The notes under the pieces are model-generated. The model had not been told where the DNA came from, did no database searches, and saw only the letters and a program-made list of their open reading frames with translations. This document shows positions 1 through 64,000 of a stretch of 64,000 nucleotides of DNA, piece by piece. How positions within the stretch are numbered: position 1 is the stretch's first letter; every line of letters begins with the position of its first letter. The translations under genes and the position numbers were made by a program. The stretch comes from Mytilus edulis. Taxonomy: Eukaryota. The stretch lies in NCBI RefSeq assembly GCF_963676685.1, contig NC_092349.1, forward strand, positions 29,140,001 to 29,204,000, in the 5' to 3' direction.

Positions 1-1021
1 CAAATATTTTAATTTATTCAAACTGTTGATAAGATGAAATCTTGTAAAGACAAACTTATCATTACTTTTTATATTATCCTCGTGAAATCAAATAATGTAA
101 TCTCATTAAAATTACAAATTTCAAATCTCATAACGAAAATGATTTTCAGAAGTGACTTCAACAGATTTGTGTTACATTTTTTAAACCAATTAACTTTAAA
201 ATTTGAAGAGTACTTAGCAAAATCCATTTTTTTCAGTTTAAAATGAAAAATATTTGGCGTAAATATACACGGTCTGTCGTCAAGAACACAGTATTAATTT
301 TATTTAGGGGTTCACTCTATACACGCCAATTTTTATTAGTGTTCACTTCAATGTTAATCGAACAAATTTATTTAATAATTGATTTTTACATTTTTTTTAC
401 TTTACATCGAGCTCATGAGGGTCTTATATCTGATCTCATTGCTAAGTCCACAATTGTTATTCTACGTATTTCACCTGTATCGATGTGGACAATTCCATGT
501 TTAAATCACATGATATTTCCGCGGGAAATTCTTCTATTGAGACTGTACGAACTGATGTAAATTTTAATTAATGCATATGTATTGTGAAATAAATTGTTCT
601 CTGTTTATATATTTTTGATAAATTGATGATCACATTTTCTACAACATAGTTAGATGTCAGGTTTGTACACATTTAGTCCCCATTTAGTCTCTACTGTAGT
701 CTATTATTCAAACTGAAGCCAGTGAACTGGTAAAGGGATACATGTGCTGCATAAACTCATCACATTTCAACCAACAAAAAACTATTAAATATTTTATCAG
801 CTGACATATCTATTTTTATTTCATCTATAAATGTCAGTCATACCAACTGATGGTCCAAATAATTATGACATCTTGAAAGGCTATAATTATATTTATATTC
901 TTTGACGCCTTGCTTCGACAGGAAGAAATAGCCTTCCAAGACGTCATTATTATTTAGACTAACCAACTGAAAAAAACAGCGAAAACCGTGTATTCGTGAA
1001 TTCTATGTCTTTCACCTGCTA

Positions 1022-1160
1022 TGGACGATTATCTATAACATTGTATTTTAGGGGTTCTTTACATTTTGAGTCGTAGGATAAATGTATGTTGGACGATTCC
1101 ATATAGCATTGTATTTTTGGTGTTGTTTACATTTTGAGTTGTATTGATAAACGTATGTTT
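1022..1160. repeat. Diverged tandem duplication, 2 x ~68 bp
   Basis: TGGACGATT..ATA.CATTGTATTTT.G...TTTACATTTTGAGT.GTA..GATAAA.GTATGTT occurs twice in a row. Confidence 0.75.
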
Positions 1161-1274
1161 GTATGTGTTTCGTAATGAACACAGCTCAATGTTATGATAC
1201 TTTATATCCCAATTGACCGTTGGCATTTACGTGGGGATTCCGCAAATACCATACTGCCATATCGAATTCGATGC

Positions 1275-1346
1275 AGGACGTAACGGTCATACTACCATGA
1301 CGGCCATAGGATGAAACGGCCATACCCCGAAAAGATGAAACGGCCA
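1275..1346. repeat. Cluster of short direct repeats (AACGGCCATA-like, ~5 copies), probably a transposon subterminal region
   Basis: AACGGTCATA, GACGGCCATA, AACGGCCATA x2; a fifth copy AACAGCCATA just beyond, at ~1356. Confidence 0.55.
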
Positions 1347-1499
1347 TAGTACAAAAACAGCCATACTTTGTAAACTAATCTTTGAATGATATACGGAAAC
1401 AATTCAGAACGGTCATTTGTAAAGGCATTTGTGTGACCCTATCTAGTATATTCGGAGAAAAATGTATAGGTTTTGTTTCCTTTTTAAAACAAATATATA

Positions 1500-2122
1500 C
1501 ATGTAACGTAACGGTACCCAAATTGCACCTATTTAGCAAAAATAGCAGCGGAAATCTTACAAGATCTCCTAGAGACTTAACCATTTGTATTTTTATGATT
1601 TGATACTATACATGTCTTTCAAAATAAGTAAATAGATTAAGATATACACAAAACGTTCACAGTATTTATCAACAGATGAAGTGTTTACTGAAAAAGCAAA
1701 ATGTACTGAAACGTCGCCATGCGACGTCATCAAAACGCCATCTTTTTAAAATTAGAAAATACAATATGTTTCAAGTATTCTTTGCTCAAAAAAAGAAGAG
1801 TAAGCATGGACAAATATCCAATTGTTCAAAACATTTGAAAAAAAAAAAAAAAACTCTGTTATTCGACTTTTGACGATGTGAATTTAAGCATGGTTGCAAT
1901 TTGGGAACTCCTCAATACAGAATCATTGGTGGTTTGGAGGTTAGTTCAGACAAATTTTTCTATGATCCCATATGAGTTGAAAATTAAATTGGTGTACCTA
2001 TATAGTAAAGAAGGATACGGCTACAAAATAAGCATAACATGGAAACTTTTGTCTTAATTATAAAAAACGTAGTTGAAAAAACCGTCAAAATAGGTGCAAT
2101 TTGGGTACCGTCACGTTACATG
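1500..2122. mobile_element. MITE with ~35-bp terminal inverted repeats and TA flanks
   Basis: CATGTAACGTAACGGTACCCAAATTGCACCTATTT at 1500 matches the reverse complement ending at 2122 with 1 mismatch; TA on both sides. Confidence 0.85.
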
Positions 2123-3274
2123 TATAGTCATAGAAGTTTGAAATTCTAGTAATGACGGTGTAAAGATATAACAAACTCTACTATCACAGTAGAATCAAAA
2201 AATAAGGAGGTACACCCGAAGGTACACCCCCACCCCATCCTTATTTTTATCTAGAAAAGGACGGGGAGGGGGTAAGGTCGTTTTACGTTGACGAATTTCA
2301 TTTATATTCACATTGATAAATTACATGGGGGTATATGTCAATGAGGACCCAATGACAAAGAAAACAAAACGACATATATGACATATAGAGGGCAACAATC
2401 AGTCTTCAACAATGGACAAAATAAAGATGTAAAGCTAACTGTTTTGAGAGTATTATAATTTGGACTTCGTTAGATATTTTTCAACAAATTTATAGTTTTA
2501 TTTTGTTGTGAACATATTGACCTAGAACTGTCTTTACATCTCTCTCAGACAATCGAAGTTTCAGTTGGTATAACATGTATAAATCTTTTCAGTCCCAATT
2601 TGCAGTGTTGTTCATTTGTTTTCGACATTTCCATATATAATGCATGTCAGGCCAAATATCTCGGCGTTTGGATCTTTGCATATGACCATAAACCTGTCGT
2701 CAATTCGAGAAGCTAAAAATTGGACGTCTATTAGAGAGCCCAAAAAAATGATGTCGATTGACCCTGAACAAAAATGTATAGATGTACCGATTCAATTCAA
2801 TAGTCTGTTTTCAGGTGCCTGAGATACACTTCAATATGTATTATTCATTGAAAATACAATGAATATATGTGGAATCATCTTTTAGAAAAGTTGCTCTTAT
2901 GGTAATGATCCCCCACCCTTTATTAAAGTTAAAAAGACTTATTTTAAAGCAGCAAGATTTTGATTCCGTTTACATGTATTTGTGTCTTATATGAAGGAGG
3001 ATTAAGGTCATGTTTTCCTAAACATAGCATTGCTATTTGTCTGTCATGACTGGACATCACCCAGGTTCCTGTAAAATTTTGACTTCACAATACAAAATAA
3101 CTGATGCCACAATGGAAACAGGATTGTTGTATGAAATGGGACAGATTATCTGGTCAGCTGACAATAGCAAGTGATATAAGGTGACTTGAATCTAAGGGTC
3201 ATTTGCTTAAATCCGTTCCAATAATGCATTGGACAAACACAAAATGTAAGTTTTTTCTGTTGGTCAAGTGACAA

Positions 3275-4057
3275 TTTTTATACAACAATTTTTTTTTTAT
3301 TGGCATTATGTTGTCGTCGTCTCTTCGTCCGAAGACACATTTAGTTTCCAGACAATAACTTTAGTTTTAGTGAATGGATTTTTAAAAATTTAAAACAGGA
3401 GGTTCAATAACACAAAAGGAAGGTTGGTATTGATATTGGGGGGTGGGTCCCAATAGTTTAGACATTACGGGCCAAAAAAGGGTCCGAATAAGCATTTTTC
3501 TTGGTTTTTGCACAATAAATTTAGTATAAGTGAATAGAAATCAATGAAATTTAAACACAAGGTTAATGATCACAATATGAAGGTTAGGATTGATTTTTGG
3601 AGTTTTGGTCTGAACAGTTAAGGAAGTAAGGACCCTAAAACTAAAAGGGCCCAAATAAGCATTTTTCTTGGTTTTCGCACAATAACTTTACTGCAAATAA
3701 ATAGAAATCAATGACATTTAAACACAAGGTTAATAGCCTAAAAAGGAAGGTTGGAATTGATTTTGGGAGTTTTGGTCCCAACAGTTTAGGAAATAGAGGC
3801 CAAAAGGGTTCAAAATTAAACTTTGTTTGATTTCATTAAAAATTTAATTATTGGTGTTCCTTGAAATGCTGAATCTAATCGTGTATTTATAATCTTGATA
3901 TGTATTTATTTTTAAATTGGTCTACGTCATTATTGTCTAAAGGGTTCAAAACTGAACTTTATTAGATTTCTTCAAAAATTGAATTCTTGGGGTTCCCCAA
4001 CTGATCCGGGTTCGACCTCTGCTGTGTATAAAGCTGCACCCTGCAGAGCATCTGGTT
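3275..4057 (+). mobile_element. Non-autonomous Helentron/DINE-1-like element with internal ~160-bp tandem subunits
   Basis: Starts TTTTTATAC, has a (GTC)n microsatellite, ~3 diverged subunits (CACAATAACTTTAG...AAACACAAGG...GAAGGTTGG.ATTGATTTTGGGAG), and a GC-rich short stem near the 3' end. Confidence 0.6.
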
Positions 4058-5344
4058 GTAATATGTACAACAATCAAACATCAACCCACACCAAACTGAT
4101 TGTAATTGAAAGACATCTAGAGGTCAATATACAGTCTGGAACAGAAGACAAAAAAAAAAGAAAAATATAGCGAATTTAGGAAAATTTATATTATTACATG
4201 TACACGCATTTGAAATATTTAAGATACATTGTTTCATATTTTTAAGTTTAAGGTTCCACCTAGCTACCATTTTAGAAAACTGTGGGATTTCAATGCTAGT
4301 CTATTAGAGGGATATTTGATTTTCATCACTGGATTTAGCTCTTTGTCTAAGTCTACTATTAAAGTACTTTCTTTGAGCTCAGTTCATTGTTATGCAATTA
4401 ATTCTTTGTGAAATAAAGATTTGACAGACAACTTTCATGTACAAGGATTTGTCAAAGAAGTATCACCTCTATGTACAATGTAAGTAATAGGGAGATAAAA
4501 GCATTCTGTTTCGAAACAAACATTATATGTCCATTGACCAAATTTTAAAGAAAGATCAAATTTACCCGACAACGCTTCTCCCGCTACTAGCAATATGATG
4601 CTAGATTGTTATAATACATCTGTACTGCCTACTGATGACCCGGTCCTGAGTGTAAATGGTCCTTTAATTATGTTTTAAAACAAATTATCAGGCCTATCTC
4701 GCCTAATCGATTTCTAAAACTATATTTCATTGTACATGTTCAACATTTTTCATTCATTTGTTTATTTCTTAATTTGTGTGAATTAACATTGTTACTGTAA
4801 CAGTAAATGTTAAATACTACACTTTCATACCACAACAAATACTGTATTGGTACATTTATCACTTATATTTGTATCCATATAATAAAAAAATGAAAAGAGA
4901 ATTGTTTTGCATAACCTTTTGAATACTATTACTTTCTAGATATATAGACATATTAAGACTAATTAAGTAGCTGTTGATAATATCCACTTGACAAATTCTA
5001 TCAGATTACTTTTGGAGCAGTTATACGTTGTAAGTCATTGAAACATCCTCACAAGGGTTCTTTTGGTGAACTCATTGTCATGTTGGTCAAAATTTTTCTT
5101 TGCTTCAACCAGATTTGGAGGAGATATTATCAAAGAATTGATAAAAATCAGCACAAAGGTTTACTTCCTAGATTATCTAGCCCCAAGCATCATGTCAGGC
5201 ATTGTCACTACTAAAAATTAAACCAATAAATGTATTCTAATCTGAGGAACAATTTAACAAAAAAAATTACTAATGATACTGATGATCCACCACAAAATAA
5301 TATAATAGAACCTTACAAATAGTAAGCAAATATATAAAAACAAA

Positions 5345-5600
5345 AAATGTGGTATGAGTGCCAATGAGACAATTCTGCACAAAGAGACCAAAATGACACA
5401 GAAATTAACAACTACAGGTCACCATATGGCACCCAACAATGAGCAAAGCCAACACCCTATTATCAGCTATAAAAGGCCCCGAAATGACAATGTAAAACAA
5501 TTCAAACGCGAAAAACTAACGGCCTTATTTATGTACAAAAAATAAACGAAAAGCAAATATGTAACACACAAACAAACGACAACTACTGAATTACAGGCTA
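5345..5600 (+). repeat. Dispersed interspersed repeat (further copies at ~25635-25780, ~40337-40600, ~59240-59640)
   Basis: Shared ATGTGGTATGA.TGCCAATGAGACAA / TACGGCCTTCAAC / GCTATAAAAGGCCCC / AAACGACAAC.ACTG blocks. Confidence 0.75.
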
Positions 5601-7649
5601 CTTATATCATGTTATCAAATCTTTATATCATCTCCCATTTAGAAAAAAAAAACCAAATGAAAAAATGAGCCTATTATATAAAAATGTATGTGTTGCTCTA
5701 CTTGCTACAAAATGTATCCAAAATCAAAGATGTGGAACATATTCTATCATAATCATTTGGTAACTAACTAACCAACTAACTTGAACATAAAAAATAAATA
5801 TTAAATAAACAATACTCCTAATGCTCAGGTTAGTTGTCATCGTGCAACACAGTTAATAACACCATATAGGAAAACATAGAACTCCCATTTGTCATAAGAC
5901 ACTGTCAAACATCCAAACATACTATACACACTCATCTGTGTCCACACTTGTATATTATTCAAAATGTTCTTCTTTATGCTATGACAAAAGTATGAGAATA
6001 TACAAAGTCGGAAAATTCCATCAAGTAAAATAGACGGATTTTACAGTACTTACACATCACTATAGAAATATTGAAAAACCATCAAAGTCCAAAAACTTTG
6101 TGATGCTACAATTTCAAAGTGTTTTTTTTAAAGAAGAGCGTATTGGTACAAGCAGTTACAGCATAAAATAATTTTCACCAACTTTACAAACATGAATGTG
6201 ATTTAGCTACTTGGATTATACCTTTCTGTTTAATTAGAATGATTGTTTTATAAAGCATCCACGTAACTCGATATGCGTGGTTGTCGCCACTAGACATATG
6301 TGCACTTACTTTCTTTAAAGTTTATTTCATTTATTTTGGTCAAAGTATACTTCAAAATACATGTTCTATGATTTTTTTAGGGTCAATGACACCCCTCCAC
6401 ACCCCACACCCCCCCCCCCCCACACCCCATCCCCAAGAAAAAGAAGAAAAAAAGAAGAAAATAATTGTATATTTAATTTGATTAATTGTTTTAAAACGTA
6501 ATATCAATTCAGGTCAGTCAAACCAAATTCAACAAAGAGCAGTCTAATTCGTCGGGTTTATTTTCTTTTAGTGGGTAAGATCTTTTTATCTTATTCAATA
6601 AATGATAGTAATAAATTTGCTTTCAATATACATGTTTAACTTCCTAAATAACACTTAATTTTTTTTGAAAAACGAATTGTCACAATTTCGATTTTGACGT
6701 CTGCCCAACTTAGTTTGGTTTTGCAATACGCATTAGATACTTGTCACTGAACGTTGAACAAACAGTAACTATCCACCAATTCATCTGCAATTACGATACC
6801 TCTGTTGCATATATACCCGTCATTTTGTCACATGATTGGTACTATTCCTTGAAAAAATGTCATGTTGGAAGCCGATTTTGTCCTACATTTAAATAGTTCT
6901 TGTCAAGTAAAGCAATCCTTGAACAGGTTTAAATTTTAAACTGAATCCTATAAACTCAAGTTGGTGTATTGGTTCTTTGATGAAACACAATTTTGATAAT
7001 TTGAGCGTGTATCGTCTATAGTTATGATTTCTATTTTGTATAAACATACATTACAACAAAAGTCTATATAGGTATATAGTAAGTTATTGTTTAATTTTAT
7101 ACATGTTTACTAGTGGTGACATCAAATAATATGTTTTGCAGGTTGTACTTAGCCATATGAAATTTAAATATCATATTTATGTGCAAACTAAAGATCTAAC
7201 ATTTAAATGATTGATGAAAAAACTATTATGAATACGGAACGGGGGTATTGCACGAAGTCATACAGACTAGCCGAATGATAAATCCTGTCCTATGTACTTG
7301 CATTATCTCACTTGATCCAAAATTAAGCTTGTCAGATGGAAAAACAACGCTTTAGGTTAAAGGGAAAGTCCGCGATTGTTTACTTATCATCTAAATATGT
7401 TCATCTTAACATAACAAAAAACACATTCACAAAGTCTTAATTTTATATTCCTTCTTAAAACAGAGAACATCAAGTATTTGTAACTTGTTTGGTTAACCTA
7501 CGTGAGTGGGTTGTGACGTTTAAACCCGATTTGTTGAAATCTGTGAAAAAATTAAATCTGTTAAAGAATTATTGCTTTTCGACAATTTACTTAATTAAAA
7601 GCGCACAGATGATGGTTGGTCGTAGTAATTAAACACACTATAAAAATGA

Positions 7650-7900
7650 AATTGATTGATTGTGTGTTGCTTAACGTCCAGTGGCAAATATTGCATGCAT
7701 GTTCAGTTACATTGGTTCCTATAGTGCAAAGAGCGTGGCACTCTCTTTACACGAGGCATCGAATTTAACGTCCCTATTCTGACCGGACGTGACTGCGAAA
7801 TTGATACATACTGCACAGCCAAACGGACGCCCCACTTCGGCATTCGGCAAGCGTTTAACTGCCAGTCGGGAGAAGACCAAGTGACCATATGGCGTTTTTC
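7650..7900 (-). mobile_element. Probable SINE fragment
   Basis: GC-richer island next to an (ATTG)n tail; TTAACGTCCAGTGGCAAATA recurs in diverged form at ~49990. Confidence 0.45.
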
Positions 7901-9529
7901 AGTCACCCTTTGGGGATATAAGAATGAAAGAAAATGAATATGATTGTATGGTTTTGTATTGATTGAATAAAACTTCCTATATAAAATGATCTAGTTTTTC
8001 GATTTATTATCATAAATTATTGTTTAGATTTTTGTTATAACATATCTATTGAACATTTATGCTGATATTGAACTGAAAATAATTCCGTTTTATTTACCGT
8101 TATTGTTTCGATAACAATTTCAATGCAAACTTTGTGTGAGTAGATCGTGTTTATTGTCATTGTTTATTTCTCGGTTTGATGTCATTCGAAATACCTTGGA
8201 GCAATTTAGCCACAGGTGTGAATGCAAGCGTACACAGGTATAAATGTTGTTATTTGAAAAGGATAACCAGAAAGAGTATGGCGTATTTAATACAATTAAA
8301 TTTAATAAATCTTTTTTGCAAAATTACACACATAAGGGTCAAGCAATACAAAAAAACAATGTAATTCAGTGGTTGTCGTTTGGTAGGGGGGAACTGGCTC
8401 AGATCACCCCTGTTAAAAAAAAAGGAGCTGGGATGTAATGAGCACAATTACGACCTTCTTATAATCTTTCCGGTTTTGTTTTTTTCGCAAGTCTATTTAA
8501 AAGACCATACCTTACTTACATGCCACGAGTTTTCATATTAGTAAGCATTATTGAAAACGAATAATTTGATATAAAGAGCTATTTCATTTTTAACAGATTG
8601 ACACTTTGTGCTTTTTAAATCGTGCATCAATATTCATAAATTGATATTTAGTTATATGTATTGTTCATTCGTTTATTTTAATTGTGAAGCATGCCGTTAA
8701 TATATATTCAGATTAAGAACTTTATTAAAGTCTTACCCCATTGTATAACATCATACATTCCAATATGCATATAAAACATTACGTATATTTAATGTCAATA
8801 TTGGAAAACATATATAAAACATATTGTATATAAAACTAACCACCAGTTAAATATCGATAACGCTCGGAACGGATTAATGATAGATACACGCGGATGCTGT
8901 TCTGCTTGAATGATTTACCTTACACAATGGTGGACACTTTAAAGTTTAAAAGGACTTAACATCAGTTTGATTCCATTTAACCGGGGCGCAGCTAAATAAT
9001 TTGACGCAGTTTAAACACGTCTCAAATTATCTTGCTTTTCCGCTAGGGAATCTACTTGACTGGTATTAAAATGTTTTCATATTGATTGAAATGCATTAAA
9101 AATAATCTTTAATTTTTCTCAATCTCTATTCAATTTTCATTAATGTTTTTTTAAATGCCGGTAAGGCGTTTTTGTCCGTTCAAGCTTAATTCGAGTTACT
9201 AGTGCTATATATTGTCTGTTGTTGCAGACTGAAGAATGCTCTCTAGATGTCGTTTGATTTTTTTTTTGTCGTTGGGTTGTTTTCTCATTGATTAACACTT
9301 ATATGCATAATGCATGTATTTTTTTAATATATAAATATGAATGACACATTACAATGTAGATCGATTGGATTAATATTTTATGGAGATACACATTAATATT
9401 CATGTTATACTATTTCGGGTTGAAACAAATCTTTGAGGGAAGTATGTATAACATTTAGTTGTCATATGAACCCTACAAAACATGAACATGTATAAGTGTA
9501 CATGTAAGTCCAGTAATGAATCATTTATT

Positions 9530-9712
9530 GATATTTGACATCGATTTGAGAAGACTACACAATCAATCGGACGTCGTTTTGACAATACAAGACATCAAAT
9601 TGGACGTTGATTAGAGTATCAAAATATTGGACGTCGATTTGAGAATGTGACATCAGATTTGAACGTCGATTTGAGGAACGGAAGACGATTAGAAACTGGA
9701 CGCCGATCTGAG
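9530..9712. repeat. Degenerate ~30-bp minisatellite (TTGGACGTCGATTTGAGA core)
   Basis: About 6 diverged copies of the core; a related motif appears at ~2720-2760. Confidence 0.6.
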
Positions 9713-10698
9713 TCTAACATAAACAGATGAATTCGTGATGTAATTATCATAGACAATTCGGAATGAGACATCCATATATATATATAATGATGAACTATTG
9801 ATGTCATTGTTCATTACTTATGAGATTTAATTCAAATTTTATTTGTCAATTGGAATAGAAATGGAGCGGGTTAAGTGTGTGTGTGTGTTTTTTTATATTT
9901 CATTCAAGGATTTGTATGTGTTCGTGGGGGGGGGGATTGGTTAGGAGAAAAGGTCTCCTTTAGTAGAATATGTTTTATCACATAGCATTTTTCTGATTCC
10001 TCACTGCTGTCTAGTAGGTTTCTTATTACTTTTTTTTAAAAATCCGGAGTTCACCAAACAAATATTGTTAACAGTAAAAGCAAAACAATGCAAAAGTAGC
10101 ATAAAATGAAGTTGAAAAGATTATGAGTTTCCTGCACTATGTTCCAAAGACCGTTTTATAAAGGATTAGCTACAATTCATTTTAACATTGCAGAGTAGAT
10201 GTACGTTTTCAGAACAGAACTTTTGCATTAAATTGAGAAAAAAAAGTTTATTTTGATATACGAAGTATTACACCCCAGTTCTATTTTTTTGTTTCATAGT
10301 TTCTATTTCTGAAACAAGACTAACAATGGATTTTGACCACAAGGTCTTAAAACCCCTGCTTCTATATACATAAACACAGTTCATTTTTTCAAAAATAGAA
10401 ATTTGTGTTTAACATGAATATGAGAGTTAACTCATAATATTCACTACAAACTGTTTCATAAGATACTAAAAAAAAAAAAAAACAATTTGCAGACAATTCC
10501 AATTAGCCAAAAAAATATTCAAATACTCCTTTGCTTGAAGCTTTAATTTCAATCCACTATTTCAATGCTGTAAAGAACATACAAGTAGATAACGTTTATC
10601 TAAATTATGTATTCAAAACATTTAGATTTTATTCGGACTAAGTCTTAATGATAAAATAAATATAAAGTTTAGGTTGTTGAAGACTAATGAAGGCACCA

Positions 10699-10842
10699 CG
10701 TGGCGGATCCAGTCAGTTTAAAAAGGGGTAGCCTTTTAACCCAAGATAAAAAGGGAGTTCCAGTCATATGTTCCCATTCAAAAACATTGATTGTTAAAAA
10801 GGGGGGTTCCAGCTCTAGGATCCCCATCCCCTTGGATTGCCC
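10699..10842. mobile_element. Short MITE remnant
   Basis: GGCGGATCCAG at the left end and CTTGGATTGCC at the right end (degenerate inverted ends), with G/C runs inside. Confidence 0.45.
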
Positions 10843-11934
10843 AACAAGGTGAGTTCCTACATATGCAACATATCTTTTTGTATGCTAAGCGTGTCCGGTC
10901 GTCGTATTTTCAATCCAAACATATATATGCCTCAGTATGTTCGACTATGAATATTTGTTAACTGTTGAGAAGAAATTGGGAGGCTTTTTTTTAAGCCGTT
11001 ACATGTAAAATACATGTATAAGTACCTTAATTAAACTGATACATGTTAGTACCTTGGATAATAAATATTGCATTATCGTTAGGTCTTTCTGTCAAATCCA
11101 ACAAATGAATCAAAATGTCGTCCGTCTTATACCCGTCCATATTGACAACTGTATACCATGAACATGATGTATTGTTATGTAATAAGAATGCACAATACAG
11201 CCAACCTTGACCTGCTGCTCCATATAAGCACTTGGATTAAACGGGAATATGCAAAATGTCAACTTTGACTCCTCTTGTAACATCGACTCAATTGTCAAAG
11301 TTTGTATAAAGATGTCATAGTAAGGTAAATAGTAGGGTTCCATTTAAGAACAATAAAAATTATTATTAATCAGGATCTGATACTGTTAATAAATATGATA
11401 TCCATTCTTTCTCATTTAATATTCAAAATAAACAAATAAATGGTTTAACATCGGGTGTTAGACAGTTATAAACGTTGGGGATACGTCCGTTAGGGTTTCT
11501 TAACCAGACACATCTATCCCTTAGTGTGTAGCTATATAATATGTTTTGATGATTTATTGTAAATATATGCCATTATTCTTCACTTAAGGACAGTAATATA
11601 CTAGAAAGAGTCTAGAATGCCTTTTTTCTTATTCAAATTTTCATTAAAATACCCAGACAGTTTCACAGTTGCTCTCGAAAAAAAAACCCGGACAATATCA
11701 AAAACTGCGCTGTTCATAGGATCGTATGAAAGTGAACAAAAACAATTCATACAAATGATAAGAGTAAAATTCAATTCATTTGAAAACATTTCGAGACGGC
11801 AATGAATTTCATAATTTTCCGTAATTTCGTTGAAACTGTAAATGTGGTTTAAGTTAATTACTTCTGTACATAATATTGTGAATGGTGATGTGTATTCAAA
11901 TCTTATTCACATGATAAAAAACTTTGCATAATTT

Positions 11935-12027
11935 CTAGAAGTGCAATTTTTTTGTGTTTATTTTACCATCTTCCACCAACAAAAGTATGGTCCCCTTGGT
12001 ATGGCCATTATTGTACGTGGCGTCAAC
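11935..12027 (-). CDS. Candidate terminal exon or ankyrin pseudo-exon (VDATYNNGHTKGTILLLVEDGKINTKKLHF*)
   Basis: Phase-0 after a T-rich tract and a weak GAG acceptor; resembles the ankyrin C-half (A..NGH....LLL..G.IN); ends in TAG. Confidence 0.3.
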   Translation of the reverse strand, partial: VDATYNNGHTKGTILLLVEDGKINTKKLHF

Positions 12028-12441
12028 CTCAACAAACAAATAAACAACACTATAATGGTAATTCGTACTCACAGCATACAATTTAGTATCATTGCGGGCA
12101 GATATGAAGAAAGAGGTTACAATAAAGGCAATCGAAATAAGACCAGATATAGTTAAAGCAGTCAAATGTATTTAACAGAAACATACAAGCTGCTTACATC
12201 TTCGTCATTTGTGACGTAGTTGAAAGTTTTTTCATGTGCAATAATATCACATTTACTTTTTGTCAATATGTATCAGGATATGTGTAATTTAAACATTATT
12301 TTTCTTTCCTTTTATTGGATGTCTCCAACGATTTAGCAATTATACAACTCGACCAATATATTCATACCGTATTATATTGTTGGGATCTGTACATTTCATT
12401 TGACAAAGTTTGGCAATCCTGTAAAGCGCGTCATGACGTAC

Positions 12442-12543
12442 CTTGTCAGTTTTATTTGGATCAATATCTGCTCTTTCTAATAAAAATTGAACTATGTTGA
12501 TGAATCTACCTTCGACAGCTCTGTGCAAGGGAGTAGAACCATA
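12442..12543 (-). CDS. Ankyrin-repeat exon (YGSTPLHRAVEGRFINIVQFLLERADIDPNKTDK)
   Basis: 102 bp, ttttag|...AAG|gtacgt, phase 0-0, TPLH ankyrin motif. Confidence 0.88.
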
Positions 12544-14065
12544 CTAAAATAAAAAGCTTTCAATGATCGTATTATCATACAGACGTATAGAAACACTTTG
12601 TCATACGAATGATTATAGTACAAACAAATAACAATGGCCACAAATTCGAGATTAAAGAACTGCAAAATTATTTTTTATCAATCACATTTTTTATGAAATT
12701 GTACTTATGGATTAAATGTATAACGTGTGTAAGAAAACCAAATTCCTTTTTAATTGACATTGATTGCAAGTTATCTAGAAAGTCGATATTCCGTCTGTTT
12801 ACTCTAGCTTCCACCACAAAACAAGACGCCATGATATAACCATCGTCATAGAACGAAGCTGCATACTCCAACAAACAAATACACGAACAATATCATGGTA
12901 AGTATCATCACACTCATATTATAACAGTTGGTGTAATTACGGTCATATTTCTACAAAAATGTATGGCAAGGCAATCTTGATACGATCATATATCATCATC
13001 TGTCAACACAATACCACAAAAACAAACAATCTGCTAACATCTACGACATTTGTAACGTTGTAGAAAGTTGTCAAAAGTTGTCTCAGTGGCAATTATATCA
13101 CATCTTATATACATAAAGGATGTGTTTACATTAACATATTTCTGCTTTTTAACTTTTCTACAAACCTTCAGAACAGTAAGAAGAAGGAAAAGTGACACTT
13201 TTAAAATGTTCATGCTTCTCAACCATATTTCGTTATTTTTTTCATCAAGAACGCTCAAAAACGCATATTTGAAAGCTGATTATGAAACTTCTGTATCCTT
13301 GTAACAATTGGACTATTATCAGTTTTCTTTTTTATATTTTCAACAGATGTTGTCATTTGTAACACACAGTTACAGTTATAAAATTACTAGAAATGTTAAC
13401 ATGTTGAAAGCACATACGGAACATACGTTAGAATATACGAACCTAATTGATATACTGTAGTTATATTGACTTTTACATACAATAGATAAGATTAATTAAA
13501 TACTTCTTCAATATCAACAACTCATAATAGAAACAATATATCCACCAACCTATACCATTACCAGACATAACAAACAAATACAGACCTATGCCCGAATGAA
13601 ATGTTCCATGGAGTATTGTAAATAGACAGCCTAAACTATGTTACCGATATCTAAGATTTTAAGTGTCCATGAACTCATGCTTGATGATTTTTAGATCAGA
13701 GAATGTACACACACAAATATCGAACTCAGCGGTAAAATCATTAAGGTGAAGTCTGTAATAACTGATAAAAAGAAAGGCTCGAATGCATAAACCAATGGAA
13801 AGATCTAACATCAACTGGCATATTCCAGACTTGGTATTGACATTTTTAAAATTTAATGTTGGTGTTAATGTGGTTTTATTTCTCGATTAGCCTCCCACTC
13901 ACTTATATGATAATTACATATATTTGCATTATATTGACAATGATGCGTGATCATTTCAAACAAAACAATTTTAGTTGTAGAAAGGTCTAAATACAGCACA
14001 AACAACATTTTTCCAAAAGACCAAAAAAGTGAAAAAGTATATTTAAACAAAACGCATTTGACTAA

Positions 14066-14527
14066 GGTGTCAGACCACCAATTACTCCCTCCAATTTAGA
14101 ACGTATGTAAAAGTAGCCCTACTCTGACACAAAATAGTGCTTTTGATGTCCTTGTGTACTTAAACTTACCAACAAATTTGATGAAACTTTTGGTGAAAGA
14201 GAAATATATCTAGATCAGTTTGAGTCAAAATTTACTTGTCTATGAGTTTGTATTAAAAATTGAGGATTATAGTGCTCCATAGTATACTAATTTTAGATTT
14301 CCAGAAAACCAGGTTTTTTTTTGGAGTACCTCTGTTTGATAGTCAGTTATGTTGTTAGAAGGCTTTAAAGGTATGGTGAAAATTGGCATGTAGAAAGCTG
14401 ATACATGTACAATTAAGGATATACCTGGTTTATATGAAGTTAAACTTAAGGTAAAGTATTTAGAAAGCTGTAAAAATTGCAAAATTTGGTTGAACAGATA
14501 GGGATTTTTAATTGGTGGTCTGACACC
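14066..14527. mobile_element. PIF/Harbinger-like MITE
   Basis: TIR GGTGTCAGACC...GGTCTGACACC; flanks TAA and TGA. Confidence 0.7.
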
Positions 14528-14704
14528 TGAGGTCGAACAACTGATGTTCTTTAACCCTGTTGACTGCCATTGGCGATTGCCAAATAAAATTGATCGCAAG
14601 ATGTAACAAAATGGATCTTGATATAAATTTAATACTTAACAGTAAACAATAAACTTGTGGCCAAGAAGTTATGCCACAAGCATGAGGTGTCAATACTTTT
14701 ATGT

Positions 14705-14748
14705 ACACCAGATCTCGATATCGACAATAAATGTCTCTTCAGTGATGT
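14705..14748 (-). ncRNA. Degenerate type I hammerhead ribozyme
   Basis: ACATCA CTGAAGA GACA-TTTAT-TGTC GATA TCGAG ATC TGGTGT; core GAAA changed to GATA. Confidence 0.7.
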
Positions 14749-14761
14749 TAGGGATCGAAAC

Positions 14762-14763
<2 letters not shown>

Positions 14764-14800
<37 letters not shown>
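14764..14800. repeat. (TA)n microsatellite, left boundary of the 441-bp array
   Basis: Perfect TA run. Confidence 0.95.
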
Positions 14801-14803
<3 letters not shown>

Positions 14804-17370
14804 ACTCGTCTAAACATCAACTCAACAATGTTAGAACTGTAAATTTGCTTTCGCAAATTTTTGGTTCTTCCCTCGCCGGGATTCGAACCCATGCTACTGT
14901 GATATCGTGACACCAAATCGCCTGCACTGCAGCCGTCCCGCTAGACCACACGACCACCTGGGCTCTCAAAAAAAGAGCTTTCGGTGGCCATATGTTACCT
15001 TTCCACGTCAGTTTTAATCTAGCGGCGTACTACAGTACATGATATATAAGGCATGAAGATGTTATTGTTACAGATCAGCTAAATTATCTATAGTAAAGGA
15101 TCCTACAAATTAATGTAAGATACAGTCACCGAAAATAATTATATTCATAAGTACGTCTGAGTCAGTGACAACCCTACAACAGATGTATCCATCGGATCGC
15201 CATCAATGATGGTGATACATGGCTGTGTACATAATGTATATACAACTCGTCTAAACATCAACTCAACAATGTTAGAACTGTAAATTTGCTTTCGCAAATT
15301 TTTGGTTCTTCCCTCGCCGGGATTCGAACCCATGCTACTGTGATATCGTGACACCAAATCGCCTGCACTGCAGCCGTCCCGCTAGACCACACGACCACCT
15401 GGGCTCTCAAAAAAAGAGCTTTCGGTGGCCATATGTTACCTTTCCACGTCAGTTTTAATCTAGCGGCGTACTACAGTACATGATATATAATAGGCATGAA
15501 GATGTTATTGTTACAGATCAGCTAAATTATCTATAGTAAAGGATCGTACAAATTAATGTAAGATACAGTCACAGAAAATAATTATATTCATAAGTACGTC
15601 TGAGTCAGTGACAACCCTACAACAGATGTATCCATCGGATCGCCATCAATGATGGTGATACATGGCTGTGTACATAATGTATATACAACTCGTCTAAACA
15701 TCAACTCAACAATGTTAGAACTGTAAATTTGCTTTCGCAAATTTTTGGTTCTTCCCTCGCCGGGATTCGAACCCATGCTACTGTGATATCGTGACACCAA
15801 ATCGCCTGCACTGCAGTCGTCCCGCTAGACCACACGACCACCTGGGCTCTCAAAAAAAGAGCTTTCGGTGGCCATATGTTACCTTTCCACGTCAGTTTTA
15901 ATCTAGCAGCGTACTACAGTACATGATATATAAGGCATGAAGATGTTATTGTTACAGATCAGCTAAATTATCTATAGTAAAGGATCCTACAAATTAATGT
16001 AAGATACAGTCACAGAAAATAATTATATTCATAAGTACGTCTGAGTCAGTGACAACCCTACAACAGATGTATCCATCGGATCGCCATCAATGATGGTGAT
16101 ACATGCCTGTGTACATAATGTATATACAACTCGTCTAAACATCAACTCAACAATGTTAGAACTGTAAATTTGCTTTCGCAAATTTTTGGTTCTTCCCTCG
16201 CCGGGATTCGAACCCATGCTACTGTGATATCGTGACACCAAATCGCCTGCACTGCAGCCGTCCCGCTAGACCACACGACCACCTGGGCTCTCAAAAAAAG
16301 AGCTTTCGGTGGCCATATGTTACCTTTCCACGTCAGTTTTAATCTAGCGGCGTACTACAGTACATGATATATAAGGCATGAATATGTTATTGTTACAGAT
16401 CAGCTAAATCATCTATAGTAAAGGATCCTACAAATTAATGTAAGATACAGTCACAGAAAATAATTATATTCATAAGTACGTCTGAGTCAGTGACAACCCT
16501 ACAACAGATGTATCCATCGGATCGCCATCAATGATGGTGATACATGGCTGTGTACATAATGTATATACAACTCGTCTAAACATCAACTCAACAATGTTAG
16601 AACTGTAAATTTGCTTTCGCAAATTTTTGGTTCTTCCCTCGCCGGGATTCGAACCCATGCTACTGTAATATCGTGACACCAAATCGCCTGCTCTGCAGCC
16701 GTCCCGCTAGACCACGCGACCACCTGGGCTCTCAAAAAAAGAGCTTTCGGTGGCCATATGTTACCTTTCCACGTCAGTTTTAATCTAGCGGCGTACTACA
16801 GTACATGATATATAAGGCATGAAGATGTTATTGTTACAGATCAGCTAAATTATCTATAGTAAAGGATCCTACAAATTAATGTAAGATACAGTCACAGAAA
16901 ATAATTATATTCATAAGTACGTCTGAGTCAGTGACAACCCTACAACAGATGTATCCATCGGATCGCCATCAATGATGGTGATACATGGCTGTGTACATAA
17001 TGTATATACAACTCGTCTAAACATCAACTCAACAATGTTAGAACTGTAAATTTGCTTTCGCAAATTTTTGGTTCTTCCCTCGCCGGGATTCGAACCCATG
17101 CTACTGTGATATCGTGACACCAAATCGCCTGCACTGCAGCCGTCCCGCTAGACCACGCGACCACCTGGGCTCTCAAAAAAGAGCTTTCGGTGGCCATATG
17201 TTACCTTTCCACGTCAGTTTTAATCTAGCGGCGTACTACAGTACATGATATATAAGGCATGAAGATGTTATTGTTACAGATCAGCTAAATTATCTATAGT
17301 AAAGGATCCTACAAATTAATGTAAGATACAGTCACAGAAAATAATTATATTCATAAGTACGTCTGAGTCA

Positions 17371-17373
<3 letters not shown>
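14800..17373 (-). repeat. Head-to-tail array of ~5.8 near-identical 441-bp units, each with a tRNA-derived (SINE-like) head
   Basis: Unit starts at 14800, 15241, 15684, 16125, 16566, 17007 (period 441/443); only scattered substitutions between units. Confidence 0.97.
14862..14963 (-). ncRNA. tRNA-like Pol III head of unit 1 (repeated in all 6 units); not a canonical tRNA
   Basis: A-box-like TGGTCGTGTGG and B box GGTTCGAATCC with long spacing as in Leu/Ser tRNAs; acceptor stem does not pair well. Confidence 0.75.

Positions 17374-17403
<30 letters not shown>
17374..17403. repeat. (TA)n microsatellite, right boundary of the array
   Basis: Perfect TA run. Confidence 0.95.
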
Positions 17404-17407
<4 letters not shown>

Positions 17408-17489
17408 GTGCAAGCGATTTAGTGTCACGATATCACAGTAGCATGGGTTCGAATCCCGGCGAGGGAAGAACCAAAAATTTGCTAAAGCA
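17404..17489 (+). repeat. Inverted partial copy of the tRNA-like head
   Basis: TGCAGTGCAAGCGATTTAGTGTCACGATATCACAGTAGCATGGGTTCGAATCCCGGCGAGGGAAGAACCAAAAATTTGC is the reverse complement of the unit head with a few substitutions. Confidence 0.92.
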
Positions 17490-18224
17490 TAAGTTATAAA
17501 CCTTGAAATTTATTTATTTTTTTATTTTTTTTATCTTACTTCAAAGTTTATTATATATTTAAGAAAAATCTATGTTTATTAAGGCGAACATTTGTTTGAA
17601 AATGAATCAGATTTAAGAATATCTTAAACTAGGTTAAAAATTGGAAATTTATTTCAATTGAATTCAGTTTAAATTTATAGTGAATTCGATTTTTTTTCAG
17701 TGCAATACGTATAATTTATTTCAATTTGAAATATGATATGCATAAACTATGCATTTAATTTCATATTAAATGCATCATTTTAAGCAGTGAGATTACATTC
17801 AGTTCTTTTAATCAGACTCATCAATCATAAAAACACAGATGATTGATCTATGTTGTTTGATATGAAACAAAGAAAAACATTTTTTTCTTCGGGTTTAAAA
17901 CACATTTGATTATATATAATGCAATATATCATAATCGGAATCATATCTTCAGTTGGTAATGAACTTAATTAACTTTCTTTTACAATAATACTACATCTAC
18001 AGTCATCGAGTTTTCCCATTTCCACACTTTATCAGATAAGTAGTTGTTGTATATACATACGTTAATGAATGATAAATCCTTGTCTTAATTAAATGTGCAA
18101 TTGGAATGCAAAATAAACCGAAACTAAGAAAACGAATCTTAATAGATTGACTGTCTTTGATTTCTATAAAATCAAAGTTATTTGGGTTGAAGTGTGTTTT
18201 GGTATTTCGAATGTCATCAAAGTG

Positions 18225-18415
18225 AGATGGTTAGCGCTATAAAACCAGGTTTAAACCACCATTTTCTACATTTGAAAATGTCTGTACCAAGTCAGGAATA
18301 TGAAGTTCTTGTCCATTCGATTTTGATGTGTTTTGTTTTTGATTTTGCCATGTGATTATGGACTTTCCAAATTGATTTTCCTTTAAGTTCAGTATTTTTG
18401 TGATTTTACTTTTGA
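18225..18415 (+). repeat. Abundant short dispersed repeat ending GTTCAGTATTTTTGTGATTTTACTTTT
   Basis: Copies at ~24390-24610, ~33980-34090, ~39040-39260, ~40134-40190, ~54890-55100 (reverse), ~61290-61385. Confidence 0.8.
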
Positions 18416-18560
18416 TGACGTAAAGCTTTCTTGAATTTTGAAAATTTAGGTATTTTGAAGAGATGTATATAGAATTTATAAGCAACATTATTTTGAAATT
18501 GATTTTGATGAAAGATTCAACAATGTTTTACAAGTATGAAAGAAAAACGTCATCTCGTAC

Positions 18561-18662
18561 CTTATTTTCACCGTTTGGATCTATATCTGCTCTTTCTAAT
18601 AACAATTCAACTATGTCAAGATTTCCACCTCTAGCAGCTGAGTGTAAGAGAGTTTTATTAGA
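18561..18662 (-). CDS. Ankyrin-repeat exon (SNKTLLHSAARGGNLDIVELLLERADIDPNGENK)
   Basis: 102 bp, ttttag|...AAG|gtacga, phase 0-0, open frame; missed by the ORF track. Confidence 0.85.
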
Positions 18663-19453
18663 CTAAAATAAAAAAAAGCTTGTACTGTTTATAGCATGAT
18701 ATGGAAGCTAACAAAAACAATTATATTACATGATAAAATTACAAAAATGTATTTGTCATCATTTCGGGAAGTCAATGAAATTCAATCTTTTTTGCTAATC
18801 GCAATTTCGTTAAAACTGTTTATATAAATTACTTGTGTGCATAGTACATTTCAATGGTGATGTGTAATCGTATCCAGTTTTCATTGACAACGGTTGCCTT
18901 TTTTCCCAGAAGCTCAGTTGTTTTGTGTGTTTATTTTCCCATCCTCTACCAACAAAAAACCTGATCACCTTGGTATGGTCATTATTGTACGTGGCGTCTT
19001 ACTCAAAAAACAAATACACAACAATATCATTGTTAGTTGTTTCGCACTTGTAGTATAACAGTTGGTATTATAACGGGCAGATTTCAAGAAAGATGTTATA
19101 ATAAAGGCAATCGACATAGGACAAGAAATAGTTCTAGTTGTCAAAATTATATAACTGAAACAGACAAGCTGCTTACATTTACGTCTTTTGTGACGGAGTT
19201 GAAAGTTGTTCCGTAAGCAATAATATCAAATTTACTTTTTTTAATATGTATCAGGATATGTGTAATTAAAATATCATTTTTCTTTCTTTTTATTGGATGT
19301 CTCAAACGATTTAGAAATTGTAATACCTAGCTAATTTATTCATATTTTTGGGGCTTTGTATATTTCAATAAAACATTTTCAGTTTTATTCTTATTTGGTT
19401 TGATGAAAGATTTTACAAAGTTTGATTGTCCTGTAAAGGACGTCATCACATAC

Positions 19454-19555
19454 CCTATTTTCGTTATTCGGATCTTTATCTCCTCTTTCTAATAACAATT
19501 TAACAATGTTGATAAATCCACCTTTAGCAGCTGCGTGTAAGGGAGTATCACCATA
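19454..19555 (-). CDS. Ankyrin-repeat exon (YGDTPLHAAAKGGFINIVKLLLERGDKDPNNENR)
   Basis: 102 bp, tttcag|...AGG|gtatgt, phase 0-0. Confidence 0.9.
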
Positions 19556-19939
19556 CTGAAATAGAAGGTTTACAATGTTCGTATTAATATACAGACGTTT
19601 GTAATACAAACTATGTCATACAAATGATTAAAGTACAAAAAAAACATAGGCTAACAATGCGAGAATGATGAATTTCAAAATAGTTTTTCTTAATCGCATT
19701 TTTTTCTGAGACTGTTAATAAACTGTGTATTCGAATCCCATTGATTATAATAGAAAGTAGTTTGTACTGTTTGTGTACTCAATTATCATCCCCAACACAA
19801 ACTGAAAAAAGCTTTAAACTCCAACAAAACAAATACACTAACAACATCATGGTAAGTTGTCCTACACTCTTAGTATAACTGTTTGTATCATTACGGGCAG
19901 ATTTCAGAAAAGAGGTATCAATGCAGGCAATCGAAATAA

Positions 19940-22200
19940 AAGAGTGTCGAAAGATACCAGAGGGATGGTCAAACTCATGGATCGGACATAAACTGACAAA
20001 GCCATGGCTTAAAAAGTAACAGACAAAGGACAAATGATAGAACACAATACACACATCTGGTGCTCATGTTGTTACAAACCCAGTCAATAGTCTAATTCGG
20101 TAGGTCATGTTCGTCAAATGGGGAATGGAATTGTATTTACGACGTAAGGAACATATACGATATGATCTGTGAAACGAGTATTCCATAATGGTCAACCAAC
20201 TCGTGATAGCATCAGTAAAATTTACGAAGGGATGATTTCAACTTCAACTTTTTGAACTCTTGGTTTAGTAGCTTCCGTGTATGCAAGTACCATCTATCAA
20301 GGAAATCATGATAGGATATACAAGCCTGGGAATATAGTATCAATTGGGAGATACTGTATCTGTTGTATCCTTTTTGTCTTATTCGATGAGATAAATGTGT
20401 TCAACATAGTAACCAAATTTTGAATTATTTAGTGAGAGTATCTTTCTTCCTAAGAAGTTCCTGAATGAAGCCAGCCTCATTATAATAAAGAAAGAAGTAG
20501 GCAAGAAGAGGGTCACAATTGGTTCCCATTGGAATCCCAACAGTCTGTGGAAAAACACGTCCTCCAAACGTAACAAATATGTTGTCAAGTAAGAAATCAA
20601 GCATCTTGATAATCTTAGTTTCAGAATTTTGTTTTGTTAATTTGATTCAGAGTGATTCTTTACAAAAAGAGGGAAGAAAGATACCAGAGGGACGGTCAAA
20701 CTCATATATCGAAAATAAACTGACAACGCCAAGGCTAAAATTGAAAAAAACAAACAGACAAAAATAGTACACATGACATAAAATATAAAACTAATGAATA
20801 ACCAACACGGACCCCATCAAAAACTAGGGGTGATCTCAGGTACTCCGGAAGGTTTAGCAGATCCTACTCCACATGTGGCACCCGGCGTGTTGCTTATGAA
20901 ATAACAAATCCGGGAAATAGTCTAATTCGGTAGGTCACATTCATGAAAGGATAGGGGATTGTAGTTACGACGTAAGGAACATATCCGATATAATTTGTGA
21001 AACGGTTATTCCATAACGGTCAACAAACGCGTGATGGCGTCCTAAATTTACGAAGAGATGATTTCAACTTCACCATCTGGAACTATTGATTTAACAGCTT
21101 CCTTGTGAGCAACAACCCTCTATTAAGAAAATCATGATAGGAAATACAAATGAGGACTTATCCATCCCTAAGACAAGATACTTGCATACTTTTTTAGAAA
21201 ACAAAGCGAAGCCAACTCTTTCAATTTGTCTTTTAGTTTGAAATGGGGAATACTTGTGTAAAGTGTAGAAAAGTCAAATGTTTTTTTATCTATTGCAAGA
21301 TAAACAAAAGTAGTCTTAGATTGTACGTACTCCAAAAGATCGTTTCAATTTTTCAGTATCCCCATCGGATTCACGCCACCTAATAATAATTTCGAAACCC
21401 GGATTTGATGGTAGATAAAGCAGAGGTTTCGTTTTTTTGCGAAATTTGGGTCTTCAAGATTGACGTAGCATGGGTATTGATAGACCCTTTCAGTTTCTTA
21501 ATACTGATTTGTATCAACGACCTCACAGCCTTAAAAGAGGGACGAAAGATACCAAAGGGACAGTCAAACTCATAAATCTAAAACAAACTGACAACGCCAT
21601 GGGTAAAAATGAAAAAGACAAACAGAAAAACAATAGTACACATGACACAACATAGAAAACTAAAGAATAAACAACACGAACCCCACCAAAAACTAGGGGT
21701 GATCTCAGGTGCTTAATCTATTCGGAAAGAATAATTACGTCTTCGTTTTTGTGTTTAGCCATTTTTCATGCAAAATCCGCGACTGAATCCATAAGTATGT
21801 TGAAGGTTTATTTCCAATTGATTTGATTTAGGCTCACGATATTAAGGACCTTTGGATAACACATTTTGCAGGGAAGTGTTATTGACAATATAATAATGGT
21901 GAGGTCAACGGTAATAACGTTGCTAGCCGGAATGTTTGTGAATTGCGAACTAGCACAGGTGCAATCAGGAGGTTTAGATTTGTTGTCAATATTAAAATAT
22001 TGCAAAACGTTTTTGAAATTCGACATTTGGGTTGCTATTGGTTTGGTATAGGTATAAGAAATGATAGATACATGCTGATCTTTAAAATAAGGAGGTATTT
22101 TCGACAGAACTTATTTTTGATAACAGTTATTGCATAAGTTAACGCCATCGAGACCTTCGTTGTCAAATGAAAGTTTATGAATTGTATTTTAAATCAATCT
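19940..22200 (-). mobile_element. Fragmented, nested Penelope-like retroelement copies (RT pseudogene plus repeated 3' ends)
   Basis: Minus-strand frames read VGIPMGTNCDPLLA (~20500-20545), TFDFSTLYTSIPH (~21240-21285), YREPKSINW (~21815-21842); three copies of the 3' end AAGAG..GAAAGATACCA.AGGGA..GTCAAACTCAT at ~19940, ~20667, ~21535. Confidence 0.8.
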
Positions 22201-23648
22201 GTGCATAAGGATTAAGTTGATAACTTCTGTACATAAGTTAATAACGTATGAACATAAATATTTAGTTAATAACTTCTGTACATAAGGACTAAGTTAATAA
22301 CTTTTGTACACACAACATGCTCATGGTGATATGTATTCGAATCTTTTTTCAATTGATAAAGATTACTAGTTTTCCAGAAGGTCTGTTGTTCTGTCTATTT
22401 CCTCCGGGTTCATCCACCAACATTGTAAAACAAACTGACAATAGAAACTATTAATAACCGCAGATGTGTACAGTATTAATTAAACCAAATACGTAAGAAT
22501 AGGAACAATATATCCGACAACCTATACCATTACCAGCCATTAACAAACAAATACAGACCTATGTCTGAATAAATTGTTCCATTGAGTATTGTAAATAGGC
22601 AGTATATATTTTACATACCAGTACAGATAATTGAGATCTTTCATGTCCATGAAATCATGCTCTATGATTGTTAGATACAATAATGAGGAACTCAAGGGTG
22701 AAATCAAAAAGGTGAAGTCCGTAAAAACTGACAAAACCAATGGAAAGACCTGACAGGAACTGACATATTCTTGACTTGGTATCGGCAATTTTTAAAGAAA
22801 ATGTTGTCGTTAATGTGGTGTATAGGTTGTTCAACCTCCCATTTACATGACAATTATATATAGTTCCATTATATTGATAATATTGCTTGATCAATCAAAA
22901 CATACATACGTACATACATTATATCAACTATTTGTTTTAGATCATGACAAACACACAGTCACAACTAGCAAAGAGATCAACACAAACAAGCGTCTGGAGA
23001 TGATACTTAATAGAACTTCATAATCACACCTTAAAACAATACAGTTTGATTCAAGTAAACTATTGCTACGAGGCACACAAATCAAAGTCCGCTATACAAA
23101 TGGCATGCGTCCGAGTCAAACCTTTAGATTCAGCACAATCGGGAAGCCACAAAATCTAAAACACGAAAGCTGTATCATCATATACATAGTCATGTCAGGA
23201 GTCATACGGCCATAAAGGAAATAATAGTAAGAATACAAATATACGGAAAACTGTAAAGGTAATGATATGATACAGTGTCAAAAACTGAAATCATTAACTG
23301 AAGACCATCATGTATTATTATAAACTGTATATTCAAGCTAGTCAATTTTGCCACGGTAGAATAAATAACCAATTGACAAGTACATGATATAGTTAATGAA
23401 CTATTGAAATAACAAATCCACCAAGGCCCTCTTTCACCTTTGATTATAGTGTAAAACTTACATTTCACATTTTTGTTTATAAGATAAACATATGCATAAA
23501 CTACTAACTAGAAAATAATAGAGTCCAACTATTGAGAAATATAGGATTTGCAAGTGTCTCTGTAATATAGACATGTTCTTTTATTGAAATAACTGTAATT
23601 GTCGCGAAAGAATATAATTAACATATGTACATTCCCGTGTCCTTCGTT

Positions 23649-24290
23649 CATTTATGTTAGAGATCAATATTTTAACATGCATTATGGAGTCAATGCGTAT
23701 GATCTTTATTATTTACATGATTTAAATGCCATAGATGAATCTAGCAACTCATTCATTGAAAACGACTGTCTACTTTCTTCTACACAAAATACAACTTACG
23801 AAGATTTTTCATGTTAGTGTATGTTCACAAAGGTTGATATATATTCACTGATTCAGAGAACAAATCTTTGTCCCGTTACCTTTTTCACGAATGTAACGTA
23901 CCGAATTAGATTGTTTACTGTCTTTGTAATAACATGAGCAACACGTCGGGTGCCAGATGTGGAGAAGTTTATTTATGTTAGAGATCAATATTTTCACATG
24001 CATTATGGAGTCAATGCGTATGATCTTTATTATTTACATGATTTAAATGCCATAGATGAATCTAGCAACTCATTCATTGAAAACGAATGTCTACTTTCTT
24101 CTACACAAAATACAAGTTACGAAGATTTTTCATGTTGGTGTATGTTCACAAAGGTTGATATATATTCACTGATTCAGAGAACAAATCTTTGTCCCGTTAC
24201 CTTTTTCACGAATGTAACGTACCGAATTAGATTGTTTACTGTCTTTGTAATAACATGAGCAACACGTCGGGTGCCAGATGTGGAGAAGTT
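23649..24290. repeat. Recent tandem duplication, 2 x 321 bp
   Basis: Near-identical copies; single copy in the paralog at ~38620-38940. Confidence 0.92.
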
Positions 24291-25030
24291 CTGCTTACAC
24301 TTCTGGAACAGCCGGAGATTTTGGTGGTATTCGTGTTGCTGTTGTACCGCTTTTGTGTCTTTGTTTTGTTTACGCATCGTTGTCAATATAATGGAATTTT
24401 ATGCTACTGTCGTACAAGTGAGAGTTTAAGTACTATAAAAGCATGTTTAGACCACCATTTTCTACATTTGAGTGTGCCTGTACCAAGTCAAGAATATGAC
24501 AGTTGTTGATCATTCATGTCATGTGTTTTATTATTTGTTTTGCCATTTGAATAGGGTCTTTCAGTTTTTGAATTTTCCTCGGAGTTCAGTATTTGTGTTA
24601 TTTTACTTTTTATCGATATGTTGCAATTAAACAACATGTTAAAATTGGTATATGAAATTGTCGACAACAATGAATAACGCTTAAAAACTTTTTGAATAAA
24701 ATAGATAGTGGAAACGTGGATTGTGTCAAAAATACAAAAAAACAAAAAAAAAAAACAGAAAAGAGCCCAAGCAACCAACTGGTCTTATTCACAGCGATAA
24801 AATTCCTTACCTGGTGGTATGCTTTAGCTGGTTCTTAACAATAATGATAACTGGTTCAGCTAAAATGGACGTCACACTTATCCCAAAACAGATAAATGAA
24901 CCAGATTTTAAAAAAGATTCATTCAAGATTAACAAAGACCAGAGAAACCTGATTTGGAACAGGCAGAAAAATGTCCGAGTTCGATGTTTTGATAGGTAAC
25001 AGAGGAAACTTCCATATATAGAATGAAATA

Positions 25031-25231
25031 CTGTAAATTCAGACATTTTTGCTATGTTTAAATTACTGCGAAAAATCTGACAGGGTTATAATCGCAATGA
25101 TTTAAACTCGCATTTTTTTATATAAATTTTAATTATGAATTTTGTCAAAACCGCAAAAATCAAAATTGTATTTCAATCTAAAACGATAAAATTGCAATTA
25201 TAAATACACGCGATAATTTCTGAATTTCCAG
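25031..25231. mobile_element. TA-flanked MITE (paralog 39664-39879)
   Basis: TIR CTGTAAATTCAGA...TCTGAATTTCCAG with TA on both sides. Confidence 0.75.
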
Positions 25232-25812
25232 TATCAAAGAAAAAAATGTATTAAAAACGAATAGTGAAGAGAACAACTGAAGGTCTTACCACTACATAAA
25301 GCACACATATTTTGATCGAAAATGTTAACTTCCCGTTTAAAATGTCAATTCTGGTGTAAAAAAAATACAGCTAGATGCACGTTGTCTATTTTATGAAACA
25401 AATATGATTTCTACATACTTTTGATAAAAAATAAGGGAGAATGGTAGGTACTTCTGATTTTAGGTTTGGTAAAATTTAAACCTTACTTTACACTGATCTT
25501 AAAAATATAACGTTCTTGTAACTTAAAAATAGTGAAAAAAACAACAACTTCCTGGTTTCTAAAGGTTGCTTCCGGTTAATTTCTTTTTAAGTCAAAGACT
25601 GCTGACCCATGGTAAATAAACTTTATAGAAATAGGAAGATGTGGTATGAATGCCAATGAGACAACTCTCAACCCAAATAACAATTTATAAAAGTAAACGA
25701 TTATAGGTGAAGGTACGGCCTTCAACACGTAGCCTTGACTCACACCGATCAGCAAGCTATAAAGGACCCCAAAATTAGTCAATTAGGAAAACCTATGAGT
25801 CTAATCTATATA

Positions 25813-25968
25813 GTTTTTTGGTAGGGTTCGTGTTGATTATTCTTTAGTTTTCTATGTTGTGTCATGTGTGCTGTTGTTTGTTTGTCTTTTTCATTTTTAG
25901 CCATGGCGTTGTCAGTTTGTTTTAGATTTATGAGTTTGACTGTTCCTTTGGTATCTTTTGTCCCTCTT
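25813..25968 (+). mobile_element. Short Penelope-like 3'-end insertion, specific to the left duplicate
   Basis: Reverse complement of 21535-21690; absent at the paralogous site ~40525. Confidence 0.75.
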
Positions 25969-27164
25969 CTTTATAATAATGAGAAACGAGAAACACGTAT
26001 GAACTAAATCAACAAATGACAACTACTGTACATCAAATTCCTGACTTAGGACAGGTTTGACTTTATCATGTACCAATAATGATATACAACAAAGAATGAA
26101 ATGTAGAACGTTGATTTTGATTTTAACCTTGACCTCAATTTCAAGGTCTTAAAGCAAGGATGTTAATCAAAAGACCTGAATTATATGCTGTGTATGATTT
26201 ATCTGTTATAACAAATAAAGGCAACAGTAGTATACCGCTGTTCAAAATTCATTAATCGATAGAGAAAAAAAACACATCCAGGTTACAAACTAAAACTGAG
26301 GGAAATGTATCAAATATAAGAGATCTACGTCACAACAGAGACTCAACACCGAAATGTAAAACACTCAGAAACGAACTATAGTTTAACAATGGCCATTTTC
26401 CTGACTTGCTACAGGGCATTTTATGAAAAAAATGTTGGTTGAACCTGTTTTTCGGACATGCCAAACCTCCCGCTTTAAAGGCAGTGTTAATTATAACATT
26501 AAAATGACAACTTTACACGACAGGGCTACAATAAATAAATGGGAGAAAATATAGGACAGGGAAACAAACGAATAATAGCCATCAAAAGGTAACAGGTTAA
26601 AAAATATGTTTATACGCGAGACGTGCTACGTCCCCACAAAACTATGCTCAGATGAAAAAAGTTTGAAAGCCATAACAACTACAAAGCTAAATATCGCCGA
26701 GGATCAAGAGTTTCAAAAAGTTGTGAGGGCAGGGTTATCCGACCGGGAAAACAAAACATCAGTATTATCAAGAATTATACATAGTTTTACAAACAGCAAA
26801 TTTTGTAAAATGACTATATAATAGATATTCATGATAAAACTGAAGTGTTGACTAGCTAAAGACTAAAAACGAATACATGACAATCACAGCCGTGTTAGCC
26901 ATAGTCATTGCAACGCCCAAAGTGACATGACGTCATATATAAATTTCTAAAACGTGTTCCGAAAATCAAGAAATAATTTGAAATGCAAAATTAGATCTGT
27001 ATGACTTATCTTACTTATATCAATAACAGTGAAAATTATAATAATAATTAATATTTAATTGTAGTAAGTAGTTATACGAATTTGCACTCAGCAAAACAGT
27101 CACATTCGGTGATAAGTCACGTTCGGTAATAAAAAGATCAGACGACGTAATGACAAACCACAAT

Positions 27165-28100
27165 CTAACACGCGGTAAAAATGTCCATAGTTAGATTGGA
27201 CAAAGATACATCGTATGGATCAACCAATTCGTGATGGTGGCCGTGCAATTTATGGAGTGTCATTTTTAATCTGTCCTCCTCATAATTTTGTTGGTGCAGT
27301 TTCTGCGTTATGAGCACGCTCCTGTATATGCAGTCCGTATAGTGTGAACATGCACGAGCATAACGTATCAATTGAGATATGTTAACACCATACGAAGGGG
27401 CAGAGGGTATGTTACTGCTGATCAATGGTAAATTGATAATTGGGAAGTTGAAATCGTCCCGTTTATCATAGATTTTCGTGTGAAGTCATCCATCGTCCAA
27501 TGTGTTAATATTGAGGAAAATATCAAGGTATGAAGCAGTCCTTCTAGTATCAGTAGTATCCCTAATTCCATTTTCACTGGGATATATGAAATGCAAGTAC
27601 TGGCTGAAATATTGGTTATTCAATGATAGGACATCATCAACATATAGGAAAGTGAAATTAAAGAATTTAGCAAGGTGCTTTTTCTGTTTGTCTTTTAGAA
27701 GTGTTTGAATGAATTCTGCTTCATACGAGTACAAAATCAAATCGGCTAGTAGGGGAGCACAATTAGTACCCATTGGAATAACGATTGTCTGTTGAAATAT
27801 GAATCCTCCAAACTCAACAAATATGCTGTCGATCAAATAGTCCAGTATTTTGATAATATCATCTTCAATATATTTTCTGGTTGATTCATTGTGGTTCTTT
27901 AAGAATATAAATTATTATAACCCAAAAACAAGAAATTTGTATCTACGATTCCATTTTTATAGAAATAGCTTTGTTTAATGAGATGATGGAGTTGATCTTT
28001 TAACTGCGTATGGGGAAAAGTAGTATAAAGCGTAGAAAAATCAAAAGTCTTTATGTTGTTGCAAAATTCCAAAGCTTGTGATGGAAGATTAAGCAGCAAC
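27165..28100 (-). pseudogene. Penelope-like reverse transcriptase pseudogene
   Basis: IKTFDFSTLYT, IPMGTNCAPLLADL, YVDDVLSLNN, YDKRDDFNFPI, SNIPSAPSYG..ISQLIRYARACS; several frameshifts; no endonuclease domain seen after the RT thumb. Confidence 0.9.
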
Positions 28101-31100
28101 ACTCAGCAAAAAAAGGTGGAGACAACTCCAATTAAATGTCAACGTAACCTTTGTATATATCTAACGATACGTCCAAACATACAATTAAGAAAACATAATT
28201 TGTCGCTATCTTGTATGGTATCTTATGATAAGTGATGATAAGCCAAAATAGATAAAAAAAAAAAACAAAAAAAAAAAAAAAAACCAAAAAAAAACACTTG
28301 ACATTGACCCCCTTCTTCGAACTTATTTTCATTTTGGTGAAACAAGGACCTGAAATTAAAGACCCTATCACCCATGGTTCACGGGTTACAAATGCTATCC
28401 CTTATTTCGGCAAAATGCGTTGGATCGATAAAAAAAGCAATTTGGTAAAGTAAATTTGTCGTAATCTTTTACGGTTACAAATGAGTAGTCTGCACAAAAA
28501 CAATCAGTGTTCAGAGAAATAAGTCTCACAAAGTAAAGTGTTCGGTTAAACAGTGTAATTTTTAAAAGCTTATAAACTGGTCGATATCATAGCAAATACT
28601 TAAATGATCAATTTTGAAACAATACTGCTGAAGAACAAAATATCGATAAAAAATAATTATAATTAAAAACTATTTGTTCAGAAAACAATTGCCAGTCTTT
28701 CCAACCCACTGTACATATTTTGGTAGGACAATATTCACTTCAAGTTTAAAATGTCAATTATGCTGCCAGATGGTAGTTAAATGTACAATGATTCCAAAAA
28801 TTTATAGATGTTATATACTTTTGCTAAAATAAGGGAGATGAGTAGGCACTTCTGATTCCTAAAATTTTCACTACTGGTTTACGGTCACAAAGCAACGACC
28901 TTAAACTTAAAGACCTTTACTATATGTGTTACTAGAAATATCAACATCAAACATTTGGAACATAAGAGGGATCAAACTACCATGGATTTTCAATGTACCC
29001 TTTCAACTAAAATTGACATTATCATATTTTGAATGAACCAAAAAACCAAAATCAGAAGACCCCAGGACTCTATCACTTGTTGATTACCAGTTACAAATGC
29101 ATGTTCCTCATACAAAATACAGAAGGGAAATAACTTCATATATTGAGTCTGTTTTTTGCTTTGAACCAATGAGAACAACATCTTGAAGATATAACGAGCA
29201 ATAAGAAATAATAATTTTTCTCTGTTTCTTTTACGATTTCAAAAAAGTAGTAATAACAAGTAAAACCGTGTTCGGGAAGATAACTCGTATAAAGAAAACT
29301 TTTTGATCATTCAGAGAGAAAAAAAAAACACCAATAACTGTTCGATGTCATATGTAAAATATCTAATCGACATATTTCGAAACAAAAAAAAACTCTGCAG
29401 CAAACAAATATGGAGGAAGAAGAAAAATAACAATGAGAACAAATCTCAACGAAAAGGGACTTTTATCCAATTGAAAACAATTGTTAAGAGAACAATTGAA
29501 TGTGTTTACACCCCAAAAAATATCTAGACTAGAAACTAAACAATCAACAAAATATGTGGTACTTTAGATGATGAATAACGTCAGTACCTGGTTTGTTTTT
29601 TACCTTATGATTATCACGTATCATTTGAACAGTTGATACGGAATATCTATCAATAAGGTTTGGTACCTGCCGATGGATTTTTTTTTACAAAAAGAAACGC
29701 GAAGTTCTTTGCCATAACCCTAGTTTATCAACTTTCTGTTAAGGCACTTCTAAAATTAATACAAGTCTGTGGGTATAAAACTAAAATTCAAATTATATTG
29801 AGCATAAAACTTTAGCAATATTTTTTATTTTCTTTTAAACTTTGTACGTATAATCGATGTTTTACGTTGTTTACCAGTTCTTTGAAAACGATATTTGAAA
29901 TTTTTTTGTTTTAAAAATATTGCATAGGGCGTCAACCAGTCCTTCCCAAAAATGACCGCCAAAGATCTACTGGGATGGTTGATGCCGAAATCAGTGTTGC
30001 CGACGTCGCAGGTCATTAAATTTGAATAGTTCAACAGTTTGGAGGGTAATACATAGATACAGACAAATTCGAACTGCAAAGGATTGACAAAGTTGATACC
30101 AAGACCTCAATCCGATCAAACATGTATGGGATCTGTTGAACCGACACATCCATAAAAATCCCGGTGATTTTCACACACAATTAAAAAGAATTTGAAAATG
30201 CACTGATTAGGAAATGAAATGCGATTCCAAAATGGCAAAATCTAAAGATACTAAATGGAATGCGAAATCAATAACAATCGTCATCGATGCACATAAAGCA
30301 TGAACGAGATATTGATTTTGAATAATACTGTCCTATTTCCACACTGTGACGCTACATTCCTAGTGAATGTGCGTGATAAACATTGATGTTGCTTCTGACT
30401 TTTCATACTTCCATTTTGTTATTTTTATAATCATATGTTGTTCAGTTTTTGAAATAAACTAAAATTCATTTTGGGCTCACTAATATCATAAAATCTAATC
30501 TAATCAGGTTTACAAAAGCATTGGATTATTAAGTTAAATAAGGACAACTAGGTAATATAAATGGCATTTTGAAAATATAAAACAATAAATCACCTATGTC
30601 ATTGTTTTGTTAGAATAATATATGTGATAGTCGAAGAAACAATAAAAATTCAGGTTAGACATTCGATAAATAAAACACACAAAATATATATATTATTGGT
30701 GAACAAGTTAAAACTTTTTTATTTGAAAATGAATTTAGCAAAATTCCTTTGTTTTATTCAAACTGGGACAATAAAAACACAAAATTAATCTATGAAGCTT
30801 TAAATGATACAAAGAAAAACGACATTTGTTTCCATCGTGTTAGAAAACCGTTGATTATTCATCAGGGAATGTATTACGATCGGAATCATATATTAAGTTG
30901 ATAGTGCATTTAATTAAAACCATTGTTTTTAAAAATTCTACATCTTGTCGACGATCCGCAAAGATTCCCATCTTCAGACTTTATTAAAAAAAAAGTAGTA
31001 GCTGTATATACATGCGTTTATTAATGATAAAGCCTTGTTTTAATGTGTCTGTGCATTTGGAATAACAAATAAACTTAAACTAAGACAACGATTCTTAAAT

Positions 31101-31305
31101 GATTATTTATCTTTGATTCCTATAAAATCTCAATGATTTGGGTATACGTATGTTTTGGCATTTCGAATATTCTAGATACATAACGTTTTTTCACTCTTAA
31201 GATTAGAGTACTTCGCTGAGATGAGTATTGCAACATTATGTTAACATTGATTTTGATAAAAGATTCAACAAAAAATCACAATGTGTACAAAACGTCATCA
31301 CGTAC

Positions 31306-31410
31306 CTTAGTTTCTTTATTTGGATCTATATCTGCCCTTTCTAATAACAATTGTACTATGTCGAGATGTCCATACCTAGCAGCTGAATGTAAGGGAGTAT
31401 CACCATTATA
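31306..31410 (-). CDS. Ankyrin-repeat exon (YNGDTPLHSAARYGHLDIVQLLLERADIDPNKETK)
   Basis: 105 bp, ttttag|...AAG|gtacgt, phase 0-0; missed by the ORF track. Confidence 0.9.
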
Positions 31411-32208
31411 CTAAAATGAAAAGATTGCAAGGTACATGGCATCATATAAAAGTTAACAAAAACCATCCATACAAATAAGTACAGTACAAAAAAGTTACAT
31501 TTGAATACATATCAATGAATTTCAAACTGATTTTTGTGAATCGTAATTTTGTGAAAACTGTAAATGAGGTTTATGTTAATTATCTGTTTAAATGAAACAT
31601 GTTCATAGTGATCTGTATTCAAATCGAAATATCAGTGACAAAGGTTGTCTTTTTTCCAGAAATTCAATCGTTCTGTGTGTTTTCCCCAATCCCCCACAAA
31701 CAAAAACCTGAGTGCCTTGGTACATGTATGGCCATTATTGTTCATGGCGTCAAACACAACAAACAAATACACAACAATATCATTGTAAGTTGTATCACAC
31801 TTGTAGAATAACAGTTGGTATCATTACGGACAGATTGGAAGAAAGAGGTTACAATAAAGGCAATCAAAATAGGACAAGAAATAGTTAAAGTTGTCAAAAT
31901 TATATAACAGAAACAGACAAGCTGCTTACATTTACGTCATTTGTGACGTAGTTGAAAGTTGTTTGGTAAGCAATCATATCACATATACTTTCTTTCATAT
32001 GTATCAGGATATGTGTAATTTAGATATCGTTTTTTTTTCTTTTTATTGGAAGTCTAAAATCATTTAGCAATTGTACTACTTGACTAATGTATTCATATCT
32101 TATGGGAGTTTGTATATTTCAATAAAACATTATTAGTTTTATTCTTATTTTGGTTTAATGGACGATTTTACAAAGTTGGACTATCCTATAAAGAACGTCA
32201 TCAATTAC

Positions 32209-32310
32209 CTCATTTTCTTTATTCGGATCTATATTTCTTCTTTCTAATAACAATTTAACTACGTTGATGAATCCACCTTTAACAGCTGCGTGTAAGGGAG
32301 TTTCACCATA
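32209..32310 (-). CDS. Ankyrin-repeat exon (YGETPLHAAVKGGFINVVKLLLERRNIDPNKENE)
   Basis: 102 bp, ttttaag|...GAG|gtaatt, phase 0-0; missed by the ORF track. Confidence 0.87.
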
Positions 32311-32876
32311 CTTAAAATAAAAAGTTAACAATGTTCATATTATCATACAGACTTATAAAACAAACCCTGTCATACAAATGATTAAAGTACAAAACAAAAC
32401 ATTGGCCATCAATTTGAGATCGGTGAATTTCAAAATAGTTTTTCTTAATCGCATTTTTTGCTGAGACTGTTAATAAACTGTGTATTCGAATCCCATTGAA
32501 TATAACAGAAAATAGTTTGTTCTGTTTGTGTACTCCATGCAACCAGCAATATAATGGTAAGTTGTATAACACTCATAGTATAACAGTTGGTTGCATTACG
32601 GACAGATTTCAAGAAATAGGTCGGAGTCAAGGCAATCGAAATAAGATATAGTTAAATTTGTTAAAATGTTGCTGCAAAAGCAACCAAACTGCTAACATCC
32701 ACGACATGTGTAACGTAGTTGAAAGTTGTAGCACTGGCTATCATATCACATCTTATATTAATAAAGATAAGACTTGGTATTTACTTTAACATCACTTTCT
32801 TGTTTAACTCAATTATATTTAAAACTGTATGTACAGTAAGAAAAAAAAAGGAAAGCGATACCGTCTAAATGTAAAT

Positions 32877-32918
32877 GTTCCGAAACGAATTTCAGAATTT
32901 ACCTTCATCAAGAACTCT
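32877..32918 (-). ncRNA. Degenerate hammerhead ribozyme remnant
   Basis: GTTC TTGATGA AGGTAAATTCT GAAA TTCGT TTC GGAAC; core C3 changed to T. Confidence 0.5.
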
Positions 32919-34941
32919 TCAAGCCGAATATTTGAAAGGCAAATATTGAACTTGTATTTCCCTGTAACATTTGGACTATTGTCATTTCTATTTTTTTTCT
33001 ATTTTCGACAGCTATGTGTATGTTTAAAAGTACATAACATGAATAGAAATGTTAACATGTTAAAAGCTTATACATACATCTGTTTGAAGTACGAACCTTA
33101 ATGATATACTTTGTACTGTTGTTATTTTACTTTTCTAAGTTAAAGTTCATCACATATACATGATTAAACTCTGATAATATCAACTTCGATATGAAGGTTA
33201 CATGTTTACTTTCATTTATATTTACATAATCCGGAAACCAAAAGAGTCTGCTGTAGATACAATAAGACGAGGTGATCAACTTCACTGGTTTACAATGACA
33301 TATGTTCTTGACTTGGTATATGCAATTTTTAAAGAAAATGTTGGCGTTTATGTGGTGTATAGCTCGCTCAATCCCCACATTATATGACAATTATATATAG
33401 TTCAATTATATTGATAATGTTGCTTGATCAATCAAAACAATCAAAATTGTTTGACGTGACATTAATTGGGATCCAGCTGCATATATAGTATACCTACATT
33501 ATATCAACCTTTTTTTTAAATCATGACAAACTAACATTTAAAACTAGCAAAGACGTCAACATACAACGAGCGTCTGTACATGATAGTTAATAGTAAATCA
33601 TAATAAAACATAAAACAACGCGACATACAGTTTGATTAAAATAAAATAGAAATACGAAGAACAAAAATCAAGTTTCGCTATGCAATTGTCATGTGTCGAG
33701 TCACCCCTCTAGATTTAGTATATTCAGGAAAACCACAACATATGCAACACGAAATCCGTATCAACATATTCATAGTCACGTCAAGAGTCACTTGAGCATA
33801 AGGGACATAATAGTAAGAATACAAATAAACGGAAAACTGCAAAAGTAATTACATGATACACAACGTCAACCCTAAAAACAACACCTCAAGTCCATCCTGT
33901 ATTGTTTGTGATACGTGGTACGTTTTGAGGAACTTTTTGAGAGAATGGCTTATTAGTGTTTTGCTAAGACACCAATAACGTTTGTTTTCCATTCGTTTGA
34001 TGTGTTTTATCATTTGATTTTGACATTTGGTTAGGGACTTTTCGTCTTGCATTTTCCGCGGAGTTCAGTATTTTTGTGATTTTACTTTTTCACAAAGTCT
34101 GAATTGTATACGGGATACGTGGGTTAATTTGATATACTTGTTGCAATAGTCAAAATCCAAATCACACCTAGAGATAGCTTTCTCCTGCATGTATTTACTT
34201 TATATCGAGTGTTCAATATTTTTTGTATGGTTAAAAAAGAAGATGTGGTATGAAGAAGTGGTGTCTACATTTTAACCCTTAAAGTTCTAAAATAACTTCA
34301 GAGGCATTGACAGTCTTTACATATAAGTAAAGGCATATTTAGCAAACTTGTATTGAACTTTGAAAATGTTAATTAATTAATATATGCTGTTTTATAGGTG
34401 TAATACCACCAAATCATGGTACGTCATATCCGGTTGTATACGAAAGTAGGCATCAACAAAGATTCCCTTGAATTTGACAGTTGTAGAAAATTAACCCTGC
34501 ATTTTAATGCACTTTCATTTTTCTGAGTCATAAACATGTATGTTGGGTGTCTAAAAGCATCATTCTTTTCTTTTGTGATGGTCTTATAAAATATTTTGGA
34601 ACATTAAGGTTACATAGTTACCAAAGCAAGTAACCAGTAAATACCAGTGTAAAAATTGGGTATTTTGTTGAAACTGTTAATCAAGATTAAGGTAATAACG
34701 TGTCTACATAGAACACGTTCATTGTGATCTGTATTCAAATTCCGTTTACCAATATTGACATAAGTTGCCTGTTTTCCAGAAGTTCTGTTGTTCTGTGTGT
34801 TTATTTCAGCTTCACCCACCAACAAAACCTTAGTAACCTTGGTATAGTCATTATTGTTCGTGGCCTCAAACGGAACCAACAACTACACAGCCATATTATG
34901 GTAAATTGTATCAAAACAACATTAACGGTACCAATTTTTCT

Positions 34942-34985
34942 GCACCAGATGCGCAATTCGACAATACTTGTCTCTTCAGTGATGC
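34942..34985 (-). ncRNA. Type I hammerhead ribozyme, core mutated (GAAA to GAAT)
   Basis: GCATCA CTGAAGA GACAA-GTA-TTGTC GAAT TGCGC ATC TGGTGC. Confidence 0.8.
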
Positions 34986-35291
34986 TCGTGGCCAAAATAT
35001 GTAAAACCCAAAGCATATATAAAAGATGAAGAGGTATAATCCAAAAGTTCCAAAAAGTATATCCAAATCCGTGAAAGGAATCAGAGCTTTGCATGAGGGA
35101 GATACATTCATTAGTTTATATTTTTTTTTTAATATTTTGTAACAGCAAAATCAATAACACAAGAAATCCGTATTTTCATGCCAGTACCGGAGTACTGGCT
35201 GCTGGCCTGGTGATACCCACGGAGACTAACAGTCCACCAGCAGATGCATCGACCGAGTGGTAGTAATACCATTAACGGTACCAATTTATCT

Positions 35292-35335
35292 GCTCCTGAT
35301 GCGCATTTTGACAATACATGTCTCTTCAGTGATGC
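35292..35335 (-). ncRNA. Type I hammerhead ribozyme, core mutated (GAAA to AAAA) and stem I weakened
   Basis: GCATCA CTGAAGA GACA-TGTAT-TGTC AAAA TGCGC ATC AGGAGC. Confidence 0.75.
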
Positions 35336-35608
35336 TTGTGGTCGAAATATGTAAAATCCAAAGCTTATAAAAAAGATGAAGAGCTATAATCCAAAAGTTC
35401 CAATAAGTATAGCCAAATCCGTGAAAGGAATCAGAGCTTTGAATGAGAGAGATACATTCATTAATTTATAATAATTTTTAATATTTTGTAACAGCAAATT
35501 TAATAAAACAAAAAATCCGTATTTTCATGCCAGTACCGGAGTACTGGCTACTGGCCTGGTGATACCCACGGAGACTAACAGTCCACCAGGAGAGGCACCA
35601 ATTTGTCT

Positions 35609-35652
35609 GCACCAGATGCGCATTTCGACAATACATGTCTCTTCAGTGATGC
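35609..35652 (-). ncRNA. Type I hammerhead ribozyme with intact core
   Basis: GCATCA CTGAAGA GACA-TGTAT-TGTC GAAA T-GCGC-A TC TGGTGC: 6-bp stem I, 4-bp stem II, minimal stem III with palindromic GCGC loop; AUC cleavage site predicted between 35615 and 35614. Confidence 0.9.
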
Positions 35653-36261
35653 TCGTTGCCAAAATATGTAAAACCCAAAGCTTATAAAAAAGACGAAGAG
35701 TTATAATCCAAAAGTTCCAAAAAGTATGGCCAAATCCGTGAAAGGAATCAGAGCTTTGCACGAGGGAGATACATTCCTTAATTTATAATATTTTTTTTTA
35801 TATTTTGTAACAGCAAATTGATTAACACAAAAAATCCGTATTTTCATGCCAGTACCGGAGTACTAGCTACTGGGTGGTGATACCCTCGAGGACTAACAGT
35901 CCACAAGCAGAGGCATCGATGCAGTAGTACTAATAACATTAACGGTACCAATTTGTATGCACAAGATGTATAGTAAATTTTCATAGTAAATTGTATCACA
36001 AGCTTCTTATGTCATTAGTGATGTAGTTGAAAGTTGTTTTATTGACAATGATATCACATTTACTTTTTTAATGTGTATCAGGATATTTGTAATTTAAACA
36101 TTTTTTTTTATTCGATTTCTCAAACGATTGAGCAATTACTCGACCAATCTATTCATACCGTTTTTTTTTTTTTACTATTTGTATATTTAAACAAAATAAC
36201 AGCTCTCTTCTTATTTGGTTTTGATTGAAGATTTAACAATGTACAGAACGACATTATGTAC

Positions 36262-36325
36262 TTAGTCTATATCTTCTCTTTCTAATAATAATTTAACTAT
36301 GTTAATGAATTCACCACTAATAGCT
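36262..36325 (-). pseudogene. Disrupted ankyrin exon (..AISGEFINIVKLLLEREDID*)
   Basis: Homologous to the 19454 and 32209 exons; internal deletion creates a stop; 5' part replaced by a retroelement fragment. Confidence 0.75.
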
Positions 36326-36703
36326 TAATTTTACGGACGCCATCACGAGTTGGTTGACCGTTATGGAATAACCGTTTCACAAATGATATCGGATATGTTC
36401 CTTAAGTCGTAACTACAATCCCCTTCCCTTACATAAATGTGACTACCGCATTAGACTATTAACCGGATTTGTTATAACATAAGCAACATGACGGGTGCCA
36501 CATCTGGAGCAGTGTCTGTTTACCCTTCGGGAGAACATGAGACCACCCCTAGTTTTGGTGGGGTTCGTGTTTCTTTAGTTTTCTATGTTGTGTCATGTGT
36601 ATTGTTGGTTGTTTGTTCTTTTCATTTTTTGCCATGGCATTGTCAGTTTATTTGATTTGATTTATAAGTTTGACTATCCCTTTGGTATATTTCGTCCCTC
36701 TTT
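36326..36703 (+). mobile_element. 5'-truncated Penelope-like element (RT C-terminus plus 3' end)
   Basis: FYGRHHELVDRYGITVSQMISDMF; reverse-complement similar to ~20667-21055. Confidence 0.8.
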
Positions 36704-37200
36704 TAAGGAAGTGTCATAAAACTGAGAAAAAAATGTATATTAAACGTTCTCATAGTGATGTGTATTCGTACCCCAATCAATTAACAAAGGTTGTTTTTTT
36801 CCTAGGAGTTCAGTTGTTCCGTGTGTTTTTTCATACTTCACCAACAAAAATGGTCATTATTGTCCGTGGCGTCAAACTCAACAAACAAATACACAACAAT
36901 ATCATTTTTAGTTGTATCGCACTTGTAGTATAACAATGTGTATCATAACGGGCAGATTTGAAGAAAGAGGTTACAATTAGGCAATCGAAATAGGACAAGA
37001 AATAGTTAACGTTGTCAAAAGTATATAACAGAAACAGACAAGTTCTTACATAAACGTCATTTGTGACGTATTTGAAAGTTGTTTCGTAAGCAATCATATC
37101 ACATTTACTTGTTTTAACATGTATCAGGATATGTGAATATCATTTTTGTCTGTTTATTAGGTGTGTCAAACGATTAAGCAATTGTACTACTTGATTAAAT

Positions 37201-40200
37201 AATAACTTCGGTACATAATTAATAAATTTTGTACACACAATATGCTCATGGTGATATGTATTCGAATCCCTTTTCAATTGATAAACATTGCTAGTTTTCC
37301 AGAAAGTCGGTTGTTCTTTCTGTTTCCTACAGGTTCATTCACAAACATTGTAAAACAATCTGACAATAGCAACTATTAAAAACCGCAGATGTGTAAAGTA
37401 TTTATTCAACCAATTACGTAAAAATAGGAACAATATTTCCGACAACCTATACCATTACAAGACATAACAAACAAATACAGACCTTTGTCTGCTTGAATTG
37501 TTCCATGGGTTATTGTAAATAGGCAGTATTTTGCAAAAACCAATATAGATAATTGAGATCTTAAGTGTCCGTGAAAATATGCTTCATGATTGTTAGATAC
37601 AATAATGTACTAACGATGACCTCAAAGGTGAAATCAGAATGGTGAAGTCTTAAAAACTGTCAAAACCAATGGAAGGACCTGACAGAAACTGACATATTCT
37701 TGACTTGGTATAGGCAATTTTAAAAGAAAATGCTGGCGTTAATGTGGTTTATAGCTCGATCAAACTCCCATTTACATGACAATTATATATAGTTCCAGTA
37801 TATGGATAGTGTTGCTTGATCAATCAAAACAACCTAAATTGTTTGACGTGACAATAATTGGGATCTAGCAGCATATATAGTATACATACATTATATCAAC
37901 TATTTGTTTTAGATCATGACAAACACACAGTCACAACTAGCAATGATATCAACACAAAACAAGCGTCTTGAGGAGATACTTAATAGAAGTTCATAATCAC
38001 ACCTTAAAACAATACAGTTTGATTTAAGTAAACTATTGCTACGAGGCACACAAATCAAAGCCCGCTATACAAATAGCATGCATCCGAGTCAAACCTTTAG
38101 ATTCAGCACAATCGGGAAGCCAAAAAATCTAAAACACTAAAGCTGTATCATCATATACATAGTCATGTCAGGAGTCTAACGACCATAAGGAAAATAATAG
38201 TAAGAATACCAATCTACGGAAAACTGCAAAAGTAATGATATGATACAGTGTCAAATACTGAAATCATTAACTCAAGACCATCCTGTATTATTATAAACTG
38301 TATATTCAAGCTAATCAATGTTGCCACGGCAGAATTAAAAACCAATTGACAAGTACATGATACAGTTAATGAACTATTGGAAAAAAACAATCCATCAAGG
38401 CCCTCTCACCTGTGATTATAATGCAAAACTTACATTTCACATTTTTGTTTATAAGATAAACATATGCAAAAACTACTAGAAGATAATAGAGTCCAACTGT
38501 TGAGAAATATAGGATTTGCAAGTGTTTCTGTAATATATACATGTTCTTTTATTGATATAACTGTAATTGTCGCGAAAGAATATAATTAACATATGTGCAT
38601 TCCCGTGTCCTTCATTCGTTTATGTTAGAGATCAAAATTTGAATATGCAATAATGAGTCAATGAGTATGATCAGTTTCTTTATTATTTAAATGCCATAGA
38701 TAAATCTAGCAATTGATTCAGAATAAATATTTGAAAACGAATGTCTACTTTCTTCTACAAAAAATACAACTTAAGAAGATTTTTGATGTTTGGTTATGTT
38801 GAAATGGTTGAGATGAATTCACTGATTCTGAAAAAAAACCTTTGTCCCGTTACCATTTCACGAATGTGAACTACTAAATTAGATTATTTACTGTCTTTGT
38901 TATAACATGAGCAACACGTCGGGTGCCAGACGTGGAGTAGGTTCTGCTTAAACTTCTGGGCACCCCAATATTTTGGTGGTATTCGCGTTGCTGCTGTACC
39001 CCAAGTGTGTCTTTGTTTTGTTTATGCATCGTTGTCAATATAATGGAATTTTATGCGACTGTCGTACAAGAGAGAGGTTAAGTACTATTAAACCAAGTTC
39101 AGACCACCATTTTCTACATTTGAGTGTGTCTGAACCAAATCACGAATATGACAGTTGTTGACCATTCGTGTAATGTGTGTTATTATTTGATTTTGCCATT
39201 TGAATTGGGACTTTCCGTTTTGAATTTTTCTCGGAGTTCATTATTTTTGTTATTTTACTTTTTATAGATATGTTGCAACTAAACAACATGTAAAAATTTG
39301 TATATGAAATTGTCGACAACAATGAATATCGCTTAATAACATTTTGAATAAAATTGAGAGTGGAAACATTGATCATGTGGATTGTGTCACAAAGACAAAA
39401 GAAACAAGCAGAAAATATCCCAAGCTACCAACGGGTCTTATACACAGCGATAAAAATCCCTGACCTGGTGGTTAGCTTTAGCTGGTTTTGAACAATAATG
39501 ATAACTAGTTCTGAGAAAATGGAGGTCACACTAAACTCCTAAACAGATATATGAACCAGAATTTAAAAACGAACCATACAAGATTAACAAAGGCCAGAGG
39601 AACCTGATTTGGAATAGGCAGAAAAATGTCCGAGTTCGATGTTTGAGGAAACATCCATATAGACTGTAAATTCAGAAATTATTGCTTTGTTTTAATTAAT
39701 GCGAAAAAGGTGACAGGGGGGTTATAATCGCAATGATTTAAACTTTCTTTTTTCGCATTTCTTTTTTATATAAATTTTAATTATGAAATTTGTCAAAATC
39801 GAAAAAATCAAAATTGTATTTCAGTCTAAACCGATAAAATCGCAATGATAAATGCACGCGATAATTTCTGAATTTCCAGTATCAAAGAAAAACAAATGTA
39901 TTAAAAACGAATTGTGCAGAGAACAATTTAAGGTCTTACCACCACAAAATGCACATATTTTGATTGAAAATGTTTACCTCCAGTTTTAAATGTCAATTCT
40001 GGTGTCAAAAATACAGCTAAATGTACATTGTTTTTTTATGAAACAAATATGGTTTCTATATACTTTTGATACACAATAAGGGAGAATGGTAGGTACTTCT
40101 GATTTTAGATTTGGTAAAATTTAAACATTACTTTATGGACTTTCCCAATTGATCTTCCTCTAAGTTCAGTATTTTTGTGATTTTACTTTTTACACTGATT

Positions 40201-43200
40201 TTAAAAATATAACGTTGTTGTCGCTTAAAAATAATGAAAAAATAACAGCTTCCTGGTAACAAAAGGTTACTTCTATTTAAATTCTTTTTAAGTCAAAGTC
40301 TGCTGACCAATGGTAAATACACTATATAGATATAGGAATATGTGGTATGAGTGCCAATGAGACAACTCTCTATCCAAATAACAATTTATAAAAGTAAACG
40401 ATTATAGGGGAAGGTACGGCCTTTAACACGGAGCCTTGGCTCACACCGATCAGCAAGCTATAAAGGGCCCGAAAAAATTAGTCATGTAACACCAATCAAA
40501 CGGAAAAACCATGAGTCTTATCTATATAATAATGAGAAATGAGAAACACGTATGAACTACATCAACTAATGACAACTACTGTACATCAAATTCCTGACTT
40601 AGGACAGATTTGACTTTATTATTTACTAATAATGATATACAACAAACAATGAAATGTAGAACGTTGATTTTAATTTTAACCTTGACCTCAATTTCAAGGT
40701 CTTAAAGCAAGGACCTAAATCTAAAGACCTATATTCTCTACTGTGTATGATTTATCTGTTATAACAAATAAAGGCAACATAAGTACAGCGCTGTTTAAAA
40801 ATTCATTAGTCGATAGAGCAAAAATCACACTGAGGGACACATATCAAATATAATAGAACTACGACACAACAGAGACACAACACTGTAATGAACAAAACAC
40901 ACAGAAACGAACTATAATGTAACAATAGCCATTTCTTGACTTGGTACAGGGCATTTTATGAAAAATGGTGGGTTGAACTTGTTTTTCTGATATGCCAAAC
41001 ATCCCGCTTATAGCAGTGTTAATTATAACATTAAAATGACAACATTACACGACAGGGCTACAATAAATAAATGGGAGAAAATATAGGACAGAGAAACAAA
41101 CGAATAGTAGCCATCAAAAGGTAACAGGTTAAACATATTTTTTCACGCCAGACGCTCGCTACGTCCACACTAAACTATGCTCATTTGACAAAAGTTTGTA
41201 ATCCATAACAACTAATAAGTTAAAGATTGCAGAGGATCAAAAGTTTCAAAAAGTTATGAGGTCAGGGTTATCCGCCTGGGACAAAAACATCATTATTATC
41301 GAGAATAATACATAGTTTTGCAAACAGTAAATTTTATAAAGTGACTATATAATAGATATTTATGATTAAAATGAAATGGTGACTTGCTAAACAATAAAAA
41401 CGAATACATGACAATCACAGCCGTGTTACCCAAAGTCATTGCAACTTCCAAAGTGACGTGACGTCATATATCAATTTCTAAAACGTGTTCCAAAAATCAA
41501 GAAAGAATTTGGATGAATTGCAAGGTTAATGTGTACGACTTATCTCACTTATATTAATAACATGAAAATCATAATACTATTTAATATTTAATTGTAGTAA
41601 GTAGTAATTAGATAAATAATAGTATTATCGTCTTAAATAAATACGAATTCACACTCAGCAAAACAGTCACATTCGGGAATAAGTCACGTTCGGTAATAAA
41701 AAGATCAGACGGCGTAATCACAAACCACAATCTAACACGCGATAAAAATGTCCATAGTTAGTCTGGACAAAGATACATCGTATGGATCAACCAATTCGTG
41801 ATGGTGTCCGTAAAATTTATGGAGTGCCATTTTTAATCTTTCCTCCTCATAACTTTGTTGGAGCAGTTTCTGCGTTAGGAGTACACTCCTGTATATGAAG
41901 TCCGTATAGTGTGAACATGCACAAGAATAACGTATCAATTGAGATATGTAAAAACCATACGAAGGGGCAGAGGGTATGTTACTGCTGAGAAATGGGAAAT
42001 TGATAATTGGGAAGTTGAAATCGTCCCGTTTATCATATATTTTCGTGTGAAGTCGTCCATCTGTGTAAATATTTAGGAAATATCAAGGTCCATCTAGTAT
42101 CAGTAGTATCCTTAATTTCAAGTTCACTGATATATATGAGATGCAAGTACTGGCTGAACTATGGGTTATTCAATGATAGGACATCATCAATATATCGGAA
42201 AGTGAAATTAAAGAAATTAGCAAGGTGCTTTTTCTGTTTGTCTTTTAGAAGAGTTTGAATGAATTCTGCTTCATAGGAGTACAAAAACAAATCGGCTAGT
42301 AGGGGTGCACAATTAGTACTCATTGGAATACCGATTGTCTCTTGAAATATGAATTCTCCAAACTCAACAAATATATTGTTGATCAAAAGGTCCAGCATTT
42401 TGATAATATCATCTTCAGTATATTTTCTTGTAGATTCAGTGTGGTTCTTCACAAAATATGAATGATTGTAACCCAAAACAAGAAATTTGTATCTACGATT
42501 CCTATTGTTATAGAAATAGCTTTGTTTAATGAGATGGTGGAGTCGATCTTTTAACTGAGCGGGGGGTATAGTAGTTTCAGGCAAAGAAAAAAGTCTTGAT
42601 GTTGCTGCAAAATTGCAAAGATTGTGATCGAAGATTAAGCAGCAACATTCAGCTGAATAAAAAGGGGAAGACAACTCCAATTAAATGCCAACGTACCCTT
42701 TGTATATATCTAACGATATGTCCAAACTTCCGATTTAGTAAACATAGTTTGTCGCTATCTTGTATGGTGTCTTATGATAAGTGATGATAAGGCAAAATTG
42801 ATAAAAAAAAAAAACAACATGACATTGACCTTTGACTTCGAACTTATTTTCATTTTGGTGAAGCAACGACCTCAAATTAAAGACCCTATTACCCATGGTT
42901 GTAACGGGTTACAAATACATATCACTTATTTCAAATGCATATAGGGAAATAACTCTCATATGGAGTCTCCGGATATCTTCCGGCAAAATGCGTTGGATCG
43001 ATGTAACGAGCAATTTGGTAAAGTAAACTTGTCATAATCTTTTACGGTTACAAAAGAGTAGTCTGCACAATAACAATTAGTGTTCAGAGAAATAAGTCTC
43101 ACAAAGTAAAGTGTTCGGTGCAACAGTCTCAGTTTGAAAAGCGTAAAAACTGGTCGATATCATAGCAAATATTTAAGTGATCAATTTTGAAACAATACTG

Positions 43201-45087
43201 CTGAAGAAAACATTAGGCGAAAGAAAATAATTATCATTAAAAACCATTTGTTCAGAAAACAATTGCACGTCTTTCCACCCAACTTTACATATTTTGGTAG
43301 GACAATATTCACTCCAAATTTAAAATGTCACCTATGCTGCCAGATGGTAGTTAAATGTACGCTGATTCCAAAAATATATAGTTTCTATATACTTTTGCTA
43401 CAAAAAGGGAGATGAGTAGGTACTTCTGAATCTAAAATTTTCACTACCGGTTTACGGTCACAAAGCATAGACCTTATATTAAAAGACTTTTCTATATGTG
43501 TTACTAGAAATATCAACATCAAACATTTGGAATATAGGAGTGATCAAACTTCAAAGGATTTTCAATGTACCCTTTCAACTAAAATTGACATTAACATATT
43601 TTGAATGAACCCAGGACCTTGAATCAAAAGACTCTAGGACTCTATCACTTGTTTATTACCAGTTACAAATGCATGTTCCTCATACACAAATACAGAAGGG
43701 GATTAACTCATAAATTGAGTCTGTGTTTTGCTTTGAACCAATGAGAACAACACCTTGAAGATATAACGTGCAATAAGAAATAATAATTTTTCTCGGTTTC
43801 TTTTACGGTTGCAAGGAAAACCGAGTTCGAGAAGAAAACTCTTATAAAGAAATCTTTTTGATCATTCAGGGAGAAAACAAAAACTACAATAACTGTTCCA
43901 TTTCATATGTAAAATATCTAAACGACATGTTTCTAACCAAAACAAAACTCTGCAGGAAACAAATATGGCGGAAGAAGAAATAAATAACAATGAGAACAAA
44001 TCTCAACGAAAAGGGACTTTCATCAAATTAAAACTAATTGTAAAGAGAACAATTGAATGTGTTTACACCCCAAAACATATCTAGACAGGAAACTAAACCA
44101 TTTTCAAAAAATATGGTACTTTAGATGATGAACAACGTCAGCACCTTTTTTTTTCACCTTATGACCAACACGTTTAATTTGTGAAGTTGATACGGAATAT
44201 TTATTAAGAAGGTTTGGTAGCTGCCGATTGATTTGTTTTAGAAAAAAACAACGCGACGTTCTTTGTCATAACCCTATTTTATCAACTACTACAATTAATA
44301 CAAGTCTGTGTTATAAGACTTAAACTCGAATTATAGTGAGCATAAAAGTTTAGCAACACTTTATATTTTCTTTTAAGTTTTGTACGTATAATCGATGTTT
44401 TACCTTGTTCACGTGTACTTTTAAAACGATATTTGAAATTTGTTTGTTTTAAAAATATAGCATGGGGCTTCGACCAGTCCTTCCCAAAAATGACCGCCAG
44501 TGAACTACTGGGATGGTTGTTGCCGAAATGAGTGTTGCCAACGTCGCGGGTCGATTAAATTTCATTAGGTCAACAGTTTGGAGGGTAATACATAGATACA
44601 GACAAACTCGAACTGCAAAGGATTGACAAAGTTGATACCAAGACCTCAATCCGATCAAACATGTATGGGATCTGTTGAACCGACACATCCATTAAAATCC
44701 CGGTGATTTTTCACACAAAATAGACAAGAATTTGAAAATGCACTGATTAGGAAATGAAATGCAATTCCAAAATGGCAAAATCAAAAGATACTAAATGGAA
44801 TGCGAAATCAATAACAATCCGTCATCGATCAACGTGGAGCATGGACGAGATATTCATTTTGAATAATACTATACCAATTTCCACACTGGGACCATACAGC
44901 GATCCATACAAAGACATTCCTAGTGAATATGAGTAGTTAACATTCATATTGTTTCTGACATTTCATAATTCAATTTTCCTATTTGTGAAATCATATGTTA
45001 TTCAATTTTTGTAATAAAATAAAATTCTTTTTGGGCTCAGTATAAATCATAAAATCTAATCTAATCAGGTTTAAAAAGCATTGGATT
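37201..45087. repeat. Segmental duplication, second copy
   Basis: Collinear with 22268-30527. Confidence 0.93.
41732..42650 (-). pseudogene. Penelope-like RT pseudogene (duplicate of 27165-28100)
   Basis: GIPMSTNCAPLLADLFLYSYE, FRYIDDVLSLNNP, KFYGHHHELVDPY; stops and frameshifts. Confidence 0.9.
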
Positions 45088-46342
45088 CTACAGCATAGGA
45101 TGGATTCTAATTGTTATCTTAAAATAATGGATGTAAAATTGACTTTCGGAAAATCCCTTCCTGATAAGAATTTTTAATGATATTAGTTAGCAGTAATTCA
45201 AAAATGAAACGCATGCACTGTTCATGGCATCATATGAAAGTAAAAAAAAAACATCTATACAAATAATACCGTACAAAAAAATTATACATTAGACACCATA
45301 TCATTGAATTTCAAACTGCTTTTGTGAATCGTAATTTTGATGAAACTGAAAATATGGTTTATGTATGTTACTTGTCTACATGAAACATATTCAAGGTGAT
45401 CTGTATTCATATCCTATTATCAGTGACAAAGGTTGCCTTTTTTCCGGAAGTTCAGTATTTCTGTGTAGTTTTTTTTTCCAACCCCTACCAACAAAAACCT
45501 GTTCGCCTTGGTCATTGTTGGTATGGCAATTGTTGTACGTGGCGTTAAATTAGAAAGAAAAAAACAATACACAACAATATCATGGTAAGTTGAATCACAC
45601 TCATAGTATAACAGTTGGTATAATTAGGATCAGATTTCCAGAAAGATATTGTTAAAATATTAAAACTATGCTGCTAAAACAAATAATCTGCTGACATCTA
45701 CAACATTTGAAACTTAGTCGAAAGTTGTCTCAATGGCAATCACAACTTATATTCATTAAGATAAGACCATGTGTTTATCTTAACATCATTATTTTTTTTT
45801 TCTTTCGAATCACGGTCTGTAGTGTTCGGCTAGGATCGCGGTTTTTCGAGTGTTTTAATCATTTTTTTTTTCGAGTGTGATCTATTTTTTTTTCTCGAGT
45901 GAATATGAACAAAAATGTCAATAAACATACTTCCATCTAACAAGACGTGATATAGACACTTGAAATTAGTAAACAATGTTAAATAACGTATGTAAGTATT
46001 TGATTATATATTAATCCGATTTTTTTTTCGTTAAAAAGTTAAAATTCGCCTTAAAATGCTTTTATTCCAAAATAAAGAATAAAGCCATTTTTATACACAC
46101 ACCAATGCAAATGTAGAAGGAAATCCCTACTTGGAATCTATATATCCCTAGACATACAGACACTTTACACAAATTCTCGTTATTGCATTGAAAACATTAG
46201 TTTGTGTTCGAGAGCAGTCGGCCTTTTCCGAGTACCTCCGTGTTTTTTCGAGTGATTATACAAATTTCCTATAACTCAAAATGTTATGTGTCAGTGTTTT
46301 TATGTTTAAAAACAATAAACAATAATCAAAGGATCAAATAAA

Positions 46343-46617
46343 GGTGGTACCCAACACTTTGACTGAAATTAATTTGACTCGTTTGATTTCCATAAAATTT
46401 TGACAAAATATTTTCTATGACGCTTTGACAAAAATATTAAAATTACAAAAAAGTTGAATCGGACACTTTATCGAAAAAATAGCTGGATACATGGCAGTTT
46501 GTTTGAAGAACACTTATTTTGATCATTGAGAAGCTTCATGTTTTCTAAACGATAGAACGTGATTAAAACGTTCAGCTGGTCTCACAGAGTAATCTCCCAG
46601 TAGTAGTATGTACCACC
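46343..46617. mobile_element. Kolobok-like MITE
   Basis: TIR GGTGGTAC...GTACCACC; flanks TAAA and TTAA. Confidence 0.65.
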
Positions 46618-46772
46618 TTAATTCAAGGTCTGAAACCAATGCATTGAAAATATTATGAGTCTCCTGCACTATGTTCTAAAGACCGTTTTATAAAGAATTA
46701 AATAACATTTATTTTAACTATGCAGAGTTCTCCGAACTGAGTAGTTATTTAAGGTACCAGGATTATAATTTA

Positions 46773-46813
46773 ATACGCGCGTTTTGTCTACACAAGACTC
46801 ATCAGTGACGCTC
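46773..46813 (-). ncRNA. Degenerate type I hammerhead in a retrozyme/PLE-related fragment (~46750-46910)
   Basis: GAGCGTCA CTGATGA GTCT-TGTGT-AGAC AAAA CGCGC GTA; G12 changed to A, 3' strand of stem I lost. Confidence 0.7.
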
Positions 46814-48034
46814 GTATCAAAATATGTATAAACCCAAACAAGTACAAAGTTGAAGAGCATTGAGGACCCAAAATTCCAAAAGATTGTGCACAATACGGCC
46901 AAGGTAATCCCCCCCCCCCCCCCAAACAAAAAAATTCCTCTATATTGATAATGTTGCTTGGGCGATCCACACATACAAAATTGGTTGACGGGACAATAAT
47001 TGGGATCCAGCAGCATATATTGTATACAGACATCATGTATATAGAATAACCATACATTGTCTGGAAATATCAATGTTATTTGTACAAGGCTTAGAAACAG
47101 GTAGAAAGCGAAGCTGATTGATATTTCGAGACAATGTATGGTTATTCTTTTATATACTGCAAATCTTATGACTGTTCAAAATGAAGTATTTGGGGTAAAA
47201 ACCGTCATTCTTTAATTTTGAGCGGACAACGTAAAATTGCCGCGAACCTGTATGTTTTATTGACGTAATAAATAAAACTCTACGGATACGCTTTGTCAAC
47301 ATCATATACAAGGTGATATACGGTCAGTGACTGTATATCACATATAAATGTACAGTCAATGCAATTTGACTGCTCAAATAGCACAGCTGCAGTATATATA
47401 TATATATATATAACTGGGTTCTTTTTGGATCATGAAAAACAAACAGTTACGACTAGCAAAGACGTCAACACACAACAAGTGTTTGTAGATGATAGTTAAC
47501 AGTACATCATAATCAAACATAAAACAACGTGACAAACAGTTTGATTAAAGTAAAATATAAATACGAAGGGCAAACATCAAATGCCGTTATACAAATGTCA
47601 TGCGTCAGAGTCATTCCTGAAGAAAAACATGAACGCCGTATCATCATATACATAGTCGCGTCAGGAGTTATACTACCAAAAGGGACATTAAAGTAAGAAA
47701 ACACAACGGAACCCTTGCAAAAACAATGACATGATACTAAACGTCAACACCGGTAATCAATAACTCAAGACCATATACATGATTATAATATATTATTTGT
47801 GAGGTTGACACTGACGATATATCTTTAAAATCGCGGTACGTTTCGCGGAAGTTTTTGAGACCATGGCTCATCAATGTTTTGCTAATACACCAATGACGTT
47901 AAACATAGTCTGACTAGCAGGTGAACACTTTTGAAAACCGTTTTAGTTACGAAATGTATACGACATACGCCGTTAATGTGATACATCTAATAAACTCTGA
48001 CTCATATTAAATTTCAAAAAGGTAAAGAGGCAGA

Positions 48035-48080
48035 GACACACAGTTGGTTCCCATAGAAATACCGACAAACTCGTAGAAAA
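48035..48080 (-). pseudogene. Tiny Penelope-like RT remnant
   Basis: Reads FVGISMGTNCV. Confidence 0.45.
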
Positions 48081-50405
48081 TCTTAGCATTTATTCCACCT
48101 ACACATTATTTACAATTGTCATGTGGTTAGATCCGTCTTCACTGCTGTTTATCTATCAAACGCACATTTCTTTGGGAGAGCATGACATATTGGTTGGTTA
48201 ACTATAGTTTGCTTTACTCAACCTTTATCGTAAGTATCATATCATATTGCATATAGGAATAACACACTGATCTTTGCTACATATAAAATAAGTTATGCAG
48301 GCATTTTTATATATACTTCCGTGTTTAAGTCTAAAGTTAGCTAAATATTTGTATTCCAATTATAATGTTATACCCATTCGTTATGAAATTTCACATGTTG
48401 CATTCCATATCTAGTTTAAGTATCGTAGTTAAAGTTCATTTCTATATACCAGTACGAGTAATGATCATGATGATAATTCATTTAAATTAGAGTTCCAATA
48501 GAGTCTACGTTTCGAATTTAATACTACTCTTTTTTTGCAAACGACTGATTCGCTCTGATAGTATTAGCTATAGGCCAACTATATCAATTGTATTGGAACA
48601 TTATAAGATGTATATGTGAGTGCAGTAGTGTGGATTGGACCATGACCTCATTACCAATGATCACTGCTCATGATACCTGTGGTAAAACTTTGCCTATACT
48701 TTGAAATTTAATCGGGATGATAACCGCAGCTTGACATTTAAGGACGTGCATTCTTGTTCTTTGGTTATTGGTTCATTATGAAATTATTTAGCTTATGGTT
48801 CTTTTATTATTGGGATCAAACTGTCAGATCAATAGAAATATTTTACATATCACTGATCACTACGAAGAGTATTCTCTGATCGATTAACTTTGATGTAAAC
48901 AACGTAACTAGGAATGGTAACGGTACCTTTATATAAGCAAAACAGAACAACAAGCATAATGCATGATAAGAATATCAACTTTTCTTAACAGACTTTACCA
49001 TGTATTTTATAGCAATTCAAATTAAGTTCGTATACTAAAATCTATCTATCTTTGAAATGAAAAAAGAGTATCACCGTCGGATAAAATATGTTAAATTGAA
49101 TTATTCAAAATAAAATAAACTCAAACATGTGTATACCTCATTACCGCCAAATAAGGAAGGTACATTTCTGTATCTTTCAACAAATTGGTTAAAACGTAAT
49201 CAATACGCATTAAACTATTGGTTGGAATAATAATTTTAATATGTAAAACAATATATGTATAGAAAAAAGTATAGCATCAATACCAAACATAAAGGTATAT
49301 ACAATAAGCAGAAACCACATAAAGATGAAAAAAATAAAACGCAATCAACCAACAGAACGAGTGAAAAAAGCAAGTATCCTATTCCTGACTTGGTACAGGC
49401 ATCTTGTTATCTTGTAAAATAATATATTTAATTCAATTTATTCTTTCTTCTGTCTATAATATTATGCTCACCCAGTGTTCATAGTCTATATTTGCACCTT
49501 CGGCAAGATAATTCCTGACCTTTTTTATATCTCCGGCTTGTGCTGCTTTAAATAGACCCTGTTAGAATAAAAACCAAGTATGTTTTATTTAAACAATATT
49601 CTTAATTTACAATAATTGTTTATATACAAAAGTATCAAATATATATTGTTTTCTATCTGTACAAATGCAAAATGTTTGTCAATATTTTCACTGTGTCAAA
49701 ATTAAAAGTATAATACAAATGACAGCAATTTTGGAACACAATGAATGCAAAATCTTTTCCTCATCAAGTTAGAGTGTCAGAATTTCATCTCTGTATTTAC
49801 ATTGAACAGTCACTTCAGTAGGTAGTTCATGATGGCGTGTATACCAACCCTAATTGACCACATCATCCAAGTTCCAACAGTGACAGTCTGATATCATTTG
49901 TACTTTATGATAAAAATTATCTAAAGCTCTCTTCTCGGAATAGTATACTGTTAATACATTATGTCGGTTGATTAATTTTGTTTTTAGCTTAACGTCAAGT
50001 GGCAAATATTTCAGTCATGTGGACAACGAGTATATTTTTGAGACGTCTCATATATCAATTATAATCGACAAGGCAAATCTCTCGACAAATCAGACAAAAC
50101 TGATTGTTGATAATTATACAACACCTTATGTATCACGACACTATATAGTTTTCGTTAGAATATTTTGTAGAAAACAGATCGTAAAACAATAAAAACAAGG
50201 TAAATTAGGATGAAATATCCATGCATGCAATGCATAAAGTTAAATTTAAGAAGAGACTAAAAATTTGGGATGCTGATATCCCATGATATAAGAATATTGT
50301 TCCGATGCAATGGATAACCTTTCTATCCTTCAACTTATTAAAAAAATAACTTTCATTTATTTTGTGAAAGCTCCATGTGATTGTATAGCAATTGTTTAAT
50401 GTATA

Positions 50406-51860
50406 TGTCGTGTACATTTTATTATTTTGTACAGGTTATTACTTGTACAAAAACTTTGTAAGAGTAATTACTTGTATGATGCCATCATACAAATTATTAC
50501 TTGTACAGATATAGTTGTACGGGTAATTACCTGTACAGTTTTTGTTGAGAAAAAGATAATAACTTGTACAACTCGCTATCTTTTAGTTTTATTTGGGTTT
50601 TTTTAAGTAAATTATAAATAACTTCAGCAAACATTACACTAGGAGCATATTGGGTTGAACAACTAGGTGCCTGACTAAAATATTTTAAGTAAGCGTTCTA
50701 TATATTTACGGACACGTTGAGGTGCAAGTGGTCTATCATACATAAATTAAAGTTTTAGCCAAGAAGAAATTCCCTTCAATTTACACCATGCAGGATATGT
50801 GCAGCTCAAAAAAGTAAAAACAAAGTCGGTGAGTTGGTAAGCCACTTCTGCCTTTTACTGGTGCAGTCCACTGAATTTGGTACAGTCATCCTGATAGTAC
50901 ATGATTGATAATCAACATGGTCTACCTGACAATAACATCTTTGACTTTAACTACTTTGATTACAAGCATTAAAGACTGTAATAACGATAGGAGGAGCGAC
51001 CTTCTTCAAAATATTCACACATATGAGTGAAAATCCGGATAATTTCTCTGTTTATACTGGCAATTTCTGTGGTTTTTTTTAAGTCCTTATAATTATTATG
51101 TGTAGGCCTCCAGAGTGTGCTGTTCTTATCAGAGGGTAAAGATAATTAACATGGTCTACCTGACAATAACATCTTTGACTTTAACTACTTTGACTACAAC
51201 CATTAAAGACTTTAGTAATGATAGGAGGAGCGACTTTCTTCAAAATATTCACACATATGAGTGAAAATCCGGATAATTTCTCTGCTTATACTGGCAATTT
51301 GTGTGTTTTTTTAACTCCTTATAATTATTATGTGTAGGCCTCAAGAGTGTGCTGTTCTTATCAGAGGGTAAAGTTGATCAACTTTACAATAATAAATAAT
51401 GTTGTCTCCTTTGCAAATTTCTGAAGTGCTGTCTTTTAGGAGCCTAACTTTGCTTCCTTTACATAACTTAAAGTATGTCTTTATCTTTAACAAGTGAATA
51501 CTGAATAATTTGAAGATTTTATTTGATATTTTCCATTTAATACCCTACTCAACTGTACAAATTGGCTACCATATTTACCAAATAAAAAAATTTCTAAAAT
51601 GTTTCAAGTTTATACTGATGCACTTATAATAAATAATTTGTTTAAAGGGAAAGTTTTATTGTAGTCAGGAATTAAGCCAAGGTAGAATAATGGTTTGTAC
51701 AAGTTATTTTCTTTTTCTCAATAGAAATTGGACAAGTGATTACATGTACAATTGTATTTGTACAAGTAATAACCTGTATAATGGCATCATACAAGTAATT
51801 ACTTGTAAAAAATGTTTGTACAAGTAATAACCTGTACAAAATAATAACATGTACACGACA
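50406..51860. mobile_element. Non-autonomous foldback-type DNA transposon with ~170-bp modular TIRs and TATA flanks
   Basis: 50406-50572 is the reverse complement of ~51693-51860; TIRs are built from TTACTTGTACA subrepeats. Confidence 0.85.
50907..51373. repeat. Tandem duplication, 2 x 234 bp, inside the foldback element
   Basis: GATAAT.AACATGGTCTACC...AGAGGGTAAAG occurs twice. Confidence 0.9.
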
Positions 51861-52050
51861 TATATAAGAATATATGAAATGAAAAAAAAAGTATTTTGTA
51901 AATGTGGTGTATAATATCTATTGAGTCTAGCTAGCAAAAAACATAGCTATATGCATGTAGGCCTTCTGGGGAAAAACAATGCTAATATTGTGAACATGTT
52001 TAAAGCTCAAGTCTGATATGAAACATTTTAAACACGGGAAACGGTCATAA

Positions 52051-52156
52051 GCAGACCTGTCCTCAGGTCTGGTATATAGCAGACTTGTCCACAGGTCAGG
52101 TCAAAATCATACTTGTCAACATGTCTGGGTTAGAGCAGACCTGTCAATAAGTCTGC
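52051..52156. repeat. 4 x ~28-bp palindromic tandem repeat
   Basis: CAGACCTG-TCCT-CAGGTCTG and diverged copies. Confidence 0.7.
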
Positions 52157-52339
52157 AGCAGTCCTTTAACGCAGACCGTATGTCTGCTTTGCCAACGACG
52201 AAGATAACTTGCTTGTGAGCTTCAAAATTCTCATGTTAACTTAGAAAGCAGTCAACAAGTCTACTCCAAGTTAACTTTTTTCAAGGTTGGGAAGACATTC
52301 ATCATTGAAGTTGAATTGTTATTGTTCGTAACTGCTACT

Positions 52340-54213
52340 GGTACTAGACCTGACAAAAAATATCCGAGTTTAGAACATACAGCAGTAGGATCATTTTCAC
52401 GTTTTACGTTATCTTGCACTTTATTTCAATAAAAATCTGCTTCAATTAGAAGAGATAGCTCGAAAGACTCTGCGTCTGTAACAGAGTGTCCTAGAGGTAA
52501 TCCACGTAGATACTATAGTCCAAGCGGGATTTTTCTATTCTGGTTCTGAAGCGGTGGGTACTATCAGTCCTTAAATAAGTATACTTTCTACTTTTTAACT
52601 ATCAACTGTACCGTGGTTTTGTCTAGAGCTCTAATGCCGCTAGTTTTATTCTCAAAAGAAACTATATTCTGATTTTCGAATCTCTCCTTCTGTACATTTA
52701 ATGTAACAGCTAAGTCTGGTGTAATAAAATACTGTTGGTCACCCTCGTCGAAAATAATGTTTATCTTTGCTGTCTTGTTCACCGACCTTTCCTGAGCTAC
52801 TGCTGCTTTCAGCAAAACGGTTGTAGTTTCTCGACTTGCCGATATGTACAACATCGAAGATTTTGTTTTATCCTTATTTTCTGATTGAGATGTAGTTGTA
52901 TTTTTCTTGCAAAGTAATGTATGATGTTTACAATGGCGATTTCTACAGTCGTATGTAGCATGTGTAGAGCGACACTTTGTGCATACCATAGCAGTTAATA
53001 CATAACTTCTTCTCCCTAATAATGGCTATTCATCTTTCATGTTCTGTGACATCCGTGCAGTCATTTGAAAAGTGCAGCCAACCCCCCCCCCCCCCCCCCA
53101 ACCACCCCCCCTCACAGAATATGCATGCTTTTATTTGTGTGGAATTATTGTTTTTTTCATACCTTGATATTTCGATGTATTTCCTTATAAACGATTTTTG
53201 TTAAAATCACTCTTAACACTTGCTTCACAATTTGCAGTATGATTACCTCTCGGGTGTTGATACATGTTTGCATTATGTCCTGATTCCTGAATTGAAAGCT
53301 CTCTGCAAATAGCGTCTCGTAGTTTATGTTTATTCCAATCATCACTTCCGTTTTCCCGTGTAATATTTTTTCAGAGGTCTGGCGGCAATTTACCGAGAAT
53401 AACTGGAATCAGTAAGGAACCAAACATTTCTTGACATTGTCCTTATGATTCTAGACCTCTGATATATGCCTCGGACTTATCGTAAAAAGCTCTAAAACTC
53501 TATAAACGTTCATCAGACCCACGCACATCCAAAAGTGATCTCATGTATGCTTTGATTATCTTGTGGGTTTGACCATAACGATTCTTTAAAAGTTCAAGAG
53601 CCTTGTAATAATTTGGGTTGGTCATGGTGAGGCCTGAGACTACGTATGCGGCATCTGCTTACAATGAAGACTTTAAATATGAGAATTTCTGTATGTCGGT
53701 TAGTGTGTTGTTATGATGAATTGTCGATTCAAGTTAATCTCAGAAAAATTTCCATTCTAATATATCTCTGCTAAAATGTGTTAGCATTAGCATGGGTAGG
53801 GGATGATTTTGGCTTGAGGTCGAACTTGTATGTGATAACTCCCGACTAGAATGCGTAAATTAAGTTTGAATTTGGAATGAAATCTTGAGCGTTGCTATTG
53901 AGTACTGAAGATGCAGGCTGTAGGTGCGAGGGGTGCAATAATTTTTAATTTTTCTAATTTTGCTTTCTTACTCTCAATAATACTCATCTGACTCGATTAT
54001 TTCATCCGTTATTCCATCTGAGTCCGCTGTATTTAAAATCTGTTCGTCAATATTGCCTAGAGTTTCCTTTTTCTTTTCAACTGCTTCAAACAATGCTAAG
54101 ATTCCCGACGGGTCAAAAGGCGTATCAACGATGGCGTCCTCCAGTTTGTTTAACACTTTCGTATCCGCTGCTCTGATCCCCTCTCTCAAAGATTTCAATC
54201 TGATTGTATCCAT
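52340..54213 (-). pseudogene. BEL/Pao LTR retrotransposon gag-protease pseudogene
   Basis: Gag N-terminus MDTIRLKSLREGIRA; DUF1759-like LTDIQKFSYLKSSL..GLTMTNPNYYKALELLKNRYG; zinc knuckle ..CKHHTLLC; protease-like IIFDEGDQQYFIT; PTAVCSKLGYFLSG; multiple stops; no RT or integrase seen. Confidence 0.85.
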
Positions 54214-54223
54214 TATCTCCGTT

Positions 54224-54236
54224 AGTCACGGCACAA
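54224..54236 (-). other. Primer-binding site (tRNA-His-like)
   Basis: TTGTGCCGTGACT, one mismatch from TGGTGCCGTGACT, immediately after the LTR end. Confidence 0.65.
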
Positions 54237-54237
54237 A

Positions 54238-54506
54238 TGTTAGTTTTTTAGGTATATACTTCGCGTTGTGTTAGACGACTATGTCTGACTCTCAAGACAA
54301 AGCAAGTTTACAGTTCAATATTTATTCAAATACAAGCATATAATCATAGTCACAATATTACATAGATACGCGACGTCTCATCGTTAGTTTTGACGACACA
54401 TATAGAAATGCATTACGTTCACGTAATTCTCGTCAAGCCTAGTGATAAGTCACACTCGGTTTTAATTATTACCTGTGAAAATCGCCAGAAAATATTATAA
54501 TTAACA
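54238..54506 (-). mobile_element. 5' LTR of the BEL/Pao element
   Basis: TGTTA...TAACA termini, internal AATAAA, adjacent PBS; the far boundary is inferred. Confidence 0.6.
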
Positions 54507-54889
54507 TAATTGGTTTGATTCTAGTTTTAAACAATACTTGTTGAGGTGTGAGAGATGTGGATGTTTAAAATCAATCAGAACACTTCAAGAACTACCCCAA
54601 TACAATAATTAGGATTGTACTTTTGAGACGGACTGTCAAATGTTCACAAAAAACTTTAAAGTAGCATTGTGAAAAAGGGATGGCTCTGCAACCTATTTCT
54701 CGATTTTACCTCCATCAGGAACGCTCAAATCCAAATATCGTAAATGCAAGAAAGTATTACTACATAATCATGGACATCAATCACATGTCTAACCTTATTG
54801 TTATTTCTACAAGCCATTATGTTCACTAACTTTTTTGTCAGAAAAGTATTCACTAGAACATATTTGACAGTTATCAATCCATGCAATAA

Positions 54890-56010
54890 ACAGTAAAATC
54901 ACAAAAATACTGAACTCCGAGGAAAATTCAATCGGAAAGTCCCTAATCGCATGGCAAAATCAAATGACAATACACATAAAAAACGAATGAACAACAACTG
55001 TCATATTCCTGACTTGGTACAGGTATTTTTAAATGTAGAAAATGGTGGATTGAACCTGGTTTTATAGCGCTAAACCTTTCACTTTTATGACAGTCGCATC
55101 AAATTCCGTTATTTTTACAATGATGGGTGAAAAAACAGATGTAATCTGTAAAATAGTCAAAATATGGTTACAGCAGTCATCACTGTGTAACAATCTCAAA
55201 ACAAACAAACATATACAAAAAACACGAAAAGTGATACATTCAAACATGCAACAGATTCTTATGACCGACACTGGTAGTTCAAACGTTAATACGATAGAAA
55301 TATTTAAAAAAAAATTTAAATTACAATAAATAAAGGCAACAGTAGTATACCGCTGTTCAAAACTGATAAATCCATGGACAAAAAACAAAATCGGGATAAC
55401 AAACTAAAACCGAGGGAAACGCATTAAATATAAGAGGAGAACAACGACATAACACTAAAATGTAACACATATAGACAAAATCCCACGAGAATAACAAATA
55501 TAACATATATATATAACATCAAAACCAAATACATGAATTTGGGATAGACAAGTACCGTGACACGTCTTATCGCAATGTATTTTTTACACTAAAAAATAAG
55601 AGAAAACAAACGACACAACGTTATAATGTAATACACACAGAAACGAACTATAATATAACAATGACCATATTCCTGACTTGGTACAGGGCATTTTTAAAGG
55701 AAAAAATGGTGGGTTGAACCTGGTTTTGTGGCATGCCAAACCTCGCACTTTTATGGCCATGTGAAATATAACATCAAAATGACAACACAGGACTACAATA
55801 TAAATAAATTGGAGAACACAACTGACAAAGAATCACACGAACAACAGCCAACAAAAGGCAACAAGTTCAAAATTTTAATACGCCAGAAGTGTATTTTGTC
55901 CACACAAGACCTATGTGTGACGCACAGATACAAAAGTTTGAAAGCCGAAACGAGTACAAAGTTGAACAGCATCAAGGACCAAAAGATCAAAAAGGTTGTG
56001 CCAAAAACGG
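54890..56010 (-). mobile_element. Composite non-coding repeat related to ~26215-26730 and ~40765-41270, ending in a decayed hammerhead-like segment
   Basis: Shared AAATAAAGGCAACAGTAGTATACCGCTGTTCAAA, CCTGACTTGGTACAGG and GCCAAACCTC.C.CTTT blocks. Confidence 0.65.
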
Positions 56011-56555
56011 CAATTGATTGTTATGAGTGGTCATAAGTATGAAAATTTCATAATCTAACTAGACATAATAATAATTGAAAAGTTGTAATGGTCCACATCT
56101 TTGTAACATAAACGTACACAATTCGAAACCTTTCATTAACCAAGCTTTAAACAAAGCAATATATTGGATTAGGAAATCATGCTTTTCAAATGTTTACAAT
56201 ATACAAAGCAGAGTAATCATTTGGATAGCATCCAACAACATCTTAAAAGAGGTTATGAAATTAATTATAATTGACCATGATACTCTGATTAATGTCATGT
56301 AAAATAATAATCAGTGTAAAAGGAAGCAGAGACCATAATGTTACGGAATGTAAATGACACTTTTTGAATAAAATATAAATTTATGCTAATCTTTTAGCTA
56401 AAATAGAGATATATCGAATAAGTCTATAAACTATAGTAAATTTTAATAAAACTGATGATACGTCAAAACCTGAATTCGGAATACGATATAACTGATTGTG
56501 TTTGCTTTATAAAAAATTCGAATAATACGATTTCTCTCATTAGAGTAAAGCTTAC

Positions 56556-56579
56556 CTCATTCAGCTTCCGATTTGCCAT
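56556..56579 (-). CDS. Candidate first coding exon of the ankyrin gene (MANRKLNE; exon 56556-56586)
   Basis: ttttacag|ATAGAAG ATG GCA ... GAG|gtaagc: strong acceptor and donor, good Kozak context (AAGATGG), phase-0 donor. Confidence 0.6.
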
Positions 56580-59500
56580 CTTCTATCTGTAAAATAAACA
56601 TACACATTCATAACATGTGTTAAATCTTTTTAGAAAACCGTTTTAATGGCAACAACAAAGCCAATTTGTGTTTGTCAATTAAGAGCCCGTAAACAAATAC
56701 AGTTTAATCAAAGTATACAAATAAGTGTGGTTGTTTTATCATATTAAGTTACAATTATGTAAAACATATATTTCTATATATGAAAAGGAAACAATGCAAA
56801 GGGTGTGTTCCCGAAGATAATGAGTGAGTGAACACACTCAGTACATTTGTACTACTCAAGAAAGATCTGGCCTGTCACTCATAACTTATTTATTAAGTTT
56901 GCAGTTCTAATCTTAGTTATACTGTATATAAATTTTATAATAATAACATTGACTATTGAAACTTCATTTGACATCAACTAATAAGAAGTCGTGAATTTCA
57001 TCCTCCACAATGTCATTGTAACGTAATTTACAAAATATGTTGTTTAAAGGTATTCAATTGTGTCTTCCCTTTTCTATATCAAATTCATGATCACCGACTC
57101 TAAATTTGGGTAATTCATTCATTTCATTTACAAAACTTTTTATTAGAAAATAATGTTCAGGATAAATATCATTTTAAACACTCTATAAAATGTATATGCT
57201 CTTAATTTATTTCCTTCCTTTCTAAGAAAAAGAATAATAGAAATTTTCAACTCTCCTGAGGGTTATTTCCACGAGGGTTTTCTGCCCCAAAAAAAGAAAT
57301 CGTTAATGTGTTATAATACCGAAAAAATAGTAACCTCATCGGTTTGAATCACCGTAGTGTACTCTGTGTCGAGGTTATTCACCAGCTCTGTCGCTTGTGA
57401 CAAAAATAACATAATCGATTCACACCACGTGATATCTTATTAGACAATACATTATTCAATTTACATTGACGAATCCACAGTATATGACGTTACTTCTTGA
57501 TCAACACAAAAATGGAACGTGTACCAGCAGTTGTATTGAATAGAAAGTGTGAATAAAATATTCATCAAAAAGTTATATAGCGAAGGAAACTTAATTTTTA
57601 TGGTTTTGGTTGTATAATCATCTGTTATGATCTTTTGAAGTCAAAATAATTTAAAAAATGTCTTTCCATTACATCATTGTCATAAAAAATTGTTTGGACG
57701 AGCATGAAAGTTACGTAGCACGTTCTGTTTTTAATGTCCTGCAGCGTTTGTCATTGATGGAATATGTTCGTTATTGTTTTGTGAATGTTCTTCAATGTGA
57801 TTGTGCTGTATTTATTTCATGTAACTTTGTTATTTTAGCGATAACATTATCATAAAGCGGAATGTTTTAGTATGCCATTAAACAAGGTTCAACCCACCTT
57901 TTTTGTTTGTTACCGAATTTTACCGAATTGTAACATTGACAACCAATAAAACAGTGCACATGTAAAGCGTGACAGAAAAGTGAATTGAAAGAGCCATGAC
58001 ATTTGTTTTTATCTGTTCAATGCGTTCCCATTTGTTAATTAAACTTGTCTATCATTGCTAAAGGATCATATTTAGGCTAATGAACTATTCATTTCATTGT
58101 TGATTTTATCTGAAATTTTGTTCCAATTTTGTGTTCAACGGCAATAAAATTGGGGTGGATTAAGTGTGTGTAATTTTTTAAAGTTTTTTTATTAAAATGT
58201 TTCTTTTATTAATCTCCGGAGTTCACCACAAGAAATATTATTAACTGTAAAATCAAAAGTAGCATGAAATGAAGTTAAAATGAATATGAGTTCCCTGCAT
58301 AATGTTCTAGACACCGTTTTGTTAAGAATCAAGTTATTTCTAAATGAACACTGGATAGAAGTTGTATAACGCTATCTTAACAGAATATTTGCATTAAATT
58401 GAAAAAAAGATTCATTTTGATATGTTTTTAATGAGTTAATTATTTGGAATATATATGATATTGTCCTTCACTTAGTTACAGTCATAAACTAGAAAAAAGT
58501 CATTTTTTAAAGTCTAGAATACCTTCAAATTTTCTGTAAAAAAAAAACGGACCATTTGTCGAAAAACCCGGACGATTTCACAGTTGCTCTAGAAAAAACC
58601 CGGACAATAACAAACACTGATTTTCTTACTAAATACAAGGAAATTGAGCTTCTATGTTGATCAAAACATATACAGTATTCAATATAAGATGGGTAGTAAT
58701 GTTAAAAATTGTTATAATTACGTACTATTCGTTAATTGGACTTATCGCATGTTTTATCACTCGAAAAAAATGGACCAAATCACTCGAAAAAAACACGATA
58801 ATAGCAGGACACTATACCTACCGTGAAACGGATTTATACCATGATTAATGATATACGTGATGATTTCATTTTAATATGTAATTTTCTAGTTTTTCAGTTT
58901 TATAACCTTACATTGATTTTTAAACTAAATGAAATGATAAAAAAAAAGAAAGTAAAATTGCATGCATAAATTTGAAGGCAAGAAGATGTGCGTACAATGC
59001 CCAAAAGAGAGTTTGTGTGGTTTTATTTTCTTTCTCGTACAATTTTTACAAGTATGTACACGTTTAATCAGTAAGTGCCCATCATTTTGGCTAGATACAA
59101 ACAAAAGGTGGAAAATAGCTTTTTGAAATGCCGCTCTGTTATCTCTGAGGTTCAAGTTGAAGAAATGGTTTGAACTTTCTGTAAACAAGACGTTTACTCT
59201 ATACTTTCATATAATTATAATTGGATTGGGAAACTATCCACAAAAGACCAAAATGACACAGACATTAACAACTAAAGGTCACCGTACGGCTTTCAACAAT
59301 GAGCAAAGCCCATACCGAATAGTGAGCTATAAAAGGCCCCGATAAGATAATGTAAAACAATTCAAACGAGAAAACTAACGGCCTTATTTATGTAAAAAAA
59401 AGAACGAAAAACAAATATGTAACACATAAACAAACGACAACCACTGAATTACAGGCTCCTGACTTGGGACAGGCACACAAATACATAATGTGGTGGGGTT

Positions 59501-60721
59501 AAACATGTTAGCGGGATCCCAACCCTCCCCCAAACCTGGGACAGTGGTATAACAGTACAACATAAGAACGAACTATAAAAATTAGTTGAAAAAGGCTTAA
59601 CTCATCAGATGGACAAACATACAAGTGGACGTGGCTTGATCCTAAGTACGGATATATATAACCCTCATCCGATGAGTAGTCATAAAGTATCTACAACTTA
59701 ACGCATAAAAAGGAGGAAAACTATACCAGAGGAACATTTAAATTCATAGGTTGAAAATAAACTTTCTGACTAAAAAAAAAAAGACAGAAAACTTAAGACT
59801 GAGCAATACGCATCTCAAACACTGGTGGTAATCTTAAATGCTTGATGGGAAGTGTTAGGATCGAGAAATGTCTGGTATCTGATAAATGAATGTTCCCTTA
59901 TCAATGACCAAAAACTACTTAAAGTAATGTCGGAGTGAATCATTACACTAACGGTAAAACAGAGATTTTGTGTCTTCGAGAATGAGTTTATTTGAAATCA
60001 TGTGTACCGGTGTTAAAGGGCATACGATACAGTTTCAAGAGCGTCACCTTTTGGTACGACGTTAACGGTTCAAATAATTCCCAAACGTCACTTTCGACGG
60101 AAATTTTATGTATCAAATTTAAATCCTAGGCCATACGCTAACGCCTCTACAACAAGTTTGTTGCTTAAATTATGTTAGTCGTTCTTCTTAAAATACCTCG
60201 GATTTAAGTGTAAATTTTGAAATTGTGTCCGCACTTCCTATCCCAATGTAATTGTCATAATGCCGAAAATGTATATGCAGGTAAATACAAAGACATTTAT
60301 TCAACGTTAAAATTGATTTAGTGCATTAGAACTGAATTTTAACAGTCAATAACCTAAATAATTTAGTCACAGGTCTAAAGTGTCGGGCTTTATAAATATT
60401 ATATTATAGTTTCACTGTATTTTATATTTGTTTTTTAAAAACACATGCCACTATAATATATAGTTTAGCTAGTTTGTTACTTAGGGTAACTAGTACTGGT
60501 CACTTTAGTTGTACTTGGATATAACCAAAGCTGTTAATTCAAGACCATTTCCACATGCAGTTCAAGGGGCCCACCAAAAAATGAAAAATCAATTAAAATT
60601 GAAAACCACCTTTAGGCACATTTTTACATTAGACATCCTATCTTACAAACTTTTGTAAGGTGACTATGGTATACAATTCGAAATTCATAGTTTCCATCTG
60701 ATTTTGGTTAAAAATCCATGA

Positions 60722-60760
60722 ACTTACCTTTTTTCTTCTACTGTTGAACTCTTTAAATAG
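60722..60760 (-). other. Candidate 5'-UTR exon donor site
   Basis: Consensus AAG|GTAAGT with the exon end at 60728; exon start not determined. Confidence 0.3.
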
Positions 60761-62210
60761 TATAGGTTTTGCAATTACTCTTTCACCTAAATACTTAATA
60801 TTTATGTTATAATATTCCCAAGGTGTAAGAAATAGACTATGGAATTACGAGACATATTTTAAAATTCATTATAAAATTGTTTGAAACACACGATATGTTG
60901 CCATGTACAATACAGTTTCTTTCGAAAAACGTGAATTTAAAAAAAATCCTCCTTGTCAAATAAAGGCAATTGTAGTGTTCCGCTGTTCAATAGCGATCAA
61001 TCGATTGACTGAAACAACTCTGAGGGAAACACATCCAATGTAAGAGGAAAACAGCGGAACAACGGAAACATTGTACTGTTACAAAAACAAACGCAAAAAT
61101 ACGTAAAAACGGACTATTTGATAACAGCTGTCATAGGTGCAGGACATAAAAAAAACAATGGCGGGTTGAACCTAGTGTTATTGCTAGACAAACCTCCCGC
61201 TTATATGATAATGTTAAAAATACCACTAACATGACAAAATTACGTGTCAGGAATACAATTAAAATAAAACGTCAAAACACTCCATTGCTGTCCTTTCGTT
61301 TGATGTTTTATCATTTGATTTTGCCCTTTGATTAGAGACTTTTTAAGATTTTTCTCAAAGCTCAGTTTTTTTGTGATTTTACTTAAACACTCAGGATAGA
61401 GACAGACATATATAAATAATATAATAGAACATTAAAACATGTAAACCATAGAATAATAAGGACCAGCTCAAATTGATTTACAAGAACACAGTATAATTAT
61501 CCACTGTGCATCAAACTTATGTATCAACGCCACAGAAATTTCCGTCACAGAAAAATGTCTAAAATAAAATATAAAATCTGATCCTTCCAATGCCTCCAGA
61601 GGTTAAAATGACATTTTTTAAATTGTAGTAGTCTATAGTCATGATAGTTGCCGCGTTATTTTTTGTATTATTAAGGTTCAAACTCTATTCTGTGCCATAC
61701 GAATATTTTACGAACTTGAATACATGGTCCTTGTTTTTCTCTAATTAAGAATTTTGATCGCAAAATATTCAAGAATTGTGTCTTCCGTAAAGTGTCCATC
61801 ATAATAATCCAGATTAAGAAGTGAAAAAAGGGTAGATCTCCTGGGGTATTACCAAATGTTTAACAGTATATTTTTTTTTAAATTTCCAATTAAATCAATG
61901 GACATAAGATGTAAGTAAAAATGCATGTCTACATATTGGTTGTTGTCGCTTTGACACATTCCACATTTCCTTTCTCAATTATATATGTCTACTTTTGACA
62001 AGACCAAACCCATCTCGTCCTGTAAAGTGTGAAATTTCTTCAAATAATTGTCTTTAAACTCACAGTCTTTTCGTATGACATGTTTGATACACTTGTTTTA
62101 TTTGTTTAATACCCAAAAGAAATGTTAAAAAAAGTTAATTATGGTGAAATTCAAATTTGAAAATTTGTTATATTAAAAAATGAAAACATTACGTTTAATA
62201 ATTTATTGGG

Positions 62211-62251
62211 TCTGAAGCGCTTTTCTGGATTTACCTTCATCATGAAGGCTC
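62211..62251 (-). ncRNA. Degenerate hammerhead ribozyme remnant
   Basis: GAGCCTTC ATGATGA AGGTAAATCCA GAAA AGCGC TTC AGA; C3 changed to A; palindromic loop III. Confidence 0.55.
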
Positions 62252-64000
62252 AAAGCCAAACATTTGAAATCCGAAGATGTATAAGTACCGAATGTATAGT
62301 GATATTTGAAATATAATTTAAACTTTATTCTTTACATCAAGAATTTTTCACCGAATGTACATGTACATGGAAAATAAAAAAACTAATGTCCACATTTAGA
62401 ATAAGTTTACTTTTTCTTAATTGCTTGCTTCCAGGAAGCACTGAATTCGCCGACATATTTTCCGTATGCAAAGAGAAATTAGCGTGACCCTTCTCGTAAA
62501 AAACCGGTGATCGAAATACGCATCGATCTGTAATTGAAATAAACTATTATCTGATTGCACATGTTATACACGTGCTCAATATCCATTCTTCTGTGTTGAT
62601 TGTTTACTATAAGGTGACCATCCGTAAACTACGGCTTCAAAACACGACATTTAGGTAGCAACCATATTTTCACATCATAACAAACAGAGAGAAAAAAAAC
62701 AATTGAGGAAAATAAGATATCTTTGCGTAAAAAAAATAAAACCATGCACAGAGGGCTAAGTTTATGATATATATATATGCATTGGTTTAAGAATTGGATA
62801 AACATTTTTTTTCACCAGGTCACTCGTTTCATATGACTTTAATGCAGGTGATTTTAGGATATTTTTGAGAGAGAATATTATTGAAATACCTTAATTTACT
62901 TACAAATTCATGAAAATGTGATTTGGTCAATAATAAGTAAAATCAAAGAAATTAAAAATGCGTGCATTTATTTTGATAAGTATCTGCGGATTGACACGAA
63001 CGCGTAACTTTGCTGCATTGAAGAACGCGTCATTGCCAAAAATTTTCGAGTAAAATGTCCTTTCCAGAATCTTTAAACATATGTGGGTTTGATATCAAAA
63101 GGAAATGTTCCAATTCCCGATAAAACTGCATACCAAATAATATTTACTTCTCATATTAAGTGGTTACTCTTACAGTGAGATTATCACAAACTTTATCATG
63201 TATATAATCAATGAAATGTTTCAAATACAGTAGATAATGAACTAAGGGTCAGGGTCAAACAATCTCCATTGAAATATTCACAAATTACACTAGTCGAAAA
63301 CTTTAACAAAATGTTGACGCCAACGCGGATGCAACCATCGCCAGAAACATAATACTTATCTTTCGCTTTTTGATTTCGTCAACGCAATTACAAAAACTAT
63401 GGGATGTTTTATTGTTATAAAAACTAAGTTCAACATTACCAGAAAGATTTGGAATCTTAGTTCCTTCGAAATTTCTGAATTCATAATATGATCTAACCCA
63501 GACAGAAACTATACCTCAATGTGTAATGATGATTTCCTAACCCATCCTGAAAACTTTGATGTTTAATTTGCTATGCGTTGTTTAATTCCATTGTCATTGT
63601 AAATTAATATATATTAACTGGGAAAAGTTTAGACGTTTAGAAAAAAAAACTTCCTGATATCAACCTTGTAGAGGGCAAGGAAACGGGTGATCATTTTGAA
63701 TTCATGATATCTAATTCCATTATTTTTCTATCCAAAGAAATGTTTTACCTTTATTATCAATACTTTATTTTCAGCACCTTATTGTTCACTATTTGTTGGT
63801 CTATTTTTATATCTATATTTTTTTACTATTCTTTTCTATGTAACCCCGATAAAGACCCTCACAAAAGTGTGTTAAGTGGTCAATTCCTGTACTATACAAT
63901 GCGTGGTTAAATGAAACATTTTATGGATTTGAAATTAATTTTTTAGTTGTCTAATAAGTGTTTAATAATAACTTAGAATGTTATAAATATTAAAACAAAT

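Follow-up and report, generated by a model that had tools for sequence, protein, structure and literature searches.

Ankyrin exon cassettes at the 5' end of a predicted ROCO gene in the mussel Mytilus edulis

The ankyrin exons in a 64,000-nucleotide stretch of Mytilus edulis DNA (hereafter the window) probably form the 5' end of a predicted ROCO gene that likely encodes a cytosolic sensor, its ankyrin surface diversified in the germ line; we give this reading a probability of about 0.7. Judged from sequence, the gene belongs to the ROCO class, lacks a kinase and comes from a Mytilus mussel; it is one of about ten tandem paralogs. The gene model comprises 42 exons over 236 kb (7062 nt, 2353 aa) with a terminal stop only, and AG and GT border all 40 internal exons. 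It runs from an N-cap through 30 intact ankyrin exons and a C-cap to a ROC GTPase, COR and two death-domain-like folds. The original prediction had envisaged a stand-alone, DARPin-like binder of 179 aa from a gene ending at position 12442. Neither part holds in our model: the array makes up the N-terminus of a predicted ROC-COR-death-domain protein of 2353 aa, and about 180 kb of the gene lie past the window's left end, with 27 further ankyrin modules (C6 29127924–28998034; 25 intact) and ten more coding exons.

Exons of the window and the predicted gene they open

The features are as follows (window positions unless marked C6).

56556–56586, minus strand: first coding exon; AG, then 7 nt of UTR, ATG at 56579, eight codons, phase-0 donor
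49472–49558, minus strand: ankyrin N-cap exon, 87 nt, phase 0, AG/GT, open frame
45201–45646, minus strand: module remnant, an intron copy stopping at the acceptor position, exon lost
36250–36348, minus strand: dead ankyrin exon resembling type A; lacks its 5' half and its acceptor, contains stops, no proper donor
32209–32310, minus strand: ankyrin exon 1, type A, 102 nt
31306–31410, minus strand: ankyrin exon 2, type B, 105 nt
19454–19555, minus strand: ankyrin exon 3, type A, 102 nt
18561–18662, minus strand: ankyrin exon 4, type C, 102 nt
12442–12543, minus strand: ankyrin exon 5, type D, 102 nt
1–12441, minus strand: start of a 24.5-kb intron leaving the window toward the rest of the gene
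18482–32538: intragenic duplications, exons and introns copied together (self-BLAST)
C6 28993377: C-cap exon, just before ROC
C6, between C-cap and ROC exons in the listed order: 13-nt micro-exon
C6 28986280, 28981860 and 28970239: ROC exons
C6 28969648–28968404: COR exon
C6, ending with a stop at 28960904: two death-domain-like exons

The five intact symmetric ankyrin exons that had been proposed are borne out: each is 102–105 nt long, stop-free and in phase 0, with AG before and GT after, and all pass the Pfam Ank cut-off (21.1 bits) at 31.9–44.9 bits. They had been sorted into two alternating types, A and B; at a 15% distance cut they fall into four, in the order A-B-A-C-D. Spliced to the first coding exon (MANRKLNE) they do give 179 aa with no stop, as predicted, but this splice overlooked the N-cap exon at 49558–49472. 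We located that exon by tblastn using N-terminal stretches of Mytilus proteins; it is present in six of six C6 paralogs checked and has no Pfam match when searched alone. For the first coding exon, a genome search returned 13 homologous places, ten of them within a cluster at C6 27.66–30.14 Mb, and the acceptor at its start implies a putative non-coding exon further upstream.

Two degenerate modules had also been recognized correctly. The dead A exon (about 36348–36250) has lost its 5' half together with the acceptor and contains stops. The exon-less module at 45646–45201 matches intron 31846–31413 with 79% identity over 450 nt, and the match ends 2 nt short of the start of the 31410 exon. Copying is visible on a larger scale as well, 18482–19783 matching 31230–32538 at 81% and 22267–30527 matching 37200–45087 at 82–86% in self-BLAST. 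An assembly collapse was considered as the origin of the array and ruled out, since the duplicated blocks in the window are 81–86% identical.

Past the array, the exons fit the ROCO class. Pfam Roc matches above its cut-off (1.5e-7), and COR-A (4.1e-12; 46.6 bits against a cut-off of 35.3) follows directly. The ROC exons carry GEQGTGKT, WDFGG and THKD in this order, which we take to be the P-loop, switch II and guanine-specificity motifs; by these motifs and COR, the protein is a predicted GTPase. Its ROC also holds a low-complexity insertion of about 500 aa. We modeled the fold of a paralog, P0006, from a 63-row alignment. The top matches of this model are Roc-COR structures, the best being that of C. 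tepidum (E 1.5e-4), and its C-terminus forms two helical bundles with pLDDT of about 80–90. The RAIDD death domain matches the model with a target TM of 0.87 and an rmsd of 1.7 Å, but with E 0.43. Pfam Death finds no match on the C-terminal exons of the gene, and it does match a distant relative, P0073. The model thereby places ankyrins before ROC and a putative death domain after COR, the death-domain fold being assigned by structure only. A kinase domain is seen neither in the model, which opens with the eight-codon exon and the N-cap, nor in the relatives P0076, P0001 and P0104.

Probable selection on the binding face and probable exchange between paralogs

Module number and order vary between gene copies, as the original prediction had anticipated. 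The fully mapped paralogs G1, G4, G5 (the window gene), G6 and G7 contain 13, 27, 33, 17 and 33 modules, each with a different order of 11 module types; this survey covers G2 in part and leaves aside G3, G8 and G9. G10 has 13 modules, one of which lies at an assembly gap; P0008, whose make-up appears chimeric, was not found in this paralog. Across the five genes, 107 of 123 modules are intact and 16 are broken, some of these inverted. Each mapped paralog has one first exon, N-cap, array, C-cap and ROC-COR in the same order, with first exon, N-cap and C-cap kept in frame. Within this fixed frame, cassettes are often 96–100% identical between genes whose ROC exons differ at 25% of silent sites (first ROC exon of G5 against four paralogs: pS 0.25–0.27, pN 0.06–0.07). 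In the window, ankyrin exon 4 is identical in DNA to one exon of the neighbouring paralog G4, and exon 5 is 98% identical to two exons of G6. Among nearest-neighbour exon pairs with less than 5% flank divergence, 38 of 65 join different genes. Contigs C1853 and C819, compared as second haplotypes, are 99.8–99.9% identical to C6 and carry the same exons in unchanged number.

A variable binding face on a constrained framework had been predicted, and the codons divide in this way. We analysed 106 intact exons (92 distinct) of the five genes, leaving out G2 and G10, by codon likelihood on a fixed tree; this replaced class-wise IQ-TREE fits with free branch lengths, which were over-parameterised. 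The seven binding-face and 17 framework codons were set from published and general ankyrin numbering and chosen after the entropy table was viewed. Omega on the binding face is 2.2 (1.9–2.6) with a shared synonymous rate and 2.8 with its own (p 1e-4), values that recombination between exons may inflate; in the framework it is 0.57–0.65. Pairwise, in pairs that are not fully independent, binding-face pN is 1.7–2.4 times the intron divergence and 1.8–2.3 times pS, and amino-acid-changing divergence in the framework is about 0.7–0.85 times the intron rate. The binding-face excess persists when one flank serves to choose the pairs and the other to score them, and random codon sets match it in at most 0.0002 of permutations. 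Subject to the caveat on recombination, these rates point to positive selection on the binding-face codons.

Equal exon and intron divergence had been named as the mark of a neutral pseudogene. Whole exons do diverge about as fast as introns (0.064 against 0.052), and overall omega (0.9–1.07) does not differ from 1 (p 0.61). This near-neutral average masks two kinds of codon, those of the binding face evolving faster than neutral and those of the framework more slowly. In the youngest pairs, framework pN (0.026) equals the intron rate (0.027), and single copies are thus only weakly constrained.

Transcripts, public models and alternative readings

Evidence from transcripts is thin and concerns paralogs. 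Contigs of runs X2 and X3, which we presume to be RNA, span one ankyrin exon over its full length with about 90% identity. Within positions 17500–37000, depth over ankyrin-only bins is 0–0.5 in the raw RNA runs X21, X22 and X24 (6–18% of each), and the joint and loose-end tables of these runs and of contig run X1 are filled by dispersed repeats. Three of the four downstream exons compared with four contig runs have little or no cover. A search of runs with the large ROC exon gave no run known to be RNA among the matches listed, 14 of the matching runs being presumed RNA; protein searches for RNA-derived spliced fragments listed gene predictions and unrelated ankyrin proteins, with no exon combination usable as transcript evidence among the rows listed, and no transcript joining ankyrins to ROC was seen in these data. 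Public models P0076, P0078 and P0104 of relatives do link such repeats to Roc-COR. In most models of the closest relatives the start lies at ROC or slightly upstream of it, leaving few ankyrin repeats or none; P0114 and P0115, short models from M. edulis, cover just three repeats each. Mytilus relatives annotated as 'COR domain-containing' or uncharacterised include XP_063448209.1, VDI69019.1 and CAG2203250.1, and the best public match reaches 93% identity over the COR exon.

Could the diversity arise mainly in the transcript, each one taking a subset of the 30 exons to yield a Dscam-like repertoire? Any subset would stay in frame, all ankyrin exons being phase 0, and such splice variants are described for brown-algal ROCO genes in PMC11378527. 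In P0076 and P0078, which appear to be orthologs, the counterpart of module 29 is joined directly to that of module 32, with 30 and 31 left out, although both are gene predictions from other assemblies. Against this, neither run comparison, including that of the four contig runs with the four downstream exons, has an exon-skipping joint among the matches listed. The one informative joint, in an X3 contig (presumed RNA), leads from the end of one exon to an exon start again, the pattern expected of consecutive tandem exons after splicing. Furthermore, donor and acceptor sites of intact ankyrin exons are uniform, mostly AAG/GTA, and lack a weak-site pattern. We consider splicing unlikely to be the main source of diversity.

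It is less probable still that the array is largely a by-product, recombination-prone and decaying near neutrality beside a working ROC-COR-death-domain core with a few ankyrins. The overall omega and the framework rate of the youngest pairs would fit, as would the 16 broken modules and the absence of the array from most public models, but neutral decay cannot lift binding-face pN to about twice both the pS and intron rates, and the first exon and both caps stay conserved. Moreover, the intact share of modules is 87%, where a simulation leads one to expect 46%, 16% and 6% after 5%, 10% and 15% neutral divergence, a comparison in which detection favours intact and young copies. That the window exons are a separate ankyrin-only gene, independent of the downstream ROC-COR gene, is highly improbable. 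Public annotation does split such arrays into short ankyrin-only models, and the fifth exon is followed by a 24.5-kb intron; yet this exon closes with a GT donor like the others and without a C-cap, the C-cap lies just before ROC, and every mapped gene keeps the order of one array and one ROC-COR, which argues against a separate gene.

In the germ-line reading that we favour, the ankyrin surface would be diversified as tandem paralogs duplicate, lose and swap exon cassettes, with unequal crossing-over or gene conversion as the probable mover. The full transcript would be spliced as modelled; since all ankyrin exons are in phase 0, one could now and then be skipped in frame, but the data do not require this. 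A ligand on the ankyrin solenoid may then trip the ROC-COR switch, and the death-domain-like folds may recruit partners for immune or cell-death signalling.

Related systems and implications

DAPK1-type ROCO proteins have the order kinase, ankyrin repeats (about eight), ROC, COR and death domain. The mussel gene shares the ankyrins upstream of ROC-COR and a putative death domain downstream; it differs in having no kinase exon, 30 ankyrins, two death-domain-like folds, the ROC insertion and a large, fast-evolving paralog family. Mytilus COR proteins are of the same family, their public models mostly omitting the array or splitting it into short genes.

The closest parallel in design comes from brown algae, whose ROCO genes with shuffled LRR exons are described by Zambounis et al. 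2012 (PMC3341825) and Teng et al. 2024 (PMC11378527). These accounts give the same ROC-COR core with one repeat per exon, repeat numbers that vary between paralogs, introns that contain dead and inverted exons, a binding face under diversifying selection and a proposed role as immune sensors. By contrast, the algal repeats are 72-nt phase-2 LRR exons in a stramenopile with annotated splice variants, whereas the mussel has 102/105-nt phase-0 ankyrin exons, death-domain-like folds at the C-terminus and splice variants that are predicted at most. DARPins, as presented in PMC4308713 and PMC8229355, likewise combine an N-cap, stackable repeats and a C-cap, and their libraries randomise beta-turn and helix 1 positions, which also vary in the array; the mussel array differs in being natural, germ-line encoded and part of a protein that also holds a GTPase switch and death-domain-like folds. 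Repeat-diversifying fungal NLRs, as described in PMC13449251, also couple a nucleotide-binding switch to a sensor of diversifying repeats, which in some of them are ankyrins. Their switch is a STAND NTPase, and repeats are exchanged within an exon or as codon-sized exons, not as whole-repeat exons; alternatively spliced mini-exons are described there for truffle ankyrin NLRs. In a literature search with few subscription journals in its scope, no article on exon cassettes of mussel ankyrin-ROCO genes came up, and the main-text passages of PMC7653742 do not contain the word 'ankyrin'.

A broader proposal, tentative and on the doubtful side, is that mussels possess cytosolic variable receptors from dozens of ankyrin-ROCO-death-domain genes, their positively selected one-repeat exons being shuffled from one paralog to another and, in addition, combined by splicing in ways that differ per cell or challenge; as part of the same reading, such a system would parallel, in an animal and with ankyrin modules, either Dscam or the ROCO repertoire of the algae. 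To our knowledge bivalves have no adaptive immunity, yet they cope with heavy microbial loads; most of the diversified recognition families known from them are extracellular. Current annotation hides the present family by severing the array from the GTPase core. If our reading is true, it would add to bivalves a class of intracellular sensors with a swappable, positively selected ankyrin surface, and the exon-cassette design of brown-algal ROCO genes would have arisen again in animals with a different repeat.

The gene that carries the window exons

The five ankyrin exons that had been proposed, at window positions 32209, 31306, 19454, 18561 and 12442, are indeed present on the minus strand, each 102 or 105 nt long, stop-free and with AG/GT ends. 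Because all five pass the Pfam ankyrin cut-off in a profile search, they are not chance frames. Joined to the first coding exon, they encode 179 amino acids without a stop. Also real are the dead ankyrin exon at about 36262 and, at about 45200, the module that lacks its exon. The original prediction lacked an 87-nt N-cap exon (window 49558-49472). The intron that separates exon 18561 from exon 12442 contains 5.8 copies of a 441-bp unit at 98% identity (window 14796-17373), with TA microsatellites on both sides.

Reading 200 kb downstream of these exons, we built a model of the gene, G5. The array continues with 27 further ankyrin modules (25 intact). Past its end come a C-cap exon, an exon of 13 nt, three exons encoding ROC, one encoding COR and four that encode a pair of helical domains. 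The predicted gene comprises 42 exons over 235,676 bases and encodes 2353 amino acids with a terminal stop only; all internal exons are bounded by AG..GT, and Pfam Roc and COR-A score above their cut-offs. Approximately 500 low-complexity residues between the P-loop and WDFGG split the ROC domain (G000:C6:28981860-28980349, C6 being NC_092349.1); this insertion differs strongly among paralogs and is modelled as disordered. The fold model of a paralog has a mean pLDDT of 52.8, low across the ROC insertion and part of COR, and its best structural match is the C. tepidum Roc-COR. Both helical bundles at the C-terminus of this model are confident, and its structural matches include death domains (RAIDD, at target TM 0.87 and E 0.43). 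The gene is thus modelled as a kinase-less ankyrin-ROC-COR-death-death ROCO gene. In public models the ankyrin array is mostly missing or separated off; models of some relatives connect ankyrins to Roc-COR. A ROC intron holds, on the opposite strand, a LINE-like element (G000:C6:28972914-28978951; family assigned by eye) with long endonuclease and reverse-transcriptase frames.

Contigs from two putative RNA runs match one downstream ankyrin exon along its exact length at ~90% identity. A contig also runs from an exon end back to an exon start, as would tandem spliced exons of a paralog. This evidence, from paralog contigs of putative RNA rather than from the window exons, supports the view that the family uses these splice sites. 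No exon-skipping joint was among those listed. We give combinatorial splicing of the ankyrin exons about one chance in four.

Cassette movement within a large family

Close protein matches come nearly all from Mytilus mussels. In the 1.37-Gb genome, where the window occupies G000:C6:29140001-29204000, a single ankyrin exon query found at least 95 places, mostly on the same strand of C6 between 27.6 and 30.1 Mb. That region also holds 10 copies of the first exon and nine COR exons among the 100 scored of 478 genome-wide candidates; ~45 of those scored lie on contig C14. The 478 candidates, on G000:C14, C7, C8, C11 and other contigs, imply a very large ROCO family here.

The five fully mapped paralogs share a common layout of first exon, N-cap, array, C-cap and ROC. 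Their arrays hold 13 (G1), 27 (G4), 33 (G5), 17 (G6) and 33 (G7) modules, 107 of the 123 intact, and the 11 exon types obtained by clustering are ordered differently in each gene. Window exon 18561 has an identical counterpart in the next gene, many ankyrin exons are 96-100% identical across genes, and each paralog shares with G5 blocks 2.5-8.7 kb long that are 88-97% identical. Yet the silent-site difference between the first ROC exon of G5 and those of four paralogs is 0.25-0.27 (pN 0.06-0.07), and therefore the cassettes moved between genes after the cores had split. We infer that unequal crossing-over or conversion transferred them. A ~266-bp satellite, which could be a recombination substrate, lies in introns of G5 (G000:C6:29068538-29072739 and 29022423-29029654) and of the paralogs G1 and G10.

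Two cluster genes, at C6:29730951 and 29562840, have the same first exon and ankyrin types with a distant COR (31% identity), suggesting from sequence that the ankyrin front end became attached to another ROCO core. Two public models, P0008 and P0177, combine the C-cap or first ROC exon of G5 with flanks of another paralog, hinting at chimeric genes; P0008 was not found in paralog G10. The unplaced contigs C1381, C819 and C127 copy portions of the G6 5' end and upstream region at 99.9-100% identity. At 29599-29601, C1381 jumps from C6:28864003 back to 28906553, joining a 42.5-kb unit head to tail. Either the unit was amplified in tandem very recently and its copies are collapsed in the chromosome, or the junction is an artefact of assembly.

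Selection on the ankyrin surface

Seven binding-face codons were scored, namely positions 2, 3, 5, 10, 13 and 33, plus 14, which we took to belong to the face; site classes were set after the entropy table had been inspected. The ankyrin numbering, used with an alignment, presumably maps these positions correctly onto the 34-residue repeats. Positions 2, 3, 5, 10, 13 and 33 are described in PMC4308713 as randomised and located on the β-turn and helix 1.

Across 92 distinct exons, omega is 2.2-2.8 for the seven binding-face codons and 0.57-0.65 for 17 framework codons, with an overall value of ~1; among single codons, corrected for 34 tests, three exceed 1 and two fall below it. Recombination may inflate omega. 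Between nearest neighbours, pN at the binding face is 1.7-2.4 times the flanking-intron divergence and 1.8-2.3 times pS, regardless of which flank chose the pairs. At the framework it is 0.67-0.85 times the intron rate, with no framework constraint measurable in the youngest pairs. The original prediction had named equal exon and intron divergence as the mark of a neutral pseudogene: whole exons do diverge as fast as introns, whereas binding-face codons diverge faster and framework codons slower. The ankyrin cassettes are real and under selection.

Precedents and a proposed function

One-repeat, in-phase exons are reportedly common among ankyrin genes, so this exon anatomy is unremarkable in itself. 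The novelty is that an animal ROCO family carries such exons as a positively selected cassette array with fast turnover; the literature searched yielded no description of mussel ankyrin-ROCO exon cassettes. In brown-algal ROCO genes (PMC3341825, PMC11378527), each exon holds a single repeat, exons are shuffled and some inverted, the binding face is under selection and splice variants are annotated. Their exons are phase-2 LRR exons, in contrast to the ankyrin exons of the mussel gene. Inverted dead exons are common to both, as paralogs G2 and G7 have three of them within their arrays (G000:C6:29825880, 29807189 and 28523859).

Rather than the stand-alone binder originally envisaged, the object is a probable ROCO sensor carrying a germ-line-shuffled ankyrin array. 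Its domain architecture and evolutionary pattern are matters of observation; a ligand, a switch and an immune role would follow by analogy with ROCO biology and the algal precedent. In a passage of PMC7653742, dispensable mussel genes are reported to be enriched in death-domain and immune GTPase genes, which fits this ROCO family, although the passage does not name it. The long ankyrin solenoid would provide a variable surface, binding at this surface would shift the ROC-COR switch, and the shifted switch would let the death-domain-like pair recruit partners.
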